A stretch of DNA of 64,000 nt from the human T2T-CHM13v2.0 reference genome, Homo sapiens. Both the position numbers and the translations under genes were made by a program. Shown piece after piece: positions 1 through 64,000 of the stretch (position 1 is its first letter; each line of letters opens with the position of its first letter). The notes below the pieces were generated by a model that had not been told where the DNA came from, searched no databases, and saw only the letters and a list, made by a program, of their open reading frames with translations. The DNA lies in assembly GCA_009914755.4 (NCBI GenBank), contig CP068257.2, positions 7,072,001 through 7,136,000 on the forward strand. Reading direction: 5' to 3'.

Positions 1-799
1 TGGTGGCATTTCAAAGCTCAACATCATCTAACAAAAATTTTATTCCTTTATCATTTCTGTTAGGGAATGTTTAGTTTTTCCTCTTTGATAATGAAAATTT
101 GGTTAACAAACACTGCTTTGGACCAATCTTCCTTTTCACAAATCACTGAGGTGTGTCTATCCACAAGTTCTCAGTCCAGCCTACGTTTTCCAGTCTTCCA
201 TTTACCTATTCAACTAATACCTGAATGCCTGTCATGTGTCGGCCCTGTGAACATGCTGGTGACAGTGTGAGCAGGCAGGGCTGGTTCCTGTCCTCATGAA
301 GCTTATACTACCTGAGGCTGGGGTGTAGAAATCGACACGTTAAAAAGGCCACTGAGACTTTAAAAATATATATATATAAGGCATACAAAGATGTTGAGCT
401 GGAGCTTTGGAAAATGAAGAAAAAGTAATACAAATTTAAAATGTGACATCGAGGAATGAAGACCATCACTTAACATATCCTATGTTTCAAAAATCTAATG
501 TCCATAGGAAGTTGTCTGGGAGGTGGGCAGGGTTTCATACTGTAATGAGTATTTAGAAAGTTTAGAAGAGTTCTAATGGTTCTTAATTTAAGAATTATAA
601 GAGGTAGATTCAGGTAGAGAGAGATTCCCATGATATTCACTGCTGGGTGGAGAAGGAGATCCATCCCCCTCCACTCACAAACATCCTCTTTGTGTTTTTA
701 CTCAACAGTCCTTCATTTAGCTGATCCATCTGTATTTATATTTGTTCTCTTCCGGATTTGTTTCATAGTCAATATCAAGTGATTTTGTGTAAACTGCCT

Positions 800-990
800 G
801 GTCTTGACAGGCCAGGCACGAAGGTAGGCACCATTCACACAGCATTGCATTTAATCTTCACAAGACCCCTGCAAGGTGGGTCTCAGCCTCCCCTGATACA
901 GGTGAAGCAGGAGGCTGAGGGCTGCTACAACTTGCCCCCAGTCCCAGAGCTGGTACACAGCAACCCAGATTGACGGATTCCAATACCCAT
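800..990 (+). mobile_element. MIR-like ancient SINE fragment
   Basis: Resembles the MIR core/3' region ('...acaggtgaagcaggaggctgagg...aacttgccccc..agtcccagagctggtacacagc'), recalled from memory and diverged. Confidence 0.4.
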
Positions 991-1630
991 CCATGCTGCC
1001 TTGCCTAACCATGATGTTGGTGCCAAAATTTTGTAAATTAACCCGAGTTTATCTAAAATTAACTCAAAGTTAACATACGCTATTTGGAAGTGGTGGTGGC
1101 AATGACTTATCAGAGAACTTTTAAGAGAAACAGCTGGGGCAAACGAGCCTGCCTCACGCTGAAGTTATCTGTAATCAAGATGCCAACTGATTAGTGAATG
1201 AAGCTGAGCGCCAGGACTCACGACAGCTGTCTGTTTCATAAACACGCCCTCGTTCCTCCTTTTGGCCGACTACTAAAGGGTTTAGGGGTCACACAGCGTT
1301 TAGATGTTATGCAGAATGAGCAACAAGCAAAATGTAGGTGTAATCAGATAAGAGTGGAGAATTACCAGTATCTTTACAATCAACTGTTAGGCATTTCTGT
1401 TGATAATCACCAATTCAGAACAGCAAGGACTGAGAAGCCACAAGATTCCCTTAACAGGCCTCATCCACTTGCATAGTTTTGTTTTCAGGAAACAAAAATT
1501 ATGTTATGTGGGCTCACAGTCAATAGATTTTTGTTCCGGTTTGTATTTCCATGATACATAATTAAGTTTTGTGGTTTGAGGTTGAAAGAATTTTGAATGT
1601 GTATGCTAACACTGACTCACATTAAAGCTA

Positions 1631-1954
<324 letters not shown>

Positions 1955-2077
1955 TTAAGTAGAAGATTGAATATTTTAACCAAGGGTGTAAACTATTAAC
2001 CAGGATATTTAAAAAGCAATGAAATGAAGTTGCTGACATTTTTAAGAGAGCTGTTTCTTTCCCTAAAGTTTTAATAT

Positions 2078-2080
<3 letters not shown>

Positions 2081-2110
<30 letters not shown>
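2081..2110. repeat. (AC)15 microsatellite
   Basis: Uninterrupted acacac... run. Confidence 0.95.
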
Positions 2111-2116
<6 letters not shown>

Positions 2117-3479
2117 TTGGGTGGTGCCAATAAAAAGGAAACAAAAATAAAATGGAGAAATGGAGGTAATGATGACCCCAAGCTAAAGGAAGAGGAGGAG
2201 GGGGGTAGATATATGTTATTTTCATTCTTTCCTATTTCACTCTTCACTGGAAAAGCACTTGAGTTACAGTTTCTGATTCTGTTAGTCCTTCAATATGGTA
2301 AAACAAAGAGGTTTATCTCATGTGCAAATAATCAATGAGGAGTGGCTGCCTCCAAGAGCCTGGGTAATGTTGACCTTAGTGGGAAGGATCTGAATCAGCT
2401 GCCAGGGTCACACACGTGCTGTGTGTTTGTTGATCCCGCCTTATGTTAACCAGTCAACATCAAAAACTATCAGGGCATTGCTAGGCAACCGCTTCTTCAG
2501 TCTTCACTAGTCAATTATTGTGATTAGGATATTTTGTTTTCCTAAACGGAACTTGATAGATGGATAGAATGGATTCTACATCGCATATTTTTCCCCTCTA
2601 TCACGCACAGATGCCGTTGAGTATATCATCTCCTCCTTCTGTGCAGGGAGCCCGCCCTATGTAAGGTTAACAGGAAGGATGCAAAGGTATGCAGTGTAGA
2701 AAAAAATAGAAATAAGGACCCAGGCATAACTCTGAAGGAGCTTCTAACCATGTTGTGCAGATGAGGAAGACTCAATAATTAGTAAGTTATCCAAATAAAT
2801 TAGGGCTTTTTACTAGCAGAACAGTAAAAATTCTAAGTTTGGTAACACACTGAGTTGAGGAGGCTGTGGGAAAGAGGCATTCACTCATATTGCTGCTAGA
2901 AGTATAAACTGGTATAACCCATCTAGAGGAGAGTGATTTACCAATTATCAAAACTAACTACCTCATCCACATCTAGACATTTATTCTGCAGATATACTTG
3001 CCCAAATGCAAAATGTCAGATACACATTGTTTCTTGCAGCTTTGCTTATAATTGTAAAAATAGCTCTTCTAAGTTTCCTATTGCTGCTATAATCAGTTAC
3101 CACAAATGTAGCAGCTTAAAACAACAGAAACTTATCTTATTATGAGCTGGAGGTCAGAAGTCTGAAACGCGTCTTGAGGAGCTAAAATCAAAGGCTGGTT
3201 CCTTCTGGAGGCTCCAGGGGAGGGTCCATTTCTATGCCTCTTCCTTCTGTTGACGGCTTTCCACATACCTTGGCTTTTGATCGTATATCACTGCAATCAC
3301 CACTTCCATCTTCGTATCGCCTGAGTCTGACGCTTCTTCTTCCCGCTTATAAGGACGCTTGTGATTGATTCCATTGTGCCCACCTGGATGATACACGCTC
3401 CTCTGCCCATCTCACAATCCTTACTCCCAAGGCCCCTTTGGCTATGTAAAGTAATATATTCCTAGATTCAGGGATTTGA

Positions 3480-3783
<304 letters not shown>

Positions 3784-4711
3784 TGTGGACATCTTTTATT
3801 CAGCCTATCACAATAGCAAACGTCTGGAAACAAACAGGATGTCCATCAGCAGTGGACTGATTCAATAAATTATGATAAATTCATACAACAGAATACAGTT
3901 GTTTAAAATATGAGAAAATATATTATGTACTAAACAGAATACTCACCAAAATATAATGTTAGGTGAAAAAAGCAAAGTACAGAACAGACACAGGAATGCA
4001 CTATACATAATTTGCTTGTATATATGAGGTTTAAACTATCTCTGGAATGATATACCAGAAATTAATCATGGTGGTTACCTGTAGGACAGGAAGAAGGTGC
4101 TGGCATTGCAAGAATGAGACTTTTCACTAACACTCTTTCATAACTTTTTATCTTAGAAACTTGTAACTATATTACTTATCCAAAAAGTAAAATAATAAAG
4201 TCTAGAAAGAGTAAAAACAAAACAAAGTGTAAAAAAAGTTATAGATGGGGGATAAGTACCCATTGTAGGACTATTTATGCTAGAGCTGTACAATTTTTAA
4301 AAATGAGAAGTATGTATATGTTACCAGGAATGCCAGGATATATGATCAAGTGACTGAAAACTGTGAGCAAAATAAAAAACAGAAAAAAGAAACAAACCCA
4401 CAAGTGCTTCAGGTATTAGAATTATCAGACATGAACTTTAAAGTCATTGGTAATATTATCAAACCTAGGTTTAAATAACTAGTAGTTTTTTTTTTATCTT
4501 GGTGCTAGTTACAGAGGTTTATTTACTTTGTGATAATTCATCCACCTGTACATTTAAGATGGCACACTTTCAGGTATATTATACTTCAATAAAATTTTAC
4601 AAAAGTAGAAATCTTGTGAGATTTGACTAAATCTGGGGTGGGGGGAATCTATAAACGTAAACACATGTATTTGAAAACAAAACAAAAAAACTACTGAAAA
4701 ACTGATATGAT

Positions 4712-5025
4712 AGGTGTGGTGGCTCACATGTATAATCCCAACATTTTGGAAGGCCAAGGCAGGAGGTTTGCTTGAGGCCAGAACTTCAATACCAGCCCAG
4801 GCAACATAGTGAGACCTGTCACAGCAAAAAAAAAAAAAAAAAAAAAAAATTAATTGGGCATGGTGACACACACCTGTAGTCCCAGCTACTTGGAAGGCTG
4901 AGGAGGGAGGATTGGATCACTTGAGCTCAGTAATTTAAGGCTGCTATGAGCTACAATTCATCACTGCACTATAGCCTGAGTGACACAGTAAGACCCTGTC
5001 TCAAAAAAAAGAAAAAGAAAAAAAC
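4712..5025 (+). mobile_element. Alu SINE with long internal and terminal A-runs
   Basis: GGTGTGGTGGCTCACATGTATAATCCCAACATTTTGGAAGGCCAAGGCAGG..., 24-nt internal poly-A linker at 4834-4857, A-rich tail to ~5025. Confidence 0.9.
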
Positions 5026-5774
5026 TCCAATGATCTAAGCATCCATCTCAAAAATCCCAGCAAATTAAGCTGAATGAAATTAAAATGATGGAGATAATAA
5101 GGATAAAAGCTGAAATCAATGAATAAAAAACCAAAGACATAATAGAGAAAATATAAAAAGCCAAAGCTGTTTCTTTGAAAACAGTATTCCAGTTGCTAAT
5201 CTCTGTGGCAGCCAGGCTCCAAAATGGCCCCCGGTGATTTTCACTTCTGCTATCCATGCCTTGTGCAGTTCTCTCTCATATTAAATATGGCTGACCTGTG
5301 TTATCAAAAAGCTAGTTCAAATTTCCTAGGCTAGATTATAAAACACATGGCAGCTTCCACCTTGCTCACCCTGGGTGAAAGTAGCTACCATACTGCAAGG
5401 ACATTCAAGCAACCCTACGGAGCTTAATGCATTACATTACAGAGGTCTCCTGCTAACAGACAGCATTGACTTGCTAGCCATGTTAAGTGAGCCATCTTGA
5501 AATTGGATGCCCTAGCCTCAGTCAAGCCTTCGGATGACTGCAGGCTTAATCAACATATTGACCAAGACAGAACCACCCAGGTAAAGCATTTCTCAAATCA
5601 GGACCCACAGAAGCTCTATATTAGTTTGCTATTTTTGTATAACAAATGAACATCTCAGGAAATATACATATATTGTCTAGTATATTTTCTCTTATACAGT
5701 TTCTGTGGGTCAGGATTTCATTTAAGAAAATACATGTTTATTCTTTTTTAAGTGGTTTACTTCCTTTTTTTAAA

Positions 5775-6243
5775 ATTTATTTTTTATTTCAATAGGTTTT
5801 TGGGGAACCGATGGTGTTTGGTTACATGAATAACTTCTTTAGTGGTGATTTCTGAGATTTTAGTGCACCCATCACTCGAGCAGGGTACACTGTACCCAAT
5901 GTGTAGTCTTTTCTCCCTCATCCCCCTCCCACCCTTTCCCCTGGGTCCCCAGAATCAATTGTATCATTCTTATGCCTTTGCATCTTCATAGCTTTGCTCC
6001 CACCTATGAGTGAGAACATATGATATTTGGTTTTCCATTCCTGAGTTACTTCACATAGAACAAGTCTCCAATTCCATCCAGATTGCTGCAAATGCCATTA
6101 TTTTGTTCCTTTTTATGGCTGAGTAGTATTCCATGCTACATATATACCATATTTTCTTTATCCATTTGTTCACTGATGGGCATTTGAACTGATTCCATAT
6201 TTTTTTCAGTTGCAGATTGTGCTGCTATAAACATATGAGAAAA
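5775..6243 (+). mobile_element. L1 (LINE-1) ORF2 3'-region fragment
   Basis: Matches the recalled L1 segment '...ttgtatcattcttatgcctttgcatc..catagctt.gctcccac.tat.agtgagaacat..gat.tttggttttccattcctgagttacttcac.tagaa...ctccaa.tccatccag.ttgctgcaaatgccattatttt.ttcctttttatggctgagtagtattccatg...ttgtgctgctataaacat'; truncated at 6243 where an Alu follows. Confidence 0.6.
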
Positions 6244-7170
<927 letters not shown>

Positions 7171-7444
7171 AGACATTAAGTTTCAGGTAATTTCTTATGC
7201 AGCAATAGATAACTAATTAGTAAGAGTTGTGCCTAACTAGGCACAAGTTAGAATATAAGGAGTGAAGAGTTATCACTATAGATCCTACAGATACTAAAAA
7301 GATAAGAGTTTGTTTTACTATAAGCAAGCCTATCACAATAAGACAATTTAGATTAAAATGCTGGTAAATTTTATACTTTGTATATTTTACCATGATAAAA
7401 ACATTTTATAAGCATCACTTACCATTTGATCACTTATTAAATGC

Positions 7445-7570
7445 TAAGTGCTTTACTTACATTTCACTAATCCTTAGAACAACTTTGTTCAGTAAAAATT
7501 ATTCCTGGTTTACAGAGGAGAAAACTGAGGCTCAGAAAGGCTACTCATTTATTTGAGGTCTCACAGCCTT
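7445..7570 (+). mobile_element. MIR SINE core fragment
   Basis: 'gctttacttacatttcactaatccttagaacaac...ggtttacagaggagaaaactgaggctcagaaaggctactcatttatttgaggtctcacagc' matches the MIR core ('...ttacagatgaggaaactgaggctcagagaggttaagtaacttgcccaaggtcacacagc'). Confidence 0.55.
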
Positions 7571-7918
7571 CATAATGTTATTCATGCACTCTTTATGCCC
7601 TACAGAGTTGGAGAAATTGCAGGGGAGAATCTCAGAAATAACTAAAATAATTGAAGATGTAATCAAGAAACAAAATACAGTGTTTGAATAGAGACCAACT
7701 AAAGACGGCTCTGACTGGTTCAGTCTACATATAATTGAAAGGTAAATCACTAGGAAAAGGAAGAAATCTCTAGGTTTCAAGATGAAATAGAAGTCATGAG
7801 AATTCTATAAATTTAAATTCAAGTTCACTGAAGAGAGCTAGGAGTCAGCTACTGTTTGCTACAGATAATATTCAGTAAGGAGCTAACTGCTAATGCACTG
7901 GCCTGGGGAAGTGTTTAA

Positions 7919-8262
<344 letters not shown>

Positions 8263-8633
8263 GCTCCTTCTTTTTTTGTAATGGACCTGGGAGATCTTTA
8301 GGAATGAGGGAAAGTCTCATTTCTTTGAGTAGGGCAGAATATTAAAGACTAGCCAGCCTTCAGGCTTATGGTGGTTGCTGCTATTCTGTTGAACGTAAAC
8401 CATAGCCTTTAGAAAGGAGCAAGTCTTTGTGGGATACACAGGATTTGAAGTGCATCAAAGGGGTGGAAACCCTGCTGACCATGATACCCTCAAGTGAGTT
8501 TTTCCACTGAATTTGATTATTTTCTCATTTGGCACTTCTTTCTGGGCTTTTTAAGCAGCCCCAAAGCTCTAGGTGATTTTACTTTTGTAATTGTATTCTC
8601 TTGGGAATGCTCATTCCTGATTGTTTCAGTAAA

Positions 8634-8700
8634 CAGCCTTGAACTCCTGGCCTCAAGTGATCCTCCCACCTCACCCTCCTGAGTAGTTGGGACTGCAGGC
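8634..8700 (-). mobile_element. Alu fragment (left-monomer region)
   Basis: cagccttgaactcctggcctcaagtgatcctcccacctcaccctcctgagtagttgggactgcaggc. Confidence 0.7.
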
Positions 8701-9204
8701 TGCAGAAACTTCTAAGAGAAATTAGAGGGAACAGAGCCAAGCTCATTTATTGAGATTAAGATAAACTTGATATCAAAACTAGACTTGTCACAGAGAGTGC
8801 AAGAGGCGGGAGTTATCTCCCAAATCCAAGTTCTGCGTCTGGATTATTAGACATGGCCTCACTGTCCTTGATCTGCAAGGAATTTATACTGATTAGAGCA
8901 TTAGTAAAACCTATGTTCTATTCATCATGAAAAGTCATTTTTTAAAGATTCCAGAATTATTAGAGGCAGAAACAAATTGAAAGGTTGTACACTTACACCT
9001 GCTGTTTGAAAAACACAACTTACCAAAGCCAAACAGAAGTAGTATGTAAACTCCTATGTCTAGTAATAGGCAGAATCCATAATTTAAAACTTTCCCACAA
9101 AAACAATTCCCAGTTCCTGATGGCTTCACTGGTGAATTCTTCAATGAAAGGGAAAAGTAACACCAACACTACAGAATTTCTTTTTTAATTTCAGGGACAG
9201 ATTT

Positions 9205-9633
<429 letters not shown>

Positions 9634-9802
9634 CAGAAATTTTAAGAGAACAAAAATAAAGGGAACAGAGCCATGCTCATTTTTTGAGATTACAATAAAC
9701 TTGATACCAAAAGTAGTCTAAAAAATTACAAAAAGTAAAACTACAGGCTAATCAGTCACATGAACCCGAGCCCAAAAGTCATTTTTAAAAACAGCACACT
9801 AA

Positions 9803-9861
9803 GCAGGGCACAGTGGTTCATGCCTGTAATCCCAGCACTTTGGGAAGCCAAGGTGGGAGAA
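9803..9861 (+). mobile_element. Alu 5' fragment in the spacer between the inverted arms
   Basis: gggcacagtggttcatgcctgtaatcccagcactttgggaagccaaggtgggagaagtgcttgagctcaggagttc, truncated at 9861. Confidence 0.6.
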
Positions 9862-10385
9862 GTGCTTGAGCTCAGGAGTTCCCTTTATTTTTGTTCTCTT
9901 AAAAGTTTCTGTAGCCTATAGTCCCAGCTACTCAAGAGGCTGAAGTGAGAGGATAACTGGGACGTGACTGTGAATAGCCACTGCACTCCAGCCTGGGCAA
10001 CATAGTGAGACTCTGTCCCTAAGATTTAAAAAAAAATCTGTAATGTTGGTGTTATTTTTTCCCTTTCATTGAAGAATTCACCAGTGATGCCATCAGGAAC
10101 TGGGGATTGTTTTTGTGAGGAAGTTTTAAATTATGGATTCTATTTATTTCATAAATATAGGGGTATACATACTTCTTATGTTTGGTTTTGGTAAGTTGTG
10201 TTTTTCAAACAGTAGGTATACAACCTTTTAATTTGTTTCTGCTTATAATAATTGTGGGATCTTTTTTTAAAAAAAAGATTGATTTTCATGAATAGAAGAT
10301 AGGTTTTACTAATACTACACTCAATGTTAATTCCTTGCAGTTCAAGGACACTGAGGCCCCGTCTAATAATACAGAAGAAATACTA
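9862..10385 (-). repeat. Arm 2 of the inverted duplication (includes an Alu fragment at 9893-10030 in + orientation)
   Basis: Reverse complement matches 8840-9336 and 9634-9668; starts with 'ccctttatttttgttctcttaaaagtttctgtag', the rc of 9634-9668. Confidence 0.75.
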
Positions 10386-10393
10386 GGATAGTG

Positions 10394-10655
<262 letters not shown>

Positions 10656-10794
10656 CTAGAGAGGAGTAATACACTAAACTAGCAATGCTAGTTTCAATTT
10701 AGGGTGAATTACTTCAGTAGAGAACCGAAGTACATGCACTAGCCTGAATATGTTAATTTAAATTAAAAAAAAAAAACAAAAACTTAAAAAAAAT

Positions 10795-10884
10795 TAGAGA
10801 TGGGGTCTCGACATGTTGCCCGGGCTGAATCCAAACTCCTAGGCTCAAGCTGTCCCCCCCGCCTCAGCTTCCCAAGTAGCTGAA
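10795..10884 (-). mobile_element. Alu fragment
   Basis: aaaaaaaattagagatggggtctcgacatgttgcccgggctgaatccaaactcctaggctcaagc...gcctcagcttcccaagtagctg. Confidence 0.7.
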
Positions 10885-12185
10885 TAAGCTAATTAACTTG
10901 TTTTGTTTCTCTCAGGGAGTGCACAACAGGTGGAGGGAGGAGGCAGGTGTGTGGGGATGAGAGCACCTTCCCAAGAAAAGGCCTGGAAGAGTTTATAACA
11001 ACCAGGAAAGGCCTGGGGCACAGCAAAAGGAACTGGCCTTTGCCTCTAGGAGAAAGGAACGCCTCCTCCCTTCTTCCAGCCTCCCTTAAGAAAAATACCC
11101 AAGAATGCCCCCAGCCCTGTGAGCACAGAGCACTGGTGTGAGTTGTTTACTTGTTAATGGGTTTGCACCACTGTCTGCATGTAATGAGTCATTCAGGTCA
11201 TTCTGGGATGATGTTGGTATGCACAAACCCCTCCTTTAATCTGGTTGGCTAGTTCAGAATAGACAAGTTTTAACACTGCTTCCTTCTCCCATCGAGAAGT
11301 AAAGCCCAGGTTCTCAGGAACAGACTCCATCTGGAGACCATGTTTGGTGAACCTGAGATTCGGGAAAGACACGGCTTCAAGCCTCAAGTCGTTTTGCCCC
11401 TTCCTGTGGCTGACAGCATGAGAGGTCAACATCACAATGAATTTTACCATTTTGATGGGGATTTTAAAACGTCACTGTTTAAAAAACGCTGCTTTGAAAA
11501 TTTTTTTAATCTTGATTTATATAAGCATTTATTTCTTGATAAGATTTGAATTATAACCTAATTGATAGACTTAATATTCTTCGGGGCTAAGACTACATGA
11601 GAAAAAAATGTTATACAGATTTTTTAAATGATTCCTGGGCTTAAGGAAAAAATTACTTTTAAATCCTTACCAGTCTCCCAGATAATTAACGAGCAGGTGC
11701 TGCCTGGGAGTGTAAACGTTTTTAGGTCTTATGATCTCGTGGCCGCTTGGTCCCAAAAATAAGATTACTTGCCCCTTTCCTTATTCTTACTGGATAGAAT
11801 GAGACTCGTTTAAAACATCTCGTTTAGATTAGAAAAGAAAATGGGACACCATATTTGTAATCGACCTGACATTTATAAGTACCTGATTTAAATGAACTTT
11901 ACCCAAAGCACACTCCACAAAAGGCACTTCAAGTTTCACTGGAGCACAACCCTTTGTGTTGTAGAATAATGTAGAATAAAATGGCTTTCTTTTTTTAACT
12001 ACACCACAACACTCTTAAGGAAATGAAAGTAGGTAAGGCATCTATCTGTGAACAGCAGTGCTATCCATTCCATGAATGTTTAGGGTTTACTCCATGTTAG
12101 GCACTAGGGACAGGATGGCAAACAGGGCAGACAGTTCCCCTGACCTCTTCCACCACCCTACAGTCGAGTGAAGAAAGTAGATTTT

Positions 12186-12350
12186 TTAAAAATTATTATT
12201 ATACTTTAAGTTTTAGGGTACATGTGCACAATGTGCAGATTACTTACATATGTATACATGTGCCATGCTGGTGTGCTGCACCCATTAACTCATCATTTAG
12301 CATTACGTATATCTCCTAATGCTATCCCTCCCCCCTCCCCCTACCCCACA
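12186..12350 (+). mobile_element. L1 ORF2-region fragment
   Basis: 'tactttaagttttagggtacatgtgcacaatgtgcagattacttacatatgtatacatgtgccatgctggtgtgctgcacccattaactcatcatttagcattacgtatatctcctaatgctatccctcccccctccccctaccccaca' is a recognisable L1 3' segment. Confidence 0.65.
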
Positions 12351-12620
12351 TTGCTCTTGTCTCCCAGGCTGGAGAACAGTGGTGCTATCTTGGCTCACTG
12401 CAACCTCCGCCTCCTGGGTTCAAGCAATTTTCCTGCCTCAGCCACATGAGTAGCTAGGATTACAGGCGTGCAACACCACACCTGGCTAATTTTGTATTTT
12501 TAGTAGAGATGGGGTTTCGCCAGTTGGCCAGACTGGTCTCAAACCCCTGACCTCAGGTGATCCTCCCGCCTTGGCCTCCCAAAATGCTGGGATTACAGGC
12601 GTGAGCCTCCATGTCCAGCT
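12351..12620 (-). mobile_element. Alu SINE (reverse orientation; 3' end truncated, no poly-T)
   Basis: TTGCTCTTGTCTCCCAGGCTGGAGAACAGTGGTGCTATCTTGGCTCACTGCAACCTCCGCCTCCTGGGTTCAAGC...GGCGTGAGCCTCCATGTCCAGC. Confidence 0.85.
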
Positions 12621-12689
12621 AGATTTTAAATATTAACAAAATATTATAAGTTCTGATTATTACTATTAAAAGAAAAGCACAGAGATAGA

Positions 12690-13320
12690 ATAACATCAGA
12701 GAGGGGGCACCACCACTTTAGGAAGTCAGGGAAGGGCTGGAGGAGGTGAAATTTAGGCAAAGATTGAAGGACATTAGGAGTCAGACCTGCCATAGCAGGA
12801 GGGAATAGCATCCCTGGCAGAGAGGAAAGCTTGTTCAGAGCCACAGTCCTGAAAGAAGCTTGTTTGAGGGACTACAAGAAGACCAATTTGCTTGAAGCAT
12901 AATACGTCTAAGATCAGATGTGTGATGAGTTTGAAGAGGCAGCTAGATCACCATAAGAACTTTGGAGGGCTTTTGGCAGGAGAGTGACATGATCTGATCT
13001 GATGTATATTTTGAAAGGTCACTCCAGCTTCCAGGTAGCAGTGGAAGAAGACATGCAAAAATCACAATCATAACTTACAGGGCAGCAGTGGAAGAAGACA
13101 TGCAAAAATCACAATCATAACTTACACGGCATGGTAGCTTGGAGTACGGAGGAAGAGGAAGCACATTTGGGGTATATTTTGGAAGTGGAATAAACAGATC
13201 TGCTGATGGATGGAGAAGGGTGGGGTGAGGGTTGGTAATGAGGAGCCAAGGATGACTCATTTTCACGTTGGAGTAACTGGGAAGGCTTGGAAGACTAGTG
13301 GAGAAACAGGTTTGGAGAGA
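12690..13320 (+). mobile_element. L2-like ancient LINE 3'-end fragment containing a 2x43-bp internal tandem duplication (13040-13125)
   Basis: 'ggcaggagagtgacatgatctgatctgatgtatattttgaaaggtcac...gtatattttggaagtggaataaacagatctgctgatggatggag...ggagccaaggatgactcattttcacgttggagtaactggga' resembles the L2 3' consensus as recalled; GGCAGCAGTGGAAGAAGACATGCAAAAATCACAATCATAACTTACA occurs twice in tandem. Confidence 0.45.
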
Positions 13321-13409
13321 GAAGTCTCAGTCCCTTAGTCATTCACCTCAGTTTCTTAGTCACTGGAATACCTTAGATCTCTTATCTACCATGTCTTTAA
13401 AAACATGCG

Positions 13410-13520
13410 TGAGCCCAGGGAGGCTGATGTGGAAGGATCCCTTGAACCCAGGAGTTTGAGGCATACCTGGGCAACACAGCAAGACCCTGTCTCTCTAAAA
13501 ACAACAACTACAAAAAAAAG
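13410..13520 (+). mobile_element. Alu right-arm fragment
   Basis: gagcccagggaggctgatgtggaaggatcccttgaacccaggagtttgaggcatacctgggcaacacagcaagaccctgtctct...aaaaaaaa. Confidence 0.7.
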
Positions 13521-13535
13521 GGGGGGGCAGAAAAA

Positions 13536-13907
<372 letters not shown>

Positions 13908-14988
13908 TTAAAAAAATATATATATATATATAGCAAGAGCTTACAGAACAGGCAGCACCAAGTGGGAGCTGGGGGGCTTGTCTTGATGCTGCATTTGATA
14001 AATATACACAGTTTTTACTCAGATTATATGTTTGCTTAGATTTGGGCTAAAGATCCCCAAAGCCACCCCTTGGTATTGACACTCATTAAGAAATTAAGGA
14101 AGAGATAGTACTATTGAACTATTTTCCAAAAAAAGAAAAAAAAAGGACAAAAACCCAAAACAAATGGGATGTGATGTACATTTTCCATGTTATTTTATAC
14201 ATGAGCTATCTTTCCAATACTGAAGTTGGTTTAGCAAGAAAAGAATTAAAGACGTCAATGTGCAAGCCAAGAGCCAAAACCACTCTCAACAGCCCAAGGT
14301 TGTGAACGTATTTAATTTGCCATTTCTCTGGGAAGTCATTTCTTGGATCATTGACTTACTATTATTCTGTAAAACAGTGGTAGCCCCTGCCTTCCTCTGC
14401 TTGCTGCGAAGAGTATGATCCAGCTGTGGGGTCTGAAGAGTCTATGTTTATTGGATTTTAATGACTTAGTTAACAAAGGTCATTCCTAAAAGTAATAGAA
14501 AACTAAGGTTGTGGAAACAGAACGGAAAAGACTGACTCGAGGGTTATTTCTAGTAGTTCCTTGGTGTTGTCCTTAGATACATGTTTAATCCTTAAAAGCA
14601 ATTATGAAGGAGTCTTCCTCATAACCAATTTACTGATGCTGTATTCAACTATACTTGTAAAATGTTATTTTAGACCTCTCAGTAACAAAAGGAACAGGGC
14701 TTAAAATATGTTAGATAATATTGCCATAAACAATGTACTGTTAACATAATATTGCTGACAGTATAATTGTAATTCACTGTAATACTTGAATGCCACAACT
14801 GTAGTGCTTCCGTTATCACTGACGGTAGGAAATAACTTCAGTCTCAGGTGAAATCTGGTTGGATACAAATCTCCAAGTTAAAAGAAACCTCAAGGATCAT
14901 TTAATCTTGTCCTTTTAAATATTTAGTAACTCATTTGGTAGTAAATATTTATCCAAATTATGTTTCTTGGACTGTAAAAGAATTTCCA

Positions 14989-15438
<450 letters not shown>

Positions 15439-15601
15439 TAGCTGGGTATGGTGGCACACACCTGTAGTCACATCTACTCAGGAGGCTCAGGTGAGAGGAT
15501 TGCTTGAGCCCAAGAGTTCTGGGTGTAGTGAGCTATGATCGCACCACTATACTCCAGCCTGGGTGACAGAGGAAGACCCTGTCTCAAAAAAAAAAAAAAA
15601 A
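15439..15601 (+). mobile_element. Alu right-arm fragment with poly-A
   Basis: ttagctgggtatggtggcacacacctgtagtcacatctactcaggaggctcaggtgagaggattgcttgagcccaagagttc...ccctgtctcaaaaaaaaaaaaaaa. Confidence 0.75.
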
Positions 15602-16262
15602 CGAGCTAAATGGTGATCGAATTATTTAAAATTAAATTGATGGAATCATTTAAGAATAAGTGGAAAGAAAGAAATTTACAGTCATTCCTCAGGTATAAAT
15701 TAAATATTTTCTACCTCAAAAATCCAATGACATGAGATATAAATGTATAGTTCACATATGTAATACATTTCTCACATGGTTACAGAACCTTTCTGATCTG
15801 GCTCCGTTTGACTTTTCCAGCCTTATCTCATTTCTCCTCCCTCCTTCCAACCGTTTTTTCCTCCTCATCTCCTTAGCTACAGCTTTACTAATCTTCCTAC
15901 TGTGAGCCTCAAACCCACGCTGCTCTCAGGTCTCAGGGCCTATGTACAAGTAATTCCCACTGCCTGGAATCCCTTGCCCTCATTCTTTGTTGGGTCATTC
16001 TGCAGACCCAGTACTACTTCCTCTTGGGAGCCTTTGTCCATCTCCTCTTCCCCCAATCTCCGAACCCCACCAAGACCTCAGTAGTTCTTGAGCAAGCCTC
16101 TGCTTAGTTTTCCTGGGATGACCAAAACTAACACTGTCTGATCCGTTGTTCAATCCCCAATCCCTAGAACAGAGCTGCAACATAACAGGCACTCTAAATG
16201 AATGAAGGGATAAAGACAGCACTGAAGAACTTGAAATTATAGTTTACACATGTAAACAGTAA

Positions 16263-16607
<345 letters not shown>

Positions 16608-17479
16608 GTTGTTTTTTTTAAAAGATACATTTCAACTCACTTCTCTAAGTTGGGAATACACACAGCCTGCCATCAGTTTGACATAAAACAAAAATTTTAG
16701 CGTTATCATATGCTAAATTTCTTTTACTAGGTTAAAAAAAATGTAGAATCCAAAGAGCTGTAAATGCAAATGACAAATACTGTACAAAATCTATCAAGCA
16801 ACTATAAGTCACAACTTGCAAGCTTTCTCCTCAGCAAATGAGTTAAAAAGAAAAGTATTTGAAACTTTCTTGGTGGAAAACGAATGACCTTTAGAAATGC
16901 CAACATTTTCCCCAGAGAATAGATTTGGTCTGAGTTCTTCATTTCTGAAATTGTAGAAGATAGGACCGCTTGGTTTGAAAGTCAAACTGCATCCTTCTAT
17001 AAAGGTTTTAGGTATTTTAAGTCTCCATACAAAACATTCCCCTTATTTTCATAACAAAAGGAACAATAAGACAGCTTAGACGGGGCAGAGAAAGAAAGGC
17101 CTTGAAACAAAGTCCCTGGAAAGGTAAAAACAACAACAAAAATAGTAAGTTAGAGCTCGTGTTAGATCTGATAACTCAAAACTGCACAACTTTTGCCATA
17201 CATCGAAAGCAACATGGGAAAACAGAAAAAGAGATCACAAACACTTTTTGAGTGTCCTAACTTGTAGAACCCCTAAGAATGAATCAAATACACTTGGACA
17301 AAGCTCTTTTTTTCTCTCTCTCCTTCAAGTCGCAGACTAGGGTTGTGGGGCGGGGGACAGGGAGTAAGACGGGGTCTCTAATAAATACAAAACCCAGCCT
17401 CTGACGTGTTTAATTGCTGACATTTTAGAAGAAAAATGGGCTACTTACAATTAATGAACCAAACTACCAAACTAAAATC

Positions 17480-18720
17480 ATGAGTAGGAGGAGGAGTAAA
17501 TGGAACTGTCTGGGCGAAGTTTCAGGAAGGCGCAAGCTGGGGTCGCTGCGCCCTCCCCCACCCATAGCTCGGGGCTCTCCAGTCGCTCCCGGCCCCCAGC
17601 GCGGACTTTCGGGCGCCGGCGGCCCAACCACACAGAGTTGGCAGGATGTAGCCCCCTTCTCCCCTCTCCAAGAGAGAAAAGCGCGAGGAGACGCAAACCG
17701 TATTTCCGTGTCCGAGCGTTGAAACCTGCGGAGTCGCGCGCGGGGCGCCCACACTCTTTCCCGGGGAGCCCCAGCCCGGTCGCCAGCCCCGGTCCCAGCT
17801 CCAGCCCAGGCCTCCCTTACTCTGGGGCTCCAAGGTCGGCTGCTCCCCGGCCTCCGCGGGCGAACGCCCGGGCTGGTAATGCCTCTCAGCCAAGGCCGGC
17901 GTCGCTACGGTTACCCTGACAACCCGGAGGCGGAGTGGGCTGAACCAGAGGGACAGCGAGCGGGAGGGACCAAAAGCCGCAGGAAGTGAGGGAGCGCGTG
18001 AGGATCCGCGCATCGCCGGGGACACTGAGCGACCGTAGAGGCCAGGTCACCGGCTGAGGACACTGCCCGTGAAGCCCGGTCAGGCGGTCGCGCCCTCCCT
18101 GGCGGCCCCCGCGGCCCCGCAGGACCTGTGCCCCGACGTCGCCGACCCGCGGCGTCCGTTGGGCGAGTGGGCCTGCCTGCGGGTAAGGCGCCGGCCCTGG
18201 ACCGCCCTCCCGGGACTGGAGAGGCGCCGCTGCAGGTAACAGCTGGGCCCCGGCTGCGGAAGGGGTCGGGGGTCGGCGCAGGGGCGGGCGCGCCCCGAGT
18301 CGTGTGGGCGGCACCGGCGCACCTGTTGTAGCCGCCTGGGGGTCCCCTGCCCACAGTTGGCCATGGACATTCCCCGCCCCGACTCTGAAACGCCGAGGGC
18401 GGCCTCCACGCCTCCTGCTCCGGGAGCCACGCCTCAGCGGGAGGACGGAGCCCTGCTGGCAGCCCTCGCACCAGGGTCTCCCTCTGAGCCCGGGCATGGG
18501 CCGGGCCTGGGGCGGTCCCTGGTGCCCCCCTGATGGGAAGCGTGGAGCAATGCGAGCCGCCGCCGTCGTCGCTGTCATCCCCAGTGAGCTGGGAGCGCCT
18601 CCTGAATCGCGAGAGCCAGGAGCACGGCTTTGACCGGCTTTGCCCGGCTTTGCCCCGTCATCCCCGTGTCCCATTTCAGGCAGGGGGCCCGGGTTGGATC
18701 TTTCTCACTGGCTTCGTTTT
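17480..18720. promoter_or_regulatory. CpG island, putative promoter/first-exon region of an unidentified gene. Candidate splice donors on + at 18184 (CTGCGG|GTAAGG) and 18237 (CTGCAG|GTAACA), and on - at 17449 (AATTG|GTAAGT)
   Basis: About 1.2 kb with very high G+C and dense CpG, in sharp contrast to the AT-rich flanks (e.g. 'gcgcgaggagacgcaaaccg...cgagcgttgaaacctgcggagtcgcgcgcggggcgcc'). Overlapping ORFs in many frames on both strands are typical of a CpG island rather than coding sequence. No Alu inside. Confidence 0.7.
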
Positions 18721-20930
18721 GTGTGTGTTGATTTGTTTCAGTCCTTCGCGTTTCCAGTTGAGTTACGGAATCTGCCCACACGTTTCATGGCCAAACTTTG
18801 TAGGGCTGTGAAACAATGTAACATTATCCCACACAATAGTCTTTAATACTGGTTTTAAAACACAGTGATGCAGGGTTTGCTTTAAGGAAGCTTTGAGGAT
18901 CACAAGGGATTATTATCTGGTAGGTTGTAAAAATTCAAACAACCGGGAGAGTATCATAGGTTCCGGAACACCGGAAGGAGGAAAGAAAAATGGAGAGGAC
19001 AGAAAAAGGATAAGCAAGAAAGTGCAGGGGCATTAAGGGTGTGGGGGGCTGCAGGATTGATTTGGTACTCAGGTCTGGAGATTATGGCCCCTCTATTAAT
19101 TCCAACCGCTGCTCCAGACAGTACTTGAGGGAAATGGAAGGAAGAGCCGTTTTGGGGGCCCTGCAAGTGATTAATAATCTTGCCAGTATAAAGATTTCCA
19201 CTCCATGGATGGCAAGGACACTAAGGAGAATTACTTTCCTCTTAGAAAGGGAATCATTGAGAGGTTAATTGAACTTGAGAAGCATATATTCTGTGATGGA
19301 AACTGACATTTATTATATTCTTCCAAATTAGGTTTTCCTCCTCTTAGACTATATGGGGACTTTTTCAGATTAATTGTCAAAACAAGAAGGTTTACGTGTG
19401 GATATTGACAAGCAGCGTGATATATACAGAACACATAATTCTTAACCTCAAGTATTAAGGTAATAAATTAAGGGTGGAAAGTAAACACTTCATGGAACCT
19501 TAACTCCCTGTTCCTGAAATTTGAAGACAGGGGCTTCATTTTTAGACAGAAAGTATCTAAAGATCAGCAGTACTCCTGTATCCAGTGGTTCTCAAGTTCT
19601 AGTTTACATATCATTAGCAAAATCACAAAGCGGTCTTTTCATTCAAGATGCAAATAGAGTGATCAGTATATCATAATCAAAAGTGACAAGATAGTGATTT
19701 AAAAAACACCTGGCATTTATTGACAAAAGAAAAGGTAGGATTAAGTCTGCTCAAACAGTAAAGGATTAGCATTAGTATTTTTTTAAAAAGAAGAAAAAAA
19801 CAGTGCAGGTTTCTATGCTAAAGTAGTAAGGACTGAAGAAGTTTTAAGTTTGGAAAAAATGGGGATATGTATTGGTGAAACACTTTGTAATCATATAGAA
19901 TGATTATTTTATCAGCAGCTGTGAAGTTGACTTTGAGGAAATTTTGAATTGAAATACTTTAGGTGACAAGTAAAGGCAACTGTGAAAAGCAACATTTGAT
20001 TTTAGGGGACAGGGTACCTGTGGAAGAAGACTGGTTAGGAGTGGAAGTGAGGCGTAAAAGCACTGAAATGTCTGAGGCAGGGACAATATTCAGTTTCTCT
20101 TCCTCTATCACCTAGTGCAATGTACTTGTTAAACGTTTTTGAATGAGTGAGAAGGGCTTTAGAGAAATTGCTTTGGATATAGGGATACACTTTACTATTG
20201 GAGAAAACACCCGAGATCAGAAAGTTGCTAATGAGATAGGGGTGGGGGATGAATGGTAAAGACACTGATTGTACCTTTTTGGAGTTTTCTACCATTGTGT
20301 TTTATTTCTTTTCACCGGCATGTTCAGTATGTTATTAGTGGTCAAATGAAAAGGAATTAAGTTCTATGTATATTTTTTTAAGTCTCCAAGCTCATTACTA
20401 GATAAAATAGTTACATTATTCTTTACTTTGCTGATGTTAAGCTAAATGTAGCAAACTGAAGCATTATGGATCGGGAATAACAAAGTAACAATGAAGAAAC
20501 AGATGTTGTCTTTTTCTTATTTAAATCTCTTGACTACTTCAGAATTCAAAGTAGAAATAACTTTAGTGGGAGGTTAACATTATTTAATGCAAATAGGTTG
20601 ATAAAAAATATAGCAAATGAGCATGCTATTAATAGTTCTGTCTTCTAGCCTTACTGTGGTAAGTTGAAGGAAGTTTTCATTTTTGTTTTTGTTAGTTTTA
20701 GGGTTTTTGTTTGTTTTTGTTTTCTTTACCAGAGTCAGGGTACTTTTTTCTCTATCTGATACTTTCTGAAATTCTTAAGGAGTTCGGTCAAAGGTGGAAA
20801 ACAATCAAATTTCTATTTTTGGTGTTTTCCTCTTTATTCTCCAAACTTGTCATGGTCTACATTCAATTTGTTGCACTCACATGGAATATCTATCTCTCAG
20901 CCGTTTACTCGTCCACAGTCTAAAGGAGAC

Positions 20931-21313
<383 letters not shown>

Positions 21314-21989
21314 TCAGGATTAGGCTAATGCCCACTAAATGCACTTCTCTCTCCTACTGGGGGTGCTACACGGTTTAGCATTTAGCTCTGTAGGATGCCT
21401 TCCTATAGAATTTTATCTCATATGGATGGATCTTGTACCTCTGAATAGAATAAATATGTTTGGAGCTAAGTGCATGACTTACGCTTCTTCTGTGTTGCTT
21501 TTAGCACACGGTGGGCTTCATTGTGTACCTGATAATTTAAGTAGGGTAATAATAGAGAGGTCAAACCTTTAGTTTGGGGTCATTGCATTAATTTCTACCT
21601 TTGCCCCTTTGGAAAAACAGAAGCTATTATTTTGTCATTGATAACTTGGGATAATAAAACCTGCAATGGTTGTCTGATAGTCTAGTTGTGAGAAGCAAGA
21701 TAAATGTTATTATAGATTATGAATGAAAATATCTTGTATGTTGTAATGAACTTTTTTAATATAAACGGCTGTTATTGACTTAGGCATAGAGCAGACATTG
21801 ATACCACATTCACAGTGTGTTAGGTACTTCCTGGGCTCTGGAATTGCATGTCATAAAGGGTGAACAGGAAATGACCAGGTGCTTCTGAAGCAGAACAGCC
21901 TGGGCTGAGGCACAAATGCCGGGAGAACAAGTAAGCCTTGGTTTATTGTGGCTGAACTGGAGAATACTTCTTCATGTGTATTAGCAGAA

Positions 21990-22760
21990 AATGGGAGGAA
22001 GTAAGGCCAGAAAGGCAAATGTGGGCCAAATCAGAAGGAACCTAAGGACCATGAGTTTATTTTCCTTAAAGGTAATAAGGAGGATTTGGGTCAGTGACTG
22101 GATCAGTTTTGCATTTGGAAAGTAACACTGGCAACACTCAAATGACAGATTGGTAGAGAGCCTAAATGAGAGACCAAAAAATTGGAGAAGTTGCTGAAGC
22201 TCAGTGAAGAAATGAAGACAACTAGGAGAGCGATGGTGGGAATAAGAAGGAGGGGGCACTAAAAAAGGTAGAATTGGCAAAACTTGGTGATACAGGAGAT
22301 GAGGAAGGAGAAGCCAGGGATGACAGTGGGGTGATAGAGTGGATTGTTCTGTTATTCATTGAACTCTAAAGAAGAAAAAAAAATTTTTGAGGACTTTAAG
22401 AAGTGGGGTAGATGTGTTCAGTTTGAGAAGCCTGTCATATATGTTGGGAGGTCCCATAAGTAGTAGTAGTTGGACATGTGGGTCTGGAACTAAAGGGAAA
22501 AAGTCTGAGATGAAGATAGAAATTTGGATTAAGCATTTAGTGCTTGAAGTTAAAATGTGATGATTTTCTCCAGGGATATTATGTGGAATAAGAGGGTAAA
22601 GGATAGAGCCCTGAAGTATGCACATTTTACGTTGTGGGGAGGGGCTGATGGTGGAAGAACCCGCGGAGATTAAAGACCAGTGGTCAGAAAAGGGAACTGA
22701 AAATCTGGGAGGATTAATGGAAGAGTGCCTACTGCTGAGTTGTTCATGCATTGACATTCC
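21990..22760 (+). mobile_element. Possible L2-like ancient LINE fragment
   Basis: 'gtgttcagtttgagaagcctgtcatatatgttgggaggtcc...ggacatgtgggtctggaactaaagggaaaaagtctgagatgaagatagaaatttggattaagcatttagtgcttgaagttaaaatg' weakly resembles the L2 3'-region consensus ('gttaagtttgagatgcctattagacatccaagtggagatgtcgagtaggcagttggatatacgagtctggagttcagggg...'); memory-based and low certainty. Confidence 0.3.
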
Positions 22761-22920
22761 CCAAAATGATTATATTTTCCTCTAGCCACCGTAGAACGCA
22801 CAACACAGTTCACCTATGATTGTTTTATTAAAGTTCATGTAAAATGACTACCCATTACTTTGTTAACAACAGAAGTCTTGATATTTATGTTTAAAAATAT
22901 TTTTAAAACATTTTTAAACA

Positions 22921-23033
22921 GATTTTTTAGATACAGAGTCTTGCTATGTTGCCTAGGCTGGTCTGGAACTCCTGGGCTCCTCCAGCCTCAGCCTTCCAAA
23001 GTGCTGGGATTCCAGGCATGAGCCACTGTGCCT
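22921..23033 (-). mobile_element. Alu fragment (FLAM-like)
   Basis: ttttttagatacagagtcttgctatgttgcctaggctggtctggaactcctgggctcctccagcctcagccttccaaagtgctgggattccaggcatgagccactgtgcctg. Confidence 0.7.
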
Positions 23034-23540
23034 GTGGCTATTTATGGGTTTTTTTGTCTACATTTGGGACAACAAATCAAGTAAAATGTAACTTTAGAAG
23101 TTGATTATGATTATGCCTCAAACAAATACTTAAAAAAAAGAGAGAGCGAGAGATGGATAAAAGTTAATTTTGTGTATGTCTCAGGTAAAGTATGTTAACT
23201 TGGGGAGACCAGCAGTAACCTGTTCTTTAAATCTCAGCTTTTATTGAATCTCACACAAAATTTTTCTCAGATATGTCACTAGACTACTTAAATAAGCCAG
23301 ATTAGTATTTTTGCATACTTTATTAACTCAGCTTCTACTCAGAGTAAATTAGTTTTTGGAATGGAATGCAGTCAAAAAATCATCAAAATAATATCACATA
23401 GCACTGAGTGGTCCAGTCTTTTGAACTTCTGACAATACCTTTGACTTAGAAACTTATTTGTGGGGAGTGGTATATTAATACTATACATAAACATTGATTG
23501 AGCTCGGGGGGACTTTCTGTAGATACATTTAAAAATATGT

Positions 23541-23663
23541 TTTTTAGTAGAGACAGGGTCTCACTGTGTTGCCCAGGCTAGGCTCAAACTCCTGGGCTCA
23601 AATTATCCTCCCCACTTGGCCTCCCAAAAGGATGAGATTACAGGGCGTGAGCCATTGCCCCAA
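23541..23663 (-). mobile_element. Alu fragment
   Basis: ttttttagtagagacagggtctcactgtgttgcccaggctaggctcaaactcctgggctcaaattatcctccccacttggcctcccaaaaggatgagattacagggcgtgagccattgccccaagc. Confidence 0.7.
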
Positions 23664-23775
23664 GCTAAAATTTTTTTAACTACCATTAGAATGTAAGGAT
23701 TCTTTTTAAAAAATTTGATTGTGCAGGGTTGGTTATTCAACCAATATGCAATACAATATTCAATACTGTATATTC

Positions 23776-23836
23776 ATCACTTCTCGGCCTTTTGGCTAAG
23801 ATCAACTGTAGTGTCTGTTGTTATTAATATAATATT
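23776..23836 (+). pseudogene. U2 snRNA pseudogene, 5' ~60 nt only (3'-truncated)
   Basis: ATCACTTCTCGGCCTTTTGGCTAAGATCAACTGTAGTGTCTGTTGTTATTAATATAATAT versus U2 snRNA 5' end ATCGCTTCTCGGCCTTTTGGCTAAGATCAAGTGTAGTATCTGTTCTTATCAGTTTAATATCTG. Flanked by ~24-bp direct repeats TATTCAACCAAT(A/T)T(G)CAATACAA at 23737-23761 and 23838-23862. Degenerate continuation to ~23910 is possible ('tatctgata...aaatggactttttt'). Confidence 0.6.
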
Positions 23837-25390
23837 GTATATTCAACCAATTGTCAATACAAGGCTGGTTGTATCTGATATGAACCAACATTGAGATAAA
23901 AATGGACTTTTTTTTAAAAAAAAAGCTAATTAACTAGATTTGCTTACTTAAAATCAAAGCAATCAACTCGTTACAAGTCTAGAAATAAGAATTTTAAAAT
24001 AAATTTTGAATTTTGACCTTATCTTTTCCCAGAAAGACTTTAAATTGATACTGGAAACCAAATAGGATATATTTTTGGGAGATTTGAGGCTATTAAAACA
24101 AAGGCAAACAAAGAAGTGACCTTCTAAAAGTCCTAGTAATGATTAGGTCCATTGTTTCAATTAAAGCATACCGTGCTTGAGAGATAAAGTGTATTAAATA
24201 TTTGACTGTAACTTTGTATTAGAAATATGTTTTTCAAATCTATAAAAAAGATTTACAAATCTATCTATACCATGTTTTTCAGTTTTATGATATTTCTTCC
24301 AGACCTCTCTTCCTGACATCTCCATTAGTGTCAAGTATTTCTTCAACCCCCAGTGATGCAACGTGAGCCTATTTTTAAAAATGTAGTCTGGAAGCAATAT
24401 ATAACATAGTCAGGAAGCAGTATGGATATATGGTTAAGCATATACACTATACACTTAACTGGGGTTAAGCAGAGATCATACTCCCTGACTTTAAGCACCT
24501 GCTCTACCACAGATGATCTTCTAGAAGCTGTATAAATTAAACCTCTGAAGGTTTACATTTCCTCATTTGAAAAATGGAAATAATAAAGTAAACCCTCATG
24601 AAGTCCTTAAGAGTTTAAATGAAATAATCCATATAAAGTGCTTAAGTGCTGAACATAGCATCTGGTGTGCAATAATCACTCTATAAATGCTAATTGGTAA
24701 AATTATCATCATTGTTGTTGTTAGTCCAACTATAGTAGTAGCATGGAACCAGGATTCTGAAAAGTGTGGCCTGCAGATCAGGGCCAGTGCAGACTTACTG
24801 GTTTGCAGTGAGATCCGGAGCTTGTGCCAGAATGTAAATAGGCGATGTCACTAAACATACTGATTACTGTTCAGCTGACTTTTTAAAAATAGCAAGACCT
24901 CTTCAGTGTAGGAAGCAGTTAGTTGATTTACATTCTGGTGCAAGCTCTTTACCTTGCCACAAACCAGCAGTAGAGTTGACGTGGAGTATTGGACCAATGA
25001 TCCCACTCTCCAAAAAATAATAGTCCTTTATTCTGAAGACGTTATTATTCACTCATAATACCTCATTAACTTTCTTTTTTTCTAAACATTGTAATAATAG
25101 ATTATAAGTATATTGTTTATGAGTTCAGCAGATATTTATTGATCACATAGTTTGTGCACAGCCCTGTATCTTATTTTGCAGGAGTTGCAAAGCTGGCTCA
25201 GAAATTAATCTTGCCTTTAGGAAGTCTACCATAAACCCGCAAGAGGAAATAAGTGAAAATCTAAATAAATGTGTTGAATATATGCAGTGAGTGTTTGCAA
25301 TAGTGTTATAGCTTGGTTCCAAAGATTTCAATATAGACGGAAGTTTCCTTTTGCTGAGCTGCTACCACAATAGGACAGAATTAATTATCT

Positions 25391-25676
25391 TTTTGGAAAT
25401 GGAGTCTTACTCTGATGCCCAGGTTGGAGTACAGTGGCGCACTTCAGCTCACTGCAACCTCCACCTCCCAGATTCAAGCGATTCTCCCACCTCAACCTCC
25501 TGAGTAGCTGAGATTACAGGCATCCGCCACCATGCCCAGCTAATTTTTGTATTTTTAGTAGAGACGGGGTTTCACTATGTTGGCCAGGCAGATCTTGAAC
25601 TCCTGACCTCAAGTGATCCACCAACCTTGGCCTCCCAAAGTTCTGGGGTTACAGGCATGAATCACCACGCCCGGCC
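25391..25676 (-). mobile_element. Alu SINE (reverse orientation)
   Basis: tttttggaaatggagtcttactctgatgcccaggttggagtacagtggcgcacttcagctcactgcaacctccacctcccagattcaagcgattctcc...ggcatgaatcaccacgcccggcc. Confidence 0.9.
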
Positions 25677-26029
25677 AGAACAGAATTTATACCTTTTACT
25701 TTTTCAGCATTATGCTATCACAATAAAGTTCAGCATTTGCTTTATTAAGATAGTGTTTGAATCTTCTAGGAGATTCAGAAACCTGCAGTACAAGGGAAAT
25801 CTGAGTTTTAGATATAATAACAAAATTATAACTTTTAAAGATTTGTATTGTAGAAGATTATCCTTAAGTGTTTTTTAAACTACTAATTTACTATTTCACC
25901 CTTCATGCAAATATATGAATTATAAATGATTGATTGTTCCATAGAACATGAAGAGACATTAAATAAATATTAAAATATTTATAAAGTTTTGGTTAAAATG
26001 AGCACAATTTCTTCTCGAAAAAATTCACT

Positions 26030-26246
26030 GCCAGCCTGGGCAACATAGGGAGACACTGTCTCTACAAAAATAAAAAAATAAAAATTAGCCAGACATGGTA
26101 GTATGTTCCTATAGTCCCACTACTGGAGAGACTGAGTCAGGATGATCAATTGAGCCCAGAAGTTGGAGGCTGCAGTGAGCTATGATCATGCCACTGCACT
26201 CCAGCCTCAGTGATGGAGTAAGACCTTGTCTTTAAAAAAAAAAATT
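26030..26246 (+). mobile_element. Alu, 5'-truncated
   Basis: gccagcctgggcaacatagggagacactgtctctacaaaaataaaaaaataaaaattagccagacatggtagtatgttcctatagtcccactactggagagactgagtcaggatgatcaattgagcccagaagttggaggctgcagtgagctatgatcatgccactgcactccagcc...aaaaaaaaaa. Confidence 0.8.
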
Positions 26247-26674
26247 CATTGCTCAAACAGATAATGTTGAAACAAATTCTGGAGTAATATAAACATAATA
26301 ATTTTTAAAAGGCAAGGCGTGTATATTATACATATAAATATATATATTATATAGTATAGGGTTTACAAACTATGAGTCAGATCATGAGACAGATTTATTT
26401 TTGCAGACTAATTTACTGTTGAGAGGGCTTAGGGAAAAAAGGAAAATAATGCAAAATGTTCAAGTCCAGAAATGTTATTTCATTTTTAATATTTCTTAGA
26501 ATGTTTTGCGTGGAAGTGGATGTATTGGTTTCTCTTATTGCCATGCTTGGTGCACCTGCTCGTAATCACTTTTGTTGTGCCTTTTGCCATAAATTGTTAC
26601 CTAATCTCACTAATGACTTTAAGAAAATTGAAGGTGGGTGTTAGAAAGATTATAGGTAATATTAAAGAATATAA

Positions 26675-26808
26675 GGCAGGCATGGTGGTGTGTACCTGTA
26701 GTCCCAGCTACTCGGAAAGCTAAAGCAGCAGGATCACTTGAGCCCAGGAGTTGAATACAGCCTGGGCAACATAGACTCTGTCCCTATTTCTAAAATTAAA
26801 AAAAAATA
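26675..26808 (+). mobile_element. Alu right-monomer fragment
   Basis: ggcaggcatggtggtgtgtacctgtagtcccagctactcggaaagctaaagcagcaggatcacttgagcccaggagttgaatacagcctgggcaacatagactctgtccc...aaaaaaaaa. Confidence 0.7.
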
Positions 26809-28074
26809 CACACACAAACACATACAATGTAAAATAAAGAAAAGAGAGTAACCCGAAATTTAAGAGGAGAATTATAAGGAAAAACAGAGTAAAAAATGAA
26901 ATTTGGATCAAGAAATGACTAGGTAAGTTAGACCCATGGCACTGTAATCACAACTTTTTTACCATAGCAGATCAGGTATTTTGCGATCTCTCCCCTATCT
27001 CATCTTTGAACTCATCTTGTACCAAAGTCTTTCTCTCCAATTAGGTACCAGCCACCCTTGCCTTCTTTTAGGTAATTGTCTGTAAGGTTGAGTCTACATA
27101 TCATAGACAAAGAATTTATATTTCCACACCCCACCCTCAGCCTCACCTAACCAGACCTGTCTGTTCAAACTGTGTCCCTACCACACATAGTAGGCCCTCA
27201 AATAATGGTTGAATAGGTAAATGGAAAACCCAAAAATAGAGGCATTAAGGATGAGAAAACTTGAGGACACAGAAGACCTATTAGATTATGAATGATATCG
27301 ATGATAAAATACAATCAGATGTTGCTCTTAGAAGCATATAATCCCTAAAGGATAGAAAATGACTCATTTATTATTTGCTCAGCCCGTAATTATTAATTAG
27401 TTACCCACTATATTTGGATTTAGGAGTGGAAATTACCAGTGAAGAAGGTATAGCTCCAATAACAGTGTAAGTAAAGAGACAGAAAGACATGGGGAAAAGA
27501 TAATCACTAGTACAAACGGTTCAAGAGTCCCCTCATAGTTGATGTTGCCTCCTCAGCATCTGCAATTTACAAGCGGTCCCACAAAGATCAATGATCTGCT
27601 AGAGCAAGCGTGATACATGCCATTGTCTGAATCTCAGTGCAGCTTTGTACTTTTCAACATAATAACTCTTCTGAATTGATCAAGAAGAAAGCAGCTTTAA
27701 TAAATGTTGAAAGGAGTTAATTTGGGGTTTGGATGTATGATTCAAGGGACGACCAGGGGCCTCTACAAATATTCCAGTTTGTGGGTTTGTGAGTCTTAAA
27801 GAATTCTAAGAATAGCAAGAGTCTATCATATATCATAAACAGAAGGGAACAAAAAAGTCACATAAATCCAGAAACATAGTGAATTCCTGATAGAAGTGTT
27901 TAAACTGTATGCAGCAGTAGTAAACTAGCTTGAACTTAGCTAAGAGTGAAATAATGAAGGATGTAACTATGTAAGATAGACTGCAGTGGAGACACTAAGT
28001 CCCTGCTTCATAGAGCTCACATTCCGGTGAAGGGCACCAACAGAAAACAAAGAGGGAAAATATATACATTATGT

Positions 28075-28882
<808 letters not shown>

Positions 28883-28884
28883 CA

Positions 28885-29032
28885 TTTTTTTATTTTATAT
28901 ATTTTTTCTTTTTTAGAGATGGGGATCTCACTGTGTTGACCAAGCTGACCTTGAACTCCTGGCCTCAAGTGATCTTCCCATCTCAGTCTCCCAAAGTGCT
29001 GGGATTACAGGCATGAGCCACTGTGGCTGGCC
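28885..29032 (-). mobile_element. Alu fragment (reverse orientation)
   Basis: tttttagagatggggatctcactgtgttgaccaagctgaccttgaactcctggcctcaagtgatcttcccatctcagtctcccaaagtgctgggattacaggcatgagccactgtggctggcc. Confidence 0.75.
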
Positions 29033-29120
29033 TCTTTGTTTTTGTCAAGTTTTTGAGGTGTAAGTGTTCTTTATATACTCGATATTAAGCAAGACCCTGT
29101 CTCTTAAAAAAAAATGATAC

Positions 29121-29414
29121 GGCCAAGCGCGGTGGCTCATGCCTGTAATCCCAGCATTTTGGGAGGCTGAGGTGGGTGAATCACCAGAGGACAGAAGTTG
29201 GAGAGCAGCCTGGACAACCTGGTGAAACCCCATCTCTACTAAAAATACAAAATTAGCCAGGTGTGGTGGCACATGCTTGTGATCCCAGGAACTTGGGAGG
29301 CTGAGGCAGGGAGAATTGCTTGAATTTGGGAGGCAGAGGTTGCAGTGAGCTGAGATCATGTCACTGCACTCCAGCGTTGGACAACATAACGGAATCTCCA
29401 TCTCAAAAAAAAAA
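29121..29414 (+). mobile_element. Alu SINE, the last interspersed repeat before the satellite
   Basis: GGCCAAGCGCGGTGGCTCATGCCTGTAATCCCAGCATTTTGGGAGGCTGAGGTGGGTGAATCACCAGAGGACAGAAGTTGGAGAGCAGCCTGGACAACCTGGTGAAACCCCATCTCTACTAAAAATACAAAATTAGCCAGGTGTGGTGGCACATGC...tctcaaaaaaaaaa. Confidence 0.9.
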
Positions 29415-29755
29415 GCTATTAGTCCCTTACCAGATATACGATTTGCAAATATTTTCTTACATTCTGTAGGTTGTCTTGTCCTGAAACTGCATGTCATTTT
29501 TTTATGCTCTTTTATTTTTTGTTCTTACTGTTTCCTCTTTTATTTGTCTAAGCACTTTAAGTAATATTCTTTTGGGTGTTATATAATCATTCAACTGTCT
29601 GAAATCCAATTCACCCACTTTTTTCCTATTGACTATTTCTCATGATGGATTATTTCTTCAGATATTTTGTAACATTTGCTTAACTGGTTTTAAATTATGA
29701 AAATTGAGAAAGATTCTTTGCTTCATGAAATTTGGTCAGGCTCCTAAACCTTCTC

Positions 29756-32700
29756 TGGAATGGAATAGAATGAAATGGAATGGAGTTGAATGGGATGGAA
29801 TGGAATGGAATGGACTCGAATGAAATGGAATGGAATGGAGTCGAATGGAAAAGAACGGACTTGAATGGAATGGAATGGAATGGAAAGGAATGGAATGGAA
29901 TGGACTCAAAAGGAATGGAATGGAATGGACTCAAGTGGAATGGAATGGACTCGAATGCAATAGAATGGAATGGAATGGACTTGAATGGAATGGAATGGAA
30001 TGGAATGGAATGGAATGGACAGGAATGCAATGGAAGGGAATGGAATGGAATGCACTTGAATGGAATAGAATGGAAAGGAATGGAATGGACTGGAGTGATA
30101 TGGAATAGAAAGGACTCGAATGGAATGGAATGGACTATAGTGGAATGGAATGGAATAGAATGGACTCGAATGGAATGGAGTGGAATGGATTCGAATGGAA
30201 TGGAATGGAATTGAATGGATTCTAGTCAAACGGAATGTAATGGTATGGAATGGACGTGAATGGAATGGAATGGAATGGACTCGAATGGAATGAAATGGAA
30301 TGGAATTGACAGGAATAAAATGGAAAGGAAGAGATTGGAACGGATTGGAATGGAAAGGAATGGAATGCAATGGACTCGAATGCAATGGAATGTACTCGAA
30401 TGGAATGGAATGGAATGCAATAGAATGGACTCGAATGGAATAGAGCAGAATTTACTGGATTGGAATCTAATGGTATAGAGTCTAATGGAATGGAATGGAA
30501 TGGATTCGAATGGAATAGAATGGAATGGAATGGACTCGAATGGAATGGAATGGAATGGACAGAAAAGGTATGGAATGGAATGGGATGCAATGGAATTGCC
30601 TGGAGTGGAAGGGAATGGAATGGAGTGGAATGGAACGGAATGGACTTGAAGGGAATAGAATGGAATGGAAAGGAATGGACTCGAATGAAATGGAATGGAA
30701 AGGACTCAAATGCAATAGAATGGATTCGAATGTAATGTAATGTAATGGAATGGACTCGAATGGAATGGACTCAAGAGGAATGGAACGGAGTGGACTCGAA
30801 TGAAATGAAATGCAGGGGAAGGAACTCGAATGGCATGCAATGGAATGGAATAGACTCGAATGGAATGGAATGGAATGGACTCGAATGGAGTGGAAAGGAA
30901 TGGATCCGAATGGAAAGGAGAGGAATGGAATGGAATAGCATGGAATGGAATGGAATGGAATGGAATGGAATGGAATGGAATGGAATAGAATGGAATGGAA
31001 TAGAAGGGAATGGAATGGATTTTAATGGAATGGAATGGAATGGAATGGAATGGACTCGAACGGAGTGGAATGGAATCGAATGGAATGGAATGGAATGGAT
31101 TCGAGTGGAATACAGTGGAATAGTGTCGAATGGAATTCAAATGAATAAACACCAATGGAATGGAATGGACTTGAATGGAAAAGAAAGGAAATGACTCGAG
31201 TGGAATGGAATGGAAAGCAATAGAAAGGAAAGGAAATGACTCGAGTGGAATGGGATGGAATGGAATGGAATGCGCTCGAATGCAATGGAATGGAATTGAC
31301 TCGAATAGAATAGAAAGGAATGGACTCGAATAGAATGGAATGGAATGGAATGGGCTCGAATGCAATGGAGTGAAATGGACTCAAATGGAGTGGAAAGGAC
31401 TTAAATGGACTGGAATCGAATAGAATGCAACGGACTCGAATGGGATGGAATGGAAAGGACACGAATGGAACGGAATGGAATGAAATGGAATGGAATGGAT
31501 TGGAATGGAATGGGATGGAATGGAATGGAATGAAATGCAATGGGATGGTATGGTATGGATTGGAATGGACTTGAATGGAATAGAAAAGGATGGAATGGAA
31601 AGGAATGCATTTAAAAAGAATGGAATGGAATGGAATCCAATGGAATGGAAAGGCCACGAACTGAATGGAATGTAATGGAAGGGAATCGAATGGAATAGAT
31701 TGGAATTTAGTGGAATGGAATCTAATGGAATGGAATGGAATGGATTCGAATGTAATAGAATGGAATGGAATGGATTCGAATGTAATAGAATGGAATGGAA
31801 TGGAAAGGAATGTACTGTAATGGAATGGAATGGAACCAAATGGAATCGAATGGAATGGAATTTAAAAGATTCGATTGGAATGGAATGTACTCAAATGGAA
31901 TGGAATGGAATGGAAACAACTCGAGTGGAATGAAATGGAATGGAATGGAATCAAATGTAATGGAAAGGGATTGAATGGACTCGAATGGAATGGAATGGAA
32001 AGGAATGGCATGGTCTCGAGTGGAATGGAACGGAATGCAACTCAGTGGAATCGAATGGAATGGAATTGACTCAAATAGAATTGAATGGAATGGACCAGAA
32101 TGGAATTAAATGTAATGGAATGGACACACATGAAATGGACTCGAATGGAATGGAATGGAATGAAAAGGAATGGAATGGAATGGAATGATTTCGAATGGAA
32201 TGACATGGAATGATTTCGAATTGAATGACATGGAAAGGACTCGAATGGAATGGGTTGGGATTGGATGGTCTCGAATGAAATTGAATGGAATGAACTCAAA
32301 TGGAATGGAATGGAATAGAATGGACAAGAATATAATGGAATGGAATTGGCTCGAATGGAATGGAATTGATTCGAGTGGAATGGAATGGACATGAAAGGAA
32401 TAGAATGGAATGGACTCGAATGGAATGGAATGGACTCAAATGGAATGGAATGGAATGGACTCAAATGGAATAGAGTGGAATGGAATGGAATCGAATGCAA
32501 TGGAATGGAATGGACTCAAACAGAATGGAATGGACTCCAGTGGAATGGAATGGAATGGTATGGTCTCAAATGGAATGGAATGGAATGGAACAGATTCAAA
32601 TGGAATAGAATGGAATGGAATCAAATCTAATAGAGTGGAATGGAATGGACTCGAATGGAATGGAGAGTAATGGAATCGAACGGAAAGGAATGGAATTTAA

Positions 32701-35700
32701 TGAATTCCAATGGAATGGAGTGGAATTGAATGGACTCAAAAGAAATGGATGGGAATGCAATGAAATGGACTGGACTGGAAAGGAATGGAATGGAATGGAC
32801 TCGAATGGAATGGAAGGGACTCGAATGGAGTGGAGCCGAATGGATTCAAATGGAAGGTAATGGAAAGGAATGGAATGAACTCGAATGTAATGGAATGGAC
32901 TTGAATGGAATGGAAGGGACTCAGAGTGTAGCCGAATGGATTTGAATGGAATGGAATGGAATGGAATGGAATGAACTCGAATGGAATGGAATGTAATGGA
33001 ATGAAATGGACTCGAATGGAATGGCATGGAATGGAGTCGATGGAAGGGAATGGAATGGAATGGCATAAAATGGAATGGAATGGACTCAAATGTAATGCAG
33101 TTGAATAGAATGTACCTGAAAGGAATGGAGTGGAATGGAATGCAATGAAATGGACTCGAACGGAATGGAATGGAATGGAATGGAATGGAATGGACTCAAA
33201 TGAAATGGAATGGACAGGAAACGAATGGAATGGAATAGAATCGACTCGAGTGGAATGGAAGGGAATGGACTCGAATGAAATGGAATGCAGTGGAATAGAC
33301 TGGAATGGAATGCAATGGAATGAAATAAACTCGAATGGAATGGAATGGACTCGAATAGAAGGGAATGGAATGGACCTGAATGGAATGGAATGGAATGGAA
33401 GGGAACAGAATGGAAAAGAATGGATTGGAATAGAATGGAATGGAATCAAGTGAACTCAAATGGAATGGAATGGAATGGACTCGAATGGAATAGAATGGAA
33501 TTTACTGGATTGGAATCTAACAGAATTGACTCTAAAGAAATGGAATGGAATGCACCCGAATGGAAGCGAATGGAATGGAATGGACTCGAATGGAATGGAA
33601 TGGAATGGAATGGAATGGAATGGAATGGAATGGAATGGAACTGAATGGAATGGAGTTGAATGCAATAGAATGGAATGGACTCGAATGAAATCGAATGGAA
33701 TGGAGTCAAATGGAATGGAATGGAATGGAATGGACTCAAAAGGAATGGAATGGAATGGAATCAAGTGGAATGGAATGGACTCGAATGCAATAGAATTGAA
33801 TGGAATTGAATCGAATGGAAATGAATGAAATGGACAGGAATGGAATGGAATGGAATGGAATGGAATGGAATGGAATGGAATGGAATGGAAAGGGATGGAC
33901 TGAAATGGAATGGAATGGAATGGACTGAAATGCAATGGAATGGACTTGAATGGAATAGAATGGAAAAGAATGGAATGGACTCGAATGATATGGAATACAA
34001 AGGACTCGAATGGAATGGAATGTACGCTAGTGGAGTGGAATGGGATAGAATGGCCTCAAATGGAATGGAGTGGAATGGATTCGAATGGATTGGAATGGAA
34101 TTCAATGGATTTGAGTCAAACGGAATGTAATGGTATGAAAATGGACTCGAATGGAATGGAATGGAATGGACTTGAATGGAATGGAATGGAATGGAATGGA
34201 AAGGAATAAAATGGAATGGAATAGAATGGAATGGAATAGAATGGAATGGACTTGAATGCAATGGAATGGATTCGAATGGAATAGAGAGGAATTTACTGGA
34301 TTGGAATCTAATGCTACGGACTCTAACGGAATGGAATGGAATAGACTCAAAAGGAATAGAAAGGAAGGGAATGGACTCGAATGGAATGGAATGAAATGGA
34401 CACGAAAGGTATGGAATGGAATGGGATGGAATGGAAGGGACTGGAATGGAAGGGAATGGAATGGAGTGGAATGGAACGGAATGGACTTAAATGGAATAGA
34501 ATAGAAAGGAAAGGAATGGACGCAAATGAAATGGAATGGAAAGGACTCAAATGCAATGGAATGGATTCGAATGGAATGGAATGGACTTGAATGTAATCGA
34601 ATGGAATGGACTCAAGTGGAATGGAATGGAGTGGACTCGAATGAAATGGAATACAGGGGAAGGAACTCGAATGGCATGCAATGGAATGGAATAGACTCGA
34701 ATGGAATGGGATGGAATGGAATCGAATGGAGTGGAATGGAATTGACACGAATGGAATGGAACGGAATGGGATGGAATGAAATGGAATGGAATGGAGAGGA
34801 ATGGAATGGAATGGAATGGAGAGGAATGGAATGGAATGGAATGGATTGGAATAGAATGGAAAGGAATGGAATGGAATAGAAAAGGAAGGTAATGGAATGG
34901 AATGGAATAGAATGGAATGGAATGGATTTTAATGGAATGAATTGGAATGGAATGGAGTCAAATGGAGTGGAATGGACTCGAATTGAATGGAATGGAATGG
35001 AATGCACTCGAGTGGAATAGAGTGGAATTGACTCGAATGGAATTCAATGGAATGAACTCCAATGGAATGGAATGGACTCGAATGGAATGGAAACGACTCG
35101 AGTGGAATGGAATGGATTGGAAAGGAATGGAAAGGAAATGACTGGAGTGGAATGGAATGGAATGGAATGGAAGGTACTCGAATGGAATGGAATGGAATTG
35201 ACTCGAATGGAATAGAAAGGAATGGACTCGAATAGAATAGAATGGAATGGAATGAACTCAAATGCAATGGAGTGGAATGGACTCGAATGGAATGGAAAGG
35301 AACTAAATGGACTGGAATCAATTGGAATGCAACAGACTCGAATGGAATGGAATGGAAAGGACATGAATGGAATGGAATGGAATGGAATGGAATGGAATGG
35401 AATGGAATGCTATGGGATGGTAAGATTTGGATTGGAATGGACTTGAATGGAATAGAAAGGGATGGAATGTAATGAATTTAAACAGAATGGAATGGAATCG
35501 ACTCCAATGGAATGGAAAGGCCACGAATTGAATGATATGGAATGGAACAGACTGGAATGCAATAGATTGGAATTTAGTGAAATGGACTCTGATGGAATGG
35601 ACTGGAATGGAATCGAATGTAATACAATGAAATGGAATGGAAAGGAATGTAATTTAATAGAATGAAATGGAATCAAACGGAATGGAATTTAAAGGACTTG

Positions 35701-37500
35701 AATGGAATGAAATGTACTCAAATGGAATGGGATGGAATGGAAACGACTTGAGTGGAATGAAATGGAATGCAATGGAATTGAATGAAATGGAATGGGATTG
35801 AATGGACTTGAATGGAATGGAATGGAATGGCATGGTCTCGAATGGAATGGAATGCAATTGAATGGACTCAAAAGGAATGAAATAGAATTGACTCGAATGG
35901 AATTGAATGGAATGGACCAGAATGGAATTAAGTGTGATGGTATGGACACGAATGAAATGGAAAGGAATGGTCTCAAATGGAATAGAATGGAATGGAATGG
36001 AATGGAATGATTTCAGATCAAAGGACATGGAATAGACTCGAACGGAATGGGTTCGGATTGGATGGTCTCGAATGTAATGTAATGGAATGGACTCAAATGG
36101 AATGGAATGGAATAGAATGGACTCGAATATAATAGAATGGAATTGGCTCGAATGGAATGGAATGGATTCGAGTGGAATGGAATGGTCACGAATGGAATAG
36201 AATGCAATGGATTCGAATGCAATGGAATGGAATTGAATGGACTCTAATGGAATGGAATGGACTTGAATGCAATGGAATGGAATGGATTCGAATGGAATGA
36301 AATGGACTCCAGTGGAATGGAATGGAATGGTATGGTCTCAAATGGAATGGAACGGATTCAAATGGAACAGAATGGAATGGACTCGAATCTAATGGAGTGG
36401 AATTGAATGGACTCAAATGGAATGGAGGCTAATGGAATTGAGTGGAATGGAAAGGAATTTAAAGGACTCAAATGGAACGGAATGGAATTGAATGGACCCA
36501 AAAGTTATGGATTGGAATGGACTCGAATGGAATGGAATGGAATGGACTCGAATGGAATGGAAGGGACTCTAATGAAATGGAATTGAAAGGAATCCACTCG
36601 AGTGAAAAGGAATAAAATGGAATGGAATGCACATGAATGGAATGGAATGGAGTTGACTCGAAAGGAATAGAAAGGAATGGACTCGAATGGAATGAAATAG
36701 AATGCAATGGACTCGAATGGAATAGAGTGGAATAGAACCGAATGGAAAAGAATAGAATAGAGTCGAATTGAATGAAGTGGAATGGAATGAACAAGAATGG
36801 AATTGAGTGGAATGGACTCGAAGAGAATGGAATCGAATTGAAAGGACAGGAATGGAATGGAATGCAATGGAATGGAATGGAATGGAAAGGAATGGAATGG
36901 AAAGGAATGGAATCGAATGGAATGGAACGTAATGGAATGAAATGGACTCGAATGGAATGGAATCCAATGGAATGGACAGGAATGAAATAGAATGGAAATG
37001 AAAAGAATGGAATGGAATGGACTCAATGGAAATCAACTGAATTGAATGGACTCGAAAGGAATGGAATGGAATGGAATGGAATGGAGTGGAATGATATGGA
37101 CTTGAATAGAATGGAATGGAATAAAATGGAATGGAATGGTGTCGAATGGGAGTGAATGGAAAGCAATGGAATGGACTCAAATGGAATGGAATGGAATTGA
37201 CACAATTGGAATAGAATGGAATGGAATAGACTCTAAAGGAATGGAATGGAATGGACACGAAACATATGGAATGGAATGGGATGGGATAAAATGGACTGGA
37301 ATGGAAGGGAATGGAATGGAGTGGAATGGAATGGAATGGAATTCAATGGAATAGAATGGAATGGAATAGACTCTAAAGGAATGGAATGGAATGGACACGA
37401 AACATATGGAATGGAATGGGATGGGATAAAATGGACTGGAATGGAAGGGAATGGAATGGAGTGGAATGGAATGGAATGGAATTCAATGGAATAGAATGGA
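29756..37500 (+). repeat. Two diverged copies of a ~3.85-kb higher-order repeat (copy A ~29,756-33,640, truncated at the array edge; copy B ~33,645-37,500)
   Basis: Colinear similarity at a constant offset of ~3.81-3.90 kb across the whole interval. Examples: 29,775-29,990 vs 33,645-33,830; 30,445 'gaatttactggattggaatctaatgg' vs 34,287; 30,650-30,800 vs 34,500-34,650; 31,310-31,470 vs 35,213-35,370; 32,215-32,400 vs 36,020-36,200. Also seen as similar artifactual ORF translations at the same offsets. Confidence 0.75.
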
Positions 37501-37504
37501 ATGG

Positions 37505-39240
37505 AATGGAATGGATTCGAATGAAATGGAATGGAAAGGACTCGAATGCAATAGAATGGATTTGAATGTAATGTAATGGAATGGAATGGACTCAAAACGA
37601 ATGGAACGGAATGGACTCAAGTGGAATGGAATGGAATGGACTCGAATGGAATAGAATGGAATGGAATGGAATGTACTCGAATGGAATGGAATTGAATGGA
37701 CACGAATGGAATGGAATGAAGTGGAATGGAATGAACTGGAATGGAATGGAATGGAGTGGAATGAAAAGGAATGGACTTGAATTGAATAGAATGGAGTGGA
37801 ATGGAATGGACTCGAATGAAATGAAATGGAAAGGACCTCAATGCAATGGAATGGACTAGAATGGAATGTAATGGATTGGTATGGACTCGAATGGAATGGA
37901 ATAGAATGGACTAAAGAGGAATGAAATGAAATATATTCGAATGGAATATAATGGAAAGGAAAGGGCTCGTATGGAATGGAATGGACACGAATGGAATGGA
38001 ATGGAGAGGAATGGAATGGACTGGAATGGAATGGAATGGAACGGAAAGGAATGGAATGAAATGGAATGGGCTAGAATGGAAGAGAATGGAATGGAATGGA
38101 ATGAACTCGAATGAAATGGAGTGGAATGGACTCGAATGGAATGGAATGGATACGAGTGGAATGGAATGGAATCGAATGGAACGGAATGGAAAGGAATCAA
38201 ATGGAATTTAATGGAATGGAATGGAATGGAATGGAAAGGAATGGACTCGAATGGAATGCAGTGGAATGGATTCGAATGGAATGGAATGGAATGAAAGGGA
38301 ATCGAAGAAATGGAATGGAATGGAATGGACTCGAATGAAATGGAATGTAAAGGACTCGAATGCAAAGGAATGGAATCAAATGTAATGTAATGGAATGGAC
38401 TAGAATGGAATGGAACGGAATGGACTCAAGTGGAATGGAATGGAATGGACTCAAATGGAATAGAATGGAATGGAATGGAATGTACTCGAATGGAATGGAA
38501 TTGAATGGACATGAATGGAATGGAATGAAGTGGAATGGAATGGACTGGAGTGGAATGGAGTGGACTGGAATGGAATGGAATGGAGTGGAATGGAATGGAG
38601 TGGAATGGAAAGGAATGGAAATGAACGGAATAGAATGGAGTGGTATGGAATGGACTCGAAGGAAATGGAATGGAAAGGATTGAATACAATGGGATGGACT
38701 CGAATGGAATGTAATGGATTGGAATGGACTCGAATGGAATGGAATGGAATGGACTAAAGAGGAATGAAATGAAATATATTCGAATGGAATATAACGAAAA
38801 GGAAAGGGCTCATATGGAATGGAATGGACACGAATGGAATGGAATGGAATGGACTGGAATGGAATGGAATGGAGTAGAATGGAATGGAAAGGAATGGAAT
38901 GGAATGGGCTAGAATGGAATAGAATGGAATGGAATGGAATGCACTCGAAATAAATGGAATGGAATGGACTCGAATGGAATGGAATGGACATGAGTGGAAT
39001 GGAATGGAATCGAATGGAAAGGAATGGAAAGGAATCAAATGGAATTTAATGGAATGGAATGGAATGGAATGGACTCAAATGGAATGCACTGGAATGGATT
39101 CGAATGGAATGGATTGAAACTGAATGGACTCGAGTCGAACGGAATGTAATAGTAAGGAATGCACTCAAATGGAATGGAATTTAATGGAATGGAATGAAAG
39201 GGACTTGAAGAAATGGAATGGAATGGAATGGAATGGAATG
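37505..39240 (+). repeat. Two copies of a ~0.83-kb repeat block (37,505-38,340 and 38,340-39,240), related to a sub-segment of the 3.85-kb unit
   Basis: 37,581-37,760 vs 38,399-38,580 ('...MEWNGMYSNGMELNGHEWNGMKWNGM...' in both ORF translations); 37,926 vs 38,769 (MKYIRMEYN...); 38,140-38,330 vs 38,980-39,240. Contains a perfect 2x140-bp tandem duplication at 37,211-37,490 just upstream. Confidence 0.7.
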
Positions 39241-40321
39241 GAATAGAATGCAATGGAATGGACAAGAAAGGAGTGCAGTTGAATTGAATGGACCCAAAAG
39301 GAATGGAATGGAATGGAATGGAAGGCAGTGGACTCGAACAGAATGCAACGGAAATGACTAAAATGGAATGGAATGGACTCGAATGGAATGGAATGGAATG
39401 GAATGGACTCGAAAGGAATGGCATGGATTGCACCCGAATGGAATGGAATGTTATGGAAAGTAAAGGACTCGAATGGAATGGAATGGAATGGAATTCACCC
39501 AAATGGAGTGGAATGGAATGCAATGGACTCGAATTGAATGGAACGCAATGGACAAGAATGGAATGGAATGGAATGGAATAGAATGGACTGGAATGGAATA
39601 GCTTGGAATGGAATGGACTTGAATGCAATGGAATGTAATGGACTCGAAAGGAATGGAATGGACTCAAACGGAATGGAGTGGACTGGGCTCAAATGGAATG
39701 GAATGGAATGGAATGGTCTCGAGTGGAATGGAAAGTAACAGAAGGGAATGAATTCGAATGGAATAGAATGGATTCAAATGGAATAGAATGGATACGAATG
39801 GAATGGAATGGAATGGATTAAAATGAAATGGAATGGAATGGAATCGACTCGAATGAAATGGAATGCAGTGGAATGGACTGGAATGGCATGCAATGGAATG
39901 GAAGAAACTTGAATGGAATCAAATGAACTCGAATGGAAGGGAATGGAATGGTTGCGAATGGAATGGAATGGAACGGAATGGCATGGAATGTAATGGAATA
40001 GAATGGAATAGAATTGATTAGAAAGGATTGGAATAGAATGGAATGGAATGGAATAGACTGAAATGGAATGGAATGCAATGGACTCGAATTGAATAGAGTG
40101 GGATATACTGGATTGGAATTTAATGGAATTTGACACTAATGAAATGGAATGAAATGGACTCAAATGAAATCAAATGTAGTGGAATGGACTCGTATGGAAT
40201 GGAATGGACACGAATGAAATGGAATGGAATGGAGTTGAATGGAATGGAATGGAATGGAATGGAAGGGAATGGAGTTGAATGGAATAGAATGGAATGGACT
40301 CGAATGAAATGGAATGGAATG
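39241..40321 (+). repeat. Copy 1 of a near-identical ~1.08-kb duplicated satellite block
   Basis: Colinear with 40,783-41,867 at offset ~1,542 bp, estimated 98-99% identity by eye, with a few substitutions and one GGAATGG indel. Confidence 0.85.
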
Positions 40322-40782
40322 GCCTCGAATGGAATGGAATGGAATGGAATTGACACTAATGGAATTGAAGGGAATGGACCCGAATGGAATGGAATGGACT
40401 TCAATTGAATGCAGTGGAATTCATTGGGCTCAAATGGAATGGAATGGAATGGAATGGAATGGAATGGAATGGAATGGAAAAGAATGGAATGGAATAGAAT
40501 GGAATGGGATTGAATGGAATGGACATGAATGTAATGGAATGGACTCAAATGGAATAGCATGGAATGGAATGGAATGGACTCAAGTGGAATAGCATGGAAT
40601 GGAATGCACTTGAATACAATGGAGTGGAATGGACCCGAATGGAATAGAATGGCATTGAACGGATTCAAATGCAATGGAACGTAACGGAATAGAATGAACT
40701 CGAATGGAATGTAATGTAACGGAATGAAATGTGTTCAAACGCATTGTAATACAATGGAATAGAATGGAATGGAATGGAATGG

Positions 40783-41867
40783 AATAGAATGCAATGGAAT
40801 GGACAAGAAAGGAGTGCAGTTGAATAGAATGGACCCAAAAGGAATGGAATGGAATGGAATGGAAGGCAGTGGACTCGAACAGAATGCAACGGAAATGACT
40901 AAAATGGAATGGAATGGACTCGAATGGAATGGAATGGAATGGACTCAAAAGGAATGTCATGGATTGCACCCGAATGGAATGGAATGTTATGGAAAGTAAA
41001 GGACTCGAATGGAATGGAATGGAATGGAATTCACCCAAATGGAGTGGAATGGAATGCAATGGACTCGAATTGAATGGAACGCAATGGACAAGAATGGAAT
41101 GGAATGGAATGGAATGGAATAGAATGGACTGGAATGGAATAGCTTGGAATGGAATGGACTTCAATGCAATGGAATGTAATGGACTCGAAAGGAATGGAAT
41201 GGACTCAAACGGAATGGAGTGGACTGGGCTCAAATGGAATGGAATGGAATGGAATGGACTCGAGTGGAATGGAAAGTAACAGAAGGGAATGAATTCGAAT
41301 GGAATAGAATGGATTCAAATGGAATAGAATGGATACGAATGGAATGGAATGGAATGGATTAAAATGAAATGGAATGGAATGGAATCGACTCGAATGAAAT
41401 GGAATGCAGTGGAATGGACTGGAATGGCATGCAATGGAATGGAAGAAACTTGAATGGAATCAAATGAACTCGAATGGAAGGGAATGGAATGGTTGCGAAT
41501 GGAATGGAATGGAACGGAATGGCATGGAATGTAATGGAATAGAATGGAATAGAATTGATTAGAAAGGATTGGAATAGAATGGAATGGAATGGAATGGAAT
41601 AGACTGAAATGGAATGGAATGCAATGGACTCGAATTGAATAGAGTGGGATATACTGGATTGGAATTTAATGGAATTTGACACCAATGAAATGGAATGAAA
41701 TGGACTCAAATGAAATCAAATGTAGTGGAATGGACTCGTATGGAATGGAATGGACACGAATGAAATGGAATGGAATGGAGTGGAATGGAATGGAATGGAA
41801 TGGAATGGAAGGGAATGGAGTTGAATGGAATAGAATGGAATGGACTCGAATGAAATGGAATGGAATG
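40783..41867 (+). repeat. Copy 2 of the near-identical ~1.08-kb duplicated satellite block
   Basis: See copy 1. Homology stops at ~41,867 ('gactcgaatgaaatggaatggaatgg' then divergent), so this is a duplicated block, not a strict tandem repeat. Confidence 0.85.
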
Positions 41868-44800
41868 GAGTTGAATGGAATGCAATGGACTCAAATGGAT
41901 TGGAATGGCATGGACACGAATGGAATGAATTGGAATGGCATGGACAACAATGGAATGGAATGGACTTGAATGGAATGGACTAGAATGGAATAGAATGGAA
42001 TGGAATGGAGTTGAATGGAAGAGAATCGAAGGGAATGGAATGGACTTGAATGGAAGAGAAGCGAAGGGAATGTAATAGACTCGAATGAAATGGAATTGAA
42101 TGGACTCGAATGGAATGGGAAGGATTCGAATGGAATAGAATGGACTCGAATGGAATGGAATGGAATGGACTGTAATGGAATCGAATGGAATTCAGTGGAA
42201 TGGAAGTTAATGGAACGGAATGAAATGGAATGGACTTGAATCAAATAGTATGGAAACGAATGGAATGGACTCCAATGAAATGGAATGGAATGGACTCTAA
42301 TGGAATGGAATTGACTCGACTGGAATGGAATGAAATGGAATGGACTCAAATAAAATGGAGAGGAATGGATTCGAAAGGAATGGAAAGGAATTGACTACAA
42401 TGGAATGGAAAGGAATGGACTCAAATGGATTTGAATATAATGGAATGGAATAGAGTGGAATGGAATCGAATGGAATTCGAATGGAATTGAATGGACTCGA
42501 ATCAAATGGAATGTAATGGACTGGAATGGACTCGAAAGGAATGGAGTTGAAAGGAGTCTAATGGAATGGAATGGACTCGAATGGAATAGAATGGAATGGA
42601 ATGGAACTAAAAGGAAGGGAATTGAATGGACATGAAATGTATGGAATGCAATGGAACGGACTGGAATGGAATGGAAAGGAATGGATTGAAATGGAATGGA
42701 ATTGACGTTAATGGAATAGAATGGAATGGAATGGAATGTACTCGAATGGAATGGAATTGAATGGACATGAATGGAAAGGAATGAAGTGGAATGGAATGGA
42801 ATGGGATGGAATAGGATGGAATGGGATGGAATGGAATGGAATGAAATGGACTGGAATGGAATGGAATGGAATGGAGTGGAAAGGAAAGGAATGGACTTGA
42901 ATGGAATAGAATGGAGTGGAATGGAATGGACTCGAATGAAATTGAATGCAAAGGACTTGAAAGCAATGGAATGGACTTGAATGAAATGTAATGGATTGGA
43001 ATGGGCTCGAATTGAATGGAATGGAATGGACTCAAGAGGAATGGAATGGAATAGAGTCGAATGTAATATAATGGAATGGAATGAGCTCGAATGGAATGGA
43101 ATGGAGTGGAATGGAATGGACTAGAATAGAATGGAATGGAATGGAATGGACTTGAATGGAGTAGAAAGGAATAGAAGGGAATGGATTCGAATGAAATGGA
43201 ATGGAATGGATTCGAATGGAATGGACACGAGTGTAATGGATTGGAATGGACTCAAGTGGAATGGAATTGAATCGAATGGAATGGAGTGGAATGGATTCGA
43301 ATGGAATGGAATGGAATTGAATGGACTCGAGTTGAATGGAATGTAATGGTAAGGAATGGGCTCGAATGGAATGGAATGGAATGGAATCAAAGGGACTCGA
43401 ATGAAATGGAATGGAATGGAATGAACTCGAATTAAATGTGATGGAATGTAATGGAATGGAATGGACACAAATGGTATGCAGTGGAATTGAATTGACTCGA
43501 AAGGAATGGAATGGAATGGAATGGACTCGAAAGGAAAAGAATGGAATGGAATGGAGTGGAATGGAATGGAATTGAGTGGAATGGAATAGAATGGAATGGA
43601 ATGGACTCCAATGGAATGGAATGGTCTCGAAGGTAATTGAATGGAATGAAAGCGACTCAAATGGAATTGAATGGAATGGAATGGACTCTAATGGGATAGA
43701 ATGGAATTGAATGGATTCTAATGGAATCGAATGCGCTGGAATGGATTGCAGTTGAATTGAATGGATCTGAAAAGAATGGAATGGAATGGTCTGCAATAGA
43801 ATGGAATGGAGTGGAATGGAATGGAATGGAACAGAATGGACTTGAATGGGATGCAAAGGAATGGACAGGAGTCTAATGGAATGGAATGGAATGGACCCAA
43901 ATGGAATGGAATGGAATAGAATGAAATGGAATGGAATGGACTTGAATGGAATGTAATGGACACGAATGGAATGGAATGGAAGGGGATGGAATGGAATGGA
44001 ATGGAATGGAAAGGAATGGACCAGAATGGAATGCAATGGAATGGACTGGAATGGAATGGAATGGTATGGAAAGGAATGGACTTGAATGGAATGGATTGGA
44101 ATGGACTCGAAAATAATGGAATGGAATAGATTCGAACGGAATGGAATGGACACAAATGGAACGGAATGTAATGGAATGCACTCGAATGGAATACAATGGA
44201 ATTAAATTGAATATGCTCTAATGGAATGGAATGGAATGGAATGGACTAGAATGGAATGGAAAGAAATAGAGTCGAATGGATTGGAATGCAATGGAATATA
44301 CTCAAATGGAATTTAATGGAATGGACTAGAATGAAATTGAATGGACTGGAATGGAATGCAGTTAAATTGAATGGACACGAAAGCAATGGAATGGATTGGA
44401 ATGGAATGGAATGGAATGAAATGGAATGAAATGGACTCAAAAGGAATGCAATGGGATGGAATAGACTCGAATGGAATGGAGTGGAATAGAATGGAAAGGA
44501 CTCGAATGGAATGGAATGGACACGAATGGAATGGAATGGAATCGACTCAAACTGAATGGAATGGACTCGAATGGAATGGAATAGAATGGAATTGAGTCTA
44601 AAGGAATTGAATGGAATGTACCCGAATGGAATGGAATGAAATGGATTGTTCTCGAAAGGAATGGAATGGAAGGAATGGAATGGAATGGAATGGAAGGAAT
44701 GCAATGGAATGGAACGGAATGGAATCGAATAGAATGGAGCCGAAGGGACTCGAATATAATGGAATGGAATTGAATGGACTGGAATGGAATGGAATGTAAA

Positions 44801-47800
44801 GAAATGGAATGAACTCGAATGGAATGGAATGTAATGGAATGAAATGTACTCGAACGGAATGGAATGGAATGCAATGGACTCGAGTGGAATGGTATGGAGT
44901 GGCATGGAATGGCATGGAATAGAATGGAAATGACTGAAATGGAATGCAGTTGAATTGAATTGACCTGAAAGGAATGGAATGGAATGGAATGGAATGCAGT
45001 GGAATGGAAAAGAAAGGAATGAAATGCACTCGAATGGAATGGAACGGTACAGAATGGACTCAAATGAAATGGAATGGACCCAAACGAAATGTAATGGAAT
45101 GTAATTGACTCCAGTGCAATGGAATGGAATGGACTCGAATGAAATGGCATGCAGTGGAATGGACTGGAATCGCATGCAATGGAAAGGAATAGACTCAAAT
45201 GGAATGGAAGGGAATGGAATGGACTCTAATGTAATGGAATGGACACGAATGGAATGGAAAGGAATGGAATAGAGTTTAACAGAATGGAATGACATGGATT
45301 GGAATATAATGGAATGGAATGGAATGGACTCAAATGGAATGTAATGGAATGGACTCGAATGGAATAGAAAGGAATTTACTGTATTGGAGTCTAATGGAAT
45401 GGACTCAAATGTAATGCAAAGGAATGGAATCGAATGGAATCAAATGGAATCGAATGGATTCAAAGGGAATGAAATGGAATGGAAAGGAATGGAATGAAAT
45501 GGAATGGAATTGTGCTGAATGGAATAGAATGGAATGGAATGGACTCGAATGAAATGGAATGGAATGGAGTCGAATAGAATGGAATGGACTCGAATGGAAT
45601 GGAATGGACTCAAGTGGAATGGAAATAAATAGCTTCGAGTGCAATAGAAGGTAATGGAATGGACTCGAAAGGAATTTAATGGAATGGAGTCGAATGGAAT
45701 GGAATGGAATGGAACGGAATATACTTGTATGGAATAGAAATGAAAGGAATGGAATGGACTCGAATGAAATTGAATAGAATGGAAAGGAATGTAATGGACA
45801 CGAATAGAATGGAATGGAAACAACTAGAGTGAAATGGAATGGTATGGAATTGAATGCACTCAAATGGAACGGAATGGAATTGACACTAATGGAATAGAAA
45901 GGAATGGACTCCAATGGAATGCAATGGAGTGGAATGGACTCTAATGGAACGGAGTGGAATGGATATGAACGTAATGGAATGGATTGGAATGGAATGGAAT
46001 GGAATGGACTTGAATGGAATAGAATGGAAAGGAATGGAATGGACTAGAATGAAATGGAAAATAATGGACTCGAATGGAATGGAATAGACTCCAATGGATT
46101 GGAATGGAATGGACTCAAAAGGAATGGAATGGAATGGAATGGACTCAAGTGGAATGGAATGGAATGGACTCGAATGTAATAGAATGGAATGGAATAGAAT
46201 GGAATGGAATGGACTCGAATGGAATGCAATGGACATGAATGGAAAGTAATGGAATGGAATAGAATGGACTGTAATGGAATCGAATGCAATGCAATGGAAT
46301 GGAATGGAATGGAAAGGAATGGACTTGAATGGAATAGATTGGAAACGAATGGAATAGACACGAATGAATTGGAATGGAACAGAATCTAATGGAATGGAAT
46401 TGACTTGACTGGAATGGAATGAAATGGAATGGACTCAAGTGGAATGGAGTGGAATGCAAACGAAAGGAATGGAATAGAATTGACTAGAATGGAATAGAAA
46501 GGAATGGACTCGAATGGATTGGAATATAATGGAATGGATTCAAATGGAATTAAGTTAAATGGAATCGAAAGGAATTCGAATGGAATTGAATGGACATGAA
46601 TGGAATGGAATGGAATGGAATGGACTCGAAAGGAATGGAGTGGAAATGACATGAATGGAATGGAATGGACTCGAATGGAATGGAATGGACTTAAGTGGAA
46701 TAGAATGGAATGGACTCAAATTGAATGGAATGGACTCGAATGGAACAGAATGGAATGGAATGGAATGTACACGAATGGAATGAAATTGAATGGACAAGAA
46801 TGGAATGGAATGGAATGGAATGGAAAGGAATGGCACGGAATGGAATGGAATTGACTGGAATGGATAGCAATGGACTTAAATGGAATACAATGGAGTGGAA
46901 GGGAATGGACTCGAATGAAATGGAATGGAAAGGACTTGAAAGCAATGGAATGGACTCGAATGGAATGTAATGGATTGGATTGGAATGGACTTGAATGGAA
47001 TGGAATGGAATGAACTCAACAGGATTGGAATGGAGTAGACTCAAATGGAATATAATGGAAAGGATTGGGCTCGAGTGGAATGGAATGGACATGAATGGAA
47101 TGGAATAGGGTGAAATGTAATGGATTATAAAGGAATGGAATGGACTTGAATGGAATAGAATGGAATGGAAAGGAATGGACTCAAATGAAATGGAATGGAA
47201 TGGACTTGAATGGAATGGAATGGACACGAGTGGAATGGAATGGAATGGACTCGAAAGAATGGAATGGAATTCAATTGAATAGAATGGAAAAGAACAGGAA
47301 GGAATGGAATGGAATGGAATGGACTCGAACGGAATGGAGTGGAATGGATTCGAATGGAATGGAATGGACTCGTATTTAATGGAATGGAATGCAATGACAG
47401 GGACTCAAATGAAATGGAATGGAATGAAATGTACTCGAATTTAATGCAATGGATTGTAATGGAATGGAATGGAATCAAATGGTATGGAATGGAATTGACT
47501 GGAATCGAAAGGAATTGAACAATATAGAATGGACTCAAAAGGAATGGAATGGAATTGAATGGAATGGAATGGAATGGAATGGACTCGAATGGAAGGGAAT
47601 GGAATGGACTCCAAAGGAATGAAATAGTCTTGAAGGGAATAGAATGGAATGAAAACGACTAGAGTGGAATGGAATGGAATGCAATGGACTCTAATGGGAT
47701 AGAATGGGATTGAATGGACTCTAATGGAATGCAATAGTATGGAATAGAACGGAATGGACTGGAATGGAATGGAATGCAGTTGAATTGAAAGGATCCGAAA

Positions 47801-50800
47801 AGAATGGAAAGGAATGGAATAGAATGGAATGGAATGCGAAGGAATGGAATTGAGTGGGATGGAATGGAGTGGAAAGGACTCTAATGGAATGGAATGGAAT
47901 GGACTCGAATGGAATGGAATGGAAGAGAATGGACTTGAATGAGATGGAATGTAATGGAAAGGACTCTAATGGAATGAAATGTAATGGACCCAAATTAATG
48001 GAATGGAATGGAATGGAATGGAAAAGGTATGGAATGGAATTGACCCGAATGGAATGGAATGGACTCAAATGGAATGAAATGTAATGTAATGGAATGGAAG
48101 GGACTCGAATGGAATGGAAGGGAATGGACTCGAAAGGAATGGAATAGAATGGAAAGGAATGGAATGGATTCTAATGGAAAGGAATTGAAAGGAAACAACT
48201 TGAGTGAAATGGAATAGTATGGAATGGAATGCACTCAAATGGAATGGAATGGAATGGAATCTAATGGAATCGAAAGGAATGGACTCCAATGGAATTGAAT
48301 AGAGTGCAGTAAACTCGAATGGAATGGAGTGGAATGTATATGAATGGCATGGAATGGAATGGATTGGAATGGAACGGAATGGACTTGAATGGAATAGAAT
48401 GGAAGGGAATGGAATGGACTCGAAGGAAATGGAAAAGAATGCACTTGAATGGAATGTAATGGACTCAAATGTATTGTAATAGAATGGACTCGAATGGAAT
48501 GGAATGCAATGGAATGGACTCAAGTGGAATGCAATGGACTCGAATGGAATAGAATGGACTCGAATGGAATGGAATGGACACGAATGGAAAGTAATGGAAT
48601 GGAATGGAATGGACTCTAATGGAATCGAATGGAAAGTAATGGAATGGAATGGAATGGAGTGTAATGGAATGGAATGGAGTGGAATGGAATGGAAAGGAAT
48701 GGACTTGAATGGAATAGATTGGAAACGAATGGAATAGACTCGAATGAATTGGAATGGAATGGACACCAATGGAATAGAATTGACTCGACTGGAATGGAAT
48801 GAATTGGAGTGGACTCAGATGCAATGGAGTGGAATGGATTCGAATGGAATCGAATGGAATTGAGTAGAATGGAATAGAAAGTAATGGACTCGAATGGATT
48901 GGAATATAATGGAATGGACCCAAATGGAATGGAGTGGAATGGATTCGAAAGGAATTCGAATGGAATTGAATGGATTTGAATTGAATGGAATGGACTAGAA
49001 AGGAATGGAGTGGAATGGACTCGAATGGAATTTAATGGACTCGAATGGAATGGAATGGACCGTAATGGAATGGAATGGAATTGAGTGGAATGGAATTGAG
49101 TGGAATGGAATTTAATGGAATGGAGAGGAATGGAATGGAATGGAATGGAATGGAATGGAATGGAATGGAATGGAATGGAATTCAATAGAATGGACTGGAA
49201 TGGAATGGAATGGAATGGAATTCAATAGAATGGACTGGAATGGATTGGAATTGAAAGGAATGGAATGGTCTTGAATGCAGTGGAATGGACTCCAATGGAA
49301 TGGAATGGAATGCAATGGAATGGACTCGAATGTATTTGAGTGGAATTTACTGGATTGGAATCTAATGTTATGGACTCTAATGGACTGGAATGGAATGTCC
49401 TCAAATGGAATAGAATGGAATGGAATGGACTTCAATGGAAAGGAATGGAATGGACATGAAACGTATGGAATGGAATTGGATGGAATGGAATGGACTGGAA
49501 TGGAAGGGAATGGAATTGATTGGAATGGAACGCAATGGACTTGAATGAAATAGAATTGAATGGAATGGAATGGACACGAATGAAATTAAAAGGAAAGTAT
49601 TCAAATGCAATGCAATGGACTCGAATATAATGGAATGGAATGGAATCAAATCGAATGGAACAGAATGGAATGGAATGGAATGGAATGGAATGTACTTGAA
49701 TGGAACAGAATGGAATGTAATGGAATTTACTCAAATGGAATCGAATTGAATGGACACGAATGGAAAGGAATGAAACGGAATGGAATGGAATGGAACGGAA
49801 TGGAATGGAATGGACTGGAATGGAAAGGAAAGGACTTGAATGCAGTACAATGGAGTAGAAGGGAATGGACTCGAATTAAATGGAATGGAAAGGACTTGAA
49901 AGTAATGCAATGGATTCAAATGGAATGTATTGGAATGGAATGGACTCCAATGGAATGGAATGGAATGGACTCAAGTGGAATGGAATGGAATAGACTCGAA
50001 TAGAATATAATGGAAAGGATTGGGCTCGAATGGAATGGAATGGACACGAATGGAATGGAATAGAGTGAAATGGAATGGACTGGAATGGAATGGACTTAAA
50101 TGGAATACAATGCAATGGAAAGGACTGAACTGGAATGAAGTGGAATGGAAAGGACTTGAATGGAATGCAATGAACACGAGAGGAATGGAATGGAATGGAC
50201 TCGAATGGAATGGAATGGACTCGAATAGAATGGAGTTTAATGGATTCAAATGGAATGGAATGGAATTGAATGGACTCGAGTCTAATGGAATGTAATGGTA
50301 TGTAATGGACTCGAATGGAATGGAATGGAATGCAATCAAAGGGACTCGAATGAAATGTAATGGAATGGAGTTGAATTTAATGCAATGGATTCTAATGGAA
50401 CGGAATGGATTCAAATGTTACGGAACAGAATTGAATGGACTTGAAAGGAATTGAATGGAATGGAATGGACTCGATAGGAATGGAAAGGAAGGGAACCGAA
50501 TCGAATGGAAGGGAATGGAATGGAATCCAATGGAATGAAATGGTCTCGAAGGGAATGGAATGGAATGAAAATGACTCGAGTGGAATGGAATGGAATGGAA
50601 TGGAATGGAATGGAATGGAATGGAATGAAACGAAATGGACTCTAATGGGATAGAATGGCATTGAATGGACTCTAATGGAATGGAATGGAATGGACTGGAA
50701 TGAAATGCAGTTGAATTGAATGGATCTGAAAGGAATGGAACAGAATGGAATAGAATGGAATGGAATGGAATGGAATGGACTTGAATGGGATGGAATGGAA

Positions 50801-52451
50801 TGGAATGAAATGGACTCGAATGGAATACAATGGAATTTAAATGAATAGAATCTATTGGAATGGAATGGAATGGTCTCGAATGGAATAGAATGGAATAGAC
50901 TCGAATGGAATGGAATTAAATAGAATACAATGGACACGAATGGAATGGAATGGAATGCAATAACATGGAATGGTATGGATTGGAATGGATTTGAATGGAA
51001 CAGAATGGGAGGGAATGGAATGAATTCAAAAGGAAAGGAATGGAACGGAATGCAATGGAATGGAAAGGCCACGAGTGGAATGGAATGGAATGAAATAGAA
51101 TAGATTGCAATTTAGTGAAATGCACTCTAAATGAATTGAATGGAATGGACTTGAATGCAATAGAATGGAATGGAATCGAATGGAATGAAATGGAATGGAC
51201 TTGAATGGAAAAGAATAGAATGGAGTGGAACGGAATGGATTAGAATGGAATTGAGTTTAATAGACTCGAATGGAATGGAATGTAAGTAAAAGGACAGGAA
51301 TGGAAAGGAATGTAATGGAATGGAATGGAAAAGAATGGTATGGAAAGAATGGAATGCAATAGAATGGAATGGAATGGATTGGAATGGAATGGACTCGAAT
51401 GGAATGTAATGGAATCGACCCAAATAGAATGTAAAGGAATGGAATAGACTCGAAAGGAATGGAAAGGAATGGAATGGACTCGAATGGAATGGACTCGAAG
51501 GGAATGGTATGTAATGGCATCCAATGGAATGGAATGGAATGGACTCTATTGAAATAGAATGTACCCAAATGGAATGGAATGGAGTGGAATGGAATGGAAT
51601 GCAACGGAGAGGAATGGAGAGGAATGGAATGGAATGGAGAGGAATGGAATGGAATGGAATGGAATAGATTGGAATGGAATTGATTGGAATAGAATGGAAT
51701 GGAAAGGAATGGACTCAAACGGAATGGAATGCGGTCGAATGGAATGAAATGAAATGGAATGACCTCGAATGGAATAGAATGGAATTTACTGGATTGGAAA
51801 CCAATGGAATGGACTCGAATGGAATGGAATGGAATGGACTCGAATGGAATGGAATGGTATGGACTCGAATGGAATTAAATGGAATGGGATGGACTCGAAT
51901 GGAATGGAATGGAATGGACTCAAATGGAAAAAGAGTGGATTGGAACGGCCTCGAATGAAATGGAATGGAATGGAGTCAAATGGAATGGTATGGACTCAAA
52001 CGGAGTGGAGCCGAATGGATTCGAATGGAATGGACTGGAATGGAATGGAATGAATTCGAATGGAATGGAATGGAATGGAATGAAATGGACTCAAATGGAA
52101 TGGCATGGAAAGGACTCGAATGGAATGGAAAGAAATGGAATGGAATGGAATGAAATAGAATGGACCCGAAGGAAATGGAATGGAATAGAGTCGATTTGAA
52201 TGAAATGGAATGGAATGGTCCCGAATGAAATGGAATGCAGTGGAATCGACTGGAAAGGCATGAAATGGAATGGAATAAACTCGAATGGAATGGAATGGAG
52301 TCGAATGGAACGTAATGGAATGGACCCGAATGGAATGGAATGTAATGGAATAGAATAGAATGGAACAGAATGGATTGGAATAGAATGGAATTGAAAGGAG
52401 TGGACTCAAGTGGAATGGAATGGAATGGACTCGAATGGAATAGAATGGAAT

Positions 52452-55400
52452 TTACTGGATTGGAATCCAACGGAATTGACTCTACTGAAATAGAGTGGAA
52501 TGGACTCAAATGGAATGGAATGGAATGGAATGGCATGGAATGGAATGGAATGGAATAGAGTTGAATGTAATAGAACGGAATGGAAAGGAATGGACTGTAA
52601 TGAAATGGAATGGAATGGAGACGAATGGAATGGAATAGAATGGAACAGAATGGAATGGACTCGAAAGGAATGGCATGGACTCAAATGGAATGCAATCAAA
52701 TGGACTCAAATGCAATAGAATGGAATGGAATGGAATGGAGTGTAATGGAAAAAAATGGAATGCAATGGAATGGACTTGAGTGGAAGAGAATGGAAAGGAA
52801 TAAAATGGACTCGAATGACATGGAATAGAATGGAATCAAATGGAATGGAATGGACTCTAGTTGATTTTAATGGAATAGAATGGACTCGATTGGAATGGAG
52901 TGGAATGGAGTGGAATGGGTTTCAATGGAATGGAAGGGAATTGAATGGATTCGTGTAGAACGGAATGTAATGGTATGGAATGGACTCAAATGGAGAGGAA
53001 GGAAATGGAATGGAATGGAAAGAAATGGACTCGAGAGGAATGGGATGGAATGGAATGGAATGAAATGGAATGGAATTGAATATAATTTAATGGATTGGAA
53101 TGGAATGGAATGAAATCAAATGCAATGGAATGTACTCGAATGGAATGGAATGGAAAGGACTCAAATGGAATAGAATGGAATTGTCCGGATTGAAATCTAA
53201 TGGTATAGACTCGAATGGAATGGAATGGACTCAAATGGAAGAGAATGGAATGGAATGGACTCAAGCGGAATGGAATGGTATGGACACAAAATGTATGGAA
53301 TGGAATGGGATGGAATGGAATGGATTGGAATGGACGGAATGGAACAGAGTGGAATAGAATGGAATGGACTTGAATGGAATAAAATGGAATGGAAAGGAAT
53401 GGACTAGAATTAAATGGAATGGAGAAGACTGAAATGCAATGGAATGGACTTGAATGGAATGGAATGGAATGGATAGGACTGAAATGCAATGGAATGGACT
53501 GGAATGGAATATAATGGAATGGAATGGACTCGAATGGAATGGAATGGAATGTACTCAATTGGAATGGAATGGACTCGAATGAAATGGAATGCAGTGGAAT
53601 GTAGTAGAATGGCATGCATTGGAATGGAATACACTCTAATGGAATGGAATGGAATGGAATCGAATCAAATGGAATCGAATGGACAGGAATGGAATGGACC
53701 CGAATGGAATTGAAAGGAATGGAATGGAGAGGAATAGAAGGGCATTGAATGGATTGGAATGGAATGGAATGGAATGAAATGGAATAAAATGGAATGGGAT
53801 GGACACAAATGGAATGGAATGGACTCTAATGGAAGAGAGTGGATTGGAATGGACTCGAATGGAATGGTTTAGATTCGAACGGTGTGGAGACGAATGGATT
53901 AGAAAGGATTGGACTAGAATGGAATGGAATGAACTCGAGTGGAATGCAACGGAATGGAATGAAACGGACTCAAATGGAATGGCATTGAATGGACTCGAAT
54001 GGAATGGACTCGAATGGAATGGAATGGAATGGAATGGAATTGAATGAAAAGGAATGGAATGGAATGGAATGGAGCCGAATGAAATGGAATGCAGTGGAAT
54101 CGACTGGAATGGCATGAAATGGAATGGAATAAACTCGAATGGAATGGAATGGATTCGAATGGAAGGTAATGGAATGGACCCGAATGGAATGGAATGTAAT
54201 GGAATAGAATAGAATGGAACAGAATGGATTGGAATAGAATGGAATTGTATGGAGTAGACTCAAGTGGAATGGAATGGAATGGACTTGAATGGAAGAGAAT
54301 GGAATTTACTGGATTGGAGTCTAACGGAATTGACTCTACTGAAATGGAATGAAATGGACTCGAATGGAATGGAATGGAATGGAATGGAGTAGAGTTGAAT
54401 GCAATAGAACGGAATGGAAAGGAATGGACTCTAATGAAATGGAATGGAATGGAGTCGAATGGAATGGAATAGAATGGAACGGATTGGAATGGACTCAAAT
54501 GGAATGAATGGAATGGACTCAAATGCAATAGAATGGAATGGAATGGAATGGACTCGAATGGAATGGACAGGAATGGAATGGAATGGAATGGAATGGAGTG
54601 TAATGGAATGGAATGGAAAGCAATGGAATGGACTTGAGTGGAATAGAATGGAAAGGAATGGAATGGACTCTAATGACGTGGAATAGAATGGAATCAAATG
54701 GAATGGAGTGGAATCTAGTTGAATTTAATGGAGTAGAAAGGACTTGATTGGAATGGAGTGGAATGGAGTGGAATGGCTTTCAATGGAATGGAAGGGAATT
54801 GAATGGATTCGAGTGGAACAGAATGTAGTGGTTTGGAATGGACTAAATGGAGTCGAAACAAATGGAATGGAATGGAATGAAACGGACTCAAAAGGAATGG
54901 AATGAAATGGAATGGAATGGAATGGAATGGAATGGAATGGACTCAAATGCAATGGAATGTACTCGAATGGAATGGAATGGAATGCAATGGAAAGGACTCA
55001 AATGGAATAGAATGGAATTTTCCGGATTGAAATCTAATGGTATGGAATCTAATGGAATGGAATGGAACGGACTCCAATGGAAGAGAGTGGAATGGAATGC
55101 ACTCGAATGGAAGAGAATGTAATGGAATGGACTCAAAGGGAATGGAGTAGAATGAACACGAAATGTATGGAATGGAATGGGATGGAATGGAATGGACTGA
55201 TATGGAAGGAATCGAACGGAGTGGAAAAGAATGGAATGCAATTGAATGGAATAAAATGGAATGGAAAGCAATTGACTAGAATGAAATGGAATGGATAGGA
55301 CTGAAATGCAATGGAAAGGACTCGAATGGAATGGAATGGATAGGACTGAAATGCAATGGAATGGACTCGAATGGAATATAATGGAATGGAATGGAATGGA

Positions 55401-58400
55401 CTCGAATGGAATGGAATGGACTCAAATGGAATGGAATGGACTCGAATGAAATGGAATGCAGTAGAATGTAGTAGAATGGCATGCATTGGAATGGAATATA
55501 CTCTAATGGAATGGAATGGAATGGAATGGAATCGAAAGGACAGGAATGGAATGGACCCAAATGGAATTGAAAGGAATGGAATGGAATGGAGAGGAACGGA
55601 AGGGCATTGAATGGATTGGAATTCAATAGAATGGAATGAAATGGAATAAAATGGAATGGGATGGACTCGAATGGAATGGAATGGAATGGACTCTAATGGA
55701 AGAGAGTGGATTGGAATGGACTTGAATGCAAAGGAATGGAATGGACTCTAATGGAATGGTTTGGATTTGAACAGTGTGGAGACGAATGGATTCGAATGGA
55801 ATGGGCTGGAATGGAATGGAATGAACTCAAATGGAATGGAATGGAATGGAATGAAATGGACTCAAATGGAATTGCATGGAATGGACTCGAATGGAATGGA
55901 ATGGAATGGAATGGCGTGGAATGGAATGGAATGGACTCGAATGGAAAGCAGTTCAATTGAATGTACCTGAAACGTATGGATTGGAATGGAATGGAATGGA
56001 ATGAAATGGATTCGAATGGAATGGAAAGGAATGGAATGGACTCAAATGAAATGGAATGGACCTGAATGGAATGGAATGCAATAAAATCGACTCGAGTGGA
56101 ATGTAATGCAATGGACTCGAATTAAATGGAATGCAGTGGAATGGACTGGAATGGCATGCAATGGAATGAAATAAACTTGAAAGGTAAGGAACGGAATAGA
56201 ATGGACTCGAAAGGATGGGAATGGAATGGACTTGAATGGAATGGAATGGAATGGAATAGAATGGAACAGAATGGATTAGTAGAGAATGGAATTGAATGGA
56301 GTGGACTCAAGTGGAATGGAATGGAATGGACTCGAATAGAATAGAATGGAATTTATTGGATTGGAATCTAACGGAATTGACTCTAACGAAATGGAATGGA
56401 ATAGACTCGAATGGAAGCGAACGGAATGGAATGGACTCGAACAGAATGGAATGGAATGGAACGGAATGGAATGGCATGGAATGGAATGCAATAGAATGGA
56501 ATTGATTGGAATGGACTCAAATAAAATGGAATGGAATGGAGTCAACTGCAATGGAATGGACTCGAATGGAATGGAAAGGAATGGACTCAAGTGGAATGCA
56601 ATGGAATGGAATCGAATGCAATAGAATGTAATGGAATGGACTCAAATGGAATGGAATGGAACGGAATCGAATGAAATAGAATGGAATGGAATGGACTGGA
56701 ATGGAATGGAATGGAATAGAATGGAATGGACTTGAATGGATTAGAATGGAAAGGAATGGAATGGACTCGAATGATATGGAATAGAATTGACTTGAATGGA
56801 ATGGAAAATGGACTCTAGTTGAATTTAATGGAATAGAATGGACTCGATTGGAATGGAATTGATTGGGTTTCAATGGAATGGAAGGGAGTTGAATGGATTT
56901 GAGTCGAATGGAATGTAATGGTATGGAATGGACTCGAATAGAATGGAATGGAATGGAATGGACTCGAATGCAATTAAATGTACTCGAATGCAATTAAATG
57001 TACTCGAATGAAATGGAATGGAATACAGTGGAATGGACTCAAATGGAATAGAGTGAAATTTTCCGGTTTGTAATCTAATGGTATGGACTCTATTGGAATG
57101 GAATGGAATGGACTCGAATGGAAGAGAATAGAATAGAATGGATTCAAATGGAATAGAATGGAATGGACACGAAAGATACAGAATGGAATGGGATGGAATG
57201 GAATGGACTGGAAGGGAAGGGAATTGAGTGGAGTGGAATGTAACGGAATGGACATGAATGGAATAAAATGGAATGGAGAGGAATGGATTCGAATCAAATG
57301 GAATGGAAAGGACTCAAATGCCATGGAAAAGATTTGAATGGAAAGTAATGGAAAGGAACGTACTCAAATGGAATGAAATGGAATGGACTCAAATGGAATG
57401 GAATGGACTCAAATGAAATGGAATGCAGTGGAATGTATTCGAATGGCATGCAATGGAAGGGAATATACTCGAATGGAATGGACTTGAATGGAATGGAATG
57501 GAATGGACCCAAATGGGATGGAATGGAATGGAATGGAATGGAATGGAATGGAATGGAATTGAATGGAATGGATAGCAATGGAATGGAATGGAATGGATTT
57601 TAATGGAATGGAATGGAAGAGAATGGACACGAATGGAATAGAATGGAACTGACTCGAATGGAATTCAATGGAATGAATGCCAATGGAATGGAATAGATTA
57701 GAATGGAATGGAATGGAAATGAAAAGACTCACGTGGAATGGAATGGAATGGAATGGAATGGAATGGAATGGAATGGATTGCACTCGAATGGAATGGAATG
57801 GAATTGACTCAAATGTAATAGAAAGGAATGGACTCAAATGGAATGGAATGGAATCGAATGGAATGTACTCTAATACAATGGAGTGGAATGGACTCGAATG
57901 GAATCAAAATGAATTAAATGGACTGGAATCGAATGGAATGGAACAGACGCGAATGGAATGGAAAGGAATGTAATGGACACGAATGGAATGGAATGCAATG
58001 GAAAGGAATGGAATGGAATGGAATGGAATGGAACGGAATGGAACGGAATGGGATTGAATGGTGTGGATTAGAATGGGCTTGAATGGAACAGAAAGGGATG
58101 GAATGGAATGAATATAAAAGGAATGGAATGGAATGGACTCCAATGGAAGGAAAGGCCATGAATTGAATGGAATGGAAGGGAACTGACTCGAATGGAATAG
58201 ATTGGAATTTAGTGGAATGGACTCTATTAGAATGCAATGGAATGCATTTGAATGGAATGGAATTGAATGCAATGGATTCAAAAGGAATGCAATTGAATGG
58301 ACCCAAATAGAATGTAATGGAATGGAATAGACTCTAAAGGAATGGAATGGAACGTAATGGAATGGAATTGACTCGAATGGAATGAAATTTAAAGGATTTG

Positions 58401-58760
58401 AATGGAATGATATTTAATGGTATCGAATGGAATGGAATGGAATGAACTCGAATGAAATGGATTGGATGCAAATGGAATGGAATGGAATAGAATGGAATGG
58501 AATGGAATGGAGTAGATTTGAATGGAATAGAACGGAATGGAATTGATTGGAATGGAATGGAATGGAATGGAGTAGATTTGAATGGAATAGAACGGAATGG
58601 AATTGATTGGAATGGAATGGAATGGCATGCAATGGAATCGAATAGAATGGACTCGAAATGAATGGAATGGAATCGAAGGGAATGAAATGAAATGGAATGG
58701 GCTCGAATGGAATAGTATGGAATTTACTGGATTGGAGTCCACTGGAATGGACTCTAATGG
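52452..58760 (+). repeat. At least 4 diverged copies of a ~1.85-2.4-kb higher-order repeat
   Basis: Marker 'GAATTTACTGGATTGGARTCYAAYGGAATTGACTCTA' at 52,452 / 54,307 / 56,352 / 58,727. Second marker 'GAATTKTCCGGATTGAAATCTAATGGTAT' at 53,185 / 55,015 / 57,055. Long colinear similarity 51,976-52,536 vs 53,914-54,528 and 53,489-53,713 vs 55,356-55,610. Confidence 0.7.
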
Positions 58761-61700
58761 AATGGAATGTACTCCAGTGGAATAGAATGAAATTATATGG
58801 TCTCAAATTGAATGGAACGGAATGGACTTGAATGGAAGAGAATGGAATTGAATGGAATGGACAAGAATGAAATGGAATGGAATGGACTCGAATGGAATGG
58901 AACCTAAAGGAATGGAATAGAATGGAATGGACCCGAATGGAATGGATAGGAATGCAATGGAATCGAATGTGATGGAATGTATTGGAATGGACTCGAATGG
59001 AATGGATAGGAATGGACCCGAACGGAATGGAAAGGAATGGTCTCGAGTGGAAAGGAATGGAATGTCATGGACTTGAGTGGAATGGAATAGACTCGAATAG
59101 AATGGAAAGGAATGGACCAGAATGGGATGGAATGGAATGGACCGGAATGGTATGGTATGGAATGGAATGGATTTGAATGAATAGAATTGAATGGAGTGGA
59201 ATGGACTTGAAAGAATTGGAATGGAATGCAATCGAATAGAATGGAATAGACATGAATGGAATGGAATGGATTGGAATGGAATGAACTCGAATGGAATACA
59301 ATGGAATGTAATGGAATGGACTCTAATGGAATGGAATGGAATAGACTTGAATGGAATAGAATGGAAGAGGCGCGAATGGAATAGAATGGAATGGACTCGA
59401 GTACAATGGAATGGATTCAAAAGGAATAGAATGGAATGGACCTCAATGGAATGGAGAGAATGGAGTGGAATGGAATAAAATGGAATGGAGAGGAATTGAA
59501 TAGAATGAAATGAAATGGACTCAAAAGGAATGAAATGTTATTGAATGGAATGGAATGGAATAGAATAGACTCGAAGGGAATGTAATTAAATGGAATCGAA
59601 AAGAGAGGAATGGCATTGAATGGAATGTTATGGAATGGAATGGAATGGAATAGAAAGGAATGGAATGGAGTGTAATGGATTAGAATGGAATGGAATAGAC
59701 TTGAAGGGAATGTAATTAAATGGAATCGAAAGAGTGGAATGGCATCGAATGGAATGTTATAGAATGGAATGGAATGGAATAGAAAGCAATGGAATGGATT
59801 GGAATGGAATGGAACAAAAAGGAATGGACTCGAAAGGAAAGGAATGGACTCCAATGGAAACGAATGAAATGGAATGGACTCGAATGGAATACAGTGGAAT
59901 TTACTGGATTGGAATATAATGGTATGGACTCTAATGGAATGGAAAGGAATGGAATCGAATGGAATAGAATGGAATGGAATTGACTTGAATGGAATGGAAG
60001 GGAATGGAGTGGAATGGAACGGAATGGGCTTCGATGGAATAGAATGAATTAGAATGGAATGCACTCAAATGAAATGAAATGGAAAGGACTCGAATGCAAT
60101 GGAATGGACTTGAATGTACTGAAATTGATTGGAATCGACATGAAGGGAATGGAATGGAATGGACTCAAGTGGAATGGAAAGGAACGGACTCGAACGGAAT
60201 ATAATGGAATGGAAAGGATTCGAAAGGAATGGAATGGAATGGACAGGAAAAGAATTGAATGGGATTGGAATGGAATCGAATGGAAGGGAACCGAATGGAA
60301 CTGAATGGAATAGAATGGAATGGACCACACTCGAATGGAATGGAATGGACACGAATGGAATGAAATGGAGCGGAATGGAATGGAATGGAATGGAATGGAA
60401 TGGAATGGAATGGAATATCATGGTTTGGAATGGAATGGACTTGAATGAAATGGAATGGAATGGACTCGAATGGAATAGAATGGACTCGAGTGGAAAGGAA
60501 AAAAATGGACTCGAATGGAATGGAATGGAATGGACAGGAATGGAATGAAATGGAAAGGAGTCAGAATGGAATGGAATGGAATGGAATGGAAAGGAATGGA
60601 CCCGAATAGCATGGAATAGAATGCAAAGGAATGGACTAGAATGGAATGGAATAGAATGGAATCGAATGGACTTCAATGGACTTGAAAACAATGGAATGGA
60701 AGACAATGGAATGGAATCAAATGGAATGCAATGGAATTGACTCAAATTCAATTGAACGGAGAGGTCACAAAAGGAAATGGTGGAATGGAACAGACTGGAA
60801 TTTAATGGAAAGGAATCAATTGGGCTGAAATGGAATGGAATTGAATGGACACAAATCGAATGGAATGTAAAGGAATGGAATGGACTCGAATGGAATGGAA
60901 TCGAATGGAATGGTCTCCAGTGGAATGGAATAGACTCCAAAGGAATGGAATTGACTGGACCCGAATTGAATGAAGAAAATGGAGTGCAATGGAATAGAAT
61001 TGAATGGAGAGGAATGGAATAGAATGAAATGAAACGGACTCAAAAGAAATGGAATGGTATTGAATGGAATGGAATGGAAAGGATTGGAATGGAATGAATG
61101 GAATCAAAAGGAATGGAATGGAATGGACCCAAGTGGAATGGAATGTAGTGGAATGGAATAGAATGGAATGAAATAGACTCCAAGGGAATGTAATGAAATG
61201 GACACGAAAAGTATGGAATGGCATGGAATGGAATGGAATGGAATGGAATAGAATGGAATGGAATGGAATTGAAAGGAATGGCATGGATTGGAATGGAATG
61301 GAATGGAAAGGAGTGGACTCAAATGGAAAGGAATGGACTCGAATGGAATGGAATGAAATGGAATGGACTCTAATGGAATACAGTAGAATTTACTGGATTG
61401 GAATCTAATGGTATGGACTCTAATGAAATGGAATGGAATGGAATCGAATGGAATAAGATGGAATAGAAATGACTCAAATGGAATGGAATGGCATGGAGTG
61501 GAATGGAATGGAATGGTCTTCAATGGAATAGAATGGAGTGGAATGCAATGGACTCGAATGAAAAGGAAAGGAAACTACTCAAATGCAATGGAATGGACTC
61601 GAAAGGAAAGTAATTGATTGGAATGGATTCGAGTGGAATGGAATGGAATGAACTCAAGTGGAATGGAATGGACTCGAAAGGAATATAATGGAATGGATTG

Positions 61701-64000
61701 GATTCGAAAGGAATGGATTGGAATAGACACGAATGGAATGGAATGGAGTGGAATGGAATGGACCCGAATTGAATGGAATGGAATGGAATGGAATGGAATG
61801 GAATGGAAAGGAATGGAAAGGAACACCCTTGAATGGAATGGAATGGAATGGACACGAATGGAATGGAATGGAATGGAACGGAATGAAAAGGAACACACAT
61901 GAATGGAATTGAATGCAAAGGACACGAATGGAATGGAATGGAGTGGATTGGAATGACATGGAGTGGAATGGAATGGAATGGAATGGAACGGAATTGAATG
62001 GAATGGACTTGCATGAAATGGAATGGAATGGACTCAAATGGAATAGAATTGAATCGAGTGGAAAGGAATGGAATGGACTCGAATGGAATGGAATGGAATG
62101 GACTCGAATGGAATGGAATGGAATGGACTCGAATGGAATGGTATGGCATGGAAAGGTCTTGAATGGAATGGAATGGAATGGAATGGAATGAAGTGGCCTC
62201 GAATGGAATGGAATGGATTGGAATGGACTCGAATGAAATGGAATAGACTCGAATGGATTGGAAGAGAATGGAATCGACTAGAGTGCAATGGAATGGAATG
62301 GAATGGATTCGAATGGAATGGAATGAACCCGAATGGAATTGAACAGATTGGAACGGAACGGAGGGGAACGGAACGGAATGGACTCACATGGAATGGAATA
62401 GACTCGAATGGAATAGACTCGAATGCAATGAAATGCTTTGGAATGGACTCGAATACAATGGAATACAATGGACTTGAATGGAATTCAATGGACTCGAAAG
62501 GAATGGAATGGAATGCAATGGAATGGAATCAAATGGAATGCAATGGACTTGACTCGAATGGAATTGAATGGAGTGGCCACGAATGGAAGGTGTGGAATGG
62601 GATGGACTTGAATTGAATGGAAAGTAATGGAGTGGGCTCAAATGGAATGGAATGGAATGGAATTGAATGGACTAGAATCGAATGTAATGTAATGGAGTGG
62701 AATGGACAGGAATGGAATGGAATGGAATGGAATTGAGTAGAATGCAAAGGACTCTAAAGGAATGTAATGGAATGGACCCAAATGGAATGGAGAGAATGGA
62801 GTGGAATGGAATAGAATGGAATGGAGAGGAATGGAATAGAATGAAATGAAATGGATTCAAATGGAATGGAATGGTATTGAATGGAATGGAATGGATTGGA
62901 ATGGAATGGAATGGAATGGAAGCGAGTAGAATGCAAAGGACTCGAAAAGAATGGAATGGAATGGACCCGAATGGAATGGAGAGAATGGAGTGGAATGGAA
63001 TAGAATGGAATGGAGAGGAATGGAATAGAATGAAATGAAATGGATTCAAATGGAATGGAATGGTATTGAATGGAATGGAATGGAATGGAATGGAATGGAT
63101 TGGAATGAAATATAATGGAATTGAATGGACTTGAATGGAATGAATGGAATTGAAAGGAATGGAATGAAATGAAACCGAACGGAATGGAATAGAATGGACT
63201 CGAATGGAATGGAATAGAATGGACTTGAATGGAATTAAATGTACTCGAAAGGAATGGAATGGAATGGAATGGAATCAAATGGAATTGAATGGAATGTAAT
63301 GGAACTGACTCAAATGCAATTTAATGCAGTGGCCACGAATGGAAGGGTTGGAATGGAATGAATTGGAATTGAATGGAAAGGAATGGATTGGACTCAAATG
63401 GAATGGAATGGAATGGATTGGAATAGAATTGAATGGAATGGATTCAAATAGAATGGCATGGAACGGAATGGACTCGAATGCAATAGAAAGGAATGGACTC
63501 GAATGCAATGGTATGGAATTGAATGTAATAGAGTAGAATGGACTCCAATGGAATGGAATGGAATTGAATAGACTAGAATAGAATAGAATGACACGGAATG
63601 GAATGAACTCGAATGGAATGGAATGGAATGGAATGGAATTAAATGGACTGGAATGGAATGGAATGGAAGGGAATGGAATGGAATGCATTTGAAATGAATG
63701 GACCCGAAAAGCATGGAATGGAATGGAATGGAATTGAAAGAAGTGGCTATGAATGGAATGGAATGGAATGGAATGGACTTGAATGAAAAGGAAAGGACTC
63801 GAATGGAATGGAATGGAATGGAATGGAATCAACTCCAGTGCAAAGGAATGGAATTGAATGGATGCGAATGGAATGGACCCAAATGGAATGGAACAGAATG
63901 GAATGCAACGGAATGGAGAGGAACGGAATGGAATGGAACGGAATGGAATGGAACGGGACAGAATGGAACGGAACGCAATGGATTGAAATGGAATGGAATA

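What the first reader, a model, noticed from the sequence alone, without database searches (positions are those of the whole stretch)
17480..18720. Strong CpG island about 11 kb from the heterochromatin block, probably a gene promoter
This is the only GC-rich, CpG-dense segment in the window and it is free of Alu insertions, as expected for a functional promoter. It has GT-AAG type donor motifs on + at 18,184 and 18,237, and a consensus GTAAGT donor on the minus strand at 17,449. A small ATG-initiated reading frame at 18,362 has 56 codons. The large overlapping ORFs on the minus strand (up to 262 aa) show no frame consistency and look like GC-content artifacts. A promoter this close to a multi-Mb-class satellite is a candidate for position-effect or heterochromatin-spreading regulation. 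The gene could not be identified from sequence alone.
Basis: partly seen in the sequence, partly recalled or inferred. Interest (0 to 1): 0.55.

Follow-up and report, generated by a model that had tools for sequence, protein, structure and literature searches.

The report
Ordinary CpG island beside HSat3 satellite
A real 1.3-1.4 kb CpG island, most likely an ordinary TATA-less promoter whose gene I could not name, lies 11 kb from a (GGAAT)n satellite array, and nothing in the sequence shows that the satellite regulates it.

Summary
Window 17,401-18,800 is the only CpG island in the 64 kb. Non-repeat background has obs/exp 0.21, and no other 1,241-bp window holds more than 22 CpG. The island is Alu-free and is not a tandem repeat. 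It lies 11,036 bp from a (TGGAA)n HSat3-type array that fills 29,756-64,000.

Flanking Alus have lost 46-96% of their CpGs, and the island shows no TpG/CpA excess. This implies long-term germline hypomethylation, or a recent copy of such an island. It is the only sequence evidence for function.

No ORF in or near the island matched any protein, PDB chain or Rfam family.

The most likely reading is a CpG-island promoter for a non-coding transcript or an untranslated first exon. Direction and gene are unresolved because the tools hold no human genome or transcript data. The position-effect idea has no support, and published T2T data report sharp H3K9me3 boundaries at satellite edges. This is ordinary and low interest.

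The parts
17401..18800 (.).
   Evidence: GC 67-71%, 125-130 CpG, o/e 0.81-0.83, TpG+CpA o/e 1.00. The 100-bp profile keeps o/e at 0.58-1.02 from 17,500 to 18,799. No Alu, no substantial tandem repeat, no Rfam match at E<=1.
17516..17528 (+). Perfect trimeric heat-shock-element consensus GAAgtTTCagGAA at the left edge of the island
   Evidence: It is the only match to GAANNTTCNNGAA on either strand in 64 kb. 1.5 are expected by chance window-wide, so it is not significant by count, and its position inside the island was noticed post hoc.
17980..17987 (+). ETS-like core CAGGAAGT near the centre of the island
   Evidence: Motif scan. 1 observed vs 0.29 expected, p=0.26, so it is not independent evidence.
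18202..18515 (.). Cluster of GC boxes (GGGCGG at 18,282, 18,306, 18,397, 18,510; CCGCCC at 18,202, 18,374); no TATA or CCAAT box anywhere in 17,200-19,000
   Evidence: The count of 6 vs 4.5 expected from composition (p=0.28) fits a TATA-less CpG-island promoter but is not diagnostic.
18180..18241 (+). Two plus-strand 5' splice-site-like motifs (G of GT at 18,183, PWM 9.1 bits; 18,236, 7.0 bits)
   Evidence: The number of donor-like sites in the island equals the chance expectation.
17443..17451 (-). Minus-strand 5' splice-site-like motif ATT|GTAAGT (G at 17,448). All three minus-strand frames have a stop upstream of it, so any exon ending here is untranslated at its 3' end
   Evidence: minus-strand ORFs end at 17,464, 17,478 and 17,522.
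18363..18533 (+). 56-codon ATG ORF (MDIPRP...LVPP*) with no evidence that it is coding
   Evidence: GC by codon position 0.79/0.72/0.72. The exact sequence is absent from a 15-billion-protein collection, and the homology search found nothing.
17886..18674 (-). 262-aa ORF, a GC-composition artefact
   Evidence: null p=0.29, flat codon-position GC. No homologue and no gene call on record.
29756..64000 (+). (TGGAA)n HSat3-type satellite array with the G-rich strand on +; it runs off the window end
   Evidence: TRF period 5, 6,851 copies. GC skew about +0.65. 24-mer typing is closest to HSat3A1, then A2 and B5. There are no HSat2 24-mers and no CAACCCGA motif.

Best explanation
The segment is a bona fide CpG island that has stayed unmethylated in the germline for a long time. 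It most likely serves as a broad, TATA-less RNA polymerase II promoter. In that model, Sp1-type and ETS-type factors and the unmethylated-CpG machinery hold it open, transcription may start divergently from the central part, and first exons end at one of the nearby GT donors. Its product within this window is non-coding. It is either a lncRNA or the untranslated first exon of a gene whose coding exons lie beyond the window (minus strand) or are very short. Shown: the island exists, it is unique in the window, it retains its CpGs, and no recognisable coding sequence is present. Inferred: promoter activity, direction and gene identity. The neighbouring HSat3 array is simply the next feature along the chromosome, and no functional link is indicated.
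For: The island meets all criteria: GC 70.7%, o/e 0.81, 125 CpG in 1,241 bp, against 0.21 in 23 kb of non-repeat background. CpG decay contrast: 13 full-length flanking Alus keep only 1-14 of about 26 consensus CpGs and show TpG+CpA o/e of 1.19-1.53, while the island has 1.00. The flanks have therefore been methylated and deaminated and the island has not. CpG o/e drops to 0.24-0.36 within 500 bp on both sides. It is not a repeat: no Alu, no tandem structure, no Rfam family. It is TATA-less and CCAAT-less, with GC boxes, an ETS core and donor-like sites on both strands. These fit the promoter reading but are not above chance. No coding signal: the ORF lengths match the null. Concatenated ORFs of the island, of the minus strand at 1-17.4 kb and of the plus strand at 18.5-29.7 kb found no protein at E<=1e-5. 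That collection does hold human and vertebrate proteins, as the H4_HUMAN look-up shows. There were no PDB matches apart from an L1 ORF2 relic. Background knowledge: most high-CpG islands of this size coincide with transcription start sites, and many 'orphan' ones also show promoter marks (Illingworth et al. 2010, from memory).
Against: There is no direct evidence of transcription, because no human genome, transcript, CAGE or methylation resource was available. Every promoter-type motif and splice motif is at the frequency expected for 67-71% GC sequence. GC skew does not significantly indicate a start site or direction. A recent segmental duplication of an island could keep a high CpG o/e for several million years even if it is now methylated and silent. 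The protein-search negatives have a caveat. An old L1 ORF2 fragment (6,054-6,224) that matches PDB L1 ORF2p at 1e-11 was expected at roughly E~4e-7 by scaling for database size, but it was not reported. Sensitivity of the concatenated-query searches is therefore unproven. ORFs shorter than 30 aa were not tested.
Confidence: 0.6

Rival explanations
1. Silent or orphan island: a copy of a promoter island carried here by pericentromeric segmental duplication (a pseudogene or truncated gene remnant). It would now be methylated or Polycomb-bound and would drive no stable transcript.
For: Regions that border HSat arrays are often duplication-rich (general knowledge). No coding exon or known RNA was found anywhere in the 30 kb of non-satellite sequence. 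No motif is enriched above chance.
Against: CpG o/e of 0.81 with no TpG/CpA excess across 1.3 kb means any silencing by methylation is evolutionarily recent. Neighbouring Alus have lost 46-96% of their CpGs. The flanks look like ordinary Alu-rich unique sequence with graded shores, not a mosaic of duplicons. I could not test for paralogous copies.
Confidence: 0.22
2. The island functions mainly as a chromatin boundary or insulator, or as a distal regulatory element between the Alu-rich euchromatin and the satellite, rather than as a gene promoter.
For: Its position is 11 kb from the array edge. T2T data show sharp H3K9me3 boundaries at satellite edges, so boundary activity must exist somewhere.
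Against: No consensus CTCF core was found with the degenerate patterns used. The sharp boundary reported lies at the last satellite repeat, not 11 kb away. Unmethylated islands are promoters far more often than dedicated insulators (general knowledge).
Confidence: 0.07
3. A heat-shock-responsive promoter that fires toward the satellite. HSF1 would bind the perfect HSE at 17,516-17,528, plus-strand transcription would read through 11 kb into the array, and the result would be G-rich (GGAAU)n SatIII-type RNA.
For: The only perfect trimeric HSE in 64 kb lies at the island's edge. The array's G-rich strand is the + strand. Stress-induced SatIII RNA is reported to be mostly the G-rich strand (PMC2241877, abstract).
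Against: One HSE is within chance for the window (1.5 expected). Plus-strand AATAAA/ATTAAA hexamers occur from 19,462 onward, including an A-rich run at 21,220-21,266, so read-through over 11 kb is not favoured. Published work places HSF1 on the satellite repeats themselves, mainly 9q12 and Y. This array lacks the CAACCCGA motif that I recall, from memory, as typical of 9q12-type HSat3.
Confidence: 0.03
4. The island contains a protein-coding first exon, for example the 56-codon ORF at 18,363 or the short MRAAAVVAVIP... start at 18,551 spliced at the CA|GTGAGC donor-like site I noted by eye near 18,585, which was not scored.
For: GCCATGG gives good start-codon context at 18,363. Donor-like sites lie downstream.
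Against: No homologue and no exact deposit for any island ORF. There is no codon-position GC bias. ORF lengths are as expected by chance.
Confidence: 0.05

Closest known systems
High-CpG (HCP) CpG-island promoters of vertebrate genes
   Same: Length of about 1.3 kb, GC of about 70%, CpG o/e of about 0.8, sharp shores, no TATA box, GC boxes and an ETS core, donor-like sites on both sides, and exclusion of Alu insertions.
   Different: No transcript, TSS or chromatin evidence could be obtained here. Motif content is not above the composition-matched expectation. No downstream coding exons were found in the window.
Orphan CpG islands (intergenic islands without an annotated TSS; Illingworth et al. 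2010, from memory)
   Same: An isolated island in a gene-poor, repeat-rich setting, with no recognisable gene in 30 kb.
   Different: Whether it is truly unannotated is unknown, because I could not map it to a reference annotation.
HSF1-driven Satellite III transcription units (nuclear stress bodies)
   Same: Adjacency to an HSat3 array whose G-rich strand matches the strand of the known SatIII RNAs, and one perfect HSE in the island.
   Different: Known SatIII transcription is attributed to HSF1 binding within the arrays (mainly 9q12 and Yq), not to a unique upstream CpG island. The array type here is closest to HSat3A1/A2, not the chromosome 9 subfamily B5.

Membership tests
CpG island (Gardiner-Garden & Frommer 1987; Takai & Jones 2002) | Length >=200 bp (>=500 bp in the strict definition) | tested here: met
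   1,400 bp contiguous block, 17,401-18,800
CpG island (Gardiner-Garden & Frommer 1987; Takai & Jones 2002) | G+C >=50% (>=55% strict) | tested here: met
   67.1% for the block and 70.7% for 17,480-18,720
CpG island (Gardiner-Garden & Frommer 1987; Takai & Jones 2002) | CpG observed/expected >=0.6 (>=0.65 strict) | tested here: met
   0.83 and 0.81; background is 0.21
CpG island (Gardiner-Garden & Frommer 1987; Takai & Jones 2002) | Not explained by an Alu or another CpG-rich repeat | tested here: met
   No Alu match between 16,620 and 20,931. No sizeable tandem repeat. No rRNA, snRNA or other Rfam match. Other interspersed repeat classes could not be screened because no RepeatMasker library was available.
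Active RNA polymerase II promoter | A mapped transcription start site (CAGE, 5' ESTs, annotated first exon) | not testable with these tools
   No human transcript or genome annotation resource was available.
Active RNA polymerase II promoter | Unmethylated DNA with H3K4me3 | tested here: inconclusive
   Only indirect evidence: CpGs are preserved with no TpG/CpA excess, while flanking Alus have decayed. This indicates germline hypomethylation over evolutionary time and says nothing about the present state.
Active RNA polymerase II promoter | Core or proximal promoter motifs above background | tested here: not met
   GC boxes 6 vs 4.5 expected, ETS core 1 vs 0.29, donors 4 vs 3.1, all with p>0.25. 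No TATA or CCAAT box. GC skew is not significant.
Protein-coding first exon | An ORF with homologues or coding statistics | tested here: not met
   No hits. ORF lengths and codon-position GC are as in random sequence.
HSF1-responsive promoter | At least one array of three or more inverted nGAAn units | tested here: met
   GAAGTTTCAGGAA at 17,516-17,528, though a single site is within the chance expectation for the window.
HSF1-responsive promoter | Stress-induced HSF1 occupancy and transcription | not testable with these tools
   Needs ChIP-seq and RNA-seq data.

The most novel reading that the evidence does not exclude
The island is a unique-sequence, HSE-bearing promoter positioned upstream of an HSat3 array and oriented so that read-through would make G-rich (GGAAU)n RNA. 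It would be a defined single-copy entry point for stress-induced satellite III transcription at a non-9q12 array. That would make the initiation of satellite transcription genetically tractable.
Probability: 0.03. Interest if true: 0.6.

Novelty: already known. Interest (0 to 1): 0.12.

Why it matters
As it stands, this matters little. CpG islands are routine landmarks, and this one almost certainly already appears in the CpG-island track of the human reference, and probably in its gene tracks too. Two points are useful for the scan. First, the only sequence-level argument for function is CpG retention relative to the decayed flanks. The splice motifs, GC boxes and ORFs add nothing beyond base composition. 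Second, proximity to a satellite is not in itself evidence for position-effect regulation, because published T2T chromatin maps show abrupt heterochromatin boundaries. If the island turned out to be silenced variably between individuals or cell types in step with array size, it would be a convenient single-copy reporter of HSat3-adjacent chromatin state.

Tried and rejected
1. Naming the gene.
- Three large protein searches used concatenated stop-to-stop ORFs: the island on both strands, minus-strand ORFs at 6.6-17.4 kb, and plus-strand ORFs at 18.5-29.7 kb together with minus-strand ORFs at 1-6.6 kb. All returned nothing at E<=1e-5. A first attempt failed on the 5,000-aa limit.
- The collection does contain human and vertebrate proteins (H4_HUMAN).
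- An L1 ORF2 relic included was not reported, although I expected it at about 4e-7. I therefore treat these negatives as suggestive only.
- PDB phmmer of ORFs from 1-6.7 kb (both strands) and 6.6-17.4 kb (minus strand) found only L1 ORF2p.
- Exact look-ups of five island ORFs and a gene-call look-up of the 262-aa ORF were negative.

2. KRAB, zinc-finger and SCAN exons. A ZNF pseudogene seemed possible if the locus were pericentromeric chromosome 10. tblastn found nothing better than E=0.33.

3. Known RNA families. Rfam at gathering threshold over 30.5 kb found only a U2-like copy at 23.8 kb. Rfam at E<=1 over 16.6-20.9 kb found nothing.

4. Direction of transcription. GC skew is not significant. 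The distributions of poly(A) hexamers and donor-like sites are not decisive.

5. Chromosome assignment from the satellite. The 24-mers of Altemose 2014 Table 1 favour HSat3A1 (chromosomes 10, 13, 21, 22), then A2. The A1 24-mer is generic, however, and only 2 exact copies occur, so this is a hint and not a placement.

6. Higher-order repeat. The 1,541-bp periodicity is a local duplication at 39.2-42 kb only.

7. Repeat origin. SVA, LTR or rDNA origin of the GC-rich block is rejected. There is no VNTR structure and no rRNA hit. The absence of LTR-like ends is judged by eye only.

Full report
**Setting.** The window is primate DNA. Coordinates 1-29.7 kb are AT-rich (37% GC outside repeats) and packed with Alu elements. 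From 29,756 to the end of the window, a pentameric (TGGAA)n array fills 34.2 kb (TRF period 5, 6,851 copies). Its GC skew is about +0.65, so the G-rich strand is the + strand. Typing with the subfamily-specific 24-mers in Table 1 of Altemose et al. 2014 (PMC4022460) gives no HSat2 matches. The best matches are to HSat3A1 (2 exact, 36 with at most one mismatch), followed by A2 and B5. The CAACCCGA motif is absent. The array is therefore HSat3. Its total size cannot be known from the window, and HSat3 arrays range from about 1 kb to 28 Mb (PMC11526998).

**Checking the observation.** Sliding 200-bp windows that meet GC>=0.5 and CpG o/e>=0.6 merge into a single long block, 17,401-18,800.

The two other qualifying 200-bp windows are marginal (8-9 CpG), and one lies inside an Alu. 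The maximum CpG count in any other 1,241-bp window of the non-satellite part is 22, with a mean of 11.2. The island contains no Alu and only trivial micro-duplications. It matches no Rfam family, even at E<=1.

It lies 11,036 bp from the array.

**What carries information and what does not.** The informative signal is the contrast in CpG decay.
- The 13 full-length Alus around the island retain 1-14 of about 26 consensus CpGs (o/e 0.05-0.61). They show a TpG+CpA excess of 1.19-1.53, which is the footprint of methylation-driven deamination.
- Non-repeat background has a CpG o/e of 0.21.
- The island has o/e 0.81 and a TpG+CpA ratio of exactly 1.00, with shores falling to 0.24-0.36 within 500 bp.

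Either the island has been protected from germline methylation for tens of millions of years, or it is a recent copy of such an island.

All are at chance:

| Feature | Observed | Null expectation | Fraction of simulations reaching observed |
|---|---|---|---|
| Donor-like sites (>=6.9 bits) | 4 | 3.1 | 0.37 |
| GC boxes | 6 | 4.5 | 0.28 |
| ETS core | 1 | 0.29 | 0.26 |
| Longest stop-free stretch | 272 aa | 245 +/- 62 | 0.285 |
| Stretches >=100 aa | 9 | 7.5 | 0.27 |

Codon-position GC is flat in every ORF. GC skew changes sign near 17,925 but is not significant in any third of the island. There is no TATA or CCAAT box.

**Looking for a gene.** No tool here holds the human genome or its transcripts, so I searched for coding exons indirectly.
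- Concatenated stop-to-stop ORFs (>=30-35 aa, Alu-like ones removed) went to the 5.8-billion-protein search in three sets: the island on both strands; the minus strand to its left; and the plus strand between the island and the satellite. Nothing scored E<=1e-5.
- The collection does include human and vertebrate proteins (H4_HUMAN).
- One caveat applies. An old L1 ORF2 fragment at 6,054-6,224, which matches PDB L1 ORF2p at 1e-11, was in the last query and was not reported. Scaling for database size, I expected it at about 4e-7. The negatives are therefore suggestive, not conclusive.
- PDB searches, exact-sequence look-ups of island ORFs, a gene-call look-up and a tblastn for KRAB, zinc-finger and SCAN modules were also negative.

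All three minus-strand frames hit a stop before the GTAAGT donor at 17,448, so an exon ending there would be untranslated at its 3' end. The simplest reading is that any transcript from this island is non-coding within the window. It would be either a lncRNA or a 5'-UTR exon followed by an intron longer than 17 kb on the minus strand.

**Most likely mechanism.** I commit to a conventional CpG-island promoter at confidence 0.6. In this model, unmethylated CpG-dense DNA is kept nucleosome-depleted and H3K4-methylated. Initiation is dispersed and probably divergent, and first exons are defined by a nearby 5' splice site. Only the island and its evolutionary hypomethylation are shown. Activity, direction and product are inferred from what is generally true of islands of this class.

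The rivals are:
- a silent or duplicated relic island (0.22);
- a boundary or distal regulatory element (0.07);
- a coding first exon (0.05);
- a heat-shock promoter feeding the satellite (0.03).

**The position-effect suggestion.** The sequence offers nothing for it. The preserved CpG content argues that the island has not been subject to long-term germline methylation despite its neighbour. [quoted passage not shown] At 11 kb, the default expectation is therefore no spreading. The idea remains testable but is not supported.

**A lead, not a finding.** The only perfect trimeric heat-shock element in the 64 kb (GAAGTTTCAGGAA, 17,516-17,528) sits at the island's left edge. A plus-strand transcript from the island would run toward the array and, if it read through, would carry the G-rich strand. 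That is the strand reported to dominate stress-induced SatIII RNA (PMC2241877). However, one HSE is within chance for the window (1.5 expected). Several poly(A) hexamers lie between the island and the array. Published work places HSF1 on the repeats themselves. I give this 3%.

**Verdict.** This is a real but ordinary feature: a CpG island of a well-known kind, probably already annotated in the reference genome. Novelty is 'already known' and interest is 0.12. A BLAT to T2T-CHM13, followed by inspection of the annotation, CAGE and methylation tracks, would settle gene identity, direction and activity in minutes.

Noticed in passing
window 17,516-17,528: This is the only perfect trimeric heat-shock element (GAAnnTTCnnGAA) in the whole 64 kb. 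It lies at the edge of the CpG island, and the adjacent HSat3 array has its G-rich strand on the same (+) strand. It is within chance by count (1.5 expected).
   Followed up: partly
window 23,776-23,912 (+): A U2 snRNA-like sequence (Rfam RF00004, 61.4 bits, E 5e-10) lies between the island and the satellite. The 137-bp match spans model positions 1-192, so it probably has internal deletions and is a pseudogene.
   Followed up: no
window 6,054-6,224 (-): Relic of the C-terminal part of an old L1 ORF2 (PDB L1 ORF2p, E 1e-11). The large protein-collection search that included it did not report it, which raises doubt about the sensitivity of that search with long concatenated queries.
   Followed up: partly
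window 29,415-29,756: The satellite begins abruptly. By my recollection of L1 sequence, the stretch just before it (...TTTGCAAATATTTTCTTACATTCTGTAGGTTG...) looks like the 3' part of an L1. An Alu at 29,121-29,411 lies immediately before that. No transitional or degenerate satellite zone is visible.
   Followed up: no
window 39,200-42,000: A local duplication with a 1,541-bp (+/-5) period inside the HSat3 array. The rest of the 34 kb shows no higher-order repeat at the 24-mer level.
   Followed up: partly
window 29,756-64,000: 24-mer typing places the array closest to HSat3A1, then A2 (reported on chromosomes 10, 13, 14, 21, 22 and Y). It has no chromosome 9-type CAACCCGA motif and no HSat2 signature. 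This weakly hints at a chromosome 10 or acrocentric origin.
   Followed up: partly
window 13,037-13,131: A 47-bp unit duplicated in tandem at 97% identity, in otherwise unique sequence.
   Followed up: no
window 18,625-18,655: A 10-bp unit, CGGCTTTGCC, repeated 3.1 times at the right end of the island. It is a possible small polymorphic repeat inside the island.
   Followed up: no

What the first reader, a model, noticed from the sequence alone, without database searches (positions are those of the whole stretch)
29415..29800. Sharp euchromatin-to-satellite junction at ~29,756
An AT-rich single-copy stretch (29,415-29,755, ending '...tttggtcaggctcctaaaccttctctg') runs straight into (GGAAT)n with no transition zone, no TE at the boundary, and no diverged or degenerate satellite units. 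The first satellite bases are already colinear with an internal position of the 3.85-kb higher-order unit (29,775 matches 33,645), so the array edge cuts through a higher-order copy. Exact base-resolution junctions between arm sequence and HSat arrays are informative about how these arrays arose and about breakpoints of pericentromeric rearrangements.
Basis: seen in the sequence. Interest (0 to 1): 0.55.

Follow-up and report, generated by a model that had tools for sequence, protein, structure and literature searches.

The report
Sharp edge of HSat3 satellite array
This is the real, base-sharp left edge of a long (GGAAT)n human-satellite-3-type array in primate DNA, but it is an ordinary, multi-copy pericentromeric-type boundary and the array has no 3.85-kb higher-order repeat.

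Summary
The junction is real. Alu/L1-bearing, AT-rich DNA (GC 31%) ends at ...CCTTCTCTG (29,757). A one-strand (GGAAT)n array then starts within 2 bases and runs uninterrupted to the window end (at least 34.2 kb). Match to the pentamer jumps from about 0.35 to 0.87 with no degenerate zone.

- There is no array-wide 3.85-kb higher-order repeat. The first ~3 kb has one old duplicate at +3.84 kb (81-90% identity against a 77-83% background), with no third copy. Other parts of the array carry unrelated local duplications of 0.84, 1.54, 1.85 and 3.77 kb.
- The flank is not demonstrably single-copy. Two independent metagenome contigs carry the same flank-to-satellite junction at the same base, with 97.4% and 93.1% flank identity. 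The junction therefore arose once and was copied, which also argues against an assembly artefact.
- TEs lie close by. An Alu block ends 343 bp upstream, inserted into an antisense L1 ORF2 remnant. Only the last ~280 bp of flank is unclassified.

The array is HSat3-type, not HSat2, and its subfamily is unresolved. Satellite boundaries of this kind inside duplicated pericentromeric or acrocentric DNA are well documented. Interest is low.

The parts
29030..29081 (-). Left half of an antisense L1 ORF2 remnant, split by an Alu insertion
   Evidence: With 29,082-29,414 excised, the minus-strand peptide [37 protein letters not shown] matches L1 ORF2p residues 1030-1063 at 54% identity, E 2e-8 in the small construct search. 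The ORF2p reference was verified against PDB 9k6g_A.
29082..29414 (+). Alu block: a short Alu 3' tail, then a full-length Alu with a poly-A tail ending at 29,414
   Evidence: Sub-threshold Metazoa_SRP hits lie at 29,122-29,238 and 29,256-29,428 on the + strand. The sequence read looks like Alu. The Alu tail is also present in paralogue L002.
29415..29476 (-). Right half of the antisense L1 ORF2 remnant
   Evidence: tblastn places ORF2p residues 1030-1053 at 29,476-29,405 with 54% identity, E 0.006 against the 29.7-kb flank. The match extends across the Alu.
29477..29755 (.). AT-rich unclassified flank directly abutting the satellite. It is conserved in two external copies.
   Evidence: The 29,415-29,757 stretch that contains it has GC 30.6%. 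It has no repeat within the window and no protein-level similarity to L1 ORF2p 962-1029 or to any PDB chain. It is 97.4% identical to L001 and 93.1% to L002.
29756..29757 (.). Junction: two bases (TG) that can be assigned either to the flank or to the first TGGAA unit
   Evidence: Read directly from the sequence. TRF starts the array at 29,756. The junction position is identical in L001 and L002.
29758..64000 (+). HSat3-type (GGAAT)n array. It is uninterrupted, in one orientation, and runs off the window end.
   Evidence: TRF reports period 5, 6,851 copies and 68% matches. No 100-bp window is poor in GGAA; GGACTCGAATGG occurs 99 times; HSat2 markers occur 0 times.
29885..32827 (+). Copy A of an old local duplication of about 3.84 kb
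   Evidence: blastn gives 29,756-31,111 against 33,596-34,953 at 83.5%, 31,758-32,827 against 35,595-36,574 at 81.3%, and a core 30,398-31,001 against 34,239-34,842 at 89.9%. Distinctive shared variants begin near 29,885.
33715..36574 (+). Copy B of the same duplication. There is no third copy.
   Evidence: The +7.6 kb alignment is 78% identical, which is background.

Best explanation
This is the true left boundary of an old, poorly homogenised HSat3-type (GGAAT)n array of at least 34 kb in a primate genome, most likely human. The adjoining DNA is ordinary Alu-rich sequence: an antisense L1 ORF2 remnant carrying an Alu insertion, with a CpG island 11 kb away.

The junction was formed once. It was then copied together with its flank and at least the first ~270 bp of satellite. 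Two other diverged copies therefore share exactly the same breakpoint. This is the expected behaviour of segmentally duplicated pericentromeric or acrocentric 'centric transition' DNA.

Inside the array, change proceeds by local tandem duplications of varied length (0.8-3.8 kb) and point mutation, not by a fixed higher-order unit. The edge is as pure as the interior because the whole array is uniformly old.

Shown: the sharp junction, its recurrence at the same base in independent assemblies, the absence of a higher-order repeat, and the TE content of the flank.

Inferred: that the extra copies are paralogues produced by segmental duplication, the pericentromeric or acrocentric location, and the order of events (L1, then Alu, then the junction present before the copies diverged).
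For: Junction:
- Sharpness and purity of the first units.
- Same junction base in L001 and L002.

External copies:
- Flank identities are 97.4% over 311 bp and 93.1% over 432 bp.
- In the shared 311 bp there are 6 window-private, 10 L002-private and 1 L001-private substitutions. These are three distinct sequences, not sequencing noise.
- L002 also shares the Alu tail, so the Alu predates the copying.
- L002 is colinear with the window at 93-99% up to ~30,026, then falls to the 75-82% background.

Array structure:
- There is no array-wide period. Local duplications are 1,541 bp (97.6%), 844 bp (90%), 1,854-1,872 bp (89-95%), 3,841 bp (core 89.9%) and 3,772 bp (90%).
- HSat3-type, not HSat2.

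Flank:
- L1 and Alu content.
- About 19 Alu blocks and a CpG island.

Literature:
- Non-satellite DNA between and beside pericentromeric arrays is largely segmental duplication (bioRxiv 10.1101/2021.07.12.452052).
- 98% of the non-satellite sequence on acrocentric short arms is segmentally duplicated (bioRxiv 10.64898/2025.12.22.696095).
Against: - The species, chromosome and copy number could not be determined, because no primate reference genome was available.
- The two external contigs are short metagenome assemblies of unknown host. They could be orthologues from other primates rather than paralogues.
- L001 carries a Nextera adaptor, and its left 535 bp is unrelated to the window. It may be chimeric.
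- L002 loses colinearity about 270 bp into the satellite. That could be short-read misassembly rather than biology.
- Only 311-432 bp of shared flank is visible. This is below the formal size criterion for a segmental duplication.
- The window copy itself is not directly validated by reads.
Confidence: 0.75

Rival explanations
1. A unique chromosome-arm sequence meets an HSat array organised in 3.85-kb higher-order units, and the array edge truncates one unit. The junction then marks a specific breakpoint through an established periodic array.
For: The first ~3 kb of the array does have its best match in the window at +3,840 bp.
Against: - Only two copies exist, at 81-90% identity.
- The +7.6 kb alignment is at background level, and a segment 26.6 kb away scores higher than it.
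- Other regions of the array show different periods.
- The first ~120 bp align only generically.
- The flank is not unique.
Confidence: 0.07
2. The extra copies are orthologues, not paralogues. The junction is single-copy per genome and ancient. L001 and L002 would come from other primate hosts or very deep haplotypes, and their 2-7% divergence would reflect species divergence.
For: The divergences are in the range of ape and Old World monkey versus human distances. The host of the metagenome samples is unknown.
Against: - Most host contamination in public metagenomes is human (background knowledge).
- L001 and L002 differ from each other by about 3.6% as well, so two further species would be needed.
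- The literature describes flanks of HSat3 arrays as predominantly segmentally duplicated.
Confidence: 0.15
3. Insertion origin. A pre-formed block of (GGAAT)n, for example from a duplicative transposition or extrachromosomal circle, integrated into an old antisense L1. The remainder of that L1 would then lie at the far end of the array.
For: An L1 ORF2 remnant points toward the junction. The transition is abrupt, with at most 2 bp of microhomology.
Against: - The 280 bp adjoining the satellite shows no detectable L1 similarity.
- The far end of the array is outside the window.
- Expansion in place from a short GGAAT seed, or a breakage-fusion event, would give the same picture.
Confidence: 0.2
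4. Assembly join or collapse. The junction would be an artefact of assembling satellite reads onto unrelated sequence.
For: Satellite edges are classic misassembly sites. No reads were available for this window.
Against: Two independent assemblies from different projects reproduce the same junction at the same base, with their own private substitutions.
Confidence: 0.03

Closest known systems
Human satellite 3 (HSat3 / classical satellite III) arrays, with subfamilies as defined by Altemose et al. 2014 (PMC4022460)
   Same: - A tandem array derived from the (CATTC)n/(GGAAT)n pentamer, in a single orientation and tens of kb long, with a recurrent GGACTCGAAT variant.
- It lacks all HSat2 markers.
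- The most frequent HSat3A1-specific 24-mer from Table 1 occurs 2 times exactly and 36 times with at most 1 mismatch.
   Different: - The classical interspersed 10-bp motif (CAACCCGAGT) is absent, with 0 copies.
- Subfamily assignment rests on one 24-mer per subfamily, and that 24-mer is close to the generic repeat, so it stays unresolved.
- No multi-kb nested tandem repeat is present, unlike DYZ1 (HSat3A6) or the 1.77-kb HSat2A2 unit.
'Centric transition' and acrocentric short-arm segmental duplications flanking satellite arrays (T2T centromere paper, bioRxiv 10.1101/2021.07.12.452052; acrocentric evolution, bioRxiv 10.64898/2025.12.22.696095)
   Same: Non-satellite, Alu-rich DNA with a CpG island abuts a classical satellite. 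The flank and junction exist in several copies 93-97% identical to each other.
   Different: Only 311-432 bp of the shared flank could be seen. The length, copy number and chromosomal location of the duplication are unknown.
Alpha-satellite higher-order repeats and HSat nested tandem repeats
   Same: Multi-kb duplications do occur within the array.
   Different: There is no single dominant period. The copies come in pairs of differing lengths and ages, from 81% to 97.6% identity.

Membership tests
HSat3 (human satellite III) | Tandem array derived from the (CATTC)n/(GGAAT)n pentamer | tested here: met
   TRF reports period 5 over 34.2 kb. Best-phase pentamer match averages 0.823. The 5-, 10-, 15- and 20-mer spectra are dominated by GGAAT multimers.
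HSat3 (human satellite III) | Classical description: pentamers interspersed with a specific 10-bp sequence (CAACCCGA(A/G)T; the existence of a 10-bp motif is stated in PMC8125562, its sequence is from memory) | tested here: not met
   ACTCGGGTTG/CAACCCGAGT occurs 0 times on either strand. The recurrent variant is GGACTCGAATGG, 99 times. The subfamily scheme in current use classifies arrays by specific 24-mers and, to my knowledge, does not require this motif.
HSat3 (human satellite III) | Distinct from HSat2, i.e. no HSat2-specific 24-mers or CATTCGATGAT-type units | tested here: met
   The HSat2A1, HSat2A2 and HSat2B 24-mers give 0 hits even with 2 mismatches. CATCATCGAATG occurs 0 times.
HSat3 subfamily (A1-A6, B1-B5; Altemose 2014) | Enrichment of subfamily-specific 24-mers | tested here: inconclusive
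   Only one published 24-mer per subfamily was available. HSat3A1 gives 2 exact and 36 hits with at most 1 mismatch. A2 gives 0 and 6, B5 gives 0 and 4, and the others give 0 or 1.
HSat3 (human satellite III) | Pericentromeric or acrocentric short-arm location | not testable with these tools
   No primate reference genome was available.
Higher-order / nested tandem repeat organisation | One dominant multi-kb period repeated many times, with identity between copies well above the monomer background | tested here: not met
   Spacings between shared k-mers show several unrelated local periods. The 3.84-kb pair is 81-90% identical and has no third copy.
Segmental duplication (pericentromeric type) | Paralogous copies of at least 1 kb at 90% identity or more within one genome | tested here: inconclusive
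   Two extra copies are 97.4% and 93.1% identical, but only 311-432 bp of flank plus ~270 bp of satellite is visible. The host genome of the contigs is unknown.
Alu / L1 content of the flank | Similarity to 7SL-derived Alu and to L1 ORF2p | tested here: met
   SRP-model hits with E values from 2e-10 to 1e-5. L1 ORF2p residues 1030-1063 match at 54% identity, E 2e-8, after the Alu is excised. ORF2p residues 1030-1053 match at E 0.006 in the intact flank.

The most novel reading that the evidence does not exclude
The junction together with its first ~270 bp of satellite could behave as a conserved 'edge module'. Between the window and L002, this satellite edge is 98-99% identical, while the adjoining unique flank is only 91-96% identical. 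This could mean that array edges in different paralogues are kept alike by gene conversion. It could also mean that a flank-plus-edge duplicon repeatedly seeds new HSat3 arrays at new chromosomal sites.
Probability: 0.05. Interest if true: 0.4.

Novelty: already known. Interest (0 to 1): 0.12.

Why it matters
It matters little on its own. Sharp boundaries between classical satellites and duplicated pericentromeric or acrocentric DNA are now resolved to the base in telomere-to-telomere human and ape assemblies. The useful outcome here is corrective:
- The junction is real and recurs in several diverged copies, so it cannot serve as a unique chromosome-specific breakpoint marker without further work.
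- The array has no 3.85-kb higher-order unit.

If the copies were mapped in complete assemblies, the shared breakpoint could help date and order the duplications that spread this HSat3 block.

Tried and rejected
- Exact-protein look-ups of the junction-spanning ORF and of two flank ORFs in the assembly collection found nothing on record.
- A homology search with the 111-aa junction ORF returned only 22 generic HSat-like ORFs at 45-65% identity. None carried the flank peptide.
- Two scans of bacterial and archaeal genome contigs and one scan of viral contigs for flank patterns gave 0 hits.
- phmmer of the flank's minus-strand frames against PDB sequences gave only spurious kinase hits that ran across the artificial X linkers. 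L1 similarity was recovered only by targeted tblastn with a verified ORF2p segment.
- Ungapped autocorrelation of the array showed only multiples of 5 bp, so shared-k-mer spacings and blastn were used instead.
- One blastn run with word size 11 on the satellite timed out.
- A literature search for the two contig accessions found nothing, so their host is unknown.
- I considered identifying the gene at the CpG island by protein search. I dropped it because the GC-rich ORFs look non-coding and the result would not change the verdict.

Full report
**What is in the sequence**

The window is primate DNA. Its first 29.7 kb contains about 19 Alu-like blocks, an L1 ORF2 remnant and a CpG island.

At the reported position the non-satellite sequence ends ...TTTGGTCAGGCTCCTAAACCTTCTCTG at 29,757 and is followed directly by GAATGGAATAGAATGAAATGG.... 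Tandem Repeats Finder calls a single period-5 array from 29,756 to 63,999, with 6,851 copies and 68% matches.

After the junction GGAAT occurs 2,685 times and its complement ATTCC once. Before the junction the counts are 29 and 29 in 29.7 kb, roughly what chance predicts. The array is therefore in one orientation and has no outliers upstream.

**How sharp is the junction**

I scored best-phase identity to (GGAAT)n.
- The last three 100-bp bins of the flank score 0.31-0.38.
- The first five array bins score 0.87, 0.87, 0.89, 0.85 and 0.82.
- The array mean is 0.823 with sd 0.038, so the first bin lies at the 86th percentile.
- At 10-bp resolution the score goes from 3-4 of 10 to 9 of 10 exactly at 29,758.

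Only the dinucleotide TG (29,756-29,757) can be assigned to either side. The flank 29,415-29,757 is AT-rich (GC 30.6%) and has no second copy within the window.

**The higher-order repeat claim**

Spacings between shared rare 20- to 24-mers show no array-wide period. The commonest spacings (1,540, 140, 1,850, 800, 3,840, 2,380 bp) each come from one confined region.

blastn of the first 4 kb of the array finds its best match at +3,840 bp:
- 29,756-31,111 against 33,596-34,953, at 83.5% identity.
- 31,758-32,827 against 35,595-36,574, at 81.3% identity.
- A 604-bp ungapped core at 89.9% identity.

This sits on a background of 77-83% between any two array segments. At about +7.6 kb identity is 78%, lower-scoring than a match 26.6 kb away, so there is no third tandem copy.

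Other local duplications have other lengths and ages:

| Length (bp) | Identity |
|---|---|
| 1,541 | 97.6% |
| 844 | 90% |
| 1,854-1,872 | 89-95% |
| 3,772 | 90% |

In the residue-level alignment, distinctive shared variants of the 3.84-kb pair begin only near 29,885. The first ~120 bp align merely as generic GGAAT. With two copies no repeat phase exists, so the statement that the array edge cuts through a higher-order copy is not supported. The array is an old patchwork of local duplications.

**What kind of satellite**

- None of the HSat2-specific 24-mers from Table 1 of Altemose et al. 2014 (PMC4022460) occurs, even with two mismatches. HSat2-type CATCATCGAATG units are also absent.
- The HSat3A1 24-mer occurs twice exactly and 36 times with at most one mismatch. 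All other HSat3 24-mers occur 0 times exactly and at most 6 times with at most one mismatch.
- The recurrent non-pentamer element is GGACTCGAATGG, 99 times.
- The classical 10-bp motif CAACCCGAGT is absent.
- No 100-bp window of the array is poor in GGAA, so there are no TE insertions in 34.2 kb.

I file it as HSat3-type with the subfamily unresolved. A1-like is only a weak lead.

**The flank**

Sub-threshold SRP-model hits mark a + strand Alu at 29,122-29,428 and minus-strand Alus at 28,914-29,031 and 28,600-28,734.

I took a human L1 ORF2p C-terminal segment written from memory and checked it against the PDB. It is identical to 9k6g_A residues 962-1274. With that reference:
- tblastn finds RQPTECKKIFANRISGKGLI at 29,476-29,405 on the minus strand, matching ORF2p residues 1030-1053 (E 0.006).
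- After removing the Alu block 29,082-29,414, the match extends to 37 residues at 54% identity (E 2e-8).

So an Alu inserted into an old antisense L1, and that composite lies 280-340 bp from the satellite. The last ~280 bp (29,477-29,755) shows no similarity to ORF2p 962-1029 or to any PDB chain and remains unclassified. 'No TE at the boundary' is therefore true only in the narrowest sense.

**Related sequences from elsewhere**

I scanned public metagenome contigs for the 27 bases that end the flank. Two contigs matched. Both run from the same flank into GGAAT repeats at exactly the same base.
- Flank identity to the window is 97.4% over 311 bp for L001 and 93.1% over 432 bp, including the Alu tail, for L002.
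- In the 311 bp shared by all three there are 6 window-private, 10 L002-private and 1 L001-private substitutions. These are three genuinely different copies, not errors.
- L002 remains colinear with the window at 93-99% for about 270 bp into the satellite, up to ~30,026. It then drops to the 75-82% background and matches nothing else in the window above that level.
- L001 has a Nextera adaptor at one end, and its other 535 bp are unrelated to the window. It may be chimeric, or it may be a copy with a different outer boundary.

Two conclusions follow.
- The junction is not an assembly artefact of the window's source, because independent assemblies reproduce it.
- The junction arose once and was then propagated. 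The flank is not single-copy in the wider sense.

**Most likely explanation**

This is the boundary of an old HSat3-type array lying in duplicated pericentromeric or acrocentric DNA. That matches published descriptions:
- On acrocentric short arms, 98% of the non-satellite sequence is segmentally duplicated (bioRxiv 10.64898/2025.12.22.696095).

The inferred order of events is L1, then the Alu insertion (shared with L002), then the junction present before the copies diverged by 2-7%. Local duplications inside each array continued independently afterwards.

How the junction first formed cannot be decided from this window. The candidates are insertion of a satellite block into the L1, expansion in place from a seed, or breakage and fusion. 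The far end of the array lies beyond 64,000.

**Rivals**

- The extra copies could be orthologues from other primate hosts, since the sample origin is unknown. I give this 0.15.
- An assembly artefact gets 0.03.

**Dead ends**

- Exact-protein look-ups found nothing.
- The protein homology search with the junction ORF returned only generic satellite ORFs.
- Scans of bacterial, archaeal and viral contigs were empty.

**Verdict**

The more interesting claims attached to it do not hold: a 3.85-kb higher-order unit cut by the edge, a single-copy flank, and the absence of TEs. Interest is 0.12.

Noticed in passing
window 17,250-18,750: A clear CpG island (GC 0.69-0.76, CpG observed/expected about 0.8) lies about 11 kb from the satellite edge. 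The long GC-rich ORFs on both strands look non-coding. It may be a promoter of a pericentromeric gene or lncRNA.
   Followed up: partly
window 23,776-23,912 (+): A U2 snRNA match above Rfam's gathering score (61.4 bits against 46). It spans model positions 1-192 in only 137 bases, so it is probably a U2 pseudogene with internal deletions.
   Followed up: no
window 39,212-40,343 and 40,753-41,889: This is the youngest duplication in the array: 1,541-bp spacing and 97.6% identity over 1,142 bp. It is much more recent than the 3.84-kb pair at the array edge.
   Followed up: partly
window 5,996-6,209 (-): A second L1 remnant, matching the extreme C-terminus of ORF2p (residues about 1203-1274) at 53% identity, E 6.5e-16.
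   Followed up: no
window 13,037-13,131: A 47-bp unit repeated twice at 97% identity (TRF score 183).
   Followed up: no
L001 positions 1035-501 (reverse strand as read): In this external copy, homology to the window starts only at window 29,447, inside the L1 remnant. The preceding 535 bp are unrelated and begin with a Nextera adaptor. This is either a chimeric contig or a paralogue whose duplicated segment carries just 311 bp of flank.
   Followed up: partly
L002 433-700 vs window 29,758-30,026: Between the window and L002, the first ~270 bp of satellite is more similar (98-99% in two 100-bp bins) than the adjoining unique flank (91-96%). Beyond that point colinearity is lost abruptly. This could be short-read misassembly, gene conversion at the edge, or array turnover. 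It remains unexplained.
   Followed up: partly

What the first reader, a model, noticed from the sequence alone, without database searches (positions are those of the whole stretch)
29756..64000. More than 34 kb of uninterrupted single-orientation (GGAAT)n satellite with no transposon insertions; HSat3 more likely than HSat2
There is no strand switch, no Alu or L1 insertion and no non-satellite island anywhere in the array, whereas the adjacent 29.7 kb carries about one Alu per kb. That implies insertions are removed or homogenised away in the array, or that the array is younger than the flank. The G-rich (GGAAT) strand is the + strand, the same sense as the CpG-island + strand 11 kb upstream. 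The G-rich strand is the one reported as heat-shock induced SATIII RNA at 9q12, so orientation relative to the neighbouring promoter may matter. The subfamily call (HSat3 vs HSat2) rests on the absence of the 23/26-bp CATCATCGAATGGAATCGAATGGAAT organisation and on frequent GGACTCGAATGG interruptions. I did not find the CAACCCGAGT 10-mer often quoted for HSat3, so this may be an HSat3 subfamily that lacks it.
Basis: partly seen in the sequence, partly recalled or inferred. Interest (0 to 1): 0.5.

Follow-up and report, generated by a model that had tools for sequence, protein, structure and literature searches.

The report
Diverged GGAAT satellite (HSat3-type) block
This is an ordinary, old and sequence-diverged stretch of primate pericentromeric "satellite 3" DNA (GGAAT repeats), and it probably has no Alu or L1 insertions mainly because the repeat almost completely lacks the TTTT/AA sites those elements need to insert.

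Summary
Positions 29,756-64,000 form one uninterrupted, single-orientation 5-bp array. It has 6,851 units at 68% TRF matches, GGAAT occurs 2,686 times on + and once on -, there are no Alu hits, and the longest non-pentamer run is 45 bp. It runs off the window end.

It is HSat3-type, not HSat2. Periodicity is strictly 5 bp, ATCATC/CATCATCGAATGG motifs are absent, and no HSat2 marker 24-mer matches. CAACCCGAGT is absent. The recurrent interruption is GGACT-CGAAT, and the only published subfamily marker 24-mer found exactly is HSat3A1's. The call is therefore "A-group, A1-like", with moderate confidence.

The array is not homogenised. Per-base identity to GGAAT is 83%, 79% of its 24-mers are unique, and there is no array-wide higher-order repeat. 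It is a patchwork of local tandem duplications (0.14-4 kb units, 85-99% identity).

The lack of TEs is real against a uniform model (24-35 Alus expected). Canonical L1-endonuclease sites (TTAAAA) are 14-fold rarer in the array, which cuts the expectation to about 2-6. Local turnover and a somewhat younger effective age can cover the remainder.

No canonical heat-shock elements are present, and the link to the CpG island is unsupported. This is an already known kind of sequence, and interest is low.

The parts
29756..64000 (+). Diverged pentameric (GGAAT)n satellite, G-rich strand on +, truncated by the window end. HSat3-type, A-group and A1-like.
   Evidence: TRF gives period 5, 6,851 copies and 68% matches. 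Cyclic alignment gives 82.9% per-base identity, only 118 register-breaking indels and 39.8% exact units; the top variants are GGACT (7.1%) and CGAAT (5.8%). The HSat3A1 marker 24-mer is found exactly twice, and HSat2 markers not at all.
29445..29755 (+). Unique-looking AT-rich flank directly abutting the array. The junction is shared with an independent public contig.
   Evidence: Metagenome contig OJNM01068417.1 (L001) matches window 29,445-29,755 at 303/310 (97.7%) and the first 100 bp of the array at 98%. It is unrelated upstream of 29,445.
29895..36858 (+). Two tandem copies of a unit of about 3.84 kb inside the array. More distant relatives lie at about 56.3-58.5 kb.
   Evidence: 144 shared rare 18-mers at offset 3,841. 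Non-CpG identity is 0.906. Chunk BLAST gives 81-90%.
37601..39161 (+). Tandem duplication with a unit of about 838 bp.
   Evidence: 95 shared rare 18-mers at offset 838. Non-CpG identity is 0.923.
39234..41832 (+). The youngest detected event: a tandem duplication with a unit of about 1,541 bp.
   Evidence: 671 shared rare 18-mers at offset 1,541. Non-CpG identity is 0.994, with 19 of 20 CpGs intact in both copies.
45852..49475 (+). Tandem duplication with a unit of about 2.38 kb.
   Evidence: 80 shared rare 18-mers at offset 2,380. Non-CpG identity is 0.862.
51877..55758 (+). Tandem repeat of a unit of about 1.86 kb, more than 2 copies.
   Evidence: 311 shared rare 18-mers at offset 1,858, with a matched length of 2,024 bp that exceeds the offset. 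Non-CpG identity is 0.928.

Best explanation
The region is the edge of a classical pericentromere-type satellite 3 block. It is an old (GGAAT)n array interspersed with a GGACT-CGAAT 10-mer, and it is closest to Altemose's HSat3A1 subfamily.

Shown: the array does not evolve as a homogenised higher-order repeat. It grows and turns over through local, same-strand tandem duplications of 0.14-4 kb segments, which then diverge. That process keeps it in one orientation and produces a mosaic of blocks that are 85-99% identical.

Shown as a count, inferred as a cause: the array is free of Alu and L1 mainly because GGAAT/ATTCC sequence offers almost no L1-endonuclease nick sites (TTTT/AA). Both L1 and Alu depend on those sites to insert.

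Inferred: local duplication and deletion, a somewhat younger effective age than the flanking Alus, and probably heterochromatin account for the small remaining deficit.

On function: the only sequence-level property shown here is an extreme one-strand density of GGAATG, the TEAD core motif. Published work on HSat3 links that motif to TEAD binding, but binding was not tested for this array.
For: Identity: there is one 5-bp array with 68% matches. Periodicity is strictly 5 bp, with none at 23 or 26 bp. HSat2 motifs are absent. Among the 14 published marker 24-mers, only HSat3A1's occurs exactly (2 times; 36 within 1 mismatch); the three HSat2 markers and HSat3B4 have no match at up to 3 mismatches and HSat3B1 has none at up to 2. 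GGACTCGAAT occurs 153 times, against 5 for GGAGTCGAAT (the A2-type unit) and 36 for GGAATCGAAT (the ancestral HSat2 10-mer). Published HSat3A1 reads have low self-similarity, with fold compression 7.4, which matches this array, where 27,032 of 34,222 24-mers are distinct. HS3-type oocyte transcripts align at 76-86%, while an HSat2-type transcript aligns at 69-70%.

Mode of evolution: there is a patchwork of tandem duplications at offsets of 140, 838, 1,541, 1,858, 2,380, 3,841 and about 4,000 bp, plus offsets of 22.7 and 26.6 kb. All are on the same strand, with non-CpG identity of 0.85-0.99. This matches the 'hyper-local' nested tandem repeat expansion described for HSat2,3.

TE absence: a length-proportional model expects 24-35 Alus (P(0) <= 1e-11). 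TTAAAA/TTTTAA sites occur at 3.65/kb in the Alu-masked flank and 0.26/kb in the array, 9 sites in total, which gives an expectation of 1.7-2.5 (P(0) 0.08-0.18). Counting one-mismatch sites at weights 0.05-1 raises the expectation to 3.3-6.2.

Age: 60% of CpGs are retained in ACT[CG]AAT units, against 25% in flanking Alus. Per-lineage non-CpG divergence of duplicated blocks is about 0.061, against at most 0.08-0.106 for the Alus.

TEAD core: GGAATG occurs 2,176 times (63.5/kb), all on the + strand. The published HSat3 reporter fragment has 104 per 1.8 kb.
Against: The subfamily call rests on one marker 24-mer per subfamily. The full set of 446 HSat3A1-specific 24-mers was not available: the stored supplement is truncated and lacks them. 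Two exact hits in 34 kb is thin evidence.

The species and chromosomal position could not be determined, and 'HSat3' is a human nomenclature.

The target-site argument assumes that insertion probability scales with present-day site counts and that the flank is a fair reference. With generous weighting of degenerate sites, a significant residual deficit remains (P(0) down to 0.002).

The age estimates are biased. Only detectably similar blocks were used, alignment of low-complexity repeats inflates identity, and Alu divergence was measured against AluY rather than each element's own subfamily consensus.
Confidence: 0.75

Rival explanations
1. Concerted evolution purges insertions. The array is continually homogenised by unequal exchange or gene conversion, so any TE that lands is quickly lost.
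For: Local tandem duplications exist, and the youngest is 99.4% identical. Duplication implies reciprocal deletion. [quoted passage not shown]
Against: The array is not homogeneous. It has 68% TRF matches and 82.9% per-base identity to the unit. The median best paralog identity is 83.7%, 79% of 24-mers are unique, there is no common period, and the longest perfect run is only 55 bp. In alpha satellite, arrays this diverged are TE-enriched, so homogenisation cannot be the main reason here.
Confidence: 0.25
2. The array is younger than its flank. It expanded after the main AluJ/AluS bursts and so never had the chance to collect Alus.
For: CpG retention is 60% in the array's ACT[CG]AAT units, against 25% in flank Alus. 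Block per-lineage divergence is 0.061, against at most 0.08-0.106 for Alus. All flank Alus are old, at 75-89% identity to AluY.
Against: Most blocks are only 85-93% identical, so by inference they are tens of millions of years old, which overlaps the Alu ages. A second copy of the same junction is 2.3% diverged, so the boundary and the start of the array are not recent. Per-base divergence from GGAAT (17%) exceeds Alu divergence. The CpG-to-non-CpG rate ratio is somewhat lower in the array (9.3 against 13-17), so part of the CpG excess could reflect lower germline methylation rather than youth. An age factor of about 0.4-0.75 cannot alone turn 24-35 expected Alus into 0.
Confidence: 0.3
3. It is HSat2, or an HSat2/3 intermediate, rather than HSat3.
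For: The array contains CGAAT units (5.8% of units) and 36 copies of the ancestral HSat2 10-mer GGAATCGAAT. The dominant 10-mer, GGACTCGAAT, is one substitution away from it.
Against: ATCATC 0, CATCATCGAATGG 0, and no GGAATCGAAT dimer. There is no 23/26-bp periodicity. All three HSat2 marker 24-mers have 0 matches at up to 3 mismatches. An HSat2-type transcript aligns at only 69-70%.
Confidence: 0.02
4. It is a stress-responsive SATIII-like transcription unit. The G-rich strand would be transcribed, either by read-through from the CpG-island promoter 10.9 kb upstream or through HSF1 binding inside the array, as at 9q12.
For: The G-rich strand is the one reported as heat-shock induced. A CpG island lies upstream. 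Polyadenylated HS3 transcripts carrying the same GGACTCGAAT unit exist in oocytes. There are 25 near-HSE sites (at most 1 mismatch) in the GAAnnTTCnnGAA orientation.
Against: There are no perfect HSE trimers and only 2 dimers in 34 kb. Published data place HSF1 motifs in sub-regions of HSat3 arrays only. The 9q12 subfamily marker (HSat3B5) has 0 exact matches. The island's transcription direction cannot be read from the sequence. The best transcript match is 86%, so it does not come from this locus.
Confidence: 0.05
5. Chromatin exclusion or selection. Constitutive heterochromatin blocks the L1 machinery, or insertions are selected against because they disrupt a protein-binding platform.
For: A residual deficit remains under generous site weighting (3-6 expected against 0 observed). 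GGAATG sites are very dense, and TEAD binding to HSat3 has been published.
Against: This cannot be tested from sequence. It is not needed under the canonical-site model (P(0) 0.08-0.18). GGAATG frequency, at 0.318 per unit, is only about 1.1 times what independent per-position frequencies predict.
Confidence: 0.2

Closest known systems
HSat3A1 (Altemose et al. 2014, PLoS Comput Biol; clones pW-1 and cMEN219; hg19 blocks on chr10p11/q11, 2p11, 20, 21 and 1)
   Same: Both are (GGAAT)n with ACTCGAATGG-type interruptions. The subfamily's most common specific 24-mer is present exactly. Both have very low self-similarity. Blocks in the reference are tens of kb long and sit next to non-satellite pericentromeric sequence.
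   Different: Only 2 exact marker hits were found. The full 446-marker set was not tested, and location and species are unknown. Membership is therefore probable, not established.
HSat3A2
   Same: It is also an A-group subfamily and lacks the CAACCCGAGT unit in its marker. Its marker has 6 hits within 1 mismatch and 78 within 2.
   Different: Its characteristic GGAGTCGAAT unit occurs only 5 times, against 153 for GGACTCGAAT. There is no exact marker hit.
HSat3B5 at 9q12 (the source of heat-shock SATIII RNA in nuclear stress bodies)
   Same: It has the same ancestral pentamer and the same G-rich/C-rich strand asymmetry.
   Different: The marker 24-mer has 0 exact matches, and this array has no canonical HSE trimers. 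The array is much more diverged than the fairly homogeneous AATGG repeats described for B5.
HSat2 (23/26-bp units; ancestral 10-mer AATCGAATGG)
   Same: It shares pentamer ancestry. The array's 10-mer, GGACTCGAAT, is one substitution from GGAATCGAAT.
   Different: There are no ATCATC-containing units, no 23/26-bp period and no marker matches.
Diverged (monomeric) alpha-satellite layers flanking active centromeres
   Same: Both are old, diverged, non-homogenised satellite at the periphery of a satellite domain.
   Different: Diverged alpha satellite accumulates L1 and other TEs and inversions. This array has neither, which fits the near absence of TTTT/AA sites in its unit.

Membership tests
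HSat3 (classical human satellite 3) | Tandem array built on the ATTCC/GGAAT pentamer with strict 5-bp periodicity | tested here: met
   TRF gives period 5 and 6,851 copies. The top 40 autocorrelation lags are all multiples of 5. 91% of spacings between variant units are multiples of 5, and there are only 118 register-breaking indels.
HSat3 (classical human satellite 3) | Interspersed decanucleotide CAACCCGAGT / ATTCGGGTTG, the classical description (cited in PMC7665179) | tested here: not met
   There are 0 occurrences on either strand, and CAACCC occurs 0 times on +. The feature is not universal across subfamilies. Among the published marker 24-mers it appears in HSat3B1's, while the A-group markers shown lack it. 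This lowers the fit to the 'classical/B-type' description but not to HSat3 as now defined.
HSat3 (classical human satellite 3) | Pericentromeric or acrocentric-arm location in a human (hominoid) genome | not testable with these tools
   No human or primate genome collection is available. The Alu-rich flank indicates a primate. One junction-sharing contig was found in a metagenome assembly, without annotation.
HSat3A1 subfamily | Exact matches to HSat3A1-specific 24-mers and not to those of other subfamilies (Altemose 2014 criterion) | tested here: inconclusive
   Only the top marker of each of the 14 subfamilies could be tested. HSat3A1's is the only exact hit (2) and has the most hits within 1 mismatch (36). 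The complete list is truncated in the held supplement.
HSat3A1 subfamily | Low k-mer redundancy (diverse, poorly homogenised sequence) | tested here: met
   Published fold compression is 7.4 for 3A1, against 35-127 for homogenised subfamilies. In the window, 27,032 of 34,222 24-mers are distinct and there is no array-wide period.
HSat2 | 23- and 26-bp units containing CATCATCGAATGG / ATCATC plus GGAATCGAAT repeats | tested here: not met
   ATCATC 0 and CATCATCGAATGG 0. Identity at lag 23 is 0.106 and at lag 26 is 0.326, against 0.69-0.71 at multiples of 5. The GGAATCGAAT dimer occurs 0 times. HSat2A1, A2 and B markers have 0 matches at up to 3 mismatches.
Heat-shock responsive SATIII locus (9q12-type) | HSF1 binding motifs (inverted nGAAn trimers) within the array | tested here: not met
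   There are 0 perfect trimers and 2 dimers in 34 kb. 25 sites have at most 1 mismatch, in one orientation only.
Heat-shock responsive SATIII locus (9q12-type) | HSat3B5 sequence type | tested here: not met
   The HSat3B5 marker 24-mer has 0 exact matches and 4 within 1 mismatch.
TEAD-binding HSat3 platform (Franklin et al. preprint, PMC11526998) | High density of GGAATG core motifs | tested here: met
   There are 2,176 GGAATG (63.5/kb), all on +. The published 1.8-kb test fragment has about 58/kb. Actual binding is not testable here.

The most novel reading that the evidence does not exclude
Pentamer position 3 (the first A of GGAAT) is strikingly invariant. It is 95% conserved, against 72-87% at the other positions. 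Differences between duplicated blocks are 3.5-4.5 times fewer there. The same pattern appears in three unrelated HS3 transcripts. This could reflect purifying constraint on a protein-DNA contact (the TEAD/NFAT/ETS GGAA core) or on a strand-specific DNA structure across even old, decayed HSat3. That would mean such 'junk' arrays are under base-level selection, and that TE-free status is partly maintained by selection. The evidence does not exclude this. Context-dependent mutation rates, and amplification of a limited set of founder variants, are simpler explanations.
Probability: 0.08. Interest if true: 0.5.

Novelty: already known. Interest (0 to 1): 0.12.

Why it matters
On its own this matters little. 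Blocks of diverged (GGAAT)n/HSat3 at pericentromere edges are well catalogued in T2T-era maps. The analysis does add a simple, checkable point: the absence of TEs from this kind of satellite does not need homogenisation or youth to explain it. The repeat unit removes about 80-93% of the expected insertions just by lacking L1-endonuclease target sites. This also explains why diverged alpha satellite, which is AT-rich with A/T runs, collects L1s while equally diverged GGAAT satellite does not. If a genome-wide survey confirmed this, it would be a useful null model for reading TE content as an 'age' marker in satellites.

Tried and rejected
- A full self-BLAST of the array timed out. I replaced it with chunk BLAST and rare-18-mer diagonal clustering.
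Scanning ten stop-free segments, including the CpG-island ORFs, gave no credible family.
- My memory-based guess that the peptide at 29,349-29,561 next to the array is an L1 ORF2 remnant was not confirmed against solved L1 ORF2p sequences. The same test did confirm an L1 remnant at 6,054-6,224.
- I tried to find the locus or its species through exact ORF look-ups, junction or flank patterns in bacterial/archaeal genome contigs and viral contigs. Nothing was found. Only one metagenome contig shares the junction.
- The full subfamily-specific 24-mer list (Altemose Dataset S2) is truncated in the held copy and does not contain the HSat3A1 markers.
- Literature searches for the 10-mer mostly returned unrelated primer hits.
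- I looked for a divergence gradient from the junction inward. Exact GGAAT density falls only slightly, from about 163 to about 152 per 2 kb (rho -0.67, p 0.003). That is too small to interpret.
- I tested whether intact GGAATG is over-retained. It is only about 1.1 times the independent expectation, so I rejected it as evidence of selection.


Full report

Yes. Composition changes abruptly near 29.8 kb. GC skew jumps from about 0.2 or less to 0.58-0.72 and stays there to the end of the window. The sequence shows unique AT-rich DNA running directly into tggaatggaat at 29,756. TRF reports one array, 29,756-63,999, with period 5, 6,851 copies and 68% matches.

GGAAT occurs 2,686 times on the + strand of the array and once on the - strand. 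The flank has 29 on each strand. Every 500-bp window contains 27-49 exact GGAAT. The longest run not covered by an exact rotation of the pentamer is 45 bp, and it is itself degenerate pentamers. The lowest 200-bp GC skew is +0.38. Self-BLAST found no minus-strand matches. So at a resolution of tens of bases there is no strand switch and no foreign island.

The array runs off the window end, so its full size and anything beyond 64,000 are unknown.

**2. What is it?**

It is a strongly diverged pentameric satellite. A cyclic alignment to GGAAT gives 82.9% per-base identity with only 118 register-breaking indels. Of the units, 39.8% are exact, and the longest perfect run is 55 bp.

The variation is not random. 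The commonest variant units are GGACT (7.1%) and CGAAT (5.8%), which together form the 10-mer GGACT-CGAAT (153 exact copies). With its CpG-decayed forms, this unit recurs 349 times. The commonest spacings are 25, 20, 35 and 30 bp.

HSat2 is excluded:
- ATCATC and CATCATCGAATGG are absent.
- Identity at lags 23 and 26 is 0.11 and 0.33, against 0.69-0.71 at multiples of 5.
- The three HSat2 marker 24-mers from Altemose 2014 Table 1 have no match even at 3 mismatches.
- An HSat2-type transcript aligns at only 69-70%, whereas HS3-type transcripts align at 76-86%. That is the same range as the array's own paralogs.

The classical 10-mer CAACCCGAGT is absent. Among the published markers it appears in HSat3B1's. 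The A2-type unit GGAGTCGAAT is rare, with 5 copies.

HSat3A1 is described as one of the least self-similar subfamilies (fold compression 7.4; only 1.4% of windows hit a specific 24-mer). In hg19 it forms blocks of tens of kb next to ordinary sequence on chr10, 2, 20, 21 and 1. The array fits that description, since 79% of its 24-mers are unique.

I therefore call it HSat3, A-group, A1-like. Confidence is high for the family and moderate for the subfamily, because the full marker list was not available. Species and chromosome could not be determined.

One 1,035-bp metagenome contig, which carries a Nextera adapter at one end and is presumably host contamination, has the same junction. It matches the last 310 bp of flank at 97.7% and the first 100 bp of the array at 98%, and it is unrelated further upstream. 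A second, about 2.3%-diverged copy of this boundary therefore exists somewhere. It could be a paralog in a pericentromeric duplication or an ortholog in another primate. Either way the boundary is not a very recent creation (inference).

**3. How does it evolve?**

There is no array-wide higher-order repeat. Ungapped autocorrelation decays to background within about 1.5 kb, and the median best paralog identity of 400-bp chunks is 83.7%. Rare-18-mer diagonals reveal a patchwork of same-strand duplications:
- a 3.84-kb unit in two copies at 29.9-36.9 kb, with further relatives at about 56-58.5 kb
- an 838-bp unit at 37.6-39.2 kb
- a 1,541-bp unit at 39.2-41.8 kb
- a 2.38-kb unit at 45.9-49.5 kb
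- a 1.86-kb unit in more than 2 copies at 51.9-55.8 kb
- several smaller duplications at offsets of 40-190 bp

Their non-CpG identities range from 0.846 to 0.994. This is the 'hyper-local' nested tandem repeat behaviour described for HSat2,3 in the T2T centromere paper. Same-strand unequal exchange or replication slippage explains both the single orientation and the mosaic. The duplications are shown; the mechanism is inferred.

**4. Why are there no TEs?**

Under a uniform, length-proportional model the array should hold 24-35 Alus, with P(0) <= 1e-11.

Alu and L1 integrate by target-primed reverse transcription at L1-endonuclease nicks, with consensus 5'-TTTT/AA (established knowledge). TTAAAA/TTTTAA occurs at 3.65/kb in the Alu-masked flank but at 0.26/kb in the array, which is 9 sites in 34 kb. 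TTTTT is 46-fold depleted.

If insertion scales with canonical sites, 1.7-2.5 Alus are expected and P(0) is 0.08-0.18. If one-mismatch sites count at weights of 0.05-1, the expectation is 3.3-6.2 and P(0) is 0.037-0.002. Target-site scarcity therefore removes about 80-93% of the expected insertions. A small residual may remain.

**5. Is the array homogenised or younger?**

Homogenisation is not supported (paragraphs 2 and 3). In alpha satellite, arrays this diverged are TE-rich.

There is some evidence for a younger effective age. The ACT[CG]AAT unit retains CpG in 211 of 349 cases (60%), whereas flanking Alus retain 84 of 330 (25%). Within duplicated blocks the per-lineage non-CpG divergence is about 0.061. 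For the Alus it is at most 0.08-0.106, which is an upper bound because it was measured against AluY.

CpGs in the array decay about 9 times faster than non-CpG sites (13-17 times in the Alus). So the array has behaved as germline-methylated DNA, perhaps somewhat less so than the Alus.

Taken at face value, the array's present copies are about 0.4-0.75 the age of the flank's Alus. That figure is biased towards youth, because only detectably similar blocks were used. Combined with target-site scarcity it brings the expectation to about 1-4 insertions. Ordinary duplication and deletion turnover, or heterochromatin, can absorb that.

**6. Orientation, promoter and heat shock**

The G-rich strand is indeed the one reported as heat-shock induced. 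The array, however, has no perfect HSE trimer and only two dimers. HSF1 motifs are reported to be confined to sub-regions of HSat3 arrays, and the 9q12 subfamily marker is absent as an exact match.

The CpG island (about 17.25-18.9 kb) lies 10.9 kb away, and several Alus sit in between. It has no strand asymmetry and no recognisable coding exon. Its direction of transcription cannot be read from the sequence.

What the array does have is 63.5 GGAATG (TEAD core) motifs per kb, all on one strand. That is similar to the HSat3 fragment used in published TEAD/YAP reporter work. This is a property of the family, not a special feature of this locus.

**7. Side observation**

Position 3 of the pentamer is far less variable than the others. 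It is 95.4% conserved, against 72-87%. Between duplicated blocks it differs in 3.5% of cases against 10-16%, with A3 vs A4 p about 3e-37. That comparison can be contaminated by misaligned variant units. Three unrelated HS3 transcripts show the same pattern, at 94% against 75-92%.

So this is a general HSat3 feature. It may be a mutational-context effect (GAA against AAT) or it may be constraint. I could not distinguish the two, and I found no mention of it in the papers I read.

**8. Verdict**

The finding is a correct description of an ordinary, already catalogued kind of sequence. The family call is right and can be sharpened to A-group, A1-like. The evolutionary inference needs replacing with a simpler one: lack of L1-endonuclease sites, plus local turnover. 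The promoter and heat-shock speculation is unsupported. Interest is low.

Noticed in passing
window 29756-64000 (all pentamer units); also three transcripts in PMC7665179: Position 3 (the first A) of GGAAT is 95% conserved, against 72-87% at the other positions. Between duplicated blocks it differs 3.5-4.5 times less often. Independent HS3 transcripts show the same pattern (94% against 75-92%). The cause is unknown: mutation context or constraint.
   Followed up: partly
L001 (OJNM01068417.1) 1-1035; window 29445-29947: A metagenome contig with a Nextera adapter at one end carries the same flank/array junction. It matches 97.7% over 310 bp of flank and 98% over the first 100 bp of array, and is unrelated upstream of 29,445. 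This implies a second paralogous or orthologous copy of the junction, or a chimeric assembly.
   Followed up: partly
window 17250-18900: A strong CpG island of about 1.5 kb (GC up to 0.76, CpG o/e about 0.8). It has splice-donor-like GTAAG/GTAAC sites on both strands but no ORF with a Pfam match. It is possibly a non-coding or 5'-UTR promoter. The gene was not identified.
   Followed up: partly
window 23776-23912 (+): Rfam U2 spliceosomal RNA hit (61.4 bits, E 1e-9). It spans model positions 1-192 in only 137 nt, so it is probably a U2 pseudogene with an internal deletion.
   Followed up: no
window 6054-6224 (-), probably extending to about 5787: An L1 ORF2 C-terminal remnant that matches residues 1203-1252 of solved human L1 ORF2p (E 1.9e-13). 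An Alu at 6256-6524 sits directly next to it.
   Followed up: partly
window 19000-23000: Four kb of sustained positive GC skew (+0.16 to +0.32) in non-satellite flank, just downstream of the CpG island. The cause was not examined. It could be a particular old repeat or transcription-associated asymmetry.
   Followed up: no
window 29756-64000: The array's CpG o/e is 0.87, against 0.31 in the flank. Nearly all of its CpGs sit in the recurrent (A/T)CTCGAAT-type unit. Within duplicated blocks the ratio of CpG to non-CpG decay is 9.3, against 13-17 for the flank Alus. This hints at somewhat lower germline methylation of the satellite.
   Followed up: partly
window 28611-29375: Three Alu pieces lie within 1.2 kb of the junction, the nearest ending 380 bp before the array. 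Alu density therefore stays high right up to the boundary and then drops to zero.
   Followed up: yes
window 2075-2110 and 6930-6960: Short (CA)n/(TG)n microsatellites in the flank, seen as THTHTH/CVCVCV runs in translations.
   Followed up: no

What the first reader, a model, noticed from the sequence alone, without database searches (positions are those of the whole stretch)
29756..37500. ~3.85-kb higher-order periodicity at the array edge, with the second copy truncated
Blocks 29.76-33.64 and 33.65-37.5 kb are colinear over their full length at a constant ~3.85-kb offset, with roughly 85-95% identity by eye. The supplied ORF track shows this as pairs of similar pseudo-proteins at the same offset. 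Copy B stops about 0.9 kb short, and the next 1.7 kb is a ~0.83-kb unit repeated twice that derives from an internal part of the 3.85-kb unit (30.67 matches 34.52, 37.51 and 38.34). This is a mosaic signature of unequal crossing-over, not a simple pentamer array.
Basis: seen in the sequence. Interest (0 to 1): 0.5.

Follow-up and report, generated by a model that had tools for sequence, protein, structure and literature searches.

The report
Patchwork kilobase repeats in satellite III
The 3.85-kb repeat is real, but it is about 1.8 old, diverged copies of a long unit at the edge of a primate satellite III (GGAAT)n array whose local repeat length changes every few kilobases, which is a known and ordinary property of these satellites.

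Summary
Window 29,756-32,830 and 33,596-36,590 are colinear, with 90.3% identity in aligned columns and 31 indels, 21 of them multiples of 5 bp. The alignment score is 11.8 sd above 240 other placements in the same array. The offset drifts from 3,747 to 3,907 bp and is not constant. Copy B lacks the last 768 bp of the 3,840-bp unit. After a ~0.73-kb unassigned stretch, a 0.83-kb unit occurs twice (91% identity) and matches unit positions ~730-1,300.

The sequence is a diverged (GGAAT)n satellite III array that runs from 29,756 to the window end and abuts Alu-bearing flank. It is not an array-wide higher-order repeat. The dominant period is 3.8 kb at the edge, 1.5 kb at 37.5-52 kb and 1.85 kb at 51.8-58.3 kb. 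Fragments of the same unit, including its tail-to-head junction, recur at about six further sites. A 1.87-kb unit present three times is a deletion derivative of it.

The best explanation is repeated out-of-register duplication and deletion inside the array, most likely by unequal exchange or template switching. This matches the "nested tandem repeats" with locally varying periodicity already described for human HSat2/3. Subfamily and chromosome could not be assigned. Interest is low.

The parts
29756..64000 (+). Diverged (GGAAT)n satellite III-like array in one orientation, running off the window end
   Evidence: TRF reports period 5, 6,851 copies and 68% matches over 29,756-63,999. There are 70-92 GGAAT and 0-1 ATTCC per kb. 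GC skew jumps to +0.6 at 30 kb.
29756..32830 (+). Copy A, head and middle of the 3,840-bp unit (unit positions 1-3,075)
   Evidence: Colinear with 33,596-36,590 at 90.3% identity, z = 11.8.
32831..33595 (+). Tail of the unit (unit 3,076-3,840), present after copy A only. Its best relatives are at 55.6-56.4 kb (87.7%), 44.8-45.5 kb (87.1%) and 51.8-52.5 kb (85.3%).
   Evidence: Tiles at 32,756-33,356 have their best hit at +22.85 kb. Identity matrix. Against the stretch after copy B it is 79.9% identical, which is background.
33596..36590 (+). Copy B, truncated at unit position ~3,072 (768 bp short)
   Evidence: BLAST chain against the unit: 1-1,356, 1,717-2,050 and 2,003-3,072. Tiles.
36591..37321 (+). 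Diverged pentamer stretch with no clear homologue. It overlaps a short ~145-bp local duplication (best tile hits 95% identity at +/-145 bp near 36.96-37.36 kb).
   Evidence: Tile hits here are weak and inconsistent. GGAAT density is ordinary.
37322..39010 (+). 0.81-0.84-kb unit present twice (37,350-38,180 and 38,160-39,010, 91.0% identity). The first copy matches unit positions 731-1,301.
38956..41846 (+). Youngest event. A ~1.35-kb segment is repeated at a 1,541-1,546-bp offset and is 95-100% identical per 100 bp in the core. It carries a unit tail-to-head junction in each copy (99.5% identical to each other).
44772..45458 (+). Isolated fragment of the unit tail (unit 3,179-3,829), 87.1% identical to the copy A tail
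51800..58279 (+). Three copies of a 1.85-1.88-kb derivative unit (unit ~3,030-3,840 joined to 1-~1,340). c1/c2 are 91.9% identical. The third copy reads on to unit position 2,022.
   Evidence: The spectrum peak is at 1,850 bp.
29045..29755 (.). Non-satellite flank abutting the array: an Alu with its poly(A) tail at ~29,045-29,415, then ~340 bp of AT-rich sequence. The AT-rich part looks like an old L1 fragment, but that is my recollection of the L1 ORF2 sequence and was not tested.
   Evidence: Sequence read. The ORF translation carries Alu-type and '...KKIFAN...GKGLI' strings. The same junction occurs in an independent contig at ~97.4% identity.

Best explanation
This is the proximal edge of a primate classical satellite III array, a diverged (GGAAT)n repeat. 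Its kilobase-scale structure is a patchwork of nested tandem repeats.

An ancestral long unit of about 3.8 kb was laid down head-to-tail at least a few times. It is recognisable by non-pentameric landmarks such as TTTACTGGATTGGAATCTAA.

Out-of-register duplications and deletions then reshaped it. Misaligned pentamer tracts offer homology everywhere, so the likely process is unequal sister-chromatid or homologue exchange, or replication template switching.

At the edge, one full unit and 80% of a second survive (copies A and B, ~10% diverged). Just beyond them a 0.83-kb internal piece was duplicated. Further in, a ~1.35-kb piece spanning the tail-to-head junction was copied very recently (about 97-99.5% identity over most of its length).

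At 52-58 kb, a 1.87-kb derivative lacking unit positions ~1,340-3,030 was amplified to three copies.

Shown directly: the copies, their colinearity, their identities, the recurrence of the junction, the pentamer-register indels and the locally changing period.

Inferred: the order of events and the molecular mechanism.

The open reading frames are artefacts. The structure records mutation history and nothing suggests it is a functional device.
For: - A/B colinearity: 90.3% identity and z = 11.8 against 240 in-array placements.
- Best-hit offsets: 14 of 15 tiles fall at +3.76-3.91 kb.
- Indels: 21 of 31 A/B gaps are multiples of 5 bp, which indicates slippage in pentamer register.
- Unit map: tail-to-head junction pieces lie at ~40.2, 41.7, 45.4, 52.5, 54.4 and 56.4 kb. 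Head pieces lie at 37.3, 42.7, 49.0 kb and elsewhere.
- Junction alignment: the seven junction copies share the same landmark string.
- Landmark motif: the 20-mer occurs 17 times against 0.02 expected by chance.
- Graded identities point to successive events. Background is 77-82%, distant copies 84-88%, A/B 89-90%, c1/c2 92%, and the 40.2/41.7-kb pair 99.5%.
- The dominant period changes along the array: 3.75-3.9 kb, then 1.5 kb, then 1.85 kb.
- Published HSat3 clone units range from 584 to 3,564 bp (PMC4022460 Table S1).
Against: - The excess identity over background is modest for the older copies (84-88% against 77-82%), so some assignments of short fragments to unit positions may be wrong.
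- Only one haplotype and 34 kb of an array of unknown total length were seen. The ancestral unit length, and whether the long form is ancestral or itself composite, are not settled.
- The landmark motif occurs at two main unit positions (696 and 3,746), ~790 bp apart across the unit junction, plus a weaker 2-mismatch match at ~1,951. This hints at a still older ~0.8-kb period.
- No breakpoint signature distinguishes unequal crossing-over from template switching or gene conversion.
- Species, chromosome and HSat3 subfamily could not be established with the available collections.
Confidence: 0.82

Rival explanations
1. A true chromosome-specific higher-order or nested repeat array with a ~3.85-kb period, comparable to the 3.56-kb DYZ1 unit. 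On this view the window shows only its degraded outermost copies.
For: The tail-to-head junction recurs at about six further sites, so the unit was iterated more than once. ~3.8-4.1-kb offsets also appear at 41.8-44.2 against 45.9-48.2 kb (85.5% identity).
Against: Within 34 kb only ~1.8 copies keep this period. Other periods dominate elsewhere. The identity between copies is ~90% or lower. Marker 24-mers for the known long-unit subfamilies HSat3A6 (DYZ1) and HSat3A5 (D15Z1) are absent.
Confidence: 0.1
2. A single one-off tandem segmental duplication of ~3.8 kb at the array edge, unrelated to the structure of the rest of the array.
For: A and B are each other's closest relatives (89-90%) and are adjacent.
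Against: A third partial copy at 55.6-58.3 kb spans the same tail-to-head junction at 86% identity over 2.9 kb. The 1.87-kb units and several fragments derive from the same unit. The unit therefore predates, and extends beyond, the A/B event.
Confidence: 0.05
3. A chance or low-complexity effect. On this view any two stretches of a pentamer satellite align at ~80% identity, and the apparent 3.85-kb line is noise.
For: Background identity between unrelated array segments is indeed high, at 77-82%.
Against: The score is 11.8 sd above 240 in-array placements. The best-hit offsets of 14 of 15 tiles are consistent. Rare 18-20-mers pile up at 3.77-3.90 kb.
Confidence: 0.01
4. An assembly artefact, in which a satellite segment was falsely duplicated or mis-joined by the assembler.
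For: Satellite arrays are error-prone in assemblies. No read data were available here.
Against: The copies differ by ~10% substitutions and 31 indels, which is far beyond assembly error. An independent public contig carries the same flank-array junction.
Confidence: 0.02

Closest known systems
Nested tandem repeats (NTRs) of human satellites 2 and 3, as described in T2T-CHM13 (Altemose et al., bioRxiv 10.1101/2021.07.12.452052)
   Same: - Diverged (CATTC/GGAAT)n organised into multi-kilobase units that are not whole numbers of equal monomers.
- The predominant unit length varies between ~100-kb subregions of one array, and expansions are local.
- The window shows the same behaviour at a finer scale.
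   Different: Here the period changes every 5-10 kb, and the copies are few (2-3) and old (86-92%), apart from one recent event. Whether this particular array and unit are catalogued could not be checked.
DYZ1 (HSat3A6), the 3,564-bp satellite III unit of Yq12
   Same: It is a satellite III repeat with a unit of similar length, ~3.6 kb against 3.84 kb here.
   Different: The top HSat3A6 marker 24-mer has no match even with one mismatch. DYZ1 is a homogeneous, multi-megabase array of thousands of units, whereas only ~1.8 diverged copies occur here.
Cloned acrocentric and chr10 satellite III units (HSat3A1 pW-1 1,524 bp; HSat3A2 pK-1 806 bp and pE-1 1,748 bp; HSat3A5 1,800/3,600 bp)
   Same: The local periods in the window (1,541, 810-844, 1,850-1,880 and ~3,840 bp) fall close to these published sizes. 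The only subfamily marker with exact hits is that of HSat3A1, with 2 hits.
   Different: The resemblance is in size only. No clone sequences were available to align. Two exact hits of one near-consensus 24-mer in 34 kb do not amount to a classification.
Divergent alpha-satellite HOR margins and the layered expansion model of centromeric arrays
   Same: [quoted passage not shown] Here the older, longer form sits at the edge and younger derived units lie further in.
   Different: This is a different satellite family with no fixed monomer. The layering here is an inference from one 34-kb sample.

Membership tests
Classical human satellite III (HSat3) | Long array of diverged GGAAT/ATTCC pentamers | tested here: met
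   TRF gives period 5, 6,851 copies and 68% matches over 29,756-63,999. There are 70-92 GGAAT per kb.
Classical human satellite III (HSat3) | Lacks the HSat2-type CATTCGATTCCATTCGATGAT-like 23/26-bp structure | tested here: met
   The top markers for HSat2A1, 2A2 and 2B have 0 matches with up to 2 mismatches. CATCATCGAATGGAA has 0 matches.
Classical human satellite III (HSat3) | Pericentromeric or acrocentric short-arm location in a hominoid genome | not testable with these tools
   No primate genome collection was available. The flank has Alus, a U2-like pseudogene and a CpG island, which is consistent with a primate but does not locate the window.
HSat3 subfamily A1 (Altemose 2014) | Enrichment of subfamily-specific 24-mers | tested here: inconclusive
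   Only the single top marker per subfamily was available. The A1 marker has 2 exact and 36 one-mismatch hits, and the other 13 subfamily markers have 0 exact hits. The held copy of the full marker list is cut off within HSat2A1.
HSat3 B subfamilies | Interspersed CAACCCGA(A/G)T 10-mer (my recollection; the motif is visible in the HSat3B1 marker) | tested here: not met
   No occurrences on either strand.
DYZ1 / HSat3A6 and D15Z1 / HSat3A5 long-unit arrays | Subfamily marker 24-mer present | tested here: not met
   HSat3A6: 0 exact and 0 one-mismatch hits. HSat3A5: 0 exact and 0 one-mismatch hits.
Array-wide higher-order or nested tandem repeat | Many consecutive head-to-tail copies at one period | tested here: not met
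   There are ~1.8 copies at 3.84 kb. The dominant period changes to 1.5 kb and then 1.85 kb within 25 kb.
Array-wide higher-order or nested tandem repeat | The unit's end-to-start junction recurs, which shows the unit was iterated | tested here: met
   Seven junction-bearing copies were aligned and share landmarks.
Array-wide higher-order or nested tandem repeat | Copies much more alike than the units within a copy (typically >95% for active HORs) | tested here: not met
   A/B are 90.3% identical against a background of 77-82%. Only the 1.54-kb pair reaches 98-100%.

The most novel reading that the evidence does not exclude
The array edge may preserve the ancestral long (~3.8-kb) unit, while shorter deletion derivatives (1.87, 1.54 and 0.83 kb) arise and amplify further in. 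If so, satellite III arrays would evolve by the same inside-out layering proposed for alpha satellite. The flank-array junction may also be old, being either duplicated elsewhere in the genome or conserved between species, because an independent contig carries it at ~97.4% identity.
Probability: 0.2. Interest if true: 0.3.

Novelty: already known. Interest (0 to 1): 0.1.

Why it matters
It matters little beyond bookkeeping. It is a clean small-scale example of how satellite III arrays acquire and lose kilobase periodicities by local duplication and deletion. It also shows that a period read off one part of an array should not be taken as the array's repeat unit.

For annotation, the many 100-240-aa open reading frames in this region should be ignored. 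They come from a stop-free pentamer.

Comparing the junction and copies A and B across complete ape genomes and human haplotypes could help date the array edge. That would be a routine analysis.

Tried and rejected
It was repeated with coarser settings.
- The generic direct-repeat finder on 36.5-39.2 kb returned only 5/10/15-bp register shifts of the pentamer and gave no information on the kilobase structure.
- The idea that copy B ends in an unusually pure GGAAT tract, which would suggest slippage had overwritten the tail, was rejected. GGAAT density there is ordinary, at 11-20 per 200 bp against an array mean of 15.4.
- Subfamily assignment from the published marker list failed. The stored file is truncated within HSat2A1, so only one marker per subfamily could be used.
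- Six long ORFs in the flank CpG island were scanned against Pfam to name a neighbouring gene and so locate the window. There were no hits.
- A single scan of metagenome contigs for the flank-array junction found one short contig ending in adapter sequence. It confirms that the junction exists elsewhere but gives no location or species.
- A ~1.9-kb internal half-period inside the 3.84-kb unit was considered, because 2 x 1.87 is about 3.8. It was rejected because tiles in 29.7-37 kb show no consistent ~1.9-kb offset. The 1.87-kb unit is instead the long unit minus positions ~1,340-3,030.
Full report
**What the window holds**

Bases 1-29,755 are ordinary primate-type sequence. It contains several Alu-like ORF translations, an Alu 3' end with a poly(A) tail at ~29,300-29,415, (CA)n microsatellites, a U2 snRNA-like element and a CpG island.

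At 29,756 the sequence switches abruptly to a diverged (GGAAT)n array that runs to the end of the window. TRF reports period 5, 6,851 copies and 68% matches. There are 70-92 GGAAT and almost no ATTCC per kb. GC skew is +0.6 throughout.

HSat2 markers and the B-type CAACCCGAGT motif are absent. Of the fourteen published top subfamily 24-mers, only that of HSat3A1 has exact hits, and it has just two. I file the array as satellite III, A-type, with the subfamily unresolved.

**Checking the observation**

Rare 18-20-mers shared within the array pile up at offsets of 3.77-3.90 kb for positions 29.5-33.0 kb.

I cut the array into 400-bp tiles and found each tile's best non-self hit anywhere in the 34-kb array. 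Across 29,756-32,756, 14 of the first 15 tiles hit at +3,762 to +3,907 bp. The reciprocal holds for 33,556-36,156.

A global alignment of 29,756-32,830 against 33,596-36,590 has 2,570 matches, 275 mismatches and 367 gap columns in 31 gaps. That is 90.3% identity in aligned columns. Twenty-one of the 31 gaps are multiples of 5 bp.

The same segment aligned at 240 other positions in the array scores 773 +/- 67. At copy B it scores 1,560, so z = 11.8. The best other position, ~56.3 kb with a score of 1,052, turns out to be a third partial copy.

The off-diagonal line is therefore real and far beyond what pentamer similarity gives. Unrelated array segments are 77-82% identical by the same measure.

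- The offset is not constant. It steps between 3,747 and 3,907 bp.
- The unit boundary is 33,595/33,596.
- The two blocks are colinear for ~3.07 kb, not 3.85 kb. The last 765 bp of the first unit (32,831-33,595) are only 79.9% identical to what follows copy B, which is background.
- Between the end of copy B (36,590) and the 0.83-kb units (from ~37,322) lies ~0.73 kb with no clear homologue.
- The 0.83-kb pair is 91.0% identical.
It also maps to 49.57, 53.40, 57.28, 42.92 kb and other sites.
- The paired ORFs exist but translate to pentamer peptides such as ...HSIPFHSIPF....

**What the structure is**

I took 29,756-33,595 as a 3,840-bp reference unit and mapped the rest of the array onto it. 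The results in unit coordinates:

| Window position | Unit positions covered | Note |
|---|---|---|
| Copy B | 1-3,072 | truncated second copy |
| 37,322-37,912 | 731-1,301 | first 0.83-kb unit |
| 39,522-40,666 | 3,190-3,840, then 14-467 | tail running into head |
| 41,097-42,191 | tail running into head | near-identical twin of the piece above |
| 44,772-45,458 | 3,179-3,829 | isolated tail fragment |
| 51.8-57.6 kb | ~3,030-3,840 joined to 1-~1,340 | 1.85-1.88-kb unit, three copies |

The third copy of the 1.87-kb unit reads on to unit position 2,022.

Aligning the seven tail-to-head junction copies shows a shared non-pentameric landmark...GAATTTACTGGATTGGAATCTAACGGAATTGACTCTAATGAAATGG.... 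The 20-mer TTTACTGGATTGGAATCTAA occurs 17 times in the array with up to 3 mismatches, against 0.02 expected by chance.

The unit was therefore iterated head-to-tail more than once. The 1.87-kb repeat is a deletion derivative of it, lacking unit positions ~1,340-3,030.

Pairwise identities are graded:

| Comparison | Identity |
|---|---|
| Background (unrelated array segments) | 77-82% |
| Distant copies | 84-88% |
| A/B | 89-90% |
| c1/c2 | 92% |
| 40.2/41.7-kb pair | 99.5% |

An NTRprism-style spectrum gives a different dominant period in each part of the array. It is 3.75-3.9 kb in 29.76-37.5 kb, 1.5 kb in 37.5-52 kb and 1.85 kb in 51.8-58.3 kb.

**Mechanism**

Shown directly:
- adjacent and dispersed colinear copies of one unit;
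- truncation of copy B;
- derivative units with internal deletions;
- indels mostly in pentamer register;
- a range of copy ages.

Inferred: these arose by repeated out-of-register exchange or template switching within the array. In a pentamer array, any misalignment by a multiple of 5 bp still offers extensive homology. Divergence followed each event. A single haplotype cannot separate unequal crossing-over from replication-based duplication or gene conversion.

The A/B divergence (~0.10 per site) implies an old event. I do not convert it to years, because no satellite-specific substitution rate is available here.

I found no evidence that the kilobase structure has a function of its own.

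**Comparison with what is known**

Altemose et al. describe HSat2/3 as composed of multi-kilobase 'nested tandem repeats'. [quoted passage not shown]

Published satellite III clone units span 584-3,564 bp. They include 806, 1,524, 1,748, 1,800/3,600 and 3,564 bp (PMC4022460 Table S1). The periods seen here fall near several of these. That is a resemblance in size only, because no clone sequences could be aligned.

The DYZ1 and D15Z1 markers are absent.

The window fails two defining features of an array-wide HOR, namely many consecutive copies and high identity between copies. It meets one, the recurrence of the junction.

**A related sequence from elsewhere**

One metagenome contig (OJNM01068417.1, 1,035 bp) carries the same flank-array junction. 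In the 309 bp of unique flank there are 7 substitutions and 1 indel (~97.4% identity). The first ~130 bp of satellite are nearly identical.

The contig diverges from the window at 29,447 and ends in Nextera adapter sequence, so it is a low-quality and possibly chimeric assembly. It shows that the junction is not unique to this assembly. It also shows that a ~2.6%-diverged version exists, which could be a paralogue or an orthologue in another primate. I cannot tell which.

**Verdict**

The phenomenon is already described and ordinary, so interest is low.

Noticed in passing
window 38,956-40,300 and 40,497-41,846: A ~1.35-kb segment is repeated at a 1,541-1,546-bp offset. The core runs at 95-100% identity per 100 bp, and 39,778-39,977 is identical. 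This makes it by far the youngest duplication in the array. The ~200 bp between the end of the first copy and the start of the second does not match what follows the second copy, so it is not a clean tandem duplication.
   Followed up: partly
window 51,800-58,279: A 1.85-1.88-kb unit is present three times (c1/c2 91.9% identical, c3 ~86%). It is the 3.84-kb edge unit minus unit positions ~1,340-3,030. The third copy continues into the deleted part.
   Followed up: yes
window 17,250-18,750: A strong CpG island (GC 0.69-0.76, CpG observed/expected ~0.8) lies ~11 kb from the satellite edge. It has long GC-rich ORFs on both strands, and none has a Pfam match. It may be a promoter of an unidentified gene or non-coding RNA.
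   Followed up: partly
window 23,776-23,912 (+): A U2 spliceosomal RNA match from Rfam (61.4 bits, E = 5e-10). It spans model positions 1-192 in only 137 bases, so it is probably a truncated or deleted U2 pseudogene.
   Followed up: no
L001 (contig OJNM01068417.1) 1-500 against window 29,447-29,947: An independent metagenome contig carries the same flank-satellite junction at ~97.4% identity in the unique part. It diverges from the window at 29,447, next to the Alu poly(A) tail, and ends in Nextera adapter sequence. It could be a paralogous copy, another primate or a chimeric contig.
   Followed up: partly
window 30,451; 33,501; 34,292; 49,346; 61,389 (exact) and 12 near-matches: The non-pentameric landmark TTTACTGGATTGGAATCTAA occurs 17 times against 0.02 expected. 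Its two main positions in the 3.84-kb unit are 696 and 3,746, ~790 bp apart across the unit junction, with a weaker 2-mismatch match at ~1,951. This hints at an older ~0.8-kb periodicity beneath the 3.84-kb unit.
   Followed up: partly
window 29,756-64,000: CpG is not depleted in the array. There are 679 CpGs, with observed/expected 0.87. Most cytosines sit in (A/T)CGAAT variants of the pentamer. 58 of the 275 A/B mismatches are in a CpG context, and transitions (134) do not outnumber transversions (141).
   Followed up: no
window 41,823-44,167 against 45,917-48,185; 45,746-46,831 against 48,116-49,221; 46,696-47,874 against 49,656-50,805: Further overlapping old duplications at offsets of ~4.0-4.1, 2.37-2.39 and 2.93-2.96 kb (85.5-87% identity). 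They form an interleaved pattern in the 42-51 kb region that was not resolved into events.
   Followed up: no
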